Part shown: piece by piece, positions 1 to 64,000 of the stretch
How the letters are laid out: each line of letters starts with the position of its first letter
Position numbering within the stretch: position 1 is the stretch's first letter
NCBI GenBank assembly: GCA_965262115.1
Contig: OZ253496.1
Span: 1,856,001-1,920,000 of the forward strand
DNA from: Nitrospinales bacterium
Lineage (GTDB): Bacteria; Nitrospinota; Nitrospinia; Nitrospinales; VA-1
Length of the DNA: 64,000 nucleotides
Direction: 5' to 3'
The notes under the pieces: generated by a model
What the model was told of the DNA's origin: nothing
Databases searched by the model: none
What the model saw: only the letters and a program-made list of their open reading frames with translations
Translations under genes and position numbers: made by a program

Positions 1-617
<617 letters not shown>

Positions 618-672
618 CTACATGAAGGCAAACCTGAACCCGGTTTGACCTGTTATTAGCCAGCGGAAGCTC

Positions 673-2931
<2,259 letters not shown>

Positions 2932-3330
2932 TTAATTATGTTTAATTAATGAATAACAAAAACTATCAAATCTCGAATGACAGGGATAACAGGTAAGCGC
3001 AACATAAAATGTCTATTAGAATAAAGGTTTAAGATAAATTATTACCCCCTTCTTGTCAAGCAATTTTGGTCGGGCAATTTCCCACCAAAACACTGAAAAA
3101 GGGAGCACAAGGGAACACAAGCAAAACGGTCTAAGGAAGCGTCATATTTAATAGGACCAAAAACAACAATGCTTAAAATTTGATATAATTGTCTTATTCT
3201 TCATCCAATCCCACAAGTGGGTTTTATTGCCCGTGGCTTTGTGCCACGTTTTTAAAAATAGCACTCTATTAGGATGCCCTGTCCGCTCGCGGCGGGGTTA
3301 TTCATTGATCTCCCTGCTGATTTTCCCCCT

Positions 3331-6021
3331 ATGGAAAATTCTGAAAAACACCACCGACTGGCGATTGATTTCAGCCAGGTGCAGAATATCCCTGCCGATC
3401 CCAAGCAGAGACTGCCCTATTTTCAGACCTTTAAACAATTATTGAAGGATGAGAAGGCCAGGATCAAAAGCTGGCATCGCTCGGGAACCGGCGGACGCGA
3501 AATCATCCAGGCCCACACCAGTCTTGTCGATGAGGTCATCCGGCACGTCCTTCTTTCCATGACACAGCTTGAGGCTTATGCCTACGCCCGCGTTCTGGAA
3601 GGGTTCTCCCTCATCGCGGTGGGGGGCTATGGACGGGGAGAACTCAATCCGCTTTCAGATATCGACCTGTTGTTTCTTCTTGCCGAAAAAACCAAGCCTC
3701 TCACAAAAACATTTATTCAGGACGCACTGTCAGTTATTTGGGGGTTCGACATGGAAATCAGTCACAGCTCCCGCACCATTAAAGACTGTGTAAAACTTTC
3801 CCGGGAGGATTTGACCATCAAAACCTCCATGATCGAAACCCGGTTCCTCATTGGCAATCGAACCACTTATGACAAGTTTCACAACTCCATCTATAAAAAT
3901 GTTTTGCAAAAACATGTGAAACAGTTTTTGAACTCCAAACTGAAAAAAACATACACCCGCTACGGACAGGAGGACGGCGTGGTGTGCCACCCGGAACCGG
4001 ATATTAAAAACGGGCCGGGAGGATTGCGAGACTACCATAGCGCCCTGTGGGCCACCGCCGTGCGCTATGGATGCCATTCGCTTCGCGAAATCAAAGAGAC
4101 CCATGTGCTTTCCCGGGAAGAAATTGAGTCGCTCTACCATTCTGTCGATTTTTCATTGCGCGTCCGCAACGAACTGCATTATCTGACCGAAAGAAAAACC
4201 GATGTCCTGACCTTCGACGTTCAGAAACAACTGGCCGCGAATCTGGGTTACCGGTCTTCCACCCACGGGCAACCCGTTGAAGAGTTCATGCGCGACTATT
4301 ACCTGCACGCCACCAATATCTATAATTTTTCGCAACACCTTTTTGAACATTGCCGACAAACCAAAAGATCACTCAAAAAAGTAATCTCTTCATCAACTAA
4401 AAAGTCCGTAGGGAGTGGGTTCCATATTTCAGATTCCTTCCTGATTTATGAGGGCGATGCGAAAGAGGACTTCAAAAAAGATAAATCACTTTTATTGCTG
4501 GCGTTGGAGCTTTGCAGAAAGCAAAAGGTCGCGCCGGATTACAAGCTCCAGCGGCAAATGCGGCTGAGCAAAAGTCTCATTAACGCGCAGTTTATGAAAG
4601 GGGACGAGACTCGGGATTTCCTGTTCTCCATTCTGAAAGACAAAGGCGCTGAGAAAATCCTGCGGCTGATGCATGAAACACACATTCTGGAACAGGTCCT
4701 GCCGGAATTCGGGCTGGCACACTGCAAGGTGAACCATGATTTCTATCATCACTACACCGCCGATGAGCATTCCCTGCGCGTCATCCGCTTTCTCGATGAA
4801 CTGGCCATTACCGGCATCACCAATCCCACCGACCTGCCCGCCTTGTATCAGGATTACTTTCGGAAAGGGATTCTCAAGTTATCAGCCCTTCTGCAATCGG
4901 TAGGAGAAATGCGCGAGGGTGAACAGGGCGAATTTTTAAAATCCATGACAGAAAGACTGAACCTGGAAGAGGCGGATGTGCAAATCCTGCTTTTTCTTCT
5001 CGCTAATCCTTACACCCTGATCGAAACGGCCTTGCATCAGGATATCCACCAGCCTGCGGTGATCCGGAAATTCGCCGAAACCGTGGTGAACCCGGAGAAG
5101 CTGAAGGGACTCTATCTCCTCAGTTATGCCGAGTTGCGGGCGGTGGCACCGGGAACTCTGACCGCCTGGAAAAAAATATTGCTCTCGGAGTTATATGAAA
5201 GGACCCTGAAGTATCTGGAAGACCCAGGTTCTCTGGAACAACAGCCCCGGGCCACCCGAGTGGGGGTATTCAAAGCCTTGCATCGGGAACTGCCCGCGAA
5301 CGATATCGAAAAGCACCTTCGCCAGATGCCGGAAGATTATTTGATGACAGTATCCTCTGAAGAGGTGGCACTTCATATCCGTCTCATCCGTTCTTTTAAG
5401 GATAAACTGTTTGTTCTGCATCACCAGTTCCATGAAGAAGGCAACTACCATAACCTGACCCTGTGTTGCCCTATCGGCATTGAATCGTTTAAAAAACTGG
5501 TGGGAACCGTCACTGCCAAAAGCCTGAATATTCTCGGTGCACAAATTTATCTCAAACAGGATGGCATCGTGATTGTCACTATACAGGTCGAAGCAGGTGC
5601 CAACGCCACAGCCGATGACCTCGAAATCTGGAAAGATATTAAAAATACCCTGGGCCAATTGTTTGCCGGGGAAACCAGTTTACAGAAAATGCTGAAATCC
5701 CGAACCCGTTACGTCGGCGAGCAGAAAAAGGTGGCGATGGCCCCGAGAGTGCATGTTGAAAAAACGGTGGACAATCCGTTCACAGTAATCCGGGTTGAAG
5801 CCCGGGACCATATCGGCATGCTCTACAAAGTTGCCACCGTCTTTGCCAATTTTGGCATTCGCATTCACCGGGCCAAAATTTCCACCCAGGGCGACCGGGC
5901 CATCGATGTTTTTTACGTGTCTCTGAAAAGTCCGAATTTCGACCTCAATAAAGTGATCCTCCGGTTCAAGGAACATATGATCCAGACCTTGATGATCGAA
6001 AAACTGGAAGACGTCCGCTAG
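3331..6021 (+). CDS. glnD: [protein-PII] uridylyltransferase GlnD (HD motif degenerate)
   Basis: NTase motif AVGGYGRGELNPLSDIDL, EPDIKNGPGGLRD, HHYTADEH and two C-terminal ACT domains (RDHIGML). Start is 3331 or 3274. Confidence 0.92.
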   Translation: MENSEKHHRLAIDFSQVQNIPADPKQRLPYFQTFKQLLKDEKARIKSWHRSGTGGREIIQAHTSLVDEVIRHVLLSMTQLEAYAYARVLEGFSLIAVGGYGRGELNPLSDIDLLFLLAEKTKPLTKTFIQDALSVIWGFDMEISHSSRTIKDCVKLSREDLTIKTSMIETRFLIGNRTTYDKFHNSIYKNVLQKHVKQFLNSKLKKTYTRYGQEDGVVCHPEPDIKNGPGGLRDYHSALWATAVRYGCHSLREIKETHVLSREEIESLYHSVDFSLRVRNELHYLTERKTDVLTFDVQKQLAANLGYRSSTHGQPVEEFMRDYYLHATNIYNFSQHLFEHCRQTKRSLKKVISSSTKKSVGSGFHISDSFLIYEGDAKEDFKKDKSLLLLALELCRKQKVAPDYKLQRQMRLSKSLINAQFMKGDETRDFLFSILKDKGAEKILRLMHETHILEQVLPEFGLAHCKVNHDFYHHYTADEHSLRVIRFLDELAITGITNPTDLPALYQDYFRKGILKLSALLQSVGEMREGEQGEFLKSMTERLNLEEADVQILLFLLANPYTLIETALHQDIHQPAVIRKFAETVVNPEKLKGLYLLSYAELRAVAPGTLTAWKKILLSELYERTLKYLEDPGSLEQQPRATRVGVFKALHRELPANDIEKHLRQMPEDYLMTVSSEEVALHIRLIRSFKDKLFVLHHQFHEEGNYHNLTLCCPIGIESFKKLVGTVTAKSLNILGAQIYLKQDGIVIVTIQVEAGANATADDLEIWKDIKNTLGQLFAGETSLQKMLKSRTRYVGEQKKVAMAPRVHVEKTVDNPFTVIRVEARDHIGMLYKVATVFANFGIRIHRAKISTQGDRAIDVFYVSLKSPNFDLNKVILRFKEHMIQTLMIEKLEDVR

Positions 6022-6196
6022 GCGCGAGGCCAATTTATTCCCCCACATTAGTTGGCTGGGAGACTCCGCGCCATCATCGCGAACCGCAAAGCGGTGTGGC
6101 GATCCAGGTTCTGGATGTGGGAGCGGGACATACTTTAATGATCTTCCCCCTGACAAGGAGACCTTTGCATACGTCGAAAAAACGTAAAGTCGAGAT

Positions 6197-6235
6197 TACC
6201 CGTTCCGGGCACGAAAGCTTAAGTGAAACATCACG
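6197..6235 (-). repeat. ~40-bp micro-element copy
   Basis: Reverse complement is cgtgatgtttcacttaagctttcgtgcccggaacgggta. Removal restores gagat|tcttcactgcgttcagaatgac. Confidence 0.85.
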
Positions 6236-6303
6236 TCTTCACTGCGTTCAGAATGACAAGAAACGCCAGCTTGTCATCCTTGAGAAGCCAAAGGCGACGA
6301 AGA

Positions 6304-6423
6304 CGTGATATTTTTCCTTAACCTTCGTGAGCCTGTGATATTCCCTCCGCTAAATTCATGCCCGGAACGGGTAGAAGGGGTATGTGATGTCCTCTTCCTT
6401 AACCTTCATGCCCCGAAGGGGTA
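6304..6423 (+). repeat. three ~40-bp micro-element copies: outer 6304-6382, nested 6334-6373, tandem 6383-6423
   Basis: Each begins YGTGAT and ends GGGTA. Removing all three restores gcgacgaaga|atcc. Confidence 0.85.
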
Positions 6424-6430
6424 ATCCGGT

Positions 6431-6652
6431 TGATCTTCCCCTGAATTGGTGGACACATCGAAAAGTGTGGATAATACACTTTTGGAGGTGTTTTTATGGG
6501 AACCAAACGCAGGAGTTTCAGTAAAGAATTCAAGTTAGAAGCGGTTCGATTGGTTATTGAAGTAGGCGATAGCATTGCCCGGGTGTCCCGGGATCTGGGA
6601 ATCCGTTCTGCCCTTCTGGGTCGCTGGAAACAGGAGTATGAGGAGGATCAGG
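6431..6652 (+). mobile_element. truncated IS3-family left end with 5' part of orfA
   Basis: 222 bp identical to 38891-39112 (IRL tgatcttcccctgaattggtggaca; MGTKRRSFSKEFKLEAV). Confidence 0.92.
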
Positions 6653-6694
6653 TGTTATGTAAAGGTCTCCTTGTCAGGGGGATTGAGGGGGTAC

Positions 6695-7096
6695 GTGAAC
6701 CAACACTTAAAGAGAGGGAAAGGCCTGACTTTCCTATTACTAGCCTTCATCAGTTGGACGCCCCATGCGTCGGCAGAGCCTGTCGACTCAGAAACCGGGC
6801 GGGACATTTTCTACAAACATTGCAAAGCCTGCCACGGAAATAAAGGCGACGGCAAAACTTTTGCGGCCAATGTGCTGAATCCACCGCCAAAAAATTTCAC
6901 CGATGAAGAATCAAAAAAGGAACTGATGGAAAAACGGATGATTGAATCCGTCACAAAAGGAAGGAAAGACACCGCCATGATGCCGTGGGAATCGAACCTC
7001 ACTCGGGAAGAAATCCGCGCCGTCGTGCATTACATCCGCCAAAAACTGATGAAACTGGAACCACCGATGGACACAGATGACAACAGATCAAGCTAA
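6695..7096 (+). CDS. monoheme class I cytochrome c
   Basis: Signal-like N-terminus ending ASA, CKACH heme motif, distal TAMMPW. Likely GTG start at 6695 rather than 6575. Confidence 0.85.
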   Translation: MNQHLKRGKGLTFLLLAFISWTPHASAEPVDSETGRDIFYKHCKACHGNKGDGKTFAANVLNPPPKNFTDEESKKELMEKRMIESVTKGRKDTAMMPWESNLTREEIRAVVHYIRQKLMKLEPPMDTDDNRSS

Positions 7097-7688
7097 GTTA
7101 AAAAGCTTCGTAGAGAGATGTTGCTGGGCGTATATCACGCACCAACATTACAAAGAGCTTTTTGAAGGGAGGAAAAGCGATTTAAGACTCTTCGAAAAAG
7201 TTTCACACCAATTCTTTGTAGACCTTAACCGCATATTGATTAAATACTTTTACATTCAAATATACAGCCTAACTGACCGTGATAAGTCTTACGGGAAAGA
7301 AAATCTAACTATTAACAACTTATTGAAAACCGTTGATTGGCCCAGTGACATTAAATCCGAACTTGAAAATAAAGTGAATCGATTGATGGACTTTGGAGAA
7401 AAAATCGCAATCGCAAGGAACAAACTCATAGCCCACGTTGACCTGAAGGCACATTTAGATGAAAAAGTCTTAGGAGGCTTCGAGGAAGGAGAAGATGAAG
7501 AATTTTTCCTTATTCTGGAAGAAACCGTAAATGTTATGCATGAGCACTTGATGGGCGGTCCATACTCCATCCGCGTCAGCAATGCATTTGAGCCGGTGGA
7601 GAAGTTTCTGAGAAAACTAAGAACACTTGAAGAATAAAAAGCCTGTCACCACAGTCATAAATCTGTGTTTATTGGTGTCCATCTGTGG
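7061..7688. repeat. imperfect 28-bp inverted repeats (7061-7088 and 7661-7688) bracketing a HEPN-like gene
   Basis: ccaccgatggacacagatgacaacagat versus reverse complement ccacagatggacaccaataaacacagat, 22/28 identical. Confidence 0.7.
7077..7637 (+). CDS. HEPN-like (AbiU2-type) putative RNase
   Basis: 186 aa, predicted helical, RNKLIAH (Rx5H) motif, AT-rich relative to neighbours. Confidence 0.65.
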   Translation: MTTDQAKLKSFVERCCWAYITHQHYKELFEGRKSDLRLFEKVSHQFFVDLNRILIKYFYIQIYSLTDRDKSYGKENLTINNLLKTVDWPSDIKSELENKVNRLMDFGEKIAIARNKLIAHVDLKAHLDEKVLGGFEEGEDEEFFLILEETVNVMHEHLMGGPYSIRVSNAFEPVEKFLRKLRTLEE

Positions 7689-7735
7689 CTAAAAAGGTTT
7701 TCTTGATAAGACACGGTTGCAAATTACAAGCAGGA

Positions 7736-8041
7736 TTAAACCATGTTCTGCGGTAGCGGGCGGATATTTTTCTCCATCGTGGGCCAATCATCTCGCCTGG
7801 CAAGCTTGAGGTCGTAGCGAGACTGCAAATTCATCCAGAATTCGGCAGTCGTTTTAAAGTATTTTCCCAGTCGCAAAGCACTATTGGCCGTGATACCGCG
7901 TCGGGCATGAACAATATCGTTGATACGTGCTACAGGGACATCAATATCCCTCGCAAGTTTGTTTTGGCTGATCCCAAAGGGCAACATAAACTCTTCCAGT
8001 AGAATTTCTCCCGGCGTGACCGGCGCCAGTTTTTTTCTCAT
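7736..8041 (-). CDS. higA: HigA family antitoxin (XRE HTH)
   Basis: PGEILLEEF...SQNKLAR...R.IT...ALRL...FWMNLQ..YD. Confidence 0.92.
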   Translation of the reverse strand: MRKKLAPVTPGEILLEEFMLPFGISQNKLARDIDVPVARINDIVHARRGITANSALRLGKYFKTTAEFWMNLQSRYDLKLARRDDWPTMEKNIRPLPQNMV

Positions 8042-8057
8042 AATCTACTCGCTCTAT

Positions 8058-8336
8058 TTAATGATAATCGACGATTTCCACATCATGGGGATGACCATCT
8101 TTCCACTTAAAACAAACCCTCCATCGTTCGTTGATGCGGATACTGTATTGGCCCTTACGGTTTCCCTTTAAAGCTTCTAATCTGTTGCCCGGTGGTTGCC
8201 GCAAATCATTAATCTCTTTGGCGGCTTCGAGCATTTCCAGTTTTCTCCTGGCAACCCTTTCGATATTTCGAAAAAGTGGAACCAATTCATCTCGAAACAG
8301 GTTTTCCGTGTCTTTGCAGCGGAAACTTTTAATCAT
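8058..8336 (-). CDS. higB: HigB (RelE-fold) toxin
   Basis: MIKSF...PPGNRLEALKG.RKGQYSIRIN.RWR.CF...VEIVDYH; toxin gene precedes antitoxin gene. Confidence 0.92.
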   Translation of the reverse strand: MIKSFRCKDTENLFRDELVPLFRNIERVARRKLEMLEAAKEINDLRQPPGNRLEALKGNRKGQYSIRINERWRVCFKWKDGHPHDVEIVDYH

Positions 8337-8341
8337 TCTTT

Positions 8342-8370
8342 ATAGTATTCCTAAAAAAGAAACGTGTCAA
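8342..8370 (-). promoter_or_regulatory. sigma70 promoter of higBA
   Basis: TTGACA-17 nt-TACTAT on the minus strand, with 5 nt between the -10 box and the higB ATG. Confidence 0.65.
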
Positions 8371-8405
8371 CAGGAATTCGATAACAGAAATATAGGTTTC
8401 TTCTC

Positions 8406-8714
8406 CTACTTCTTCACCTCTTTACCCAGTTTCTGTTCGATGGAAGCGATTTTGGATTCCAGCCTGCCCGATTTGCCCACCCTATAATCGATCTTGATAC
8501 CGCAGGTGATGCGTTTGCAATCCTTCCTCATGGTCTCGTAACATTGTTTGACCACCCCCATAACTTCATCGAACTCGCCTTCCAGCACCGTTCCCATCGG
8601 ATTCAACCGATACGGCACACCGCTATCGTCAATAATTTTAAGGGAACGGCTGACCTGTTCGCTGACGCTCTCCCCTTTATCCATAGGGCTCATGCTGAAC
8701 TCAAGCAGTACCAT
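8406..8714 (-). CDS. MTH1187/YkoF-like thiamine-binding protein
   Basis: FSMSP..KGESVS...SGVPYRLNPMGTVLEG...KIDYR. Start at 8714, 8720 or 8735. Confidence 0.85.
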   Translation of the reverse strand: MVLLEFSMSPMDKGESVSEQVSRSLKIIDDSGVPYRLNPMGTVLEGEFDEVMGVVKQCYETMRKDCKRITCGIKIDYRVGKSGRLESKIASIEQKLGKEVKK

Positions 8715-8732
8715 ATTCATGTCCTCAAAATT

Positions 8733-8836
8733 CACTAGGCGGAGTACCTCCGCTGGTAATTTGCAATTTCTTTATTTCGTGGGCAAACGTTTTCTCGGCC
8801 CAACGAGTCATTGCGAGTTGGCCCCACGCCGAGTGG
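8733..8836. repeat. CCRCTAGGCG-terminated ~100-bp repeat family copy
   Basis: ctaggcggagtacctccgctgg...ttggccccacgccgagtgg. Similar copies near 24168-24272, 35015-35115 and 60385-60605; partial ends at 6015, 17386, 19560, 47769 and 53599. Confidence 0.8.
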
Positions 8837-8932
8837 GAATTTATTACTTGCATTTTAGGGCTGAAATATGAAATGATCAACCATCCCATTCAAGCAATTG
8901 CGGGAAATCCAAGTAAAGGCGGTATTTGTTTT

Positions 8933-10012
8933 TTGTCCCAGTTAGATGATCTGCGCCAGCAGATTGACAAAATTGACGACCAGCTGGTAAAGCTGATCAG
9001 TCGCCGTGGCCAATTGGCCCAGAAAATCGGCGATGAGAAATCCCGTAAGGGGAAGACGAACCACTTTCACGTTCCCCAACGCGAAGGGGCGATCCTCGAA
9101 CGGTTGAGGGAGCTGAACAAAGGCCCTTTCCCAAACTCTTCCATCGAATCCATTTTTCGCGAACTGTTCTCCGCCACGCTCGCTCTAGAAAAGCCTTTGA
9201 AGATTGCTTTTCTCGGGCCGGAAACCACCTTCAGCCATCAGGCAGCAGTCCGGCATTTTGGCCATTCCTGCACCTTCAATCCTTGCGGAAATATTGAAAC
9301 TGTTTTTTCGGAAATCGAGATGGGCAACTCCGATTACGGTGTCGTGCCGGTAGAAAATTCCATTGAAGGGGTTATCAACCTGACCCTCGACTGCTTTGTC
9401 GATTCTCCTCTTAATATTTGCAGTGAGACCCGGCTACCCATCGGGCTTTTTCTTTTGTCTACGGTCACTGACCGGAAAAAGATCAAGAAAATCTATTCAC
9501 ATCCACAACCTTTTGCGCAGTGCAGAAACTGGCTGAACAGTAACTTGCCGGGTGTTGAGCAGGTTCCTGCTTCCAGCACGGCCCAGGCGGCAGAACTGGC
9601 CGAACAAAATAAAAACACGGCCGCCATCGCTGGGGAACTGGCCGCCGAGGTCTATGGCCTAAAAACGGTTGCGAAAAATATTCAGGATTGGGCCGAAAAT
9701 CACACCCGGTTTCTGGTCATATCCAAAGACAAGGCTAAAAGAGCCAAGAAAAACAAAACATCGCTCATGTTTTCCATCGCCGACGAATCCGGGTCGTTGC
9801 TCAAAGTCCTGCAGTTGTTTGCCAAAAACAAAATCAGTCTATCGAAAATACAATCGCGGCCCCTGCGCAACCGGCCCTGGGAATACTTGTTCTATGTTGA
9901 TTTTCTTGGCCACATTGAAGACAAGACAGTCGAACGTGTCTTGAAAACATTGGGCAAGCAAACTCTATTTTTGCAAGTGCTGGGTTCTTATCCCGAACAG
10001 GGGCAACCATGA
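8933..10012 (+). CDS. pheA: chorismate mutase / prephenate dehydratase
   Basis: LDDLRQQIDKID chorismate mutase domain; FLGPETTFS, VPVENSIEG, SHPQ, NHTRF, QSRP motifs. Likely TTG start at 8933. Confidence 0.95.
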   Translation: MSQLDDLRQQIDKIDDQLVKLISRRGQLAQKIGDEKSRKGKTNHFHVPQREGAILERLRELNKGPFPNSSIESIFRELFSATLALEKPLKIAFLGPETTFSHQAAVRHFGHSCTFNPCGNIETVFSEIEMGNSDYGVVPVENSIEGVINLTLDCFVDSPLNICSETRLPIGLFLLSTVTDRKKIKKIYSHPQPFAQCRNWLNSNLPGVEQVPASSTAQAAELAEQNKNTAAIAGELAAEVYGLKTVAKNIQDWAENHTRFLVISKDKAKRAKKNKTSLMFSIADESGSLLKVLQLFAKNKISLSKIQSRPLRNRPWEYLFYVDFLGHIEDKTVERVLKTLGKQTLFLQVLGSYPEQGQP

Positions 10013-10872
10013 AACTGTTTGGGAAAATGACCGTTATTGGAGTAGGCCTGTTGGGGGCCTCGTTGGCCAAGGCCTGCAAAGAGCGCGGCCTGGTGGAAGA
10101 GATTTCGGGATATGGCAGGAACCGTGAGAACCTGGAAAAATCTAAGGATTTAAAGATCATCGATCACTGCCCCGCTGATTTGGGTGCGGCGGTCAGCGGT
10201 GCCGACCTGATCGTGTTGTGCACACCGGTTTCGACCCTTGTTCCCTTGATGCAAAACCTGGCCTCCGAGGTTCGGCCTGGCACGCTGATCACTGATGTCG
10301 GCTCGGTGAAAGAGCCCATCGTCAAGGGCATAAACAAACTGGTTCCCAAAGGCGTTTTTTTTGTCGGGTCGCACCCGATCGCCGGAGGGGAAAACTCCGG
10401 ACTGGAAGCTTCCACAGCAGATTTATATCAAGACGCAAAATGCATCGTGACCCCAACAGACGCCACCGATAAAAAAGCTGTGGAAAAAATCAGCGCACTT
10501 TGGCAAGCGGTCGGCATGGAGGTCGTCAGCTTGTCAGCAGAAGAACATGATTTTATTTTTGGCGCGGTGAGCCATTTGCCTCACATCGTGGCTTACGCCC
10601 TGATGAACACTCTTGGCGCCTTGAGAACCCCCAATGGTTGTGAAGTCACCGCCTATTCAGGGGATGGACTAAGAGACATCACCCGAATTGCTTCCAGCGA
10701 CCCGGTTATGTGGCGGGATATCTGTCTTTCCAATCGCAACCATTCGCTGGATCTGATCGACCGGTTCCAGAACAAGCTGGAAGAAATTCGCAGTACCATC
10801 GAAAGAGGCGACGGGCAGGAATTAAAAAAAGAATTTATAGCCGCGAACAAATACCGGCTGAACGTGATTTGA
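10009..10872 (+). CDS. tyrA: prephenate/arogenate dehydrogenase
   Basis: GVGLLG, TDVGSVK, GSHPIAG, HD...SHLPH, RDITRIA. Confidence 0.93.
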   Translation: MKLFGKMTVIGVGLLGASLAKACKERGLVEEISGYGRNRENLEKSKDLKIIDHCPADLGAAVSGADLIVLCTPVSTLVPLMQNLASEVRPGTLITDVGSVKEPIVKGINKLVPKGVFFVGSHPIAGGENSGLEASTADLYQDAKCIVTPTDATDKKAVEKISALWQAVGMEVVSLSAEEHDFIFGAVSHLPHIVAYALMNTLGALRTPNGCEVTAYSGDGLRDITRIASSDPVMWRDICLSNRNHSLDLIDRFQNKLEEIRSTIERGDGQELKKEFIAANKYRLNVI

Positions 10873-10876
10873 TCGA

Positions 10877-11533
10877 ATGATTATCGCAATAGACGGGCCC
10901 GCAGGCAGTGGCAAAAGCACGGTCGCCAAGCTGGTCGCCAAACGGCTGAACTACCGGTACATCGACACCGGCGCCATGTATCGAGCCGTGGCCTGGACCG
11001 CCCAGAAAAAGGGTCTGGACCTTACCGACGAATCAGTTATGGCCAAGATCGCCTTGAGCCTGAATATCGAATTTGTTCCTGACGCTGAAGGGCAATCGGT
11101 ATTGGTGGAAGGTGAAAATGCCACCGCCCTTTTGAATAATGAAACGGTGGGAAGGGGAGCCGCAACAGTTGCGGCGCAAAAGTTTGTTCGCGAGGTCCTG
11201 GTGGCTCGGCAGCGTCAGATCGGCGCGACCGGCAATGTTGTCATGGATGGACGCGATATTGGGACGGTTGTATTTCCCCAGGCCGACAAAAAAATTTTTT
11301 TCGTTGCCAACGCGGAAGAACGCGGACGACGGAGGTATGAGGAACTGAAATCTAAAAACCCGGGCTTGGATTTGAAAACCATTGTCGAAGAAATTCGGCA
11401 ACGCGACCATGAAGACCGCAACCGACAAATTTCTCCACTGGTCAAAGCAGACGATGCCCTGGAAGTTGATACCACTCGATTAAGTATTGAAGAAGTCACT
11501 GATCACGTTTTTAAAAATATAAATAACCTTTAA
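10877..11533 (+). CDS. cmk: cytidylate kinase
   Basis: IAIDGPAGSGKST, DTGAMYR, DGRDIGTVVFP. Confidence 0.97.
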   Translation: MIIAIDGPAGSGKSTVAKLVAKRLNYRYIDTGAMYRAVAWTAQKKGLDLTDESVMAKIALSLNIEFVPDAEGQSVLVEGENATALLNNETVGRGAATVAAQKFVREVLVARQRQIGATGNVVMDGRDIGTVVFPQADKKIFFVANAEERGRRRYEELKSKNPGLDLKTIVEEIRQRDHEDRNRQISPLVKADDALEVDTTRLSIEEVTDHVFKNINNL

Positions 11534-11565
11534 ACATCACAAGAGAAAGTGAGAATCAAGAGGTC

Positions 11566-13269
11566 ATGAAAATATCCAAGGAATTGCTAGAGCAAATGGA
11601 AAATGATGACAAGGAGGAGCAGGAAGAGCTAACCGCAACCCAGATCGCCGCCTATGAAGAGATGGAGGGCTATTTTAACGAGAGTCTTGGCCGCTTTAAA
11701 GCTTCGCAGATCATCATAGGAAAGGTGATCGCCATTTCCAACGGACTGGCCACCATCGATGTCGGCTTTAAATCAGAAGGCATGGTCTCGCTTTCCGAAT
11801 TCCCTGAAAACGGCAAGAACCTGCAGCTTGATGAAGAGGTTGTGGTCTTTCTTGAAAAGGTTGAAGACAACGATGGCAATGTGGTCTTGTCCAAAGAAAA
11901 AGCCAATAAAATTAAAATCTGGGATGATCTGGTGCAAACTTATGAAGCGGATGAAACCATTCAGGGTACGGTGGTGGCCAAAGCCAAGGGCGGATTAACC
12001 GTCGATATCGGACTCAAAGCCTTCCTGCCTGGTTCCCAGATCGACCTTCGCCCGATTCGCAATCTGGAAAAACTGCTGGGCGAAAAATTCGACATGAAAA
12101 TCATCAAGATGAATAAAAAACGCGGCAATATTGTCTTGTCGCGAAGAATTCTCCTTGAAGAACAACGCAAACAGATTCGCGAAGGCACTCTGGAGAAAAT
12201 GAGTGAAGGCAGCCTCATTGAAGGTATCGTTAAAAATATCACCGAATACGGAGTGTTCATCGACCTGGGCGGAATTGACGGTCTGCTTCATATCACCGAT
12301 ATGTCATGGGGCCGGGTCAACCATCCTTCCGAAATGTTTTCCATTGGGGACAAAGCCACGGTCATGGTTCTCAAGTACGATAAAGAAAAAGAACGCGTCT
12401 CGCTCGGTCTCAAACAAACCAGTGCCGACCCATGGGTGGATGTCGATTCCAAATACCCGGTCAGCACACAAATCAAGGGACGGGTAGTCAGCATCACCGA
12501 CTATGGCGTGTTTGTAGAACTCGAAAAAGGCATTGAAGGGCTGGTCCACATTTCTGAAATGAGTTGGAGCCGTCATGTCAAACACCCGAGCAAAATGGTT
12601 TCGATCGGGGATGAAGTGGAAGCCATTGTGCTGACCCTCGATAAAGATAAAAAACGGATTTCGCTCGGCATGAAACAAATCGAGCCCAACCCGTGGGAAA
12701 AAATTGAAGAAAAATATCCCATTGGTTCTGAAGTTGAGGGCACGGTTCGCAACCTGACCGACTTTGGCGCCTTCGTGGAACTGGAAGATGGCGTGGATGG
12801 ACTGATCCATATTTCCGATTTGAGTTGGAAAAAAATCAAACATCCTTCTGAAATCCTGAGGAAAAAAGACAGAGTCACATCAGCCGTGCTCAGCATCGAC
12901 AAGGAAAACTGCCGCATCTCTCTTGGGGTTAAACAGTTGCAACCCGACCCCTGGGATGATATCGCAGCCAACTATCCTATCGGCACCAAAGTCACCGGCA
13001 AGATCATCAAGGTGACAGGATTCGGAGCGTTCGCGGAATTTGGCGACGGATTAGAAGGCCTGATCCATGTTTCGCAACTCAGTTCTGAAAAGATTACCGA
13101 TCCTGAATCTGCGGTAAAGGTGGACGATGATATCAAGGCAAAAGTGATCAAAGTGGATACCTCTAACAAAAAGATCGCTTTAAGCATTAAAGCCCATATG
13201 GAAAACCTCGACATTTCGCAGATCGAAAAAGAACAGGTAGACCTGGAAGGCTTTAAAGAAGAAGAGTAA
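11566..13269 (+). CDS. rpsA: 30S ribosomal protein S1
   Basis: Six S1 repeats (AFLPGSQ, DGLLHITD, EGLVHISE, DGLIHISD, EGLIHVSQ). Confidence 0.97.
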   Translation: MKISKELLEQMENDDKEEQEELTATQIAAYEEMEGYFNESLGRFKASQIIIGKVIAISNGLATIDVGFKSEGMVSLSEFPENGKNLQLDEEVVVFLEKVEDNDGNVVLSKEKANKIKIWDDLVQTYEADETIQGTVVAKAKGGLTVDIGLKAFLPGSQIDLRPIRNLEKLLGEKFDMKIIKMNKKRGNIVLSRRILLEEQRKQIREGTLEKMSEGSLIEGIVKNITEYGVFIDLGGIDGLLHITDMSWGRVNHPSEMFSIGDKATVMVLKYDKEKERVSLGLKQTSADPWVDVDSKYPVSTQIKGRVVSITDYGVFVELEKGIEGLVHISEMSWSRHVKHPSKMVSIGDEVEAIVLTLDKDKKRISLGMKQIEPNPWEKIEEKYPIGSEVEGTVRNLTDFGAFVELEDGVDGLIHISDLSWKKIKHPSEILRKKDRVTSAVLSIDKENCRISLGVKQLQPDPWDDIAANYPIGTKVTGKIIKVTGFGAFAEFGDGLEGLIHVSQLSSEKITDPESAVKVDDDIKAKVIKVDTSNKKIALSIKAHMENLDISQIEKEQVDLEGFKEEE

Positions 13270-13280
13270 AACCTGAAAAA

Positions 13281-13304
13281 TTCTGGACCCGAAAGGGTCC
13301 AGAA
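13281..13304. other. perfect 10-bp stem-loop between rpsA and sppA
   Basis: ttctggaccc-gaaa-gggtccagaa. No clear U-tract on the + strand, so it may be a stabiliser or a weak terminator. Confidence 0.5.
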
Positions 13305-13312
13305 TCTTGAAC

Positions 13313-14212
13313 ATGGAAACTACAATCCAACCTAAACGATCTTTCTTCAAATCTTTTATGCGGTTTGCGGTGGGACTTTTTGTCTTGATGATATTGATAA
13401 GCATCGGCTCTGCCCTGTTGCCGGATCGTTGGAAATCCCCTTCCGGCGAAATTGCCCTGATCCACGTTCAGGGAGTGCTGATGAATTCCCGGGACATTGT
13501 CCGCCAGCTCTCCGACTATCGCCACAATCCGAAAGTGCGGGGCATCATCCTGCGCATTGATTCTCCAGGCGGAGCGGTTGCACCGGCACAGGAGATTTAC
13601 AGCGAAATCATGAAACTCCGGGCCGATCATAAAACGGTTTATGCCTCCATGGGAACGGTGGCGGCCTCGGGTGGATATTATATTGCCTGCGCGGCCGATT
13701 ACGTTTTGGCTAATCCCGGTACCCTGACGGGGAGCATATCTGCCGTGATGGCTTTTAATAACATTGAGGAACTGACTAAAAAAATTGGCATTAAACCCAA
13801 TATCATTAAGAGCGGTAAGTTCAAAGACATGGGTTCCCCCCTGCGAGCCATGAGTCCGGAGGAACAAAAACTTTTGCAAAATGTCGTGGACGATGTGCAC
13901 CAGCAATTTGTGCAGGCTATCGCGAAAGGCCGAAACCTGCCCCTTGCCCAGGTTCAAAAGATTGCTGATGGAAGGATCATGACTGGCCAACAGGCTCTAA
14001 AGCTTAAACTGATTGATGAGATGGGCGGACTTGAAAAAACCATCGAACTGCTGGCAAAAAAGCTCGGTATCAAAGTAAGGCCTAAAGTCATTGAACAAAA
14101 AGAAAAAATTCCTTTCCTCGACTGGCTCCTGCAGAGTTCGCTTTCCAGTGGACTGGCCGAAACCTTAATGCCATCCTCCTACCCCCGCTTGCAATATCTC
14201 TGGTTTCCATGA
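13313..14212 (+). CDS. sppA: signal peptide peptidase SppA (36K type)
   Basis: N-terminal TM segment; LRIDSPGG, AASGGYY, TGSI, KSGKFKD. Confidence 0.93.
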   Translation: METTIQPKRSFFKSFMRFAVGLFVLMILISIGSALLPDRWKSPSGEIALIHVQGVLMNSRDIVRQLSDYRHNPKVRGIILRIDSPGGAVAPAQEIYSEIMKLRADHKTVYASMGTVAASGGYYIACAADYVLANPGTLTGSISAVMAFNNIEELTKKIGIKPNIIKSGKFKDMGSPLRAMSPEEQKLLQNVVDDVHQQFVQAIAKGRNLPLAQVQKIADGRIMTGQQALKLKLIDEMGGLEKTIELLAKKLGIKVRPKVIEQKEKIPFLDWLLQSSLSSGLAETLMPSSYPRLQYLWFP

Positions 14213-14369
14213 AAAAAAAATGGGTTATGGCGCCTTGTGCCACACAGAAAAACTAATACACCCTCCCCCAATCAGGTCATGCGACCTCGTTAATCCAGAC
14301 TCCTGAAAGGGACTTTTCAAGCGCAAAAGCGGAGCCTTAAAACCGGGTAAACCCATTAAAATATTGGGC

Positions 14370-14397
14370 TTGACTTAATTCCACCTAATGCTATACT
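14370..14397 (+). promoter_or_regulatory. sigma70 promoter upstream of IHF/HU gene
   Basis: TTGACT-16 nt-TATACT with extended -10 TG. Confidence 0.6.
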
Positions 14398-14455
14398 TCC
14401 GCTAATTCTGATTTCAAAAGCATTTAAAATGTTTACCGGTGGGGGAGACTTTTTA

Positions 14456-14758
14456 ATGACTAAAGCAGAGCTTGTTGAAAGAGTGGCCAACCAGATCAAC
14501 CTGACGAAGAAACAGACCGAGGTCGTGGTGAATACTGTTTTTTCTAGCATTACTGGATCGCTGGCAGAAGGGAAAAAAGTCGAATTGAGAGGGTTTGGAA
14601 GTTTCCGAATCCGGCAAAGAAATGCTAGGGTGGGACGCAATCCCAAGTCTGGACAAAAAGTGGAGGTCCCCTCTAAAAAAGTGCCTTTTTTCAAGGCCGG
14701 AAAAGAGTTGAGGGAACTGGTGGACAAGCACGAAAAAGCTCAAGAGGTAGAGCCCTAA
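14456..14758 (+). CDS. integration host factor beta / HU family DNA-binding protein
   Basis: MTKAEL...VELRGFGSF...RVGRNPKSG...VPFFKAGKELR; position after rpsA is typical of ihfB. Confidence 0.93.
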   Translation: MTKAELVERVANQINLTKKQTEVVVNTVFSSITGSLAEGKKVELRGFGSFRIRQRNARVGRNPKSGQKVEVPSKKVPFFKAGKELRELVDKHEKAQEVEP

Positions 14759-14960
14759 AAGGGATTTTAAAGCTAAATCCCCCACCTCATTCGTAAAAAA
14801 CTGGGGCCACTGGATCCATTGGTGCCCACACCGCACCCCTTCCCCAGCTGAAAACAATTAGTCTTTAGTTTTCAATAACTTCATTTCAAGAATACGCGAG
14901 TGAATGTTCTGTTACCCGGTCGGGTTTCAACAGAAAGAGTTACATTCGACCTATAAATTT

Positions 14961-16031
14961 ATGTCTGGAAGCACGTTCGGAAAACTTTTTAAAATTACCA
15001 CCTGGGGCGAGTCTCATGGTGATGGCGTCGGGGTTGTCGTGGAGGGTTGCCCGGCCGGATTGCCCCTCAAGGAATCTGATATCCAAAAAGATCTGGACCG
15101 ACGACGAACCGGACAAAGTAAAGTCACCACCACCCGCAAGGAAGGTGACAAAATCCAAATCATGTCCGGTGTCTTTAAGGGCAAAACCACCGGCACGCCT
15201 ATTTCCATGCGCGTCGACAACAAAGATGCCGATTCCTCAAAATATGAATTGATCAAACACCTGTACCGTCCCGGTCACGCGGACTACACCTATGATGCAA
15301 AATACGGCTTTCGCGATTACCGGGGTGGAGGACGGTCCAGCGCCCGGGAAACTGTAGGCAGAGTGGCCGCCGGGGCCATCGCTAAAAAACTTTTGGCCCG
15401 CGATAAAATCACCATCACCGGGTTCACCCGACAAATCGGGCACCACACAGCATCAACCGTAAACTTCAAGGAAATAGAAAAAAATATCGTGCGTTGTCCA
15501 GATGCAAAAACCGCCGAAAAAATGGTGGACGCTATCATGCAGGCGCGAAAAAACGGCGACTCGTTGGGAGGCATCGTCGAAGTGGTTGCCCAGGGAGTGC
15601 CAGCCGGACTGGGAGAACCTGTCTTCGACAGGCTGGATGCCGACTTGGCCAAGGCGGTCATGAGCATCCCTGCGGTAAAAGGAATGGAAATTGGCGCAGG
15701 ATTCCAAACCGCCACCATGACCGGTTCAGAGTGCAATGATGTTTTTGTCACGAAAAACAAAAAGGTGATGACCAAAACCAATAACGCCGGGGGGATTCTC
15801 GGTGGCATTTCCAATGGCATGGATATCGTTGTCAAATTGGTGGTGAAACCGACTTCATCCATCAACAAGACGCAAGAAACCGTTACCCAAAAAGGAAAAA
15901 AATCTGAAATCCGCGTTGAAGGCCGACACGATCCCTGCGTCGCTCCAAGAGCCGTTCCTATTGCCGAGGCCATGGTCGCCCTGACCCTGATTGACCATCT
16001 GCTGAGAAACAAGACTTCCCGGCTGACCTGA
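14961..16031 (+). CDS. aroC: chorismate synthase
   Basis: [43 protein letters not shown]. Confidence 0.97.
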
Positions 16032-16042
16032 CCCGAACCCCT

Positions 16043-16834
16043 ATGAGAGTTGGATTCGTTCAAAACAAACCTATTTTTGCAGGGGTTCAGGAAAATCTTG
16101 ACAGGATTGAAGAACTTCTTAAAGGTCAGAGTGCTGACCTGTTTGTCCTGCCCGAACTTTTTGCCACCGGCTACCAGTTCAAAGATATGGAAGAGTCGCG
16201 TAGCCTGGCGGAACTAGTTCCAGGAGGACTCACCAGCAGCACGCTGACCGCCATCGCCAAAAAAACCAATGCCACCATCATCGCCGGCCTTGCGGAGATC
16301 GAAGACGACCAAATCTACAATTCCGCCGTTATCACGGGACCGGATGGATATATCGGAAAGTATCGCAAGCTCCATCTCTTTGATACGGAAAAGGACTGCT
16401 TCCATCAGGGCAACCTGCCGCTTAAGGTTTTTGATATCGCCGGTGCAAAAGTGGGGGTCATGATTTGTTTCGACTGGCGCTTTCCCGAAACCGCCCGAAC
16501 TCTGGCACTTCTGGGAGCGGACCTGATCGCACATCCCTCCAATATGGTGCTGACCCACTGTCCGCAGGCCATGATCACCCGTTGTCTGGAGAACCGTGTC
16601 TTTGCTGTCACCGCCGATCGAGTGGGAATGGAAGACCGTTTAGATGAAGGACCTCTTAACTTCATGGGCCAGAGTCAGGTGATAGACCCCAATGGCAATA
16701 TTTTGGTCCGGGCCTCGATGACCGATGAAGAGGTACATGTGGTCCAGTTAGACCTCAGTTTGGCCCGCGACAAATTCCTCAACCCCCGCAACCACATTTT
16801 CAACGACCGCCGCACAGACCTCTACCCCCCTTAA
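16043..16834 (+). CDS. nitrilase / carbon-nitrogen hydrolase family protein
   Basis: E-K-C triad: LPEL, YRKLHL, ICFDWRFPE. Confidence 0.9.
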   Translation: MRVGFVQNKPIFAGVQENLDRIEELLKGQSADLFVLPELFATGYQFKDMEESRSLAELVPGGLTSSTLTAIAKKTNATIIAGLAEIEDDQIYNSAVITGPDGYIGKYRKLHLFDTEKDCFHQGNLPLKVFDIAGAKVGVMICFDWRFPETARTLALLGADLIAHPSNMVLTHCPQAMITRCLENRVFAVTADRVGMEDRLDEGPLNFMGQSQVIDPNGNILVRASMTDEEVHVVQLDLSLARDKFLNPRNHIFNDRRTDLYPP

Positions 16835-16960
16835 CAGATAACAATGGCCCCGTTTTGAAATAACCTCACCATAGGTTAAAATAGGGCTACAGTTTAATTG
16901 AAAAATATTACACATCATTCATCAGCATTCACTGCTTGCTGATTATTTGAGAGGAATAGA

Positions 16961-17392
16961 ATGGGTAACGAAAAATCACGGTTTTTGAAAAGAGATGATG
17001 GAACTATTTACGATTCTCTGACCAGCGTCACCTGGATGGCCAACGACTCACGGTTGGATCTGGAAAAAGAGGTCTCTTACTCGGAAACGGAAGAATATGT
17101 AAAATCAATGAACGAAAAAAAAGTGGGCGGCTATGCGGACTGGCGTCTCCCTTCCATCCATGAAGCATCCTCCATTTTTGACAAGGAAAAGTTGAACAAA
17201 GATTTCAAGGGCGCCGACATACATCTCGACTCTGTGTTTCCTGCCGGTGCGGGCAACTGCACATGGACTTCAGCCACTCGCGGCAAGGAAGCACAAATCA
17301 TGTTTTACATGAACGGCTGTGCCTACTGGTACAGAAAGGACGACCAAACCATTTCCCACGGGGCACGCCTCGTCCGCCGCGACAACAACTAG
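16961..17392 (+). CDS. DUF1566 (Lcl C-terminal-like) domain protein
   Basis: DGTIYD..T...W, GGYADWRLPS..E, WTS, ARLVR pattern. Confidence 0.8.
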   Translation: MGNEKSRFLKRDDGTIYDSLTSVTWMANDSRLDLEKEVSYSETEEYVKSMNEKKVGGYADWRLPSIHEASSIFDKEKLNKDFKGADIHLDSVFPAGAGNCTWTSATRGKEAQIMFYMNGCAYWYRKDDQTISHGARLVRRDNN

Positions 17393-17532
17393 GCGTTGGG
17401 CCAACTAGCAATAAGGTGTTTGACCGACAAACTTCTTCTCGGCTTGAACAGGTTTAACTCCCTCTTTCTAAAAGAGGGCTGGGGTGATTGACCACCAGAG
17501 GGTGTCATGCTGAGCCTGTCGAAGCATCTATT

Positions 17533-17572
17533 TGTGATATTTGACCAGTGCCTTCATGCCCCCGTAGAAGTA
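17533..17572 (+). repeat. degenerate ~40-bp micro-element copy
   Basis: tgtgatatttgaccagtgccttcatgcccccgtagaagta. Confidence 0.6.
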
Positions 17573-17594
17573 TAACGAGCTCTTACTATTTACA

Positions 17595-17635
17595 TCCCTC
17601 CCTTCATAGGGAGGGACTGAGGGAGGGTTGGCTTT
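17595..17635 (+). repeat. REP-like palindrome, second copy at 47908-47948
   Basis: tccctcccttcatagggagggactgagggagggttggcttt, 40/41 identical to 47908-47948. Confidence 0.85.
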
Positions 17636-17637
17636 TT

Positions 17638-18699
17638 ATGACCCGTAAAAAGAAAAAAAGGTTCTTTCTATGTTTCTTGGCAGTTTTGATACTTCTAAAC
17701 TGCACCAGCCGCGATAGCCTGGCAAAATGCCCCACAAGAATGGGTTCTATTTTTACCCCGGACCATTTTTCCGTGATCACGCGCAGGGGCTCGGTCACCA
17801 AATTCCCAGAAAATACTATTCCAGCTTTTCAGGAGGCGTTGAACGTGGATGGCGCCAACTCTCTCGAAGTCGATCTGTCTCTGACCAAGGATAGAAAAAT
17901 TGTTCTCTGGCACGATTGGGATCCGAACAGTCCAATGGCGCTGATCAGGCAGGAGAAGAGCGAGTCAGTTGAAAAACTCAAGCCTTCCGGTCCCTCGTTA
18001 GGGGAGTCAAGATGGAGAAAAAAAGTCAGCAAACTTACTTTGGTCGAATTTATAGAACACTACGGATATGAGGATAAAATCACCAACACCAAATCGGATG
18101 TTAAGATTCCAACCCTGCAAGCTTTTATGGAATGGGCCACACAGCAGGATAAACTCAAGCTGGTGTTATTGAAATTAAAAATTCCAGCGAACGAAAGCCA
18201 TTTAGCCCCGATCATGCTCAAAAAAATAAGGCTGGTTATTGGCAGCATTTATCCAGCCCCAAAATTTCAATTCATATTGTCAACGCCGCATAAAGAAGTT
18301 TTAAACCTGATCAGAAATCGATTTGATGAATTTTTATTTTCTTATGACCGGGAAATCCCCCCTGTTGGGATCATAAATTATCATGGCTTCACATCTGTCC
18401 CCACTGCCATGGATTTTAAAAACAGCTATGCGGGTATCGGGCTCCCCATCCATGCTGGCCTTCCTGACTCCTCAACCCCGGACCCATGGCTGACCTACAA
18501 ATATGTCTTAACTCTGGACTTTAAAATTCGTGATGGCTACAAAAAAAGTACTTCCAATTATATTAAAATTATCAGCCGGACCTTTAATGACGAGAAAAAA
18601 ATGAGATGCCTGATCAATCTGGGGGTCGATGGAATTGTGACGGACAAGCCTAAAATGCTACGCAGAATCGCATTGGATATGGGAAAAATTTTAGATTGA
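17638..18699 (+). CDS. glycerophosphodiester phosphodiesterase family protein, exported, catalytic motifs altered
   Basis: PENTIPAF, LEVDL.LTKD..IVLWHD, IPTL, GVDGIVTDKP; N-terminal signal peptide. Confidence 0.8.
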   Translation: MTRKKKKRFFLCFLAVLILLNCTSRDSLAKCPTRMGSIFTPDHFSVITRRGSVTKFPENTIPAFQEALNVDGANSLEVDLSLTKDRKIVLWHDWDPNSPMALIRQEKSESVEKLKPSGPSLGESRWRKKVSKLTLVEFIEHYGYEDKITNTKSDVKIPTLQAFMEWATQQDKLKLVLLKLKIPANESHLAPIMLKKIRLVIGSIYPAPKFQFILSTPHKEVLNLIRNRFDEFLFSYDREIPPVGIINYHGFTSVPTAMDFKNSYAGIGLPIHAGLPDSSTPDPWLTYKYVLTLDFKIRDGYKKSTSNYIKIISRTFNDEKKMRCLINLGVDGIVTDKPKMLRRIALDMGKILD

Positions 18700-18740
18700 T
18701 ACATGTTTAAAATCAGAAGCCTTAATGATTGGCTTTGGGA

Positions 18741-19423
18741 TCACTCTTCGAGGGAGAGCTTTGCATAACCCAAGATTCTTCGTTGCAATAGCTCCTCAGA
18801 ATGACAAAATAGCCTTTTATTGTCATGCTGAGCTTGTCGAAGCATCTCGCTTTTCTGCTTTATAGACTTACGCAAAGGTCTCGCTTCGAGGGTCATGTAC
18901 TTTGGATTGTCGAACATAAGTCCGAAGGCGGGGACTTTTTTGGGCTGGCGGGTCAGGTTGCGGTATATCTCGTGAAATGATTCAGTATCCAACGAATCAT
19001 CCATCAACCCGACCAGTTGCTGCGGGGTGATGGCATTCATCGAATTTTCCGAAAACAGCGAGGTTCCAATTCCGGACCAATGCGAAGAGACAAAACCCTG
19101 ACGCACCAAATGGGTAGTGCCGAGCGAGTTTCTCCGGCTTTGGCAAGGATGTGCCGGGCAATGTAGGCGGGGACGCAACGGCCAATGGCTACTATCCGCG
19201 ATGGATTCTCCGCCGGGTAAACAAAAAGTCCCACCACCGTGTTGCCCATCTCAGCAAATTCTTTGCGGATGTTTTTTAAATCTTTTTCATAGCGTTTCGA
19301 GACCCAGGCTTCCAGTTTTACCGGCTTATGGGAAATGGAAACACAGTTTTTTTCTGCATACAAGATACCCGGAGTAACCGTCAATTCTATTAAAATTAGA
19401 AAAATACTAATTCGGCGAGCCAC
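18741..19423 (-). pseudogene. frameshifted paralog of 19583-20155 with an in-frame MITE at its 3' end
   Basis: ORF 19037-19465 matches the paralog's N-half (VAIGRCVPAYIA) and ORF 18741-19178 its C-half (HW.GIG, FGL). The frame changes near 19130. Confidence 0.75.
18754..18882. mobile_element. 129-bp MITE with GAGAGCTTTGCATAA/TTACGCAAAGGTCTC ends
   Basis: Terminal inverted repeats; flanks tcttcgagg and gcttcgagg (8/9 direct repeat); internal REP-like hairpins. Partial copy at 53458-53531. Confidence 0.8.
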
Positions 19424-19449
19424 CGTTAGCAGATGGCAAGAACTCGTTA

Positions 19450-19555
19450 TACCCCTCCCGGGCATGAAAGCTGAGGAAAGATTATCACAAGCCGAAATTA
19501 CGTTTGCCTGCCGGACATGATATTTATTCCTTAGCCTTCGTGCCCCGAAGGGGTA
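19450..19555. repeat. two ~40-bp micro-element copies (19450-19489 minus, 19516-19555 plus)
   Basis: Removal restores ttaagccgaaattacgtttgcctgccggaaaaagctattgct, which resembles the uninterrupted repeat at about 25388-25430. Confidence 0.85.
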
Positions 19556-19582
19556 AAAAGCTATTGCTAGTTGGCCTCACGG

Positions 19583-20155
19583 CTAGTGGGCGGTTTTGAC
19601 ATTGGGAACCTGCAAACCAAAATAGGGTGTCAACTTATTGGGCACCGACAATTTTCGGTACAGGACATGGAATTCTTCATCCGAAATATCCTGTTTCAAT
19701 AGTTGTTGAACCTGCTCGGCAGAAACGATCTGTTGTGAAGGTTCATCAAACATAGTGACGCCAACACCTACCCAATGGGTATGGACGAACTGCTGTTGCA
19801 CCAGACTCTCGACACCGGTGCTGTATTCCATGGATTTTTTGATAATGTGCTGGGCAATATAGGCTGGCACGCATCGCCCCACCGCAATCACTTTTGAGGT
19901 CTCGCCCATGGGATACACCCTCAAGGCCACGCGTGTGGAACCTATCTCACCAAATTCCTTGAAGACCTGTTTTCTTTGCTTGCGATAAGATTTGGAAATA
20001 TAGCCCTCAATTTTGATACGTTTTTGATCGACGGGTTCACATTTTTCCTCGGCAAACACCGGAGCCACCATCCCTAAAACCATCAAAACAGGTAATGCCT
20101 GCATTCGGAACCGCTGCCATAACTCACTGAATTGCTGCTTTTTTAATTGCATCAT
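19583..20155 (-). CDS. hypothetical exported protein
   Basis: 190 aa, signal peptide ending VFA, two Cys; paralogous to the adjacent pseudogene. Confidence 0.75.
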   Translation of the reverse strand: MMQLKKQQFSELWQRFRMQALPVLMVLGMVAPVFAEEKCEPVDQKRIKIEGYISKSYRKQRKQVFKEFGEIGSTRVALRVYPMGETSKVIAVGRCVPAYIAQHIIKKSMEYSTGVESLVQQQFVHTHWVGVGVTMFDEPSQQIVSAEQVQQLLKQDISDEEFHVLYRKLSVPNKLTPYFGLQVPNVKTAH

Positions 20156-20227
20156 GAATTTTCCTGTTTATCCGGTTTGAGACAAATCCTCTGTTATAAT
20201 AGTTCGACTCCATTGACCTTGCTCCAC

Positions 20228-20461
20228 CTATGGGGTCTTATTAATGAATTCTTCAGCGCTTTGTTCGCTTGAAAAATAATATTCCTTGCCGTTGATGGTT
20301 TTTTTGATCGCCTCAGATTTCGGGATATAGACCCCATTATTGGGGTCCATGACCATTTCTGTAGGTTCCTGTTCCGCGGATGAACTTTTTGAGGGAAAAA
20401 TCGCGCGTGCAATAAGAATCAGCAGAACTACGGCAATTCCAAATAGTGCTAAACGGACCAT
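20228..20461 (-). CDS. small membrane-anchored YHS/TRASH-like protein
   Basis: N-terminal TM segment, then MVMDP..GVYIP...A....GKEYYF.S..SA..F. Confidence 0.7.
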   Translation of the reverse strand: MVRLALFGIAVVLLILIARAIFPSKSSSAEQEPTEMVMDPNNGVYIPKSEAIKKTINGKEYYFSSEQSAEEFINKTP

Positions 20462-20545
20462 AGGGTCATTTTAAAGTTTTGCCGCACGAAATACAACCCG
20501 GCAGAAATTAGCAAGAACAGGCATCATTGAATTATAGCTCTGACT

Positions 20546-21463
20546 ATGACCGACAAAACAACCACAGACAAACCGGATAAATCCCGATTGCCGGCGGTTC
20601 GGACCAAAGGTTCGCTGGTCCCGCTCGACCCTTATTCGGCTTATCTTCAGGAAGTCCGTAAATACCCACTGCTGACGGAAGAGGAGGAGAAAGAGCTGGC
20701 CATCCGTTACAAAGAAACCGGTGATCTTGAGGCTGCCTATAAACTGACCACCGCCAACCTGATGCTGGTCATTAAAATCGCCATGACCTTCAAGCGCGAG
20801 TGGCAGAACCTGATGGACTTGATTCAGGAAGGCAATGTTGGACTGATGAAAGCGGTTAAAAATTTTGACCCCTTTCGCGGAGTGCGTCTTTCTGCCTATG
20901 CCACCTGGTGGATCAAGTCATATATCCTGAAACATATTCTCGATAACTGGCGGTTGGTGCGGGTGGGCACCACCAACGCACGGCGAAAACTATTGTTCAA
21001 CCTGAAAAGGGAAAAGGAAAAGCTCGAACAAGAGGGGTTTGACCCCACCACCAAGTTACTGGCCGAACGGTTTGGGGTTGATGAAGGAGAGATCATAGAC
21101 GTCTCGGCCAGCATTGGTGCGATGGATATTTCCATCGACACCCCCTCCCACCCCGACAGTACGATGACTCCAGCGCAAACTCTTACAGACGGGAAATCTG
21201 TTGAAGCTAATGTGGAACTCAACCAGTTCCGGGAAATTCTCAATAAAAATATTGAAAGCTTTAAAACCGATTTGAACGCCAACGAAATAGAAATTCTCAA
21301 CCAGCGCGTTCTTTCTGAAGACCCTTTATCGCTGCAGGAAATCGGTGACCAAAGAGGGGTAACGCGAGAAGCGGTGCGCCAGGCCGAGCAAAGATTATTA
21401 AAAAAATTTAAAACTTTTATCGAAGAAAAAATGCCGGAAGCGGCAGACTATTTTAAAACCTGA
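20546..21463 (+). CDS. RNA polymerase sigma factor, RpoH/sigma-32-like
   Basis: [26 protein letters not shown]; RpoH-box-like RKLLFNLK; region 4 SLQEIG...VTREAVRQ. Confidence 0.88.
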
Positions 21464-21474
21464 GGAGGAGCATT

Positions 21475-22863
21475 ATGAGTACCCGGACCGAAACCGACAG
21501 CATGGGAGAGATCGATGTCCCGGCCAGCAGTTACTATGGAGCTCAAACCGCGCGATCATTGATCCACTTTGATATTGGCACCGAGACCATGCCACGCGAA
21601 ATTCTCCGGGGAATGGGCATCCTGAAAAAGGCTTCTGCCATGGTCAATGCCGAGTTAGGGCTCATGCCTGAAAATTTCAAAGACCTGATCTGCCAAGCCG
21701 CCGATGAAGTGATCGAAGGGACACTGGATGAACATTTTCCTCTCAGGGTTTGGCAAACCGGTAGCGGAACCCAGTCCAACATGAACACCAACGAAGTCAT
21801 CGCCAACCGGGCTATTGAAATAGTGGGCGGGACCATCGGCTCCAAGGACCCGGTGCACCCCAACGATCATGTTAATATGGGCCAGTCTTCCAACGACACC
21901 TTTCCCACCGCCATGCATATTGCAGCGGTGGAGCGCATTCGTGACACGCTCATCCCCTCTATATCGACTTTAGCCGGATCATTCCGTAAAAAAACCGACG
22001 AGTTTCAAGACATCATAAAAATCGGCCGCACTCATCTGATGGATGCCACCCCGCTCACTCTGGGCCAGGAGTTCAGCGGATACACGACTCAGTTGGAATA
22101 TGCACTCGACCGCATTAACAATTGCATGCCCAGAATGTATCAAATCGCGCTGGGTGGAACCGCAGTGGGAACCGGCCTGAACTCGCACAAGGATTTCGCC
22201 GTGAAAGTTGCAAAACAAATTGCCGATCTCACCGGCTGTCCCTTTGTCACCGCGCCCAATAAATTTGAGTCCCTCGCGGCGCACGATGCCATTGTCGAGA
22301 CTAGCGGCGTTTTAAAAACCATCGCCTGTTCACTCATGAAAATCGCCAACGATATTCGCTGGCTCGGGTCCGGTCCGCGATGCGGAATCGGGGAAATCGT
22401 TTTACCGGCCAATGAACCGGGAAGCTCGATCATGCCGGGCAAAGTCAACCCGACCCAGTCTGAAGCAATGACCATGGTTGCGGCGCAAGTGATCGGCAAT
22501 GACACCACCATCAATGTCGGGGGATCCTCCGGAAATTTCGAACTCAATGTTTTCAAACCGGTGATGATTTACAATCTTCTGCAGTCCATTCGCCTGCTTG
22601 CCGATTCCTGCCGGTCTTTCAACGACCATTGCGTGGTGGGCATTGAGCCTAATAAAATACAGATCGAAAAACATCTTAATGGCTCGTTCATGCTGGTCAC
22701 AGCCCTCAATCCGCATATCGGCTATGACAACGCGGCGAAGGTGGCCAAGAAGGCCTATCAGGATAACAGCACTTTGAAAGAAGCGGCGGCGGCTTTGAAC
22801 CTGCTCACGCCGGAGGAGTTTGACGAAAAAGTGCGACCTGAAAAAATGACCGGCCCAAAATAA
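21475..22863 (+). CDS. fumC: class II fumarate hydratase
   Basis: [36 protein letters not shown]. Confidence 0.97.
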
Positions 22864-22870
22864 AGGATTG

Positions 22871-22898
22871 CTTGAGATTTATAACTTGAGATTTATAA
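22871..22898 (+). repeat. 14-bp tandem duplication
   Basis: cttgagatttataa twice in tandem. Confidence 0.7.
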
Positions 22899-22914
22899 AT
22901 TGTGAGGTCCCAAA

Positions 22915-23574
22915 ATGAAAAATGTCCTCAGTCCATCCCGAAGAAATTTTCTAAAAAGTTCCGTGGCACTGGGAAGCCTGCTCGGCGCTGAATTCCTGAA
23001 CCCGCTCCCCGCCTTTCCGGCTTGCATCCCAACCCCATGGGAAACTCCGGGTCCCTTTTATCCCAGGACATTTCCACTGGACTACGATAATGATCTTACT
23101 TTTTTGAAAAGCAAAGCAGACAAAGCTCAGGGAGATATTATTTTTATCGAAGGAGTGGTTCGGGATGAGAAATGCCGACCTGTTCCCGGAGCATCAGTAG
23201 AAATCTGGCAAGCATGTGCTACGGGAAAATATAATCACCCGGAAGATCGAAACTCCGCAGAACTCGACCCGCATTTCCAATATTTGGGGAAGGCCATTTC
23301 CAATGATAAAGGTGAATATGGCTTTAAAACTATAAAGCCTGGTTCTTATCCTGTCAGTTGGTTCTGGACGCGCCCACCGCATATTCACTTTGCGGTTCAC
23401 TCCCGCAATTTTCATCCTTTTACCACCCAAATGTACTTTTTGGGAGAACCGTTAAATAAAAAGGACCGCCTTCTGGGGAACCACCCCAAGGAAGAACAGG
23501 AGCGATACATTGTTCCCTTTCAGGAAATCCACGACATTCGATTGGGAAAATTGGACCTGACCCTGAAAAAATGA
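22915..23574 (+). CDS. intradiol ring-cleavage dioxygenase family protein with Tat signal
   Basis: SRRNFLK Tat motif; GPFY, VEIWQA...G.Y, TIKPG.Y, RPPHIHF. Confidence 0.87.
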   Translation: MKNVLSPSRRNFLKSSVALGSLLGAEFLNPLPAFPACIPTPWETPGPFYPRTFPLDYDNDLTFLKSKADKAQGDIIFIEGVVRDEKCRPVPGASVEIWQACATGKYNHPEDRNSAELDPHFQYLGKAISNDKGEYGFKTIKPGSYPVSWFWTRPPHIHFAVHSRNFHPFTTQMYFLGEPLNKKDRLLGNHPKEEQERYIVPFQEIHDIRLGKLDLTLKK

Positions 23575-23602
23575 CCGTCCCCAAGGGATAAAGGAGGAAG
23601 AT

Positions 23603-23686
23603 ATGTTTCAAAACTGGGAAAATTTTATAGGAATTATTGTCGTGCTCGCCATCCTGCTTCCCATTATTCTGAAGAAAATGTATTGA
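23603..23686 (+). CDS. 27-aa single-TM small protein
   Basis: AAGGAGG Shine-Dalgarno, then MFQNWENFIGIIVVLAILLPIILKKMY. Below the ORF track length cutoff. Confidence 0.5.
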   Translation: MFQNWENFIGIIVVLAILLPIILKKMY

Positions 23687-23696
23687 AAGGGATTCC

Positions 23697-24098
23697 TCAC
23701 AAAGAGGAAGGCTGACTGTTTAAATTGCTCGAAGAAACTACTCCGAGAAACACCCCATTCTGGTTGGTCACCGCCATAAAATCCACATCATTTTCCGCCA
23801 TGATTTCTGCCGCTTGGCCCTCAGATTCACTGTCCTTAATCGTCAGCAGAGGCTCCATATATTCGCGGATTGTAGAACCCGACATATCCTCCGACTTGTA
23901 ATTTTCCAGTAACTGACTCACCGCGATAATGCCTGCCATTTTATCTTCATGCTGAACGAACTGTCGATAAACCCGCTGGGTAAAACTGTTAAGAATGGTT
24001 GAACCGAGACCTCCACTGCCTCCGATCATTGAGTCGCCCTCCACCAAAAGGATGTTTAAAATTGGGCTATTCCATGCCCTATACATCCTTAACGGCAT
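23697..24098 (-). CDS. CBS-domain-like protein (start uncertain)
   Basis: C-terminal IREYM.P..TI...AAEIM.......V.N..G..LGVVS pattern. Confidence 0.5.
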   Translation of the reverse strand: MPLRMYRAWNSPILNILLVEGDSMIGGSGGLGSTILNSFTQRVYRQFVQHEDKMAGIIAVSQLLENYKSEDMSGSTIREYMEPLLTIKDSESEGQAAEIMAENDVDFMAVTNQNGVFLGVVSSSNLNSQPSSL

Positions 24099-24265
24099 CC
24101 GCGAAAAAGGCCGTAAGCTTTTATTTGAAAAGGGTTATAGCAATCGCTAAATCAATGACTTTCCCACCCCCTAGGCGGAGTACCTCCGCTGGGTAGTGGC
24201 AATGGCTTTTTACCGCTAGCAACAATTCTCTTTGCCTAACGGGTTCCTGCTAGTTGGCTCCACGC

Positions 24266-25276
24266 CTAGTGGTAATGGAACATCTGGTTGACGCATTGGA
24301 GGGCGCGCTGCTGGGTTTCCGGGTCGAGGGTGATGGTGTTTTCTGGACCGGGGTTTTCGAGGACGTTGAGTATACCTTCCAAAGAATTGGACTTCATATA
24401 TTTGCAGAGTGTACAACTTCCGGCAAAGGTTTTTTGCGGGAACTCGGATTGCAGAACACCGGTCAACCCGCACTCCGTCACCAGAAAAAAGGAGTCGCCG
24501 CTGGATTCTCTTACATGGTTGAGCATCTGGCTAGTGCTTCCCACATAATCGGCCTTACCCACCACCGAAGAACTGCATTCGGGGTGAACGAGAATTTCCA
24601 CACCCTCAAAGTTTCTCCGCACCTGGTCTATACTTTCCGGCTGATATTCTTCATGAACGTAGCAGGTGCCATCCCAGAGCTGGATATCCTTATTCAGACC
24701 CTTGGATTTGAAATGGTTGATCACATTTTCACCCATGAGCCGGTCGGGCAGAAAATAAATCTTGTTATTGGGAATTTTTTCAATAATAGAGTAAACATTC
24801 GAAGAGGTGACGCACACATCACACTGGGCTTTCACCTCGGCGGTCGTGTTGATGTAGCAAACGAAGGTGTGATCGGAAAACTCTTTGCGGAGCCTTATGA
24901 CATCTTCTGCCGTTATGCCGTCGGCCAGGGAGCAACCGCCATTGGGATTGGGATCAAGCACAGTTTTTTGAGGATTGAGAATCTTGGCGGTCTCAGCCAT
25001 AAAGCGCACCGCCGCAAAAACGATGACATCGGCATTGGATTCCTTAGCTTTTTTCGACAGGCCATAAGAGTCGCCGGTGTGATCGGCAACACTGTAATAA
25101 ATTTGCGGCGCGACATAATTATGCGCGAGGATGATGGCATTTTTTTCGCACTTGAGGTATTCAATCTTTCTGATGGTGGGTAGCAACAACTCGCAATTTT
25201 CCTGAGTGAACTTGCAAATAGGATTGCCCACCTGAATATCTTTAAGCTTTTCGTATAATTGTTCTGCGGTAACCAT
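24266..25276 (-). CDS. nadA: quinolinate synthase
   Basis: ILAHNY, GDS, VRFMAET, GCSLA, YINT, C.VH, HPEC, GSTS, C.YMK. Confidence 0.95.
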   Translation of the reverse strand: MVTAEQLYEKLKDIQVGNPICKFTQENCELLLPTIRKIEYLKCEKNAIILAHNYVAPQIYYSVADHTGDSYGLSKKAKESNADVIVFAAVRFMAETAKILNPQKTVLDPNPNGGCSLADGITAEDVIRLRKEFSDHTFVCYINTTAEVKAQCDVCVTSSNVYSIIEKIPNNKIYFLPDRLMGENVINHFKSKGLNKDIQLWDGTCYVHEEYQPESIDQVRRNFEGVEILVHPECSSSVVGKADYVGSTSQMLNHVRESSGDSFFLVTECGLTGVLQSEFPQKTFAGSCTLCKYMKSNSLEGILNVLENPGPENTITLDPETQQRALQCVNQMFHYH

Positions 25277-25464
25277 AAGTTTTCCTTACCGGCATGGGCG
25301 GCGAACCGCCGCTGGCAACTAGCAATATCTTTTATCTTGCCTCAAACGGTTTCTCGGCTTAAGGACAAGCAGTCAAACAATGGCTCTTTAAGCCGAGACA
25401 ACTCTTTGCCAGCCAAACAAAGCTATTGCTCATCATGGTCCAGCGTCACGCTGGCGCCAAGTGG

Positions 25465-25809
25465 CTAACCCGGCGGCCAGTTCATGGCGCGACCGCCTAA
25501 AAGATGATAATGAATATGATACACCGACTGCCCGGCCCCGGCACCACAATTGACCACCAACCGAAACCCTGATTTATCGAGGCCCCTTTCCTTCGCCAGT
25601 TGGTTTGCCACACTGATCACCGAACCCATCAACGTATGATCCTTCTCCTCGACATCCAGCAAGGTAGCCTGATGGATTCGAGGGATGATCAGGATATGCG
25701 TAGGAGCTTGCGGGTTAATATCATTGATCGCGAACAAGGCGTCCGATTCATAAACCTTATCTGAAGAGATGGTCCCCTCGCTGATTTTGCAGAACAGGCA
25801 ATCACTCAT
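25465..25809 (-). CDS. histidine triad (HIT) nucleotide-binding protein
   Basis: DCLFCKI, DINPQAPTH, AGQSVYHIHYHLLGG. Confidence 0.93.
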   Translation of the reverse strand: MSDCLFCKISEGTISSDKVYESDALFAINDINPQAPTHILIIPRIHQATLLDVEEKDHTLMGSVISVANQLAKERGLDKSGFRLVVNCGAGAGQSVYHIHYHLLGGRAMNWPPG

Positions 25810-27304
25810 AAGGTTTTTTTCCGCGTCGCTCCGGGTTTCCTATATCCTGTTTATTTTCCTGGTGGGGCAGAGAATCAAACTGCTCAAGATGCTCTATAAT
25901 TTCTTCTTTATAGGAGATAAATGGATCGAGCATCAGAAACGGTTCGTCAGTTTTACTCAGGCGAAATCCGATCCAGTCTATGAGATAACCCATGTGGGAA
26001 TGCTGGTTCATGAGCCTTTTAACAAGCTCTCCCCGGCCATGCGCACGGGTTCCTCTTGGAGGATTGACTTTTGAGAAGTCGACAGCCTCATCGGTAGTTT
26101 TGCGGTAACCATCGCCACTGGCTTCCAATCCCCAGAACAAACCGGTTTCCTTATTCAGGTTATGGTATTCCAGATCCAGGCTTTTGAGCCAGGGGTCATG
26201 CCATTCCAGGTTTTCTTCGTTTCTAAACTCGTTGAGCATCCAATACTTGCTGGCCCAGTCCACTCGGCCGATCACCGCTTCCGGTCCTTTAGGTAAATCG
26301 GCCAAGACCGATTCCCAGCCCTCCAGAATCCAGCCGGTCTCCCGATTTGTCCCGGCCAGATGTTCCTTACAGGTATTTAAAATATCCCATTGCAGCTCCA
26401 GAGCGGTGGAAGATTTTCCCGAAGCCAGCTTCACCTCCCATTTAAAATCCGGATCGCGGGAAATGGAACGCATGGCAAAAACCGAGTCCGCAAGAATCCA
26501 TTCCCGTTTGGCGACGCCCAACTGCATGATTTCCAGCATGAGGGTTGTGGTTCCCATTTTCATGGCGGTGGCAAACTCACTCATCGTCGAGTCACCAACC
26601 AAAAGATGAATGCGCCGGTATTTGCTCGGGTCCGACAATGGCTCGTCGCGGGTATTGACAATCGCCCGGTTATATTGCACCCACCGGTAAAATTCATTGG
26701 GAATATGGTCAGCCCTTTGTGACAGCTGAAAGTTCACCTCATCGCCCTGGTTTTCATAAGGCGTGATGCCATCCCAATCCCGAAACGGGTGGGGATCGCA
26801 GGAACCGATGCGGCCCGCACCGCAATAAATCAGTCGAGTGGTTAAAAAGGAAGAAAGCAGTTTCAGGTTGTCGCGCTCATCGAAAGGGAATCCTCTACTG
26901 ACCAGATAATTCTCGTGGCAGCCGAACGTCGCGCTGGTTTCAAGATCCACATTGTTCTTGATGAACGAAACATGATCGGCCCAGCCCAACTCCTCTACCG
27001 CTTCCTGAATCAGCGTGTCGCCGGCGCGGTCAAAAGTCACCAGGTCAACAAGATTGGAACATTCCGGAGAGGCGTATTCCAAATGCCCCATGTCGAGATA
27101 CAAGCGCCCACCGTTAAGCAGAAACCCGCCGTTACCGGGGGGCTCATCGTTAGCGCGGTAGTGAAGGTCCAGCACACCATGATTTTTTGAGAAAACATGG
27201 TTCTTGACCTTGTTGGCCACTTCCATGGAATCGAGAGGGAACTCTGTATCATTTTTGATCAGCAGGCCGTATTCCGTTTCGATACCGTAGATGCGCTTTT
27301 TCAT
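25802..27304 (-). CDS. pafA: Pup/UBact-protein ligase PafA
   Basis: GIETEYG, NGGRLYLD.GH.EYA, KNNVD...GCHENY, NTRDEP, LDLEYH. Confidence 0.88.
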   Translation of the reverse strand: MKKRIYGIETEYGLLIKNDTEFPLDSMEVANKVKNHVFSKNHGVLDLHYRANDEPPGNGGFLLNGGRLYLDMGHLEYASPECSNLVDLVTFDRAGDTLIQEAVEELGWADHVSFIKNNVDLETSATFGCHENYLVSRGFPFDERDNLKLLSSFLTTRLIYCGAGRIGSCDPHPFRDWDGITPYENQGDEVNFQLSQRADHIPNEFYRWVQYNRAIVNTRDEPLSDPSKYRRIHLLVGDSTMSEFATAMKMGTTTLMLEIMQLGVAKREWILADSVFAMRSISRDPDFKWEVKLASGKSSTALELQWDILNTCKEHLAGTNRETGWILEGWESVLADLPKGPEAVIGRVDWASKYWMLNEFRNEENLEWHDPWLKSLDLEYHNLNKETGLFWGLEASGDGYRKTTDEAVDFSKVNPPRGTRAHGRGELVKRLMNQHSHMGYLIDWIGFRLSKTDEPFLMLDPFISYKEEIIEHLEQFDSLPHQENKQDIGNPERRGKKPYE

Positions 27305-27323
27305 TTCAGGGTGCCTTTTATAT

Positions 27324-28124
27324 TTAACCTCTCTTAAGAGAGGATTTACATAGTTTCGCCAGATCCTTATCGTTCAAAAACTGGTACCCCGCCTCGGTGA
27401 CCAATGCCACGGTAGGAAAAATTTCATCTTCCGGACGGGCTTTGCCGGTTGCAGAATCAAACTGTGCCGCAGTCTGCAAAAGCCGGATGGCCAAGGTGAC
27501 CGCATCGCTTTCCGACCTTTCTACCAGAGGCTTTTCTCCCCAGAGGTCTTCATGTTCCAGAATTCCCCGAATGGTCGGCGAACCAGAGCCGGTCGCGGTA
27601 TGGGTGCTGATCCTGAAATCGGCTCCCAACATATCGTAAAAATGTATCGCCGCCTTTTTAGATTTCAAATCATAAGTGGCAAATATAGGACTCACCGCGC
27701 CCAACCCCTGCACCGCCATCCCGACATTCTCTTTCAGCAGTTTTGATAAGGCGCGGATTTTCCCTTCCACACTCATGGTCTGCATCTGCGACCGCCGGTA
27801 GTATTCAAAATTATGCGTGAGAACCCGTGCCATCTCGAAAGCCGTAGCAGGAACCCCGGCAATCGCCATGAGCGTATAATCGTCGATGGGAATGACCTTG
27901 TCGCAACGTTCATACATGATACTGTTGCCCGCCGTGGCCCGTCGGTCCCCGGCAACAATCACGCCATTCCTAAAGTGGAAGGCGAGAACCGTGGTGCCCT
28001 GCGTTACTGCAATGCCGCTTGGCGCCTGCGAAGAATCAATGCGGGTATGCCAGCGATAGCCGGATTTTTCCAGTAGCTCGAAAAAATCTCCGGGCGAAGT
28101 ATGAGGATCTGTTTGAAAACTCAT
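27324..28124 (-). CDS. prcB: 20S proteasome beta subunit
   Basis: Propeptide then G|TTVLA, AGDRRAT, GSGS, DSATG. Confidence 0.9.
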   Translation of the reverse strand: MSFQTDPHTSPGDFFELLEKSGYRWHTRIDSSQAPSGIAVTQGTTVLAFHFRNGVIVAGDRRATAGNSIMYERCDKVIPIDDYTLMAIAGVPATAFEMARVLTHNFEYYRRSQMQTMSVEGKIRALSKLLKENVGMAVQGLGAVSPIFATYDLKSKKAAIHFYDMLGADFRISTHTATGSGSPTIRGILEHEDLWGEKPLVERSESDAVTLAIRLLQTAAQFDSATGKARPEDEIFPTVALVTEAGYQFLNDKDLAKLCKSSLKRG

Positions 28125-28297
28125 TGACCGGTTCTCTGTTTGTATTTTTCAGATTGTTTCGGGTCCACCTTTTTCATCCGCTTCAAAAGATTATCCTTTC
28201 CCGGCCGTGAAGGTTCCGGGCTGGAAGGGCCGGAATCATCGCGATCTGGACTGGTTTCTTTTTTTTCTTCCCTTCTCAGGGGATCATTCATTTCCAT
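28121..28297 (-). CDS. ubact: ubiquitin-like protein UBact (Pup analogue), 58 aa
   Basis: Not in the ORF track. AGGAG RBS, then MEMNDPLRREEKKETSPDRDDSGPSSPEPSRPGKDNLLKRMKKVDPKQSEKYKQRTGQ with C-terminal RTGQ. Stop overlaps the prcB start (ATGA). Confidence 0.92.
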   Translation of the reverse strand: MEMNDPLRREEKKETSPDRDDSGPSSPEPSRPGKDNLLKRMKKVDPKQSEKYKQRTGQ

Positions 28298-28347
28298 GGG
28301 ATCAACTCCTTTTGTTGCCAGGCCGTTTCTGCCTCTTCACCCGAGCA

Positions 28348-29082
28348 TTAACCGACCGATGATTTTAACTTACCAATATCTTCTTTCGTAAGCGCTCTGT
28401 AAATGGCTCTTCGCTCCACCTTTCCCGATAACACGGCGGCCTCAAGATACCATTGATCAAAAGCCTCTTTCAAAGTCTTGGGCATATTTTCATCGTCTTC
28501 TTCCTGCTTTCTACTTTCATCCCAAAGGTGGCAGGTTTCCTTTAAAGCTTTATTCAGCGGAAACGTCGCAAAGGGGGTATCCTGAATTTTTTTCTGCACC
28601 TCCTCCATGACTTTTTCATTACCGGCGATAACGGTTCCATTTTTAAATGTTTCCCAATGTCCATCATAGTTCACACGAAAAAAGTGAGGATGGCCATCAC
28701 CGTCCAGTTCAGCAAGAAGAAGGCGAATGATATAAGGAGCCCGTTGGATTTCCTCAAAATTCTGTTTGAGTGCGGGAGCGATGCCAAACTGCAGCAACCT
28801 TGCCAATGTCACATCTTGAGCCGAACGGTTGAATCCTTCCAGATGCGCCATATCCAAAAGCGTCATGCGCAGCCGTTCCACATCAGCAGGGTGACCCACG
28901 CCGCCCAGGGCGATGCGGTCATAGACTTCGAATATTTTTCCCGGCTGGGGAGCAAACCCCATAATCAGCACCCCTTCATTGAAAGGAACCGACAATACCG
29001 GCTGACCCATTTTCAGCTTTTCCTGAACATAACTGTGGCGGGTGGAAACCGCTTCCATCCAGCGATACGGCTCTTCAAACAT
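28348..29082 (-). CDS. prcA: 20S proteasome alpha subunit
   Basis: KIFEVYDRIA..GVG...D...LR, ++DVT, APY...LLLAE; operon context. Confidence 0.85.
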   Translation of the reverse strand: MFEEPYRWMEAVSTRHSYVQEKLKMGQPVLSVPFNEGVLIMGFAPQPGKIFEVYDRIALGGVGHPADVERLRMTLLDMAHLEGFNRSAQDVTLARLLQFGIAPALKQNFEEIQRAPYIIRLLLAELDGDGHPHFFRVNYDGHWETFKNGTVIAGNEKVMEEVQKKIQDTPFATFPLNKALKETCHLWDESRKQEEDDENMPKTLKEAFDQWYLEAAVLSGKVERRAIYRALTKEDIGKLKSSVG

Positions 29083-29166
29083 TTTTAACTGTCCCCTCTA
29101 GTCCCATAGCGAGTTTTCCCTTAAAATGAGGATACTTAAAAACCCCTTCACTCTTCCTCTGTTGTG

Positions 29167-30627
29167 CTAAACCAGTTGTTTGCTGGAGTTGAGAATCTCT
29201 TCAACCTCTTCGGAGCCAATGACTCCGGTCAAATCGAGAATCTCTCCGTTCATAAACTCAACTCCGGTCCAATGAATGCTTTTTATTTTCTCCGCTCCTT
29301 GAGCCACCGCCTGCCCTCTTATCTGGGCACGGGTTCCTGTTGGAGGCGACTCAACAGCCCGGGCGATTTCTTCTTCACTGAGCAGGGAATAAACATCCCC
29401 CTCCTGCTGCAATCCCAGATACAATCCGCGATCAGGGTCCAGATTATGGTATTCCAAATCCAGGCTCTTGAGCAAGGGGTCCTCCCAGCCAATGCCCTCG
29501 GACTGCATGAACCCGGTAAATAGTTTTTCCTTGATCGCCCAGTCGATGCGATCCGAAAGTTTTTCCGGACTGTGCCGAAGTTCATCCAGTGTCTTTTTCC
29601 ATTCCGCAAGAATCCAGTCCCACTCGCGATCCTTTCCGGCAAAGGCTTTTTCTACCGCCTCTAAATACGCTTCCTGAATCTCAAGAGCCGTGATAGTACC
29701 ACTAGTCTTGCGACGTAAAACTGCAGTTTTGTCGAGAGACACTCTTAACACATCGGCCACTGGGTCCGCCAATTCCAAATGGAGAAGTTTCTCCTCACGG
29801 GCGATCAGATTGAGAACCAGCGATGTACTCCCCACCTTCAGGGCCGTGGCATAAGCGGACATATTGGCATCGCCGAGAATTAAATGCAAACGCCGATACC
29901 GACTGCTCACCGCATGCGGTTCGTCCCGGGTATTGATGAGGGGACGCTTCGTCATGGTCTCGATGCTTAAAACTGTCTCGATAAAGTCGGACCGCTGGGC
30001 CAACTGCAACCCCTGAAAATCACTAGCGTTTTCTGATCCCACTTTTCCTGCCCCGGCATACAACTGGCGCGTCACCAGAAAAGGAGCCAGCCCTTTTACC
30101 ACATCTTCGAAGGGAGTTTCTCTGGGGATGAGATAGTTATCATGAGTTCCATAACTATGGCCGCTGTAATCGGTATTATTTTTGAACACCTGAAGCGGTT
30201 TGCCCTCCAGCTCGCGGTTGCGAATGGCCACGCATTCGGCGACAATCCGCTCGCCCGCCACATCGTGCGCAACCAGAGATAACACCGACCGGCATTCCGG
30301 GGTGCTGTATTCTGGATGAGTATGATCATTATAAAACCGGGCACCATTTGTCAAAACCCGGTCGCACTTCATATCTAAATAAGAATAAGGCCTTTTACGA
30401 TCTTCGGCGCAAAAGGCATCTTCTTCTTCATCCTGAGCCAAAGACCCCACCCGAAACCCACGCATATCCAGATGCGAGTTCTCCTGCGAGTAGGCCCATT
30501 TGCCAAACACGCTTTTGCGTTCGCAGGCCTTTAAAAGTTTCATGGACTCTTCAACCGGGTCGGAATTTTCCATATCTTCCCGGACTATCCCATACTCGGT
30601 CTCCATACCCAGGAGAGAAACACTCAT
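29167..30627 (-). CDS. dop: depupylase/deamidase Dop
   Basis: GMETEYG, LTNGARFY.DH.HPEYSTPEC, SYGTHDNY, TRDEPHA, RLHLILGDAN. Confidence 0.88.
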   Translation of the reverse strand: MSVSLLGMETEYGIVREDMENSDPVEESMKLLKACERKSVFGKWAYSQENSHLDMRGFRVGSLAQDEEEDAFCAEDRKRPYSYLDMKCDRVLTNGARFYNDHTHPEYSTPECRSVLSLVAHDVAGERIVAECVAIRNRELEGKPLQVFKNNTDYSGHSYGTHDNYLIPRETPFEDVVKGLAPFLVTRQLYAGAGKVGSENASDFQGLQLAQRSDFIETVLSIETMTKRPLINTRDEPHAVSSRYRRLHLILGDANMSAYATALKVGSTSLVLNLIAREEKLLHLELADPVADVLRVSLDKTAVLRRKTSGTITALEIQEAYLEAVEKAFAGKDREWDWILAEWKKTLDELRHSPEKLSDRIDWAIKEKLFTGFMQSEGIGWEDPLLKSLDLEYHNLDPDRGLYLGLQQEGDVYSLLSEEEIARAVESPPTGTRAQIRGQAVAQGAEKIKSIHWTGVEFMNGEILDLTGVIGSEEVEEILNSSKQLV

Positions 30628-32240
30628 ATGATAGACCTGCGAATCGTGTTTTCGGTGGCCCTATCCGATTCTCTGGGCTTTCTCACCCGCACAACATTTT
30701 TTGATTCCATATCCAAAAGCTGAAGCCAGTCTTCCATATTGGATTCCGCAGGAAGCAGGTTGCCTTCCTCAAATTCAGCCTCCAGTGAAACAATAAGATC
30801 GTCCACTGTCATACACAGCGTTTCACCCTGAATCGCCCGTTCAATGGATCTCTCTTTAGCGCGTTTCATGATTCCCTCAATAACCGCACCGGAAATGAAA
30901 TCGTTCCAGTACAGTTTTTTGGTGCCGCCGCTTCTTAAAGTCAACACCAGCACTTCCTGTTCCGAACTGCGGTCAAACAGGCGATCCAGAAATGGTTCGG
31001 CCATGGCGTCAAAATCTTCATGTTCACGGGGCAATCCGTCTTTCAGGTAAACACGCAGGATAGCTTTAGACTCTTCACGGTTGGGGCGCGACACTTTGAT
31101 CTTTCTGTCAATTCTGCCGGGCCGGATGACAGCCGGGTCGATCAGGTCGGGCCGGTTGGTCGCCAGAATCACTACCGTTTCGCGAAGGGATTGGATGCCA
31201 TCCATCTCCGCGCAAAACATGGGGACCACCGTGTTGCTGATGTTCGATCCGCGCCACGCCTGCCGGGTTCCCAGAATGGATTCCGCTTCATCTATAAATA
31301 TGAAAGGAATCTGACCTTTTTCTTTATAGTCCCGGGCTTTCTTAAAAATTTCACGGATTTTACGTTCCGATTCCCCCAGCCACATATTGAGGATCTCCGG
31401 TCCTTTGACATGAATAAACCGGCCCTGCAGTTCGGAATTTTCCTGCTCGGAAAGTTTGCGGATCACTTCGGTGAGAATCGCTTTTCCTATGAGAGTTTTT
31501 CCGCAACCCGGAGGACCATAAAACAAAAACCCTTTGGGCACCTGATATTCCATCTGGCTCAGAATTTCTTTGTGCAGGAGCGGATATTCGAGGACTTTGC
31601 GCACCTCTTCTTTTACTTTTTCCTGTCCGCCCACCTGTGACCATTCCACATGTTCATAATCATCTTCGACCAGAGTGCGGGACTCGCGTTTAGAAAGTTT
31701 TCCTAAAATAACCCTTTGGTTACTGTCGAGAAAAATTTCTTCCCCCTCTTTCAGCCCGGTTTCATCCAGACCCTCTCGGACCAAAACAATCGTCTCGGTA
31801 TTGCCGGTCGCCGCCTGCACCAGCCATTGCCCACCGGCAAGCTTTCCGGAAATTTTTGCTAGTGCCCCCTGAGTGGGAAAAGGTAGTAGGGCAATCACCA
31901 CAAATCCTTCATTGAGCGCGACCTGATCACCGGTTTTCAATCCCTCATTTTCCGTAAGTTCCGGGACGACCGCAGCCTGGTATTCCGTGCCTCCGGAAAC
32001 CAGACGCACCAGACCGTCCTCCCCCTGACCAAGAATCGTGCCGATGCGATGGGCGGGAGACTTTAACTTTTCAATGGCTTCCTCCAAGGTCTTGATTTTC
32101 AACGCATACTGCTGGGCAGACTGCTGGGCCTGAAACATGGCATCCCTGAGATCAAGAATTTTTTCCTGCAATTGGGGTCGATCCTGGGTTTCATTTAAAA
32201 CCTGGTCGATCAACTCTACAATATGGGTCGGGTCTCCCAT
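30624..32240 (-). CDS. arc: proteasome-associated AAA+ ATPase ARC/Mpa
   Basis: N-terminal coiled coil; GPPGCGKT, KGPEILN.W.GESE, FIDE, NRPDLIDPA..RPGR.D.KI. Confidence 0.9.
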   Translation of the reverse strand: MGDPTHIVELIDQVLNETQDRPQLQEKILDLRDAMFQAQQSAQQYALKIKTLEEAIEKLKSPAHRIGTILGQGEDGLVRLVSGGTEYQAAVVPELTENEGLKTGDQVALNEGFVVIALLPFPTQGALAKISGKLAGGQWLVQAATGNTETIVLVREGLDETGLKEGEEIFLDSNQRVILGKLSKRESRTLVEDDYEHVEWSQVGGQEKVKEEVRKVLEYPLLHKEILSQMEYQVPKGFLFYGPPGCGKTLIGKAILTEVIRKLSEQENSELQGRFIHVKGPEILNMWLGESERKIREIFKKARDYKEKGQIPFIFIDEAESILGTRQAWRGSNISNTVVPMFCAEMDGIQSLRETVVILATNRPDLIDPAVIRPGRIDRKIKVSRPNREESKAILRVYLKDGLPREHEDFDAMAEPFLDRLFDRSSEQEVLVLTLRSGGTKKLYWNDFISGAVIEGIMKRAKERSIERAIQGETLCMTVDDLIVSLEAEFEEGNLLPAESNMEDWLQLLDMESKNVVRVRKPRESDRATENTIRRSII

Positions 32241-32489
32241 GAATAAGTCCTTTATTTTGGTTGTGAACTCAATTGTATGAACAAAAAATTTTATAAATCA
32301 AGTCAATTTTCTCAAAGGTTTAGTAGAGAAAACCTTGTCATTATATTAGGATGGAAGCTTCTATTGATTATTGTCCTGAAAAACTTTCGCTCAAATTTTT
32401 CGTATTCCCACAGAGCCCGGCATAATCCCAAGTGGCACCAAGACCACCTTTAACACGAAAGTGATTTCTGACAACAAGTTTTTGATTCT

Positions 32490-33800
32490 ATGACCTTTGC
32501 GAACAACAAAACCCCTATCGAAAAATGCATCATCAGTTTCAGCCATAACAAATATTCCACCCGTAAAGAAGCCGATGCGGTGAGCCTTGCCAAGGCAGAA
32601 CGTGAAATTGCCGCTGGGAAAAATGGCATCAGCCATCTTCTTCTAAGAGCTGAGGATGACGACATTGATCGACTGAAATTTCTTTTTTTGATCCGGGGAA
32701 TTCCTATCATGTGTTACGCGCTGGGGAACCTAATGAACTCCGGCTTGCGCGAAATCGTGGTCGTCGGCTCTGAGGAAGTCAAAAAAGTTATGGACCGCTT
32801 CCTCGACATTGTTGGCACCTGCGGAAAAACCATCCGGTTTGTCCGGGAAGATACCCAACACCTCAATCTGGTCCACACCATGAATCTGGGCCGGGAGTTG
32901 CTCTCTCCTTCACCCGATGAACTGGTTCTGTTCCAACCCGGCGACCTGCCTTTCCTGTACGATTTGGAAAAAGTATTGTGCTTGCCCGACAACAAAAAAT
33001 ATAACCTGGTGCTCTGGTTGAACTCCCGACAAACGATGTTCCCGGATTTTGCAAAGAATCCGGACAGTGAATTTGTCAAACGCAATTACCATTACCGCTC
33101 TTTCAGCGAAAATGAAGCCAGCCTGCTGGATCTTAAAGAACCTAACTTATATCCCATTAACTTTGCAATGATGGATTCGGATATCATTGACCGCCTGCAC
33201 TCTTCCCGCAAGGACGGACAAATAATTCACGCGGGCATCCAAATCGCTTTGCAAAAACCCTTACGCTTACTCAAAGTTCTGCCTTATGTCATGGACCATC
33301 TGTTGACGTTCCGAATAAATGTAAACCGTATCAGACCCGGCGACCGGTATCATTTCGGCATGTCCCGAAAAAATTTCCATAAAGGTATCTCCCGCTTGCT
33401 CAATACTCCCCTGACCACCACGTTGCACGACGACCCGGCTTTCGTTTCCGATGTCGATGCATTGGAAGATTGGGAAGATTTTGAGTCTCTCACCCATCAT
33501 GCGGAAAAAACCCATGGCCAGGAGGGACTGGAGACCATCCACCCGTTTGGACAATCCCTGACCCGGTTTCGTGAAAAGGGCATGCCTCAGTTGAAAACAG
33601 AGATTCCCATGTATCGGGATTTTCCTTCCTACCTCAACTCTATTTATGAAACGCTCAAGATGGGTTATGTGCCCTTTGACAGGGACAACCAATACATCTC
33701 GCCCAACGCGAACTTGAAAGAAGTGGGGTTCGCATACCACTGGTATAAACAAAAATGTGCACGTCTGAAACAAACTCATGAGAACCGACAACAGGCCTGA
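32490..33800 (+). CDS. hypothetical protein, possible NTP-transferase (GT-A) fold
   Basis: 436 aa; KF..I.G.P...YAL......EIVVVG, GDLP and late DVD motifs. Confidence 0.55.
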   Translation: MTFANNKTPIEKCIISFSHNKYSTRKEADAVSLAKAEREIAAGKNGISHLLLRAEDDDIDRLKFLFLIRGIPIMCYALGNLMNSGLREIVVVGSEEVKKVMDRFLDIVGTCGKTIRFVREDTQHLNLVHTMNLGRELLSPSPDELVLFQPGDLPFLYDLEKVLCLPDNKKYNLVLWLNSRQTMFPDFAKNPDSEFVKRNYHYRSFSENEASLLDLKEPNLYPINFAMMDSDIIDRLHSSRKDGQIIHAGIQIALQKPLRLLKVLPYVMDHLLTFRINVNRIRPGDRYHFGMSRKNFHKGISRLLNTPLTTTLHDDPAFVSDVDALEDWEDFESLTHHAEKTHGQEGLETIHPFGQSLTRFREKGMPQLKTEIPMYRDFPSYLNSIYETLKMGYVPFDRDNQYISPNANLKEVGFAYHWYKQKCARLKQTHENRQQA

Positions 33801-33917
33801 CCGGAAAAATCACTGGCGTTATGCCGAGACCCGCTTTCTGCAAACCGAAAATAACGCTATAATACAGACTATAATTTTGCAGGGTAAAATTTAAGCACGC
33901 GGACAAACGAGCCAAAA

Positions 33918-34874
33918 ATGCCAAAATCGTGGCAGGGCAATAGTTTATTGAACCTAACCCGATTATCCGGGTTTATCCTTTTATCGGTGGGCATTCACAT
34001 AACATCGGTGATCGCCTACATGGTGATCCCCGTCGCGAAAGAAGAAGTAAAGGGACCTCCCCCTATCCGGATAAAATATATCGAACCGGAGAAACCCCTG
34101 GCCGCCAAAGGTGGCCGAATCATCGATACGCCGACGCCACCCAAAAAAATCGAGAAGCCCAAAAACAAAGATCTGCTGGCAAAATTTGACAGCCGAGCCC
34201 ATTTCAATATCAAAAAGAAAACTGCAAAAACCTATCAGCGCAAAAAAACCGTGGTGCCGAAATCGAAAGGGTCGGTGGGCAAAACAGGTGCCGCGCCCGT
34301 TCGAGAAAAGAAAGTCGCACGCAAACCGCAAAAACGTGCCGCGATTGAGCCGGGAAGAAAACTCCTGCCGGAATCAGATATTGGAAAATATAAATCCGTT
34401 ACCCGGGAAAAACCCAAACCCACGATGTCCTCCGCCAATCCCAAGGCAGGCACAGGTAGCGCCTTGGCTCTTCTGGACGGGTTTGACCCCGAACCCTTCG
34501 CATCGCTCAGCACAGAGGATCTCGAAAACATCGATGATGACGAACCGGTTTCCCTCGATACAACAGAAGTCAAATACGCTTCTTATTTCGCTAGGATCAA
34601 GCACCAGATTGAACGGGTATGGATTTATCCCACCGAAGCGGCGCAACGCGGCATCAGCGGGGATATCACTTTGACATTCAGAATTTCCAAGGACGGCAAC
34701 CTTCTGGGAGTGCGGCTGTTGGATCAATCAGGCTATGAAATTCTGGATGTGGCCGCGCTCAAAGCCGTGAAGGAAGCGGCCCCCTTTTATCCCTTCCCGG
34801 CAACCATTGACCGGGAGAGGTTATCCATCCAAGCCAATTTCGTTTACACCCCCCAATTCGAACCTGCCCACTAA
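33918..34874 (+). CDS. TonB family protein
   Basis: N-terminal S...H TM segment, Lys/Pro-rich linker, C-terminal YP..A...GISG...SG...LD.AAL.AV..A.PF. Confidence 0.85.
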   Translation: MPKSWQGNSLLNLTRLSGFILLSVGIHITSVIAYMVIPVAKEEVKGPPPIRIKYIEPEKPLAAKGGRIIDTPTPPKKIEKPKNKDLLAKFDSRAHFNIKKKTAKTYQRKKTVVPKSKGSVGKTGAAPVREKKVARKPQKRAAIEPGRKLLPESDIGKYKSVTREKPKPTMSSANPKAGTGSALALLDGFDPEPFASLSTEDLENIDDDEPVSLDTTEVKYASYFARIKHQIERVWIYPTEAAQRGISGDITLTFRISKDGNLLGVRLLDQSGYEILDVAALKAVKEAAPFYPFPATIDRERLSIQANFVYTPQFEPAH

Positions 34875-35086
34875 CCGGGCAACGCCCGGTGGTAACTAGC
34901 AATATCTCTTAAGTGCTAGCAACCGTTAACTCGGCTTAAAAAGGGACGCCATCGAACGGCACTTTAAGCCGAGAAGAAGTTTGTTTTTCAGATAGGGCTA
35001 TTGCCCATCTCCACCGGGCGGAGTACCTCCGCGGGCAGGTTGCAATGTGTTTATCTTGCGGGCAATCGTACTGGCGGCCCAACAAG

Positions 35087-37063
35087 TTATTGCTCGCTGG
35101 CCCCACGCCTAGTGGGGAAGAAATCTCGGACTTCGTCTAAGTGAGTTGTTACCGGACAAGGAGGTAGTGATGCGATGAACTGTTTTCCATACCCACGCCG
35201 CCTCATGCGGGAATCAAGAATTGAAACCACACCGGTGTCGGTCTTCTTGCGGATCAACCGGCCAAACCCCTGCTTCAATTGAAGGATCGCCCGGGGAATC
35301 TGGTAGTGCCTGAACGGGTCGATATGTTGCCGACGCAGTTCTTCAATGCGGGCTTCTGTCAACGGTTCTTTGGGAACGTCAAAGGGAAGTTTGGTAATGA
35401 TGACACTTTGCAACGCGTCACCGGGTATGTCCACTCCCTGCCAGAAGGAGTTGGTTCCGAAAATCACTGAGGGTTCCTGCTTGAACTTTTTGATCATTTG
35501 GACGGTGGGCATTTCTCCCTGACGGATGAGCTGGAACTGAAGCTCGTCCAGTCTTTCATAAACCTGATTGAGAAGCGCATAACTTGTAAACAGGATAAAT
35601 GTTTTACCGTCGGAAGCCTCTACCAGTTCCCGGCACCGGTTAGCAATACCCTCTACATAAACTCCTGTTTCATCCCCCGGTTCGGGGAGATCATCGGGAA
35701 CATAGAGCAGGGCTTGGCGGGGGTAATCGAAAGGTGCCTCCAAAGACAACTCCTCATCCGGCTGGTAACCAATACGCTCTTTAATAAAATCGAATCCTTT
35801 GGCAGTGGTCAATGTCGCCGAGGTCATGACCACCCGGTCAATTTTATCGAATACCTGCGCGTGCAGTTCTTCCGCAACATGAATGGGAACCCCGCGCAAG
35901 ACCACACGGGCAAAACGTTTTCTGGGCGTGATTTCTAACCAGTAAACATACCCGCGCATATGCTGGTTGAGAATGGCAGATAGAGCGTTATTGAACTCAA
36001 AACAACGCTCGGCGGCGGATGAAACATCAACCCGGTCTTCCTCCGAATGCAGACCCCCTTCCAAAGATTTCAAGGCCTCCCGCAGGGCTTCGAGCGGAGC
36101 ATACACACCGTTATCCAACACGGGCGGTTTGTAGAACCGTAAGACCCGGTCGTTTTTTCCATACTCTTCCAGAAGTTGATTGAAAAAAACATCGGCCGCC
36201 TGACGTGCGGACATCACCAACTTGCGAAGATGCGGCACCGAGTCGTGATCGATGCGAGTCAACAACCCTCGTTTGGTGCGTGGGTTATGCAACCGGTCGA
36301 GAAAATAGATCAAACTGGAATTTGAAATTTCAAGCCCCAGAAACTGGGTGGCCGCTTCTTCCAGATTCTGAGCCTCGTCAAAAACCACCGCATCGAAAGC
36401 CGGTAGCACCGCACCGGCGTTGGCAACGTTGGCAAAAAACAAATGATGGTTGACGATTAATAGATGGGCTCCGAACCATTTCTTGCGGGCTTTGAAATAA
36501 AAGCAGGACGAATGCGTTTCGCAATTTTTCCCCAGACACAGGTCTTTCTGCCGCCCCACCTCTTCCCACACCTGGGGAAGCACTTCAAAAGGCAGGTCAC
36601 TGCGAAACCCGGTCTCCGTCTCTCCGGCCCAGTTGAAAATTCCTTCCCATTGGTTTTCCTCATCGGGCTGGGTGAACAACCCCGCCTGCGCCGACCGTTT
36701 CAACCGCCTGAGCGACAGGTAGTTTTCGTTGCCCATGCACAAGGCATAACGAAAGGCTATTCCCAATTTGTCGCGCAGCAGGGGGATGTCGTGATTGAGG
36801 ATCTGATGTTGGAGCGTCTTGGTATAAGTGGAGATAACCACCTTCTTGTTATTTTCCACAGCCCATAAAATGGCAGGGATGAGGTAAGCCAGACTTTTAC
36901 CCGTTCCGGTACCCGCCTCGACGATCAGGTGCCGGGCATTGCCGAATGCTTCCTCCACCGCCTCCGCCATATCCATTTGTTGGCGACGGAATTCGAATCC
37001 CTCCAACCGTGAAGACAGAATGCCCTCTTTACCGAGATAGTTTTCTACCCGATTTGCTGTCAT
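35087..37063 (-). CDS. dinG: DinG/YoaA family ATP-dependent DNA helicase
   Basis: EAGTGTGKS, FDEAQ, TSATL, FWQGVD.PG, KLPF, QGFGRLIR. Confidence 0.9.
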   Translation of the reverse strand: MTANRVENYLGKEGILSSRLEGFEFRRQQMDMAEAVEEAFGNARHLIVEAGTGTGKSLAYLIPAILWAVENNKKVVISTYTKTLQHQILNHDIPLLRDKLGIAFRYALCMGNENYLSLRRLKRSAQAGLFTQPDEENQWEGIFNWAGETETGFRSDLPFEVLPQVWEEVGRQKDLCLGKNCETHSSCFYFKARKKWFGAHLLIVNHHLFFANVANAGAVLPAFDAVVFDEAQNLEEAATQFLGLEISNSSLIYFLDRLHNPRTKRGLLTRIDHDSVPHLRKLVMSARQAADVFFNQLLEEYGKNDRVLRFYKPPVLDNGVYAPLEALREALKSLEGGLHSEEDRVDVSSAAERCFEFNNALSAILNQHMRGYVYWLEITPRKRFARVVLRGVPIHVAEELHAQVFDKIDRVVMTSATLTTAKGFDFIKERIGYQPDEELSLEAPFDYPRQALLYVPDDLPEPGDETGVYVEGIANRCRELVEASDGKTFILFTSYALLNQVYERLDELQFQLIRQGEMPTVQMIKKFKQEPSVIFGTNSFWQGVDIPGDALQSVIITKLPFDVPKEPLTEARIEELRRQHIDPFRHYQIPRAILQLKQGFGRLIRKKTDTGVVSILDSRMRRRGYGKQFIASLPPCPVTTHLDEVRDFFPTRRGASEQ

Positions 37064-37212
37064 GACCGTGCATGGTACGGGCACAATTTAAAAAGCGCAA
37101 AATTATATTTGCACGCCAGCAATAAAGACGTCGATTATCTCTGGTTCAACGAGGTTGAATTATGTGGCGGACTTCCTTTATAGTAGATACAGATAACTTA
37201 ACTGGAGCCAGC

Positions 37213-37912
37213 ATGAAAACCCTTAGTATCATCCGCACACTCTTTTTTACATCCACTACTTGGGCTCAGGATGGCGATGGCGCCCAGCAGCGAAAACTGC
37301 TGCGAACCGGACAACTGGTTCTGGAAGAAATTCAGAATTCCCCCGACCAGAAAATTCCCACCGGGTTGATCGCCAAGGCCAAGGCCATTATTGTCTTTCC
37401 CACTATGTTGAAAGCGGGATTTTTTGTCGGCGCACGATACGGCAAAGGGTTTGCCTCGGTACGCGCCAAGGAATCTGGTGAATGGGGCGCTCCGGCTTTT
37501 CTTTATACCGTCGGCGGCAGTTTCGGTTTTCAATTTGGTGCAGAAGCGGTAGACCTGATCCTGCTCGTTATGACGCAAAGGGGATTGGAAGGACTGCTCA
37601 GCGAAAAGTTCACGTTGGGCGGAGACATCGCCCTGGTGGTGGGACCCGTGGGCCGCCATGCAGAAGCGGCGGTAGATGTCTTCATGCAGGGAGAAATCTA
37701 TTCCTATTCCAGAGCCAAGGGCATTTTTGGGGGGGATTTCCGTGAAAGGCACCGTCATCACCTCAGACGTCGATGCCAACCAAGCTTATTATGGAAAACC
37801 CCTAACCGCAGAGAACATTCTGCTTTCCAATCAGGCCGGGGAAATTCCTGAATCTGGAAAACAATTCATAAAAATATTCAACCATCTGGCTCCCTACAAA
37901 AAAGGAAAGTAG
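37213..37912 (+). pseudogene. lipid-binding SYLF (YSC84-like) domain protein, frameshifted at a G7 run
   Basis: KAGF..G..YG.G, GGSFGFQ.G, YSYSRAKG.FGG, continuing as ISVKG...N..YYG in another frame. G run at 37729-37735. Confidence 0.8.
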
Positions 37913-37948
37913 CAGTGCTACACTCCATCTGATTCCGGCGAACCAAAA

Positions 37949-38161
37949 CTACAGAAGTTTTTTGAACTCGGCCAAGGTCAGTCCCGCTTGGCGAACGATT
38001 GCCCTCAGGGTGCCTTTTGCCATTTCTTTATGATTAGGGATGGTTAACCTTCGGTGAGGCGGATCGGGTTTTCTCAGGATAAGATGGTGATCCAGCACAT
38101 AACCCAGTTTCTGGAAAGCCTTACAGGCTTCTTTTCCGGAAAGAACGGGAAATTGACTCAA
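37949..38161 (-). CDS. hicA: HicA family toxin (internal 4-codon deletion suspected)
   Basis: SGKE..KA..KLGY...H......TIP.H.E...GTL.AI..QAG. Confidence 0.8.
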   Translation of the reverse strand: MSQFPVLSGKEACKAFQKLGYVLDHHLILRKPDPPHRRLTIPNHKEMAKGTLRAIVRQAGLTLAEFKKLL

Positions 38162-38370
38162 ATGGGAATCTCAACAATTTCTTCTTCAATAGACGGGGGA
38201 ATCGGTTCATCGTGTTGCTTTAAACTTTCCAGATAACCCTTGACGGCATCCTGAATGTTTTCTAAGGCCTTGGAACGGGTCACTCCCTGCGAAACACAAC
38301 CCGGCAAAGACGGGCATTCCGCTACAAACACACCCTCTTCATCTTTTTCGATTAGAATTCTGAACTTCAT
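38158..38370 (-). CDS. hicB: HicB family antitoxin (short form)
   Basis: EKDEEG.FVAECPSLPGC.SQG.T...AL.NI.DA...YL. Confidence 0.88.
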   Translation of the reverse strand: MKFRILIEKDEEGVFVAECPSLPGCVSQGVTRSKALENIQDAVKGYLESLKQHDEPIPPSIEEEIVEIPI

Positions 38371-38457
38371 GACGACCAATATTTAAAAAGGGATCGCTAA
38401 ACTATAGGTAAATTCTAATCAACCAGTCCTTTAAAATCAACTGCAACCTTTGTCGCT

Positions 38458-38586
38458 ATCTCCCGAAACACGGTCGACTGCATCATCGCCGCGATCTGCA
38501 TCGAAAACAAACAGACGCTTCTACACCACGATAACGATTTTGACAAGATAGAACCCTGCACGGCTTTGAAGTGTTTTCAGGGGTGA
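38458..38586 (+). pseudogene. C-terminal remnant of a VapC/PIN toxin
   Basis: Manual translation ISRNTVDCIIAAICIENKQTLLHHDNDFDKI; no start codon or N-terminal half. Confidence 0.65.
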
Positions 38587-38624
38587 TCCCTGCTAGAGAC
38601 CAACTTACCCCATATCGAATTACA

Positions 38625-38890
38625 CTAAAAATTATTTGTTTTTTTATTAAGCAAGTCAGAGAAACCATATTTACAAATAAAAGCCGACAACAGTTTACGC
38701 TCCTGAAATAACAATTCTTGCTTACTTATATCTTTAACGGGAAATGCGCTTACATAAAGGTCTTCTCTTGAATCTCCATACTTTTCCTTATACGACTTCC
38801 CCCCAATATGGTTCCCACTATAACTATAACCGGGCTTTTGCTGAAAAGCCGCACGGTCAAAATTCCCCCATCTTCGCTTTAGATACGAAG
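38625..38890 (-). pseudogene. gene remnant truncated by IS3 (possibly a GIY-YIG-like C-terminus)
   Basis: AT-rich reading frame ...LKRRW...ERKLL..F..KYG....N abutting the IS3 IRL. No N-terminal half on the other side of the IS. Confidence 0.4.
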
Positions 38891-38955
38891 TGATCTTCCC
38901 CTGAATTGGTGGACACATCGAAAAGTGTGGATAATACACTTTTGGAGGTGTTTTT

Positions 38956-39230
38956 ATGGGAACCAAACGCAGGAGTTTCAGTAAAGAATTCAAGTTAGAA
39001 GCGGTTCGATTGGTTATTGAAGTAGGCGATAGCATTGCCCGGGTGTCCCGGGATCTGGGAATCCGTTCTGCCCTTCTGGGTCGCTGGAAACAGGAGTATG
39101 AGGAGGATCAGGGGAATGCGTTTCCCGGCAAAGGACAGCTTAAGCCGGGAGATGAGTTGCAGCAGTTGCGGCGAGAAAACGCTCGCCTTCGTATGGAGCG
39201 GGACATATTAAAAAAGGCGGCAGTTATCTT
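38956..39230 (+). pseudogene. IS3 orfA, interrupted 5 codons before its natural end
   Basis: HTH and LKKA motifs. Joining 39230 to 40481 gives VIFSKGSQ* with an ATGA overlap to orfB. Confidence 0.88.
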
Positions 39231-39286
39231 TGTGATGGCCTCTTCATTAATCTTTATGCCCGGCACGGGTACTTCATGCCCCGAAG
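39231..39286 (+). repeat. micro-element copy (39231-39271) plus the 3' half of a second copy split by IS110 (remainder at 40476-40480)
   Basis: tgtgatggcc...gcccggcacgggta followed by cttcatgccccgaag[IS110]gggta. Confidence 0.85.
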
Positions 39287-39301
39287 CAACTGTGTTAAAT
39301 G

Positions 39302-40460
<1,159 letters not shown>

Positions 40461-40495
40461 TGAACAACATACAAGGGGTACTCGAAGGGTTCCCA

Positions 40496-41359
40496 ATGAG
40501 ATATCGGTTTATACGGGATCATCGAGAAGCATTTCCGGTAAGCCCGATGTGCCGGGTTCTGGAAGTGGGACGAAGTGGGTTCTATGCCTGGCTGAGCCGC
40601 CCCGAGAGCCTGAGGAGCCGTGAGAAGCAGCGATGGGTTGATGAGATCAAAACCGTTTATAAGAAGAGTCGCCAGACTTATGGCAGTCCCAGAATTCATG
40701 AGGACTTGAAAGACAAGGGATATGCCATTGGCAGGCATCGTATTGCCTGTCTTATGCGCGAGCATGGAATCGTTGCCAAGCACAAAAGAAAGTTCAGGGT
40801 GACAACCGATTCCAAACATAATCACCCGGTGGCAAAAAACAAACTGCAACGGCGGTTTAATGTTGCTGAGCCCGGTCAATGCTGGGTTTCGGATATCACC
40901 TATATCCCGACTCAAGAGGGCTGGTTATACCTTGTGGTGACGCTGGATTTATTCCACCGTAAAGTTATTGGTTGGGCCATGGATCGTTGGATAACCCGTT
41001 GGTTGGTAATGAGAGCTTTAAATATGGCAATGAAGAACGGCGGCATGAAACCGGGATTGATTCACCATTCTGACCGGGGGGTTCAATATGCCTGCAACGA
41101 TTTTCAAGCCTTGCTCAATGTTCATGGGATAGAGTGCAGTATGAGCCGGAAGGGCGATTGCTGGGATAACGCCGTGGCGGAGAGTTTTTTCCATACTCTC
41201 AAAGTGGAACTCATTCATAACCGGAACTACAAAACCCGTCAGCAAGCAAAGAAGGATATTTTTGAATATATCGAAGTGTTTTATAATCGGCAACGCCGTC
41301 ACTAATATCTCGGCTATCTCAGCCCTGCCGAATTCGAGAAACAGGCCTATGCCTCTTAA
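40496..41359 (+). pseudogene. IS3 orfB DDE transposase with premature stop
   Basis: [30 protein letters not shown] at 41303-41305 interrupts RRH*YLGYLSPAEFE. Confidence 0.9.
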
Positions 41360-41416
41360 CTAACTGTCCACTAAAACAGGGGAAGTTCAGAGTTTAGGTT
41401 TCGGCGGTCGCGTGCG

Positions 41417-41456
41417 TGTGATATTCCCAACATTAACTTCATGCCCTGAAAGGGTA
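41417..41456 (+). repeat. ~40-bp micro-element copy
   Basis: tgtgatattcccaacattaacttcatgccctgaaagggta. Confidence 0.8.
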
Positions 41457-41500
41457 TCTCCGCCCCATTGCCACCGCCGCGCTGGCCCTGCGCCGAGCAG

Positions 41501-43312
41501 TTAGACCATGCCGATGGCGGTGTGTTGCATTTGCTGGCGTTGTTCTTCGGTGACTTCTAACTGAGGAAGGTGGTTGGACCCGTATTTATCGATATACAGG
41601 AAGATGTATTCACGGACACAGGTTCTTAGATCCCATTTCGTGTTGTGCTTGCGCTCGAACTCATCGAACACATTCAGCGCATCTTGAATGCTGAGTCCAT
41701 CTTTGGTGGTGAAGTAGTAGTCGAGTGCCAGATCCCATTCTGGATTTTTGTAAAAAGTGATACCGTATTTTTCCGGCTCAAACGCGACAGGACTGTATTT
41801 ACCCAGCACGAAGGTCATGAATCCGAGTGAGTGGATGTGGGCCGAGTTTTTCTCGACGAAGGCTTTACTGTCGTCGGCTTCTTTTTCGGTTTCACCGGGA
41901 AAACCGAAGAATCCCATCAAATGATTCCAGATTCCCGCTTCGGACGACATACGGAGATTAGTTTCGATGGCATCGAGCTTGGTCGCTTTATCCATGAGTT
42001 TAAGGACTCGTTGATTGCCCGACTCGTAACCGAAATGCAGATATTTGCAACCCGATTCGGCGACATCCTGCCAGACTTGTTCATCCAATAGGGATTCTTC
42101 AAAGCGCATATGCGTGGTCCAGGCAATATCGAGTTTATCGTCGATCAAGCGGCGCGAAAGTTTCTGGAACAGTGCCGGGGGATAGGACTCATCGGTGAAA
42201 TGGAAAAACCGGGTGCCGTATTTTTCTTTGAGGTGCTTGATTTCATCGGTGATCTGGTCGACCTGCTTGGTGCGGAACCCTTCAACGTAACCTTGAAAAT
42301 GGTCGCAGAAAGTGCAACGCCCCCAATAACACCCCCTTGTCGCGAGGTAGGGCAGGATGAGATGCGGCACGAAATATTTTCCCAGCGGTAAACCATCAAA
42401 GTCCGGGGGCGGCAACTCGGCCAAGTTTTCGGCACAGACTTCTTTGTTCGTGTGAATGCCACTATCGTCTTTGTAGATCAGGTTGGGGAGCTGGGAAAAA
42501 TCGCCGCTCTCTTTCACCGTTTCGGTCAGTTTCAGATAAGCCGACTCGCCTTCATAAACCACCGCCGTGTCGAACCATTCCCATAGCCCTTGCATTTCCG
42601 GCAGGGTGTCGCGGATGCGGGTGATGATGTTTCCGCCCAGGGTGATATGCGTTCCGGGAAACTCTTCCTTGATCATTTTACAGAAGGTGAAGGTGGCGAT
42701 GAGTTGTTTCTGTTGCACCACTGAGATGCCGACCATTGCCGGACGCTCGCGTTCCATCACCGGACGGACCAGCATGCGATAAACGTCACGGTAAATATTG
42801 ATCTGGTCGTCATCAATCGCTTCCAGAATTTCTGAGGACATGAACGGTTTGTAAACGATGTCGGTCTCGATGGGTGGAAAACAGATTTGCGCCGGATAAT
42901 AACCGAGCGAAACCACTGCCATAACCTGATGCAGGCAATTCGTCGCCCACTCCAACTGGTCGATATCGTAAAACGCTTTGCCGCGCAGGATTCCCTTGGC
43001 CCTTTCGACATCCGTGGAAAATTGTTGAAACAGTTCCGGGGTGCAGGTGATGAGCTTTTGCATCAACTCCTTTTCTTCCTCATCGAGCCTGCCTTCTTTT
43101 TCCTTGTCCTGAAGATAGCTGAGCTCGCTGGCAATGCGTTGCGCGACATGTTCCAAAAACCGGGAACTGAAAAACAGATCATACATCTCGACGTTGACAT
43201 CCAGCTGCGAAACGTCGTGACCCGCCGGGCGCAGAACTGAAGCCAGTGACGGCAGACTCAGGTAGGGCTCGGAAGGTAACCAGTCAGGGGGAAATATGAG
43301 TAATGTTTTCAT
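41501..43312 (-). CDS. B12-binding radical SAM protein
   Basis: Cobalamin-binding domain (VGIS....Q...ITLGG, EGE), RGCYWGRCTFC, FFGFPGET. Confidence 0.9.
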   Translation of the reverse strand: MKTLLIFPPDWLPSEPYLSLPSLASVLRPAGHDVSQLDVNVEMYDLFFSSRFLEHVAQRIASELSYLQDKEKEGRLDEEEKELMQKLITCTPELFQQFSTDVERAKGILRGKAFYDIDQLEWATNCLHQVMAVVSLGYYPAQICFPPIETDIVYKPFMSSEILEAIDDDQINIYRDVYRMLVRPVMERERPAMVGISVVQQKQLIATFTFCKMIKEEFPGTHITLGGNIITRIRDTLPEMQGLWEWFDTAVVYEGESAYLKLTETVKESGDFSQLPNLIYKDDSGIHTNKEVCAENLAELPPPDFDGLPLGKYFVPHLILPYLATRGCYWGRCTFCDHFQGYVEGFRTKQVDQITDEIKHLKEKYGTRFFHFTDESYPPALFQKLSRRLIDDKLDIAWTTHMRFEESLLDEQVWQDVAESGCKYLHFGYESGNQRVLKLMDKATKLDAIETNLRMSSEAGIWNHLMGFFGFPGETEKEADDSKAFVEKNSAHIHSLGFMTFVLGKYSPVAFEPEKYGITFYKNPEWDLALDYYFTTKDGLSIQDALNVFDEFERKHNTKWDLRTCVREYIFLYIDKYGSNHLPQLEVTEEQRQQMQHTAIGMV

Positions 43313-43392
43313 TTTTTAAGCGCTGTCTTGATTCATTCAAAACTTTTCTTAAAGGCAATTCGCTGTCCCTTATTGAAACCCTTGGGTAACCC

Positions 43393-43511
43393 GTCATTGC
43401 GAGGAGGCATTGACGACGTAGCCATGATATCCCTTCATTAGCTCTCGTGCCCCGCAGGGGTAAATCCATAAAAGCTGGATCGCCACGCTCCCTACGGTCA
43501 CTCGCGATGAC
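43393..43511. repeat. GTCATTGCGAG...CTCGCGATGAC palindromic element containing a micro-element (43423-43462)
   Basis: Inverted ends. Removing catgatatcc...gccccgcaggggta restores gacgtagc|aatcc. Confidence 0.82.
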
Positions 43512-43521
43512 GAACAAGTCT

Positions 43522-45324
43522 TCAGGCCCGACAAAGGACCTTCTCCTCTTCTTCCGCCGGCGGTTGTTTACCGCTCAGCGACTCTTTGCCAAACTTGTCG
43601 AGATACAGCAGAAAATGTTCGCGCGGCAAAGTTCCCCACAATTGCAGGGACTTGAACAACTCTTCCGCCATGCTGATGCATTCGCTGTTCATTTCCCCGG
43701 CCTCTTCGCGGGACATCCCCTCTTTAGCGACAAAATCCAGGTTCATAGCAATGTTTCTATCCGGGTCTTCGATAATGCGTTCGATGGAAAACTTTTCCGG
43801 ATACTGGTAGCAACTTGAATCCCGGTTCAGCAGGAACACTCCGGGCCCGAATGAATGAATGGAATCGATGTTGTCGCGCAGAAAGTCGATAGTCTCCTGA
43901 GCCTCGGGCCGGGTTTCGGTGGGGAACCCGAAAAATAAAAACGAATGGTTCCAGATACCCGCCTTATGGCTCTTCATCAAAACGTCCTGTTCCACTTCCC
44001 TGGTGGTTCCTTTATCGATGAGCGCCAGCACCCGGTCGTTGGCGCTTTCCAATCCGAACATCAGGAAAATGAATCCTGCCTTTTTCATTTTGGTGAATAA
44101 TTGTTCGTCCATGACCTTTTCAAACTTCAGCAATGCCAGGGAGCGGATTTCCACCCCGCGTTCGATCATCAATTCCGAAACATCGTTGAGGGCGTGCGGC
44201 GAAACCGCTTCATCGGAAAAAGTGAAATATTTCGTGTTGTATTTTTTCATCAACGCTTCCAGTTCATCGACCATGGCGTGGGTTTTCTGTTTGCCGTAGC
44301 GGTGTCCATAAACAAAACTATGTGTGCAGAAGGTGCACTTGCCCCAGTAACAACCCCGGCTCTGTAAAACAGGGATGATCGGGTATGGCGACAAGTAGCT
44401 ATGCATCGGCAAGCCGTCAAAGGTCGGGCCGGGAATATCTTCGAACCTCAGTTCCACACGTTCCTTGTTCTGCACCACTTCCCGTCCATCCAGATGTATC
44501 AGGTTGGGCACGGTCGATAACGCATCCCCGGCCTTGAGCGCGGTGAGCAATCTATGCAAGGGTTCTTCGCCTTCGAAGGTCACGATACTATGGCAAAAAT
44601 CATCAAAAAATTCCGGATGACCGATCAACTGCCCGGCGTTGACGCTGAATATCGGACCGCCTAGAGTGATATGAAGATGCGGAAATTTTTCCTTGAGTAA
44701 CCTGGCTAGAGTTAGCCCGGGAATGATCTGCGAGATGCCGACAATAGAGATGCCGACCACGTCATAGTCTGACCAGTTTTCACCGGGAATCAAAATGCTC
44801 TCATATAAATGAATGAAGGGGTTAGTCTCTTTGTCGCGGCTGGCTTCATGCGCTCTATGGGTAGACTCTTCAGCGCGAGTGCCGCTTTCAAAAGTCGACA
44901 GACTGAAAACCGCCGGTGCGTGCGCGTCGGAAACCAGTTTTAGAGCGGATTTGATCACCATATCCGCCTGCTGATACGAGGGAAAATCGAAAAACCGTTC
45001 CGGAGTTCTGAGAACTGACTTTGCCTCCTCGACGCCGGCAATGATGCGGTCGGAAAATTTTAACCCCGTCGCCAAAACATCGAGATGAGATTTTTCCTTG
45101 ATTAATAGAGAGCCCTGGTTTTTGAGCGATTCCAAACGCTGAGCCATCAGGTTTTCAGCATTTTGCAAAAGGGGCGCCGACAAAAAATGCTCGTAGGACG
45201 CTATATTAAAATCTCTTTGCTCCACCTCCCAACCTTTGGCGCGTAAATAGGCCGTAAGATAGGGCGTGCTTAAATACGGCTGCGTGGGGTACCACTGTGC
45301 CGGAAAAATCAACAAGGTTTTCAT
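43522..45324 (-). CDS. B12-binding radical SAM protein (paralog of 41501-43312)
   Basis: Shared MKTLLIFP..W.P..PYLS start; RGCYWGKCTFC; FFGFPTET. Confidence 0.9.
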   Translation of the reverse strand: MKTLLIFPAQWYPTQPYLSTPYLTAYLRAKGWEVEQRDFNIASYEHFLSAPLLQNAENLMAQRLESLKNQGSLLIKEKSHLDVLATGLKFSDRIIAGVEEAKSVLRTPERFFDFPSYQQADMVIKSALKLVSDAHAPAVFSLSTFESGTRAEESTHRAHEASRDKETNPFIHLYESILIPGENWSDYDVVGISIVGISQIIPGLTLARLLKEKFPHLHITLGGPIFSVNAGQLIGHPEFFDDFCHSIVTFEGEEPLHRLLTALKAGDALSTVPNLIHLDGREVVQNKERVELRFEDIPGPTFDGLPMHSYLSPYPIIPVLQSRGCYWGKCTFCTHSFVYGHRYGKQKTHAMVDELEALMKKYNTKYFTFSDEAVSPHALNDVSELMIERGVEIRSLALLKFEKVMDEQLFTKMKKAGFIFLMFGLESANDRVLALIDKGTTREVEQDVLMKSHKAGIWNHSFLFFGFPTETRPEAQETIDFLRDNIDSIHSFGPGVFLLNRDSSCYQYPEKFSIERIIEDPDRNIAMNLDFVAKEGMSREEAGEMNSECISMAEELFKSLQLWGTLPREHFLLYLDKFGKESLSGKQPPAEEEEKVLCRA

Positions 45325-45374
45325 GATGGGTTAATGATAGCATTTTTACTATCTCAAGCCCAACAAGATAATAT

Positions 45375-45402
45375 TTGACATCAATTTCCTGCAAAGTATA
45401 AT
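45375..45402 (+). promoter_or_regulatory. consensus sigma70 promoter upstream of the NHL-repeat gene
   Basis: TTGACA-16 nt-TATAAT. Confidence 0.65.
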
Positions 45403-45598
45403 TGCCTGTTTATACGATACATAAAGCTTTCTGCCCCGCCGACACAGTAATCTGGCAGGGTGAAGCCATCCTGAAACCGGGTTTTCCCCCCATAGCAAAA
45501 AGGGCATAAATTCTAATTCCCCCCACATTGTTTTTTCTGGTTTTTCTCCTGGGGAATGGGGTTTTCCTGGCGTTTTTCGTCCATAAAGAGGTTTGAAT

Positions 45599-47767
45599 AT
45601 GAAAAATCTTAAAGTTTTGATCGCACTGAATATTTTGCTGTGGGTGGCACTGTCTGCCATCCCTGTGTTGGCAAAAACGGTCAAAGCCACTGAAACTGAA
45701 ATTTCACTGGTCGATGGACTTGCCGTCGATAAAAAAGGCAATATTTTTATTGCCATGCGCGATCACAACATCATAAACCGTGTGGACACCCAAGGGAATA
45801 TGACCCCATTTGCCGGTACCGGCGAGTCGGGGTTCAGCGGAGACGGTGGCAAAGCCACTGACGCAAAGCTGAAAATACCGGCCGGCCTGACCTTCGATAA
45901 AAAAGGCAACCTCTATATCGCCGACCGGGACAACCACCGGATTCGAAAAGTGGACACACGCGGCACCATCACCACGGTCGCAGGTAATGGCACCGCAGGG
46001 TTCAGCGGGGACGGCGGAAAAGCCACCGAGGCCATGCTCAACCTGCCTTCTGGAATCGCTATCGATGATAAGGGGAATATTTATATTTCCGACCGCTCCA
46101 ACGACCGCATCCGCGTCGTCAACAGTAAAGGAATCATCACCACGATCGCAGGCAATGGCATGGACGGATATAAAGGCGATTTAGGCCCGGCCACCCAGGC
46201 GCAACTGTCGAGACCCTTCGGGTTGGCCCTGGACAAAAAAGGCAATCTCTATATCGCCGATCGCGGAAACAATCGGGTCCGAAAAGTCAATCCTCAGGGA
46301 ATCATCACGACTGTTGCCGGCGATGGCAGCTTCTTTTTCATGGGAGATAACGGACCCGCCTATCGTGCCAGCATCGCAGGACCCACCGGCGTGGTGGTGG
46401 ATGATAATGGCATCCTCTACATCGCCGACCGAAATAATAACCGGGTCCGCGCGGTCGACACCCATGGAATGATCCGCACCGTGGCAGGAACCGGACAACA
46501 GGATTACAACGGTGATTCTGAAGTAGCGCGTGATACCAATTTGTACCTGCCTTTTGGGGTTGCTCTCGATCCCGATGGCAACCTGCTGATTGCTGACCGG
46601 TCACATTACCGCATTCGTCGGGTAGACCCCCGTCGCGGCACTGTCATAACTGTTGCCGGGAATGGAGTGAAGATGTTTGCCGGAGATGGCGGCCCGGCTA
46701 CCGGGGCAAATTTGAGTTTTCCCCACGGTATCATCGTAGATAAAAATGACAACCTGCTCATTTCCGATAAGGGGAATTACCGCATTCGCCGGGTTTCACC
46801 GGACGGAATCATCCTGACCATTGCCGGAAACGGGATACGGGGAAACATCGGTGACGGACTGTCGGCCCTGAAAGCCTCCATCTATGGTGCAACATCCCTG
46901 AAGCTGAATAACAAGGGAGAAATGTTCATCGTCAGCCCCAGCGGATTTACCAGCATTATTCGTAAAATAGATGAAAAGAACATCATGCGCAAAGTTTTGG
47001 GAACGGTAGATAAGGACTATCTGGAATCCATTGCCAAGAGCAAATACAAAGGCAGGGTCCAAACCGGGGAACTGGCGGTCATCACCACTTTTTCAGATAT
47101 CGCCTTTGACCATAAAGGCAATATGTTTATTTCTGATCGACTCAACCACCAAATTCGAAAAGTGTCTGCCCAAGGCGAAATTACCACCATCGCCGGTACC
47201 GGAGAGTCGGCCTATTATGGCGACGGCGGCCCGGCGAGCGAAGCCGCCTTTCGCGACCCCAGCGCTCTGACTACCGACAAGCAGGGCAACTTGTATATCG
47301 CCGATGGCGCCAATAACATGATCCGTAAAATAGACACCAAAGGCATTGTCAGCACCATCGCCGGCAATGGCAATCACGAAAACTCGGGAGATGGTGGCCC
47401 GGCATTGGAAGCGGGAATTCGCAATATGGACTACCTGGCTATGAGTCCGGCTGGCGAACTGCATATTGTCGGAATGAACACCAATACCGTAAGAAAAATT
47501 ACCAAGGATGGAAAAATCGTGACGGTTGCAGGGAAAGACTATCAAGGCTATTTTGGCGACGGTGGCCCGGCCACCAAAGCCATGCTCAAAAGTCCTTCGG
47601 CAATCACTTTCGACTCAAAAGGCAATTTATATATTTCTGATATGGGAAATAACCGCATCCGTAAAGTGGACACTAACGGAACCATCTCCACTTTTGCAGG
47701 AACAGGAACCTTCGGCTGGGCTCAGGATGGAGAAACAGTAGAAATTTATCTACAAAACTTTCCCTAA
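45599..47767 (+). CDS. secreted NHL-repeat (beta-propeller) protein
   Basis: Signal peptide; about 12 repeats of D..GNLYIAD..N.RIRKV...G.ITT.AG.G..G..GDGG.A..A. Confidence 0.92.
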   Translation: MKNLKVLIALNILLWVALSAIPVLAKTVKATETEISLVDGLAVDKKGNIFIAMRDHNIINRVDTQGNMTPFAGTGESGFSGDGGKATDAKLKIPAGLTFDKKGNLYIADRDNHRIRKVDTRGTITTVAGNGTAGFSGDGGKATEAMLNLPSGIAIDDKGNIYISDRSNDRIRVVNSKGIITTIAGNGMDGYKGDLGPATQAQLSRPFGLALDKKGNLYIADRGNNRVRKVNPQGIITTVAGDGSFFFMGDNGPAYRASIAGPTGVVVDDNGILYIADRNNNRVRAVDTHGMIRTVAGTGQQDYNGDSEVARDTNLYLPFGVALDPDGNLLIADRSHYRIRRVDPRRGTVITVAGNGVKMFAGDGGPATGANLSFPHGIIVDKNDNLLISDKGNYRIRRVSPDGIILTIAGNGIRGNIGDGLSALKASIYGATSLKLNNKGEMFIVSPSGFTSIIRKIDEKNIMRKVLGTVDKDYLESIAKSKYKGRVQTGELAVITTFSDIAFDHKGNMFISDRLNHQIRKVSAQGEITTIAGTGESAYYGDGGPASEAAFRDPSALTTDKQGNLYIADGANNMIRKIDTKGIVSTIAGNGNHENSGDGGPALEAGIRNMDYLAMSPAGELHIVGMNTNTVRKITKDGKIVTVAGKDYQGYFGDGGPATKAMLKSPSAITFDSKGNLYISDMGNNRIRKVDTNGTISTFAGTGTFGWAQDGETVEIYLQNFP

Positions 47768-47794
47768 CCCCGCTAGGCGCGGGGCCGGTGTGTA

Positions 47795-47873
47795 CGTGGT
47801 ATTCTTCCTCAGCTTTTCCCTTGCAGGGCATAAAGGCAAGTGAAGAGGGCATCACATGTGCCTTGGAGGGGTA
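47795..47873. repeat. micro-element (plus) with an inverted copy nested at 47816-47856
   Basis: Outer halves join to cgtggtattcttcctcagctttgtgccttggaggggta; inner reverse complement is tgtgatgccctcttcacttgcctttatgccctgcaagggaa. Confidence 0.8.
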
Positions 47874-47984
47874 ATAACTTTCTCTGGCGAACAATGTTAG
47901 GTTCTCTTCCCTCCCTTCATATGGAGGGACTGAGGGAGGGTTGGCTTTATCTTTGCTGGTTTCAGTTTAGTGAAAATCAAACCC

Positions 47985-48051
47985 TGATCTTCCCCCGGTA
48001 TTGTGGACACACCGAAAAGAGTGGATAATATATTTTGGAGATTTTCAAATG
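47985..48051 (+). mobile_element. diverged IS3 left-end remnant fused to a host gene start
   Basis: tgatcttcccccggtattgtggacacaccgaaaagagtggataatatattttggag...atg aligns with 38891-38958. Confidence 0.8.
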
Positions 48052-48555
48052 CAAAAACGCAACTTCGTAGCAAGATTAATTTTCATGCTTTCCCTGGTAT
48101 TCAGCAGTCAGACTTTCGCGGCCGAAACTGATGGACTCGCCAATATTCTCAAGAAAATTGACGGGCTCACCTGCACCCAACCCGAAAAGCTTCCGCAGTT
48201 TTACGCTAAAAACCTGGTGATCATGGTGGATGATAAACGTGCCTTGCTGGAAAACAGGGTTAAGGACTATCGCCAAATGATGTCTGATTTCAGGGATATG
48301 AAATGCGAAACCCAGCGTCAGGTGCTCAGCGGAACAGTCGGCAAAGATGTCAGCTATGTTTTGGTCGATGAAATTATCAGCATCACCTCCAAATCAACCG
48401 ATACCGATGAGCGGCAACACAGCGTCTGCAGTTATATGTTTACCCGGGAAGGCTCACAATGGAAGATATCGCTTGAACATTGCTCCAGTCTGCCTGATTA
48501 CAGCATAAATCCCGGAGACGATGCCCTGTACTATTTCCACAACCCGGTTTACTGA
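48049..48555 (+). CDS. exported hypothetical protein, possible NTF2/SnoaL-like fold
   Basis: Signal peptide ending TFA; C-terminal ..REGSQWKI..EH.S. Confidence 0.65.
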   Translation: MQKRNFVARLIFMLSLVFSSQTFAAETDGLANILKKIDGLTCTQPEKLPQFYAKNLVIMVDDKRALLENRVKDYRQMMSDFRDMKCETQRQVLSGTVGKDVSYVLVDEIISITSKSTDTDERQHSVCSYMFTREGSQWKISLEHCSSLPDYSINPGDDALYYFHNPVY

Positions 48556-48600
48556 TTCGCAATCAGTAGGTCGGCGGTTCAGTTCCGCCAGCTGGCTCCA
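48551..48600 (+). pseudogene. 3' two-thirds of a tRNA gene (Thr-like), probable att remnant
   Basis: Anticodon arm actga-ttcgcaa-tcagt, variable loop aggtc, T arm ggcgg-ttcagtt-ccgcc, acceptor strand agctggc-t-cca. No D arm or 5' acceptor strand. Confidence 0.75.
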
Positions 48601-48712
48601 GTATTTCAAGGTGTTGTGAGTTTTCTCATAACACCTTTTTCTATATGTAGACAGGATAACTTGGTGATTTCGTATTGTCATGCAATAAAAAAGAAGAGTA
48701 TAAATTTATGAA

Positions 48713-49372
48713 CTATTTAAAGACCGCCGCAAATACTTCTTTTCCGGGCTGAGCTTTTATAATGGTTGGGCTATTTGATCTCTTTAACACTATGGTGCCT
48801 ACCCTCATCAAAATATCCTTTTTTTCCTCTATGATATTGAACCTAAATAATGCTTTTCTTTGAATGCCGAATACCCAAAACCCTAGTTCTTCAAGTTCTT
48901 TAATTTTTTCATTGAGAGAATAAGAAATTTCTATTTTGTGTTTGGGTTCAATATCATCCCAAATTTCCCCAAAATCAGATATCTCCTGTAGAAAATCTCC
49001 AATGAGCTTTGCTTTTGTTTGGTCATTAATGTCATCATGGTCGCTTTGATACATGTCAGAGCCACTAATTATATTGATTATATCTTTCCCAGTGTGGAGC
49101 CTTGAGAGATGAAAAATATTTGGTGCACTAATCTTCTTTTCCTGGGGATCTTCCGTTGGTAGCAATTCTTCAACAGTGATTTCAAGAGCCGAAGCCAAGG
49201 CCTGCAATGTATCTAAGGCAGCGGCCCCCCCTCGCTCAATTCGTTGAACGGTCCTTTCACTTATTCCTGAGATATCGGCTAATTGCTTCTGCGGCCAGCC
49301 ACGCTTTGTGCGTAATTCTTTAATCAATTTTGCTCGCGAAATCGATTTTTTCTCATTCATAGTTGCTTCCAT
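48713..49372 (-). CDS. XRE-family HTH transcriptional regulator
   Basis: IKELR..RGWPQKQLA..SGISERTVQRIE.G plus an unknown C-terminal domain. Confidence 0.85.
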   Translation of the reverse strand: MEATMNEKKSISRAKLIKELRTKRGWPQKQLADISGISERTVQRIERGGAAALDTLQALASALEITVEELLPTEDPQEKKISAPNIFHLSRLHTGKDIINIISGSDMYQSDHDDINDQTKAKLIGDFLQEISDFGEIWDDIEPKHKIEISYSLNEKIKELEELGFWVFGIQRKALFRFNIIEEKKDILMRVGTIVLKRSNSPTIIKAQPGKEVFAAVFK

Positions 49373-49501
49373 GATTAAAAGCCTCCAAACAGTTTAAGGT
49401 TTAATTTTTTCTTAAAAGAAAAAGATAATCCATTTCAAAACTATTTGGAACGACAGGAACCAGACAGTTGAACGACATTCAAAAGTCCGAGAAAAGAAGA
49501 T

Positions 49502-49963
49502 TTAATAAAAATAATTCCAAGAAACTTCTATGTTTTTGCTATTCAATTGCGTCTCAGGAAAAGAAGTCCCAGATTGATTATTACAAATGGGAAATGACCC
49601 ATGGTTTTCTAGAAAATCCGTGAGGAAAAAACTTTCCAACTCAAAAATATTATCCGTCCCCAAGTTTCTTAATAGCTGAAATATGTGTATGGTAAATAAA
49701 GTGGTATATTTGGAGGCATAATTGGAGATAGCTTTATTACCAGACTGACCAGTTAAATGACCTCTGAGCCTACTTCCGATACTATTTTGTTTTGATTCGC
49801 TCATTCCAATATAAATCAACCTAGAAGCCTTAAACGGATAAGGAATTTGGCAATCTTCAAGGTAAATAAAATACAGACCAATGGCACCCTGAACAAACCG
49901 AACTGACTGCTCATTAAGTCTGAATTTTTCTAAAAAGCTTATTGATAACGGATTATTTAACAT
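49502..49963 (-). CDS. GIY-YIG-like nuclease
   Basis: GLY...IYIGMS...RL..H...LE..F.......P.CN. Confidence 0.65.
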   Translation of the reverse strand: MLNNPLSISFLEKFRLNEQSVRFVQGAIGLYFIYLEDCQIPYPFKASRLIYIGMSESKQNSIGSRLRGHLTGQSGNKAISNYASKYTTLFTIHIFQLLRNLGTDNIFELESFFLTDFLENHGSFPICNNQSGTSFPETQLNSKNIEVSWNYFY

Positions 49964-49982
49964 TTTCTAGAAAGATAAAAGT

Positions 49983-50174
49983 ATGGACCAAAATGATATC
50001 AAAACAGGGCAGGAAGTTGTAGATGAGTTTGTAAAATCAATTGGCCAAGAGAAGAAAGTTGATAAAGAAACCTTGGAATCCATTAAGGACCTGCACTTAA
50101 ATAATAAGCTTACAAAGACCAATCTTTTGGAAATATTGAGAAAGAAACGTGAGGAGAAACAATGCTTAGATTAA
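49983..50174 (+). CDS. small hypothetical protein (63 aa) overlapping the ATPase start
   Basis: Charged, helical-looking ORF; contains the GAGGAG RBS of the next gene. Confidence 0.55.
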   Translation: MDQNDIKTGQEVVDEFVKSIGQEKKVDKETLESIKDLHLNNKLTKTNLLEILRKKREEKQCLD

Positions 50175-52564
50175 AAAGTATTGAAATATCTGGTTTTAGA
50201 GGGGCCAGATTCCCACTTTTTCTTGATTTCAAAAAGGAATGCAGAAGCATGGCAATATTTGGGGAAAATGCAAGTGGGAAAAGCACCATAACAGATGCAA
50301 TTGAATGGTTTCTCTCAGATAAAGTAGGTCACCTTTGGCGAGAAGATTGCAAAAAGGAGGCTCTAAGAAATCTAAAAATTGACGAAAAGCAAGAGTCCTA
50401 TGTAAAAACTGAATTAAATAAACAGGGATTTGAAGGAACAAGAAAACTAAGTCCAAAGCTAAAGTCACAGATTCAAAATAAATCGCCGGACCTAGACAAC
50501 TATCTCGACAAAACAACCTCAGAAAGACTTATTTTGAGGAATGCCGATTTAACGACGGATATCAACAAAACTAAAAGCCAAAAAAAGGACAAAATTGCAG
50601 ACATAATCGGATATGAAAAAATTATTCAATTCAGAAACACTATTCAATCAACCCTCAATACTCTTCAAAAAGAAACATCATACACAACTGCTAAGCAAAT
50701 TTATGATTCTAAAGTAGCTGAACTATTTAAGTTAGCCGGGAAAGTAGTTCAAACAGAGAAGGACTTTTACAAAGAGATAAATTCAAAACTAAGCTCTTTC
50801 AATCTTAATAAAAAAGCAAATGATAAGGCTTCCTATAAAGCCTGTATTTTGGAATTAAATAAAGGCATAAATCAGGAAGAGAAGGCCAAGAAAAAAATAA
50901 AATTACAAAGTTTTAAGGAAGAACTAAAGAGCATTGAACTAATACTCCCTTCGCCAAAAAAGTATGAAAAGGATTTTTTATTGGCATACGAAAGTTTGAT
51001 TAAAGAAAAAGAAAAGATAAAGCAGCTTAATCTTGAAGGTTTCCTTAAAATGGGCAAGGAAATTTTGGAAGGGAATGAAAATCAAGAAGAAGAGTGCCCT
51101 TTCTGTGGGAACGAGATTAAGTTCGAAGAACTACAGGTCGAAATAACTAAAAAATTATTGGCCCTGAAAAAAAATCGAGAAGAATTTGAAAAAATAAAAA
51201 CTCAAAAGGACTCTTACGTTAGCTCCTTGAATGAAGTGGGCAACGCGTGTTTCGCCCTAAAATTCAAGTGGGAAGGTTTGAATATTTCAGACGAATTTAA
51301 AGAATTGGTACTTGAATTTTGCACTGAGACTTCCACTCTATCCAAGATAGTTGTAGATAACTTTAATTTGTACGGCGAAATAAAGATACCGGAATTAAGA
51401 GAAAAACAAGAAGAAGTCTTATTAAAAGAATTTGGGTTGCTGGTAAAGAAAGTTGAAATTAATGAAAAGGCATTAAAGCTTACGGAGCAACAGCAAAAAA
51501 TTGTTGATGCAAATGGAGAGCTAGCAAGTTTTCGAAAAGCATTTTTTGACTATCAAGATAATTTGGAAATAAAGCAGATGTTTGAAGAACAAATTAGCTC
51601 TCTATCTTTTGTGTTTGAAGAATTTAAGAAGGTGCAGAATAAAGCTATGCAAGAAGCATTAAATAGGATGTCGGAGGATATTGGGAAGTTCTATTCAATA
51701 CTTCACCCGGAAGAAAATGTTGACTCTGTGAGGCTAGCCATTGTTGGAGAAGAGGGTGTTGAGTTTGAATATTCTTTTGAAGGAAAAACAAGACATCCTC
51801 CGATGAAATATTTAAGCGAGTCTCATCTAAATAGTTTGGGAATAGCATTATTTCTATCCTCAGTTAAACTTTTTAACGTGGGAAGCAATTACTTTATCTT
51901 AGATGATGTCGTTACAAGTTTAGACATAGGGCACAGGCGTAGGATAATAAGATTGCTAAGAGATGAATTCCGGGATTGGCAGGTAATTTTATTAACCCAT
52001 GAGTACTATTGGTTTGAGCTAATTAAAAAAGAACTTGGTCCAGAAGGTTGGATCTTTAACGAAGTAAGGTGGGACAATGAGAATGGAATATTGTTAGACC
52101 TGAGTCCGCAGAACCTTCGGGATCTGATTGAAAAAAAAAGAAAGTCCGGAGAATCGGTAGGGAACGATCTAAGAAAATTATTAGAAAGATTGTTGAAGGA
52201 AGTTTGCGAATCTTTAGAAGTTAAAGTGGCGTATCGTTCAAACGAGCGAAACGAAGAAAGAATGTCTGCTGAATTGCTAAATGCCTTGCGTGGAACCATA
52301 AATAAAAAATGCGTGCCCCTAAAACAACACCAAATATATTCTAAACTAGAGGCAGACAACTTAATTGGAACAAAAGAATCTCATGATAGGCCGGAAGCCG
52401 CAAGCTTGGGAGACGTATATGTTATTTTAGAGGATATTGACGAATTCCAGCAATTATTTGAGTGTGGGGCATGTAAAACATTTGTATCGACAGAAAGAGA
52501 TGTGTCAGGTCAAGATAAGATACTCTGTAAGTGCGGAAAAAAAGAATTAAGCTGGAAAATATAA
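50162..52564 (+). CDS. Rad50/SMC-like ABC ATPase with zinc hook and extra C-terminal domain
   Basis: Walker A GENASGKST, coiled coils with central CPFC, signature LSESH, Walker B FILDD, LTHE, C-terminal CGAC...CKCG. Confidence 0.82.
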   Translation: MLRLKSIEISGFRGARFPLFLDFKKECRSMAIFGENASGKSTITDAIEWFLSDKVGHLWREDCKKEALRNLKIDEKQESYVKTELNKQGFEGTRKLSPKLKSQIQNKSPDLDNYLDKTTSERLILRNADLTTDINKTKSQKKDKIADIIGYEKIIQFRNTIQSTLNTLQKETSYTTAKQIYDSKVAELFKLAGKVVQTEKDFYKEINSKLSSFNLNKKANDKASYKACILELNKGINQEEKAKKKIKLQSFKEELKSIELILPSPKKYEKDFLLAYESLIKEKEKIKQLNLEGFLKMGKEILEGNENQEEECPFCGNEIKFEELQVEITKKLLALKKNREEFEKIKTQKDSYVSSLNEVGNACFALKFKWEGLNISDEFKELVLEFCTETSTLSKIVVDNFNLYGEIKIPELREKQEEVLLKEFGLLVKKVEINEKALKLTEQQQKIVDANGELASFRKAFFDYQDNLEIKQMFEEQISSLSFVFEEFKKVQNKAMQEALNRMSEDIGKFYSILHPEENVDSVRLAIVGEEGVEFEYSFEGKTRHPPMKYLSESHLNSLGIALFLSSVKLFNVGSNYFILDDVVTSLDIGHRRRIIRLLRDEFRDWQVILLTHEYYWFELIKKELGPEGWIFNEVRWDNENGILLDLSPQNLRDLIEKKRKSGESVGNDLRKLLERLLKEVCESLEVKVAYRSNERNEERMSAELLNALRGTINKKCVPLKQHQIYSKLEADNLIGTKESHDRPEAASLGDVYVILEDIDEFQQLFECGACKTFVSTERDVSGQDKILCKCGKKELSWKI

Positions 52565-52627
52565 AATTATTTCATTTAAACAGCCTAGAAAGGTACCAAG
52601 TTAAGGAAAGGGAAGCTTTGGGTGAGT

Positions 52628-53334
52628 ATGGCTTATAAAATAGGCGGTAAAGAATTCTCAAATAAATCTGAAATTACTAGTCAATGCCAGAAAATTCGTG
52701 ATGGCACCCTAGATCGGCAAGTTGTTGATGATTTATATCCAGAGTTTTTATTCGACCTTTGCAAATATCACAATGAATGGCACATGAAAGCAGAAGGTGG
52801 TGTTAGTTATATTTCTACCCAGACCACCGAGCACGGAACTCGTTGCTTTGTTTTAATAAAAAAAATGGAAGTGAAATTGATATTGGCTTCCCTTATGCGA
52901 TTAAATGTATTCTTACAAGCCGTACTTCAAAATTAACTCCTCAGAGTTTACTTGATTTTAAGAGTGCTGCAAGAACTTCAATTCAATCTCAAATATTTAT
53001 CTTTCGCGATAGGGCTCTAAATTCCGCAAAAACTTGTCCCTCTACTGGCGAAATAATAAATAGAGAAAGCTACTCCATTGACCATGTACCGCCAAATACC
53101 TTTGACAGACTTCTTTTTAACTTTAGCCGAGAAAATAGTATAAATCCTTTGAATGTTGAGGTTAATTCAAGGGAAGGTGTTGTCGCTGAGTTCGGAAATA
53201 AAAAATTGGAGTCTATGTGGCAAAAATACCATAAAGCGAAAGCAAAATTGAGAATTCTTTCTAAGAAGGGTAATTTACAGTTACCAAAAGTTCATACGCC
53301 TTGGATTGAATTGTGCTCAACCGATACGATCTGA
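52628..53334 (+). pseudogene. DUF3223/DCL-like plus HNH-like protein, split at an A8 run
   Basis: RCF.L.KK|NGSEIDIGF..C spans the two ORFs; later CP.TG....IDH.PP..F...N. A run at 52858-52865. Confidence 0.65.
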
Positions 53335-53609
53335 AAATTAAGTAAGAGCACCCAAAATGGTACCAAAGTGCGGTATTACTGGTACGCTAGGCTTGAGTTG
53401 TTTTAGCTCCGTTCTGCCCCAAAAATCGAAGCAAAGGCTCCCTGCTCACTAGTCGCTGAGAGCTTTGCATAACCCTGGATTCTTCGTCACTTTGTTCCTC
53501 AGAATGACAAAAAGTCCCCGCATGTCATGCTTCCCCTCCTACGTGGTTGAAATAAAAGCTCCATCCCTCTAATATAGCCAGAGAGAAACTTCTGGAGTCA
53601 CTCGCCGTG

Positions 53610-53652
53610 TACCCCTCTGCGGGGCATGAAAGCTAATGAAGGGGATAACACA
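53610..53652 (-). repeat. ~40-bp micro-element copy
   Basis: Reverse complement is tgtgttatccccttcattagctttcatgccccgcagaggggta. Removal gives cactcgccgtg|agggcaaatagcaatagc. Confidence 0.82.
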
Positions 53653-53743
53653 AGGGCAAATAGCAATAGCTCCTTAAGCCGCTAACACGATTTGAATGCA
53701 GATAAGAGTTATTGCTCGTCAGCCCTCCACTCAGGAGCTGTTC

Positions 53744-54055
53744 ATGAAAAAACCGGCAAAAAAAATCATCGGCCATGTTGACCCGGACCTCAGCGACCTG
53801 ATACCCGGTTATCTGCAAAACCGCCAGAAAGATATAAAAGCTATTAACAAAGCGCTCAAGACTTCTGATTTTGGTGAAATCCGCCTACTGGCCCACTCCA
53901 TGAGAGGATCCGGAGGCGGCTACGGTTTCATGCCGATCAGTAAAATCGGCAACACCATCGAGGAAGCTGCAAGAATAAAAAACCCCGACCAGATTAAAGA
54001 CGGGCTGGCCGAACTTTCAGACTTTCTTAAACGGGTAACTCTGGTTTATGATTGA
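53744..54055 (+). CDS. stand-alone Hpt domain protein
   Basis: LAHSMRGSGGGYGF..IS.IG..IE. Confidence 0.85.
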   Translation: MKKPAKKIIGHVDPDLSDLIPGYLQNRQKDIKAINKALKTSDFGEIRLLAHSMRGSGGGYGFMPISKIGNTIEEAARIKNPDQIKDGLAELSDFLKRVTLVYD

Positions 54056-54113
54056 TCCGGTCATGTTAACGACTATTTATAACTTCACGCTCAATTCCCT
54101 CACCCATTAAACC

Positions 54114-56459
54114 GTGTTGAAATCTTTCAAGGGGTTCGCAATTTTTTTTCTGGCCTTTTCAGGGGTCTGTTCCGTTTTCGCTCAGGAAAAGGACTGGACT
54201 TATTGGCAGGAGCGTTTCCTCCAGTCCTCCTCCAATGAAATCTCTGCATCTGAATCGGCACCACATATCAAAGAGGTTCGTGTCACCGCAGCATTGCCGG
54301 ACTACCCATGGATCAAGGTTTCCAGTTACCGGAACCGACCGGTGGAACGGTGCATCACCTGCCACGATGGCATCGCCAGTATCAGCCCTTCCCATCCTCC
54401 CGAGTTTGGCTGTTCCGTCTGCCACGGCGGCGAACCTGAATCGGTAGACAAGGATCAGGCGCACGCGACTTTGATTTATGACCCCGAGGCAGGGACCGGG
54501 AAACGCAATCCTTCCAGCCTGAGTGTGGTGGAACAATCCTGCGGACAATTATATTGCCATGCGGGTCACACCGATGAAGATAGAAATCATGTCAACCGTG
54601 TTAAAAAATCCATGATGAACACGATGGCGGGTGTGATCTCGGGCTTGAGATACCAATGGGCGGCGCAGAGCCGGAAAACCGCACGTTATGGGACCCTTTC
54701 TATTACCGATATCGACGGGTCGGTTCCCAAAAACCAGGGCGCTTTGGAAAAACTGGAACGGCTGCCATTCTTTTCTTCCGCAACAATTCCCCAACCTGTT
54801 TTGGAAAAGGAGATGTCGGTTCCTGTGTCCCGGCACCCGGCAGACCGTCTACTGCGGAAAAGATGTTTCCAATGCCATCTCGATTCACCACCGGCCAAAG
54901 GCCAGTACCGTTCGCAAGGTTGTGCCGCCTGTCATTTTGAATACTCTTCCAGCGGACTCTATGAAGGCAACGATCCAACGATCTCACGTGCCGAACCGGG
55001 CCACGCCCGGTTCCATAAAATCCGCGCCATTCCCTCACGCGCCACCTGCGTTCAGTGCCATCGGGCATTTGAATTGCGAACTCTGGGCACCAAACCCCAC
55101 GAAGAACCGGATGTCTTGGAAGAAATCAAAGCGGAAGAGGACATCACCCCTGTTGACAATTCAATCAATCCTGTTGAAACACCATCAACCGCCCTGGATG
55201 CTGAGACAATAAAGGATGCAATGGTCGAAATACTATCAACCATCCTCGACCTTAAAAAAATAGAAGATGCAACGGTCGAAGCACCCGAAGAGGACGACAC
55301 CGTTAAAGAATTTTCCTTGTTTGCCGCAAAAGGCCAGGTCCTAAAAGATGTGCACACGGCCAAGGGAATGGACTGCACCGATTGCCATACGCAACTTGAT
55401 ATCATGGGGGACGGGAATCTTTATTCCAAGCAACATGAAGCAGTAGAGATTCGTTGCGAGACATGCCATGGAGACAGTCTGTCCTATCCCTCCATTTCAC
55501 AGATCACCGAACCCGGCGATGCGGCGATTCGGGTCAGTAAATATTATAAAGGCGGTTCAAACAAGGTGGAGGACTGGATGGCGGTTTCGGCACACAGTCG
55601 GAAGATGACCAATGTAAAAGTTCAAGATGGACGCATGGTCGCCATTGGCAAGCAGAGTGGCAAGGTTCATGAAATTCCGCTGGTGAAGGATTTTCTCAAT
55701 GCCCACTCCATTCCCCAACACCAGTCCCGTATAGAATGTTCGGCTTGCCACGCACGCTGGGTAGTGCGTTGTCCGGGATGCCATCAGACCATCACGGGCA
55801 GCCAGACCCAAGCACCCATACCCACGCCCCATTTCCTGGATATCGGGGAACCCGCGTTAATGATCGGGCCTCGGGGCAAGGTGGCCCCCATGCTGACCCA
55901 GCCGGAAAGACACCTGACCGTTCTTGATGAGAGAGAAAATCTGATTCCCGTTCTGGGGCGGATGGGAAAGAGACAGGGGCAATATCGGCAGTGGGCTTTT
56001 ACCAATCCGCATGGCACCTCCGGCTCAAACCTGGCTTATGCGCTGAATCCGCATTCCATACAAAAACAGGCCCGCTCTTGCACCAGTTGCCATTTGTCTC
56101 CTGAAACTTTAGGATTAGGGGAAGGCGATCTCAAGATAGGAAAAAACTCCACCGGGAAAAATGATTTTGTCGATCCCTTAAACCGGACGGATAGAATGCT
56201 GAAGGCATCACAGTTTGATCCGCAAGCCAAAGTGTCAATGCGGGGGGAACCCCTTGCAGGAACCCATCAGCTAAAAGCCCGGACCTTTAACCAGAAAGAA
56301 ATAATCCGGATTTTAAGAGTTGGCAATTGCATACCCTGCCACGACCAGTATGATGATCCGGTCTATCAGGATATCAACCAAAGCTATGCCTTTGCACGTA
56401 CAATGGACCACCGTCGCTTACGGGAAAAAATATTGAGTTTGAGGCGATCCCCTGAATGA
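54114..56459 (+). CDS. multiheme cytochrome c (11 CxxCH plus one CX4CH)
   Basis: Signal peptide; CITCH, CSVCH, CGQLYCH, CFQCH, CAACH, CVQCH, CTDCH, CETCH, CSACH, CPGCH, CTSCH, CIPCH. Confidence 0.9.
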   Translation: MLKSFKGFAIFFLAFSGVCSVFAQEKDWTYWQERFLQSSSNEISASESAPHIKEVRVTAALPDYPWIKVSSYRNRPVERCITCHDGIASISPSHPPEFGCSVCHGGEPESVDKDQAHATLIYDPEAGTGKRNPSSLSVVEQSCGQLYCHAGHTDEDRNHVNRVKKSMMNTMAGVISGLRYQWAAQSRKTARYGTLSITDIDGSVPKNQGALEKLERLPFFSSATIPQPVLEKEMSVPVSRHPADRLLRKRCFQCHLDSPPAKGQYRSQGCAACHFEYSSSGLYEGNDPTISRAEPGHARFHKIRAIPSRATCVQCHRAFELRTLGTKPHEEPDVLEEIKAEEDITPVDNSINPVETPSTALDAETIKDAMVEILSTILDLKKIEDATVEAPEEDDTVKEFSLFAAKGQVLKDVHTAKGMDCTDCHTQLDIMGDGNLYSKQHEAVEIRCETCHGDSLSYPSISQITEPGDAAIRVSKYYKGGSNKVEDWMAVSAHSRKMTNVKVQDGRMVAIGKQSGKVHEIPLVKDFLNAHSIPQHQSRIECSACHARWVVRCPGCHQTITGSQTQAPIPTPHFLDIGEPALMIGPRGKVAPMLTQPERHLTVLDERENLIPVLGRMGKRQGQYRQWAFTNPHGTSGSNLAYALNPHSIQKQARSCTSCHLSPETLGLGEGDLKIGKNSTGKNDFVDPLNRTDRMLKASQFDPQAKVSMRGEPLAGTHQLKARTFNQKEIIRILRVGNCIPCHDQYDDPVYQDINQSYAFARTMDHRRLREKILSLRRSPE

Positions 56460-59182
56460 ACCGTTTCTTTAAAATTTCAGCCCTGCTGGTTTTGGCAGGA
56501 AGTTTTTGGTCCTTTCCTTTTCTGTCTTCAGGGCAGGATTTAGAAATCAAAAATCCATTCGAGTTTCCAGGCAGTGATGAACAGGAAAAGCCCCCTCCAT
56601 CCCCTGAACCTGAGAAAAACCCGTCAGGACTACTCGATCTTTTCATTCAACCTGACGGCGATGCCCAGCCTGAATCCGAAGAAATTTTTGAATCGGATGT
56701 TGGCAGTGGCAGTACGTCCGCTATTGAATCCAAGAGTATGGTTGAGATTCCGAAATCGATCTCGAAAAAAGATTTTGACGCCGCCGATTTCAACGATCCT
56801 TTCTACCGGGTTCGGGGCTTTCAGGAAAATTCAGAAAAAATTTTACAACCGGGAACCACTTTGGATGGAGTCCGGTTTCAGAACTACGGAGAATCCGGAA
56901 AATTCGTTGAGCGGTTTTATCGCGAATCAGGATTCTCTATAGACGCAGTTTTCGGTAAAATTAAATACTTGGAAAAAAGGGGCGGGTGCTACACCTGCCA
57001 TCAGGGCATCGAAGAACTCAGCCCCAACCACAAGATGGCCTGCGTTCGGTGCCATGGCGGAAACCGTCGGGCCAAGTCCCTGCCAAAAGCTCATAAAGGA
57101 CTGGTGCCAAATCCCTCTTCCATGGAGAACGCTCCCAGGTTTTGCGGCAAATGCCATGAGAGCCATGTCAATAAAATCGGCCGCTCGGTGATGGCCACCG
57201 CCAAACGCATGATCAACATCACCCGTTTTGCATGGGGCGCACAACCTGCCGATGAACTGCCCTATTCCCTGTATCCCGAAGAACAGGAGCAACCCTACCC
57301 TCCATCGGGAGACGAGCATGCGGTAGACGGGTTTCTCAAAACCAAATGCCTGAGATGTCATCTCGATGCGCCCGGCCCGCACCGGCCAGGGGATTACCGT
57401 GCAACCGGATGCTCGGCCTGCCATATGGTCTACACCAATGACGGTATTTCTCTTTCGCACGACCGGGCTATTCAGGCTTTGCAGGAAAAGGAAAAAACAC
57501 AAAACCGGTTTGAACGAAATTTCGCCAGCAAATCTCTGAGCAATCGCCGGGGCTATCCCTTGCTACATAAATTCACCACCGCCATACCCAGCGTCCAATG
57601 CGAACATTGCCATAACAATAATGGCGTGGGGCAAGAGTTTGAAGGCTTGTTTGCCATACCTGCACGACCTCAAGCCGCTCCAAAATCCATCAACGATGAA
57701 CAACCGGTTTTGTACGGAAAGGAACATAAGTTCCTGGTTCCCGATATTCACCGTGAAAAGGGCATGCATTGCATCGACTGTCACATCGGCGATGAAATGA
57801 AACCGGAAATCGAACCGGAAGGCCTGCGTTCGGCAGTTCAAATACGCTGTACCGATTGCCACGGCACTCGCTCGAAACCACCCGAAGGATTGCTATTGAT
57901 TGAATCGGACCCCAGAACCAAACAACTGTTAAAGAGAGCTGATTTGAATCCCAACCTGAAAAGGAAAGTCCGCACGGGAGATACGGTACTGGTGAATTCC
58001 AGCTTCTCGCCCATGACACACATCAAGCAGGAGAAGGGCAAATGGATTTTGATTTCCAAAGTAACGGGAAAGAAACACACTATTCCTCTTCTAAAAAATA
58101 TTGAGCCGCCTATCGCCCACCAGATTCCAAAACATATGAAGGAGGTGGAGTGTGCGGCCTGCCATGCCAGATGGTCGGCAGGAGAATGGGGAATGCATCT
58201 CATTCGCGAAAACACATTCGCCCCGGAAAAGTGGAAAGACTGGAACCTGAGCGACCCGGATCTGCAGGAACAGCTCTCAACAAATGAATCTGGCCAACCG
58301 GGAATGATCAACTGGCTCACTGCAAAATCCCACCCTGACAAAATAGAAGGAGACCGTTTGAGGGGATATTGGTGGTCCGTGTTCGCAGAGACCGGATGGT
58401 CGGACCTGATATTGGGGAAAAATGATCGCGGGAAATATTCGATACTAAAACCCCGCTATCAGTATTTAATCACAGACCAGACCAGTCCGCTGGGGCTTCC
58501 GACCAAACGTGCCGAACCACCATTGACTCTGGATGGGGGAGCAGGCCTGATCTGGACCACCTATTCCCCGCATACGATTCGCAAGACCGTCCGCAGTTGT
58601 GAGTCCTGCCATCAAAACGAATTGTCCGCCGGGTTGGGCGACCCTCTACGGCAGAACATTAAAAACGCAACTTCGTTTTTTGATGAATTGCGATTCAACA
58701 ACCAGGTGCTGCCGCAGTTCCAGCTCAAGCAGGGGGTGACGCAAAATGGGGAGCCCCTGCAAACGGCTTTTCCCGGCGATGAGATCCGTTTTCTAAACGC
58801 GGAAGAAATCTCTGCCTTGCAGGAAACGACAGACCGCTATCGTTCGTTCCGCTTCCTGAACTTACGCGAATTGAGTTTCCCGCGCCTGCTTTCGCGGCAG
58901 GAATTCCCCTATGACGCCCGGCACCGTGCGCAGGAAAATAGTATGGGTCCACCACCCTTAAAGGATGACCTTTATTATAATGTGGAAAAAAACCAGTTTG
59001 TGAAAGTCGAAGCTCCTGCGGTTGAAATCCCACCCACGCCGCAGGAATCCGAAGCCCTGGAACCCGGAACCCCGGAACCCGCTCAGCAAAAGAAAATCAT
59101 AGAGTTTTTATACGATCTCTTCCAGGACGACGAAACACTCGATAACGGGAGTGACCAGCCGCCCCTTGAACCTGGACCATGA
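56456..59182 (+). CDS. multiheme cytochrome c (10 CxxCH), paralogous to the upstream gene
   Basis: CYTCH, CVRCH, CGKCH, CLRCH, CSACH, CEHCH, CIDCH, CTDCH, CAACH, CESCH. Confidence 0.9.
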   Translation: MNRFFKISALLVLAGSFWSFPFLSSGQDLEIKNPFEFPGSDEQEKPPPSPEPEKNPSGLLDLFIQPDGDAQPESEEIFESDVGSGSTSAIESKSMVEIPKSISKKDFDAADFNDPFYRVRGFQENSEKILQPGTTLDGVRFQNYGESGKFVERFYRESGFSIDAVFGKIKYLEKRGGCYTCHQGIEELSPNHKMACVRCHGGNRRAKSLPKAHKGLVPNPSSMENAPRFCGKCHESHVNKIGRSVMATAKRMINITRFAWGAQPADELPYSLYPEEQEQPYPPSGDEHAVDGFLKTKCLRCHLDAPGPHRPGDYRATGCSACHMVYTNDGISLSHDRAIQALQEKEKTQNRFERNFASKSLSNRRGYPLLHKFTTAIPSVQCEHCHNNNGVGQEFEGLFAIPARPQAAPKSINDEQPVLYGKEHKFLVPDIHREKGMHCIDCHIGDEMKPEIEPEGLRSAVQIRCTDCHGTRSKPPEGLLLIESDPRTKQLLKRADLNPNLKRKVRTGDTVLVNSSFSPMTHIKQEKGKWILISKVTGKKHTIPLLKNIEPPIAHQIPKHMKEVECAACHARWSAGEWGMHLIRENTFAPEKWKDWNLSDPDLQEQLSTNESGQPGMINWLTAKSHPDKIEGDRLRGYWWSVFAETGWSDLILGKNDRGKYSILKPRYQYLITDQTSPLGLPTKRAEPPLTLDGGAGLIWTTYSPHTIRKTVRSCESCHQNELSAGLGDPLRQNIKNATSFFDELRFNNQVLPQFQLKQGVTQNGEPLQTAFPGDEIRFLNAEEISALQETTDRYRSFRFLNLRELSFPRLLSRQEFPYDARHRAQENSMGPPPLKDDLYYNVEKNQFVKVEAPAVEIPPTPQESEALEPGTPEPAQQKKIIEFLYDLFQDDETLDNGSDQPPLEPGP

Positions 59183-59931
59183 AAACTTTCGCAATTTTTA
59201 TATTCAGCGGGTTTTTTATACTCCGCCCACTTGCCGTGGAGGCAGATAGCAATAGCCTGACAAACCACCAGGCACCCTTGAGCGCGGAGAAAGACAAGAT
59301 GCAGTTGCCAGCGGAGGCACTCCGCTTTGCCGACGCAGGGATCCTGGAAGATAAAAACTGCGGCTCCTGCCACCGGTTGAACGCTGAAGAAACAGAAAAA
59401 AGTTTTACCGGGCCGGACCTGCATTATGCCGGTAGCAAATTCCAACCGAAATGGTTGATCGAATTTCTGAAAAACCCCGAGATCATCCGGCCTGGCAGAT
59501 TCATCACCGATCCCGGGTTTTTAAAGGGGAACTCCGAAAACCCGCCGCCGCATCCTTCATTTCCTGAAGAAGAGGCCAATGCCATGGCGGCAGAGCTAAT
59601 GGGTTTGAAAATTCTCAAGCAAACGTCGGTCACTCCAGAGCCTCTGTCGAAGGGGCAACGCGCCAAAATCAAATATCAGTTTGAGCGAACATTCAGTTGC
59701 ATCTCCTGTCATCAAAGTTTGAATCTGGCTGGGAAAGTCCGTGGCGGCATTTCCGGTCCATCGCTGGTCAACGCAGGAAACCGACTGCAGGCCAACTGGG
59801 TCGCCGACTGGCTGAGCAAACCGGAAACTTACACGGCAAAAGGGCGTATGCCGCGCTACAAAATGGACCCCGCCACCCTGAACCAGTTCACCCGGTTTCT
59901 CATGATGCTGAAAAAAGAAAATATAAAATAA
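59179..59931 (+). CDS. diheme cytochrome c
   Basis: CGSCH and CISCH, each followed by GP.L..AG. Confidence 0.87.
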   Translation: MKTFAIFIFSGFFILRPLAVEADSNSLTNHQAPLSAEKDKMQLPAEALRFADAGILEDKNCGSCHRLNAEETEKSFTGPDLHYAGSKFQPKWLIEFLKNPEIIRPGRFITDPGFLKGNSENPPPHPSFPEEEANAMAAELMGLKILKQTSVTPEPLSKGQRAKIKYQFERTFSCISCHQSLNLAGKVRGGISGPSLVNAGNRLQANWVADWLSKPETYTAKGRMPRYKMDPATLNQFTRFLMMLKKENIK

Positions 59932-59935
59932 GTCC

Positions 59936-60391
59936 ATGACAATAAATCAAAAAAATTTGCTCGCCGGAATAATGCTCCTGACACTATGGGTCACCGGCTG
60001 CGGACAAAGTGAGCAGGTTGCCCCTACCATCAAACCTCCCACACAGCAGGAGGTCGGGAAAACCATTCCGCAAAATCCACAACCTGCGCTGGCTCAGGTC
60101 ACGGAAAACACCCGGCAGACTTATCAATGGTATTGCGCCCAATGCCATGGCATGAAAGGAAAGGGAGACGGCATCAACGCCAAATTCCTCACGGTCCCAC
60201 CCCGCAACCACACCAAAGCTGAATATCTCGAAACCCGGACCAATGAGCAACTTTTTGAAGCTATCAAATTCGGCGGACTTTCTGTGGGCCGGGCTCCCTG
60301 CATGCCGGCCTGGGGCCACACTCTCAATGAGGGCACCATCCACTCTCTGGTCCAATACATCCGCGAACTGTGCCAGTGTGAAGTCCGCTAG
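59936..60391 (+). CDS. monoheme cytochrome c lipoprotein
   Basis: Lipobox VTGC; CAQCH; MPAW. Confidence 0.87.
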   Translation: MTINQKNLLAGIMLLTLWVTGCGQSEQVAPTIKPPTQQEVGKTIPQNPQPALAQVTENTRQTYQWYCAQCHGMKGKGDGINAKFLTVPPRNHTKAEYLETRTNEQLFEAIKFGGLSVGRAPCMPAWGHTLNEGTIHSLVQYIRELCQCEVR

Positions 60392-60682
60392 CCCTTTGAC
60401 AGGGGAGGCAACTGGCAATAACTATATCCTGCGGACATACGCTCTCTCGGCCCAACGGGTCATTGCTCATTGCCTCCGGAGGCTCGCCGGTTGGCCCCAC
60501 GCCGAGTGGACGGAGTACCTCCGCTGGTAAATGGGTCTGACTTTAAATTGCGTATGAGTGTGCTTGGCTTATTAGCTTTCTCCTAGTTGGCCCCACGCCG
60601 AGTGGTTTGCTATAATCATTCTCTGAGATAAAAGGAAGTCCATCCTTACCCGTACAACTTATAAAAAAAGTGAGACCCCATA

Positions 60683-61978
60683 ATGATTGAAGTGAAACCG
60701 TTCCATGGCCTGCTGTACAACACCAAGGTCACCGGACCTCTCAAAGAGGTCACCGCTCCGCCTTATGATGTGATTTCTCCCGCACTTCAGGAGTCTCTGT
60801 ACCAGAAAAATCCGCATAATATCGTGCGCCTGATTTTAGGCAGGGAGTTTTCCACCGACTCGGAAATGGACAACCGCTATAGCCGTTCCGCAGACACATT
60901 CCGACAATGGCTGGCAGAGGGGGTTCTCGTTCGCGATTCGCAACCGGGATTTTATTTATATAGTCAGGAGTATGAATTCGAGGGAGAAAAATTTTGCCGC
61001 ACGGGTTTTTTCGCACGCGTCAAAACGGAAGCATTCAGCGAAGGCAATATCCTTCCGCATGAGTTCACGCTTTCCAAAGCCAAGACTGACCGCACCCGTT
61101 TGCTCAATGCCTGCCACGCCAATTTCAGTCCAATTTTCGGGCTTTATTCCGACCCCGAAGGTAAAATCGATGCTCTACTCAAGGACGAAGGCAATCTGGA
61201 ACCTTTGTCTGTGATTGATGACGGCAGTGTTGTGCACCGCATCTGGCGCTTGACCAATTCCGCCATCTGCCGGAAACTCTCTGACCAGATGGGTGACAAA
61301 AAAATATATATCGCCGATGGGCACCACCGTTATGAAACCGCTCTGGCTTTCGCGGAAGCTAATCAAGGCAAAGTAGAAGATTGCGCCCATGTCATGATGT
61401 TCCTGACCAATATGGATTCGGACTCCATGTCGATCTTCCCCATTCATCGAGTGGTGAAAAGTCCGGAACCGTTTGACCGCGAGTCGTTCCTTAAAAAAGC
61501 CGGAGAATATTTTGACATCACCCCCTGGTCTGGTCCGCTAAATGGAGCAGAAGTAAAATCCAAACTACAAGAACTGGGGAACGCGCAAATCACTTTCTGC
61601 GCTTATATGGGGAAAGACCACACCTTCATTTTGAAAGTTAAGGACCCCAAAAACGTTGTGTCCCTTTTAGACCGTGACGAACCCGAGGACATGCGGGTTC
61701 TTGATGTCGCTCAACTGCACGCCCTTCTTTTCAGGCACATCCTCAAGATCGATACCCGGGAGAAGTCCGGCCAACAATATGTTTCCTACAAGGTCAATTC
61801 TGAGGAAGCGATGGAAATGGTAGATAGCGGCGAATACGATGTGACATTTTTCATGAACCCCACTCTCATAGAGCACGTGCGCCGGTTGGCGGAAAAGGGT
61901 GTGCGTCTTCCGCAAAAGGCCACCTTTTTCTATCCCAAACTTTTATCGGGACTGGTCATCAACAAATTCGGACCATGA
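60683..61978 (+). CDS. DUF1015 family protein
   Basis: PPYDVIS, I.PHE.T, YIADGHHRYET, LPQKATFFYPK. Confidence 0.9.
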   Translation: MIEVKPFHGLLYNTKVTGPLKEVTAPPYDVISPALQESLYQKNPHNIVRLILGREFSTDSEMDNRYSRSADTFRQWLAEGVLVRDSQPGFYLYSQEYEFEGEKFCRTGFFARVKTEAFSEGNILPHEFTLSKAKTDRTRLLNACHANFSPIFGLYSDPEGKIDALLKDEGNLEPLSVIDDGSVVHRIWRLTNSAICRKLSDQMGDKKIYIADGHHRYETALAFAEANQGKVEDCAHVMMFLTNMDSDSMSIFPIHRVVKSPEPFDRESFLKKAGEYFDITPWSGPLNGAEVKSKLQELGNAQITFCAYMGKDHTFILKVKDPKNVVSLLDRDEPEDMRVLDVAQLHALLFRHILKIDTREKSGQQYVSYKVNSEEAMEMVDSGEYDVTFFMNPTLIEHVRRLAEKGVRLPQKATFFYPKLLSGLVINKFGP

Positions 61979-62039
61979 AAATATTTTTCAGTATTGTTGT
62001 CTACGATCATAGGGAGTTGGCCATCAATAGATTTGGACT

Positions 62040-62660
62040 ATGAAAATTATATCCACGGAGTTTATAACCGGGGCCGTTTCGGCCAAGCAATACCCGAAAG
62101 GAGCACTTCCTGAATTCGCGTTTGTTGGCCGTTCCAATGTGGGCAAGTCCTCTCTCATCAAATCCTTGCTCAACCGGAAAAAGCTGGTTCGCATCAGTTC
62201 TTCCCCCGGCAAAACCCGAGAAATTAATTTTTTCAACATCAATGATGCCATGATGTTTGCTGACCTTCCGGGTTATGGATTTGCCAGAGTCCCCCCGGCC
62301 CTGCAGAAGCAGTGGAAAAAAATGATCGAGGAATATCTGACCCAGCGCGAACCTCTCACCGCCATCGTGTTCATCGTTGATGTTCGGCGTAAACCGACTG
62401 AGTTGGATTTGACCTTGAAAGAATGGCTGGAGGAATTGGATAGAAACTATATTCTGGCGATCACCAAGGCCGACAAACTCTCCGCCTCGGAGCGTAGTAA
62501 ACAGGTGAAAATAATTAAAGCCGCATTCATGGGTAAAAACGCTCTGGACTTCACGGTCTACTCCAGCAAAAACCATACGGGCAGAAAAGAACTCTGGGCC
62601 CAACTACAAAAGCTGACCCGCGCCAGCCATGCGTCCGGTGGCCACGATGTTCTTTCTTAG
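62040..62660 (+). CDS. engB: ribosome biogenesis GTPase YihA/YsxC
   Basis: GRSNVGKSS, PGKTR, DLPGYG, TKADK. Confidence 0.95.
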   Translation: MKIISTEFITGAVSAKQYPKGALPEFAFVGRSNVGKSSLIKSLLNRKKLVRISSSPGKTREINFFNINDAMMFADLPGYGFARVPPALQKQWKKMIEEYLTQREPLTAIVFIVDVRRKPTELDLTLKEWLEELDRNYILAITKADKLSASERSKQVKIIKAAFMGKNALDFTVYSSKNHTGRKELWAQLQKLTRASHASGGHDVLS

Positions 62661-63090
62661 CCCGTGAGCCTTAACAAAGACTTCTTTGAAAACAAGGTCG
62701 GCTTATTAATTTTTAAGAACCCGTCTATTCTAAAGGCAATATAAATTTATGCGACGTTGGGTCCACACGTCCCGTTACAATTTCCTGATAAATGTGGGGC
62801 TCTTCGCAGTAAGCGCTCTGGTTTCACTGTTTCTTTTTGACTGAGTTTTTACTAAGTATGAAAAAACTTTCCTCCTGAGTTCATCCAAAGATATTCAGGT
62901 TTTAGAAAATAAAACTTACGATTTAGCTTCCCTGGGCTTTAAAGAAAAACCGGTTTCGGCTCACAAAAACCCTGATACAAATGGTGGGCACTGAAATAGT
63001 CTCATCCGCTTACCAGTCCTGGCTCCGGGAGCAACCTTGATGTTAAATAGCACTTATCAACCAGGCATTATAGAATACAAAGCATAAAAT

Positions 63091-63121
63091 AAAAAACCCC
63101 TTCCCCAAAAAGGGAAGGGGT
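63091..63121 (-). terminator. intrinsic terminator of the ferredoxin gene
   Basis: accccttccc/gggaaggggt stem followed by a T-run on the minus strand. Confidence 0.75.
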
Positions 63122-63186
63122 AATGATTGGGTGCCAGTTCTGCCTTATTGCTTCGCCCAAAAAGTTTTGCCTTCGGTCGCTAGTCG

Positions 63187-63513
63187 TTATCCCCAAAGTT
63201 CGTCCGGGACTTCCAGGCGGTCTATCTTTTTACCTTGGGCAATATGCTGATCAAGAATTTCATCCACATCTTCCGGCTGGACCTGCTGGTACCAGACACC
63301 ATCCGGGTAAACGACAACGACAGGGCCTACTCCACAAGGGCCAAGGCATCCGGTATTAGCAACCATGCATTTGCCAAACAACCCTTTTTGCTCCAGCCCC
63401 ATTGCTATCTTTTCAAAAATGGCATTGGAACCCGCTTCTCCACAGGAGCCTCTGGGGTGCCCCGGCGGACGGCTGTTGGTACACACTAAAATATGATAAC
63501 TTGGTTTCGGCAT
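63187..63513 (-). CDS. thioredoxin-like [2Fe-2S] ferredoxin
   Basis: VCTN.R....GSC...TGCLGPC..GP.VVVYPDGVWY. Confidence 0.92.
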   Translation of the reverse strand: MPKPSYHILVCTNSRPPGHPRGSCGEAGSNAIFEKIAMGLEQKGLFGKCMVANTGCLGPCGVGPVVVVYPDGVWYQQVQPEDVDEILDQHIAQGKKIDRLEVPDELWG

Positions 63514-63588
63514 CAGTAAATCTCCGTTCAGGTTTATTGAAAAACAGAATGCTACATTAGATGTTTGATAAAGGGAATAGTTTTTTTG

Positions 63589-64000
63589 ATGAAAGTTTTC
63601 AACACAAAACCGGATAAGAAAGAGGACTCCCCAAAAAATCGGTTTGACGGGGACTATTTAAAATCATGGCTGGAACCTCTTATCAAGGAACCTATCTCCC
63701 GCTTTGAGTTTTTCGCCCTGAAAGGCGATGCATCCGACCGAAGTTATTTCCGCATCAACTATTTCCATCATTCCAAAGAAGCATCATCGATCATTGTCAT
63801 GCAATTGAAGAAACAGGGCCCTGAAAATGAACCGGACTTCAACCGCATGCAAAAATTCCTGACACATCTGGATATACCGGTTCCTGAAATTTTATATTAC
63901 GATGCCGACAGAGGACTGCTTTTCCTTGAAGATGGGGGCGACAAGCATTTGGAGGATCTGGTCCACAATTCCCTCGGGGATATTATTTCCTGGTACCAGA
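63589..64000 (+). CDS. APH-fold phosphotransferase, AmgK-like (runs off the window)
   Basis: Not in the ORF track. Open frame from ATG 63589 containing LKGDASDRSYFRI...VPEI...LLFLEDGGD. Confidence 0.8.
   Translation, partial: MKVFNTKPDKKEDSPKNRFDGDYLKSWLEPLIKEPISRFEFFALKGDASDRSYFRINYFHHSKEASSIIVMQLKKQGPENEPDFNRMQKFLTHLDIPVPEILYYDADRGLLFLEDGGDKHLEDLVHNSLGDIISWYQ

Follow-up and report, generated by a model that had tools for sequence, protein, structure and literature searches.

A 39-41-nt hairpin-ended element of Nitrospinaceae inserts without target duplication, with an exact 3' junction and an often changed 5' flank

How does a non-coding DNA unit of 39-41 nt, with a small hairpin at one end, come to occupy several hundred genomic sites in a marine nitrite oxidiser of the Nitrospinaceae? 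The question was raised by a 64-kb stretch of DNA, here called the window, and the movement of bacterial repeats of 20-40 bases has been open since the small dispersed repeats (SDRs) of cyanobacteria. The unit has fixed ends, YGTGAT...GGGTA, and is arranged as singlets, direct tandems and nests. The 14 window copies listed in a first-pass annotation, made from the sequence alone, were all found at their coordinates, two of them being degenerate (Table 1).

Table 1. Micro-element copies and associated features in the window
Position	Strand	Feature	Remarks
6197..6235	-	39-nt element	In GTCATTCTGAAC-type host palindrome, site between GAAGA and ATCTC
6304..6382	+	Outer 39-nt element	Hairpin loop split by copy 6334-6373
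6330..6331	+	AG replacing usual CC	At -4,-3 of nested insertion; flank-rewriting signature
6334..6373	+	Nested 40-nt element	
6383..6423	+	41-nt element	Tandem, directly after outer copy's GGGTA end
17533..17572	+	Degenerate element	3' end GAAGTA; stretch missing from G013 and G019
19450..19489	-	40-nt element	
19516..19555	+	40-nt element	CATGAT start
38891..41389	+	IS3-family element	Micro-element at orfA/orfB junction
39231..39271	+	41-nt element	At IS3 junction
39272..39286	+	Second copy, 3' part only	Up to IS110 core (AG 39285-39286); last five bases GGGTA 40476-40480; 5' half replaced by copy at 39231
39287..40475	-	IS110, IS621-like	CT core, in hairpin loop; recombinase ORF 39448-40242, shortened in this copy
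40243..40476	-	IS110 left end	Bridge RNA predicted here
41417..41456	+	40-nt element	T-GAA-A hairpin
43423..43462	+	40-nt element	Within GTCATTGCGAG-type host palindrome; G013 has neither host repeat nor element
47795..47873	+	Degenerate outer element	Encloses inverted copy; 38 nt once inverted insert is removed
47816..47856	-	Inverted nested copy	Degenerate end GGGAA
53610..53652	-	TGTTAT-class element	5' end probably lies 2 nt further in, judging from offset-2 class

The genome-wide profile scan proposed in the annotation gave 381 nhmmer matches of at least 15 bits in the Nitrospinaceae genome G000, about 380 copies, and none in the reversed genome. Iterative excision gave 240 matches, 213 of them 39-41 nt long, compared with 6 in each of two control sequences, the reversed and the complemented genome. 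Since both counts far exceed these controls, the copies are not due to chance. The element is present in 20 of the 22 genomes of the genus, with 325 strict copies in G013 (one contig, 98% complete), and relatives of 28-33 nt with a matching 3' end occur on unrelated metagenome contigs. No Rfam family reached the gathering score within the window. One sub-threshold match, to sX15, lay over the IS110 left end. A description of the family was not found in the open literature (subscription papers and bioRxiv supplements were outside reach), nor did terms looked up in bioRxiv 10.64898/2026.10.21.760802 and PMC3733652 lead to one. The search for a long gene-carrying form, at 48 orphan 3' ends out of 820 in the examined genomes and loci, yielded none, the one inspected being rpsT beside a broken repeat, and no upstream mobile gene was common to the 76 metagenome loci in which orphan 3' ends occur. 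An intron-like role was rejected, as only 36 of 225 copies lay within ORFs of at least 120 aa once the copies had been excised, whereas coverage of that genome is 76%, and these were mostly short chance ORFs or IS3.

Empty sites were found in host repeats, in a sister genome and in a related IS3, with two 94%-identical genomes supplying many filled/empty pairs. Empty paralogous repeats equal the left flank plus the right flank exactly, and the related IS3 in G016 reads ATCTT followed directly by CTCGAAAGG, with no base gained or lost. The annotation's claim that targets are not duplicated was thus borne out in all three settings. Its claim of precise insertion stood for the 3' junction, which is exact, but not for the 5' flank, which is often changed. 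In 13 distinct orthologous filled/empty pairs, 22 of 78 positions differed at -6..-1, compared with 2 of 78 at +1..+6 and 23 of 364 elsewhere; a stricter hand count, leaving out a duplicated event and what may be the remnant of a deletion, gave 14/66 and 2/66, with 7 of 11 events changed. Five empty alleles differed by 1-2 nt in length, and most were exact. The 5'-flank differences come as concerted two-base changes. CC was replaced by AG at -4,-3 in 19 of 24 loop-nested copies but in none of 237 free copies, and the same change at the same offset was found in two unrelated targets. In addition, outer copies retain their own interior base beside the patch.

A shared flanking motif had been denied, and no fixed target word exists, but a weak target bias is present: among 201 contexts, G was found at -5 in 70%, a purine at -3 in 78% and W at +2 in 83%. 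A occurred at -2 in only 2 of 256 contexts, the commonest words at -5..-2 were GAGC, GAAG and GTAG (64/256 contexts), and positions +1..+4 on the 3' side were variable. The element invades REP-like host palindromes, and its tandem insertion after GGGTA agrees with a target rule resembling its own end. Chimeric sites reflect recombination among copies. No copy-specific guide was detected in the variable interior by a position-by-position scan with duplex and run tests on 136 unique pairs (all absolute z values below 2), and the junctions of 325 folded empty sites gave no sharp pairing signal for a structured-target rule.

The fold of the unit was then compared among copies. The closing pair of the stem is kept in 311 of 349 copies and a GNA loop in 332 of 349; GNA triloops are typical of DNA mini-hairpins. 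The first base of the element and the base before the stem form a Watson-Crick pair in 320 of 373 distinct copies (T-A 190, C-G 114, A-T 16), while permutation gave a mean of 173 and a maximum of 203, and the chromosomal +1 base, used as a control, paired in 53/371. In G000 alone, the pair is present in 119 of 133 copies. This covariation places the two ends side by side in one helix and shows a stem that would close across them once joined, as it would in a circle of single-stranded DNA or a nicked dumbbell. In folding predictions the joined ends form one extended stem; for a strand this short, ViennaRNA gave the circular fold no energetic advantage (a mean of -0.24 kcal/mol, against -3.42 for the linear form). 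No joint skipping a copy was seen in contigs from four sequencing runs, in which rare variants are dropped. Empty sites, covariation and orthologous pairs together support the proposal of a non-autonomous unit moved in trans as a single-strand hairpin; the end-to-end base pair and the 5'-flank changes go beyond that earlier reading.

The preferred reading, at a confidence somewhat short of even, is that the unit has spread without target duplication and likely moves as one folded strand of DNA, a circle or nicked dumbbell, on which a strand-transfer enzyme acts in trans, likely by tyrosine/HUH-like chemistry, with IS110 as a passenger. The enzyme would nick the top strand of the target and join the GGGTA end of the element to target base +1, while the 5' junction would be finished from the free 3' end of the target with a short templated patch, copied most simply from the donor site's own 5' flank. 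Editing of the flank is not known from described HUH transposases. A donor-flank patch would account for the local similarity (-5..+3) among the targets of related copies. Related copies do share local target sequence, with 2.79 vs 1.96 matches at -6..-1 and 2.29 vs 1.67 at +1..+6 but not further out, although these pairs lack independence and are dominated by a single host-repeat family. Copies that are almost identical but sit at unrelated sites often differ in their flanks at -5..-1. Since the similarity extends to both sides of the junction and these flanks differ, carry-over from the donor stays a proposal, and flank comparisons do not show it systematically.

The known HUH enzymes (IS200/IS605 or RAYT) suggested as movers were not confirmed: neither the PF01797 (Y1) profile nor the RAYT model gave a match in G000, G013 or G007. 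Y1 TnpA was rejected, as its genes are present in 11 of 36 relatives, including a zero-copy genome, with no element near them. A scan of 7975 ORFs for the HUH motif gave no credible match, and no mover was recognised by eye among 182 basic proteins common to G000 and G013. Y2 transposases were found in 0/5 genomes, a search equally silent in control genomes. Y1/RAYT, reverse transcriptase, IS110 and the other tested candidates do not track the element. The family-library scans covered a minority of the G000 proteins, and the mover may be among the others.

One-sided flank changes would also arise by homing-like copying, an unlikely course in which a structure-specific nickase (a small GIY-YIG or DUF559 protein, also spreading the host palindromes) nicks the target and the free end copies a filled donor over a few bases of flank common to both, with one-sided co-conversion. 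The association of element lineages with targets and the complete filling of IS3 copies in G000 fit this course, as do the small GIY-YIG genes, which have host palindromes on their flanks and occur in 13 of the 22 genomes of the genus (G013, G019, G007, G018 and G022 among them), and nine DUF559 matches in G000. However, the GIY-YIG query was not found in G074, G076, G031 and G004, which hold 21-46 copies, yet it is present in the zero-copy G056 and G050, and DUF559 is absent from G007. Moreover, the flanks of the insertion at the IS3 junction resemble those of other sites very little, and such copying alone leaves the fixed ends and the end-to-end pair unexplained.

The junction lies inside the predicted stem, and a tyrosine recombinase (XerC/XerD or integron-like) could swap one strand between a folded circle and the chromosome, in the manner of integron attC sites or Xer-using phages, replication resolving the product. 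XerC- and XerD-like genes are present in G000, where four PF00589 matches comprised two Xer-like proteins, one without the terminal tyrosine motif and one fragment. This exchange is nevertheless improbable, as the junctions have no common core, it yields no flank patch, and the element stem of about 8 bp falls far below the much longer arms of attC and dif. The sole integron-like candidate, a SAM_4 protein, was rejected: it lacks the C-terminal catalytic tyrosine, was not found in G013 or G007, and is present in zero-copy genomes.

There is likewise a slim chance that the flank changes pre-exist, the element strongly preferring rare AG or GTAG variants that recombination among repeats later spread. 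The prevalence of GAGC, GAAG and GTAG and the chimeric sites would agree with this; the absence of AG from all free hairpins, the arrival of the changes as double transversions, the interior base kept by outer copies next to the patch, and the identical change at an identical offset in an unrelated host repeat argue against it. Target-primed reverse transcription leaves asymmetric junctions of this kind, exact at 3' and patchy at 5', but an RNA intermediate is very improbable, since RVT_1 is broken in G000 and was not found in G007, G019 and G018, and a triloop with C-G, G-C and T-A closers is a DNA-type hairpin.

Two larger elements are tied to the unit. A micro-element copy occupies each of the 15 IS3 junctions of G000, so that the annotation's own test, whether intact IS3 copies contain the 39231-39271 segment, came out filled there but empty in the IS3 of three relatives. 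In each of 26 cases the IS110 left end comes after the hairpin sequence, and it lies inside a recognisable copy in 24 cases by script and 25 by eye. The IS110 of the window encodes DEDD and Tnp20 domains and has a predicted left-end RNA with target and donor guides: the target guides at 40352-40360 (TTTACCCCT) and 40328-40334 (CCCGAAG) match the element hairpin, and the donor guides at 40286-40293 and 40259-40264 match IS110's own ends. Instead of a half copy split by chance, the locus thus points to a predicted bridge RNA aimed at the hairpin, which IS110, as a passenger, would use as a safe landing pad. That the 24-copy IS110 recombinase, of the largest multi-copy transposase family in G000 and physically tied to the element, moves it is largely refuted, since element junctions have no common 2-nt core, the donor guides fit IS110 itself, its core lies in the loop and not at the element ends, and a full left-end match was found once in the 325-copy G013 and never in G022, G015, G004 and G010. 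The result is a stack of parasites in three layers, with IS110 inside the micro-element and the latter inside IS3 or a host palindrome, and a bridge RNA predicted to be retargeted to the element would represent natural guide programming on a moving target.

Beyond the folded-strand mechanism preferred here, a broader reading is possible, if doubtful: the element would be one branch of a cross-phylum class of 28-41 nt with a common 3' hairpin terminus and an undescribed chemistry, in which the 3' end of a folded single strand is joined exactly and a few donor-derived bases both choose and overwrite the target. The enzyme would then count as a new kind of short-DNA integrase/editor that can be programmed, perhaps a housekeeping protein with a further task. 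A donor-templated patch would make the element an insertion agent and a site-directed mutagen at once, with an enzyme that places short DNA at guide-chosen sites and leaves no scar. The element offers several handles: a predicted joined-end stem intermediate, a scar of exact 3' junction and patched 5' flank, pairs of filled and empty sites, and a set of candidate movers that fail to fit.

By description, the closest known system would be the small dispersed repeats SDR1-8 of Nostocaceae (cyanobacteria), reportedly described by Elhai et al. (2008, Genome Res 18:1484). Precise insertion without target duplication is common to both, the element being exact in length in most cases, with its 5' flank often substituted. 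The element has no fixed target word and belongs to another phylum. At 39-41 nt it is also longer than SDRs, which range up to under 30 nt, although its 28-33-nt relatives are closer in size. SDR5 is given as 21 nt in parts of PMC4390886 and PMC13756078. End-to-end covariation, flank rewriting and targeting by IS110 do not appear in the SDR descriptions in those parts.

As far as the sections consulted of PMC3116915 and PMC8266576 go, REP/REPIN-RAYT systems resemble the element in being non-autonomous, intergenic, single-strand hairpins moved in trans, but the element lacks the GTAG foot (YTCR precedes its stem), the inverted doublet of REPINs and the CT cleavage site. High-copy genomes have no RAYT and no repeat-flanked cognate RAYT, and the element invades REP-like palindromes, whereas REP itself is a palindrome. 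With IS200/IS605, as outlined in sections of PMC8266576, it shares a strand-specific hairpin without target duplication, and the excised circle with joined ends parallels its predicted joined-end form. It differs in its single hairpin at the very end and has no fixed target tetra/pentanucleotide, guide complementarity or TnpA. PATE are derivatives of IS200/IS605. The fixed target tetranucleotide 3' of IS91/ISCR has no counterpart in the variable +1..+4, nor do the terminal inverted repeats and target duplication of MITEs in its asymmetric, duplication-free ends. A non-autonomous IS110 derivative would have a common 2-nt core and donor guides matching the junction, which the element has not, and the attC boxes of integron cassettes (RYYYAAC...GTTRRRY) are absent from its consensus, as is a catalytic IntI. 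The window IS110 itself resembles IS621/ISPpu10, as portrayed in parts of PMC11208160 and bioRxiv 10.64898/2026.03.19.712850, in its DEDD and Tnp20 domains, CT core, predicted four-guide left-end RNA and repeated hairpin target; unlike the REP targets of IS621/ISPpu10 (PMC11208160, in part), its target is itself a mobile micro-element.

The element is close to certain to be a real, recently mobile unit. In the 2.68-Mb genome that holds the window (G000, a single contig), a loose pattern gave 190 matches, iterative excision yielded 240 (each control gave 6), and a profile search 381 at a score of at least 15 bits, against 0 in the reversed genome. All 14 window copies located by the first-pass annotation are present, but two are degenerate and one consists of the 3' part only. 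The consensus is Y GTGAT, a variable pyrimidine-rich interior, YTCR and TGCCC-N-GNA-N'-GGGTA, with a length of 39-41 nt in 213 of the 240 excision matches. Comparison of the window with Rfam gave no family match, and no description of the family was found in the literature searched.

The element sits in host palindromes (REP-like repeats), at about four fixed positions in other copies of itself and directly after the GGGTA of another copy. Empty paralogous repeats equal the left plus the right flank exactly, bearing out the claim that there is no target duplication. A shared flanking motif had also been denied: there is no fixed motif, but a loose target bias is present. Numbering chromosomal bases from the element ends (negative on the 5' side, positive after GGGTA), G occupies -5 in 70%, a purine -3 in 78% and W +2 in 83% of 201 contexts, while A was found at -2 in 2 of 256. 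Related copies occupy locally similar targets at -5 to +3 only (the pairs are not independent), and a search for a copy-specific guide within the element found none. As for whether the segment belongs to intact IS3, all 15 IS3 junctions in G000 are filled (depth ratio 15 in sequencing run X2), but a related IS3 in genome G016 is empty to the base, as are two more distant ones.

Insertion had been described as precise. This holds for the 3' junction, which is exact, but the 5' flank is often altered. Copies split at the hairpin loop by another copy read TG-AG-C in 19 of 24 distinct cases, where free copies read TG-CC-C, and AG at the CC position was found in 0 of 237 free copies. In these cases, interior, flanks and closing pair vary among the outer copies, and several types occur among the inner ones. 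AG likewise replaces CC at -4,-3 in a host repeat that is unrelated (GGCCCCA to GGCAGCA), and GTAG at -5 to -2 is the sequence on which other filled sites converge. Such concerted double changes point to a templated patch in the 5' flank. The incoming element interior was rejected as template after comparing interiors with flanks. The simplest source would be carry-over of the donor flank, although copies that are nearly identical but lie at unrelated sites often have different bases at -5 to -1, which counts against it.

Comparison with G013, 94% identical to G000 and covered over 2.4 Mb, anchored 233 sites: the host repeat was absent or diverged in 182, 32 were filled in both genomes, 3 carried other indels and 16 were clean empties. 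Among the last, 10 had the exact length, 2 had the called boundary two bases early and 4 differed by 1-2; over the 12 that were counted, -4 (7) and -3 (6) had the most mismatches. In an alignment-based test, 59 of 72 rows were removed as gapped (mostly one filled site in two overlapping loci, five with real 1-2-nt length differences), and the 13 kept showed mismatches at 22/78 positions from -6 to -1, 2/78 from +1 to +6 and 23/364 elsewhere (Fisher 8e-6). Once a single duplicate event and a single possible deletion remnant were taken out, a hand count gave 14/66 versus 2/66, and 7 of the 11 events showed a change.

The hairpin has a GNA loop in 332 of 349 distinct copies and is closed by a Watson-Crick pair in 311 (C-G 222, G-C 69, T-A 18; permutation maximum 202). 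Genome-wide, three pyrimidines follow G-C-closed copies in 48/72 contexts versus 19/195 for C-G closers, possibly a lineage effect. The element's first base and the base immediately 5' of the stem are complementary in 320/373 copies (T-A 190, C-G 114, A-T 16), against a permutation mean of 173 and maximum of 203; with the chromosomal base that follows GGGTA in place of the first base, the figure is only 53/371. This covariation, which is among related copies, indicates that the element's own 5' end would lengthen the stem, so that both ends would lie side by side in a one-strand circle or nicked dumbbell. Rotated copies fold computationally with the extended stem; for a 40-nt strand closed into a circle, the calculated energy is unfavourable.

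Our tentative preference is that the element moves as a folded single strand handled in trans by a strand-transfer enzyme, which would join the 3' junction exactly, the 5' junction then being completed with a patch. The HUH mover (IS200/IS605- or RAYT-like) proposed earlier found no backing: G000, G013 and a third genome, G007, all lack Y1 TnpA, which does occur in a genome with zero copies of the element, no element was found near Y1 loci, and a RAYT model matched in 0/5 genomes. Y2 transposase was likewise found in 0/5, but its control was silent too. A long gene-carrying form with the same ends, also suggested, was not found among orphan 3' ends in genomes and metagenome loci. Homing-like copying started by a nickase is unlikely; the distribution of the small GIY-YIG and DUF559 genes that are associated with the host palindromes matches that of the element only partly. 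Single-strand exchange by a tyrosine recombinase is still less probable, and an integron-like protein was rejected as mover since it lacks the terminal tyrosine motif and its distribution does not track the element. Target selection plus recombination, in place of flank rewriting, is improbable to the same degree. Movement by reverse transcriptase is very doubtful, the gene being broken in G000 and absent from three other genomes (G007, G019, G018). IS110 can hardly be the mover, because the element ends have no shared core and G013, with 325 copies, holds only one full left-end match.

Coordinates of features in the window and in G000
Feature	Position	Observation
AG signature in copy 6304-6382	window 6330-6331	
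IS110 copy lacking 10 bases	window 39528	bases contained in contigs of three runs; ORF cut to 264 aa, 316-aa copies elsewhere
IS110 copy with mixed flanks	C1:1296046-1297247	
REP-like palindromic units, ~100-130 bp	window 43360-43510, 18750-18885	also genome-wide
Filled IS3	window 38891-41389	near-identical at 14 other G000 junctions
Truncated IS3 left end	window 6431-6650	beside element cluster
Pup/UBact-type tagging and proteasome ATPase genes	window 25802-32240	known kind
Broken reverse transcriptase gene	L001 (G000:C1:50216-51029)	
Integron-integrase-like protein, 261 aa	L138:1165-1950 (G000:C1:2164612-2165397)	SAM_4 + Phage_integrase; stops before catalytic tyrosine motif; same-length match in relatives, 24/42 genomes; gene flanked by another repeat family

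On the folding model, the element hairpin is the target of IS110. All 26 IS110 left ends are preceded by GCCCCG(A/C)AG, and 24 by script (25 by eye) lie within a recognisable copy; at the right ends the G run continues in 25/26, with exactly GGGTA in 22. The left end gives a well-folded structure (z -3.93), and its predicted internal loop carries TTTACCCCT and CCCGAAG, which correspond to both strands of the hairpin target; a second predicted loop matches the IS110's own ends. The target loop is retained in relatives present in G019 and G016. The core in IS orientation is CT, as it is for IS621 (PMC11208160). That IS110 elements use REPs and stem-loops is already known; in the literature searched, no mobile micro-element was found described as an IS110 target. 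Several G000 copies of IS110 have left and right flanks from different host sites, and therefore mark rearrangements through these elements.

The palindromic units are present or absent between G000 and G013, taking the element along; no RAYT is present, and the small GIY-YIG and DUF559 genes are located among repeats of this kind. The near-identical IS3 have spread, each with a 41-nt element after a slippery A run. When filled, they have a stop in the -1 frame and orfB now requires a +1 shift; the element supplies CCC CGA. A helper in trans, filling after the spread or a new frameshift may account for this.

The strict pattern occurs in 20/22 genomes of the genus and 24/36 of the family, and in 0/24 of other families; the 3' module reaches 31/92 genomes of the phylum. 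Whole copies lie in three phage-collection contigs, among 13 loci. One Mu-like phage contig carries whole copies, and a 50-kb contig carries six of a GTGGT variant (loci L324, L325-L330, L335, L331). Phages may transfer the element between hosts. An orphan-end scan of unrelated metagenome contigs gave units of 28-33 nt that share the 3' module but differ in the 5' part, which has a second small hairpin, their boundaries being read from single loci without an empty allele. L425 holds two, one cleanly within a GTAG-type REP, L455 has one inside another REP, and L401, an archaeal-looking contig, has a 33-nt unit in frame within an ORF; further units lie at L414, L420 and L456.

Against known systems, the element belongs to none of the REP/REPIN, PATE, IS91, MITE, IS110-derivative and attC classes. 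It shares the single-strand logic of REP/IS200 systems, as set out in PMC3116915 and PMC8266576, and works like the cyanobacterial SDRs as portrayed in PMC4390886 and PMC13756078.
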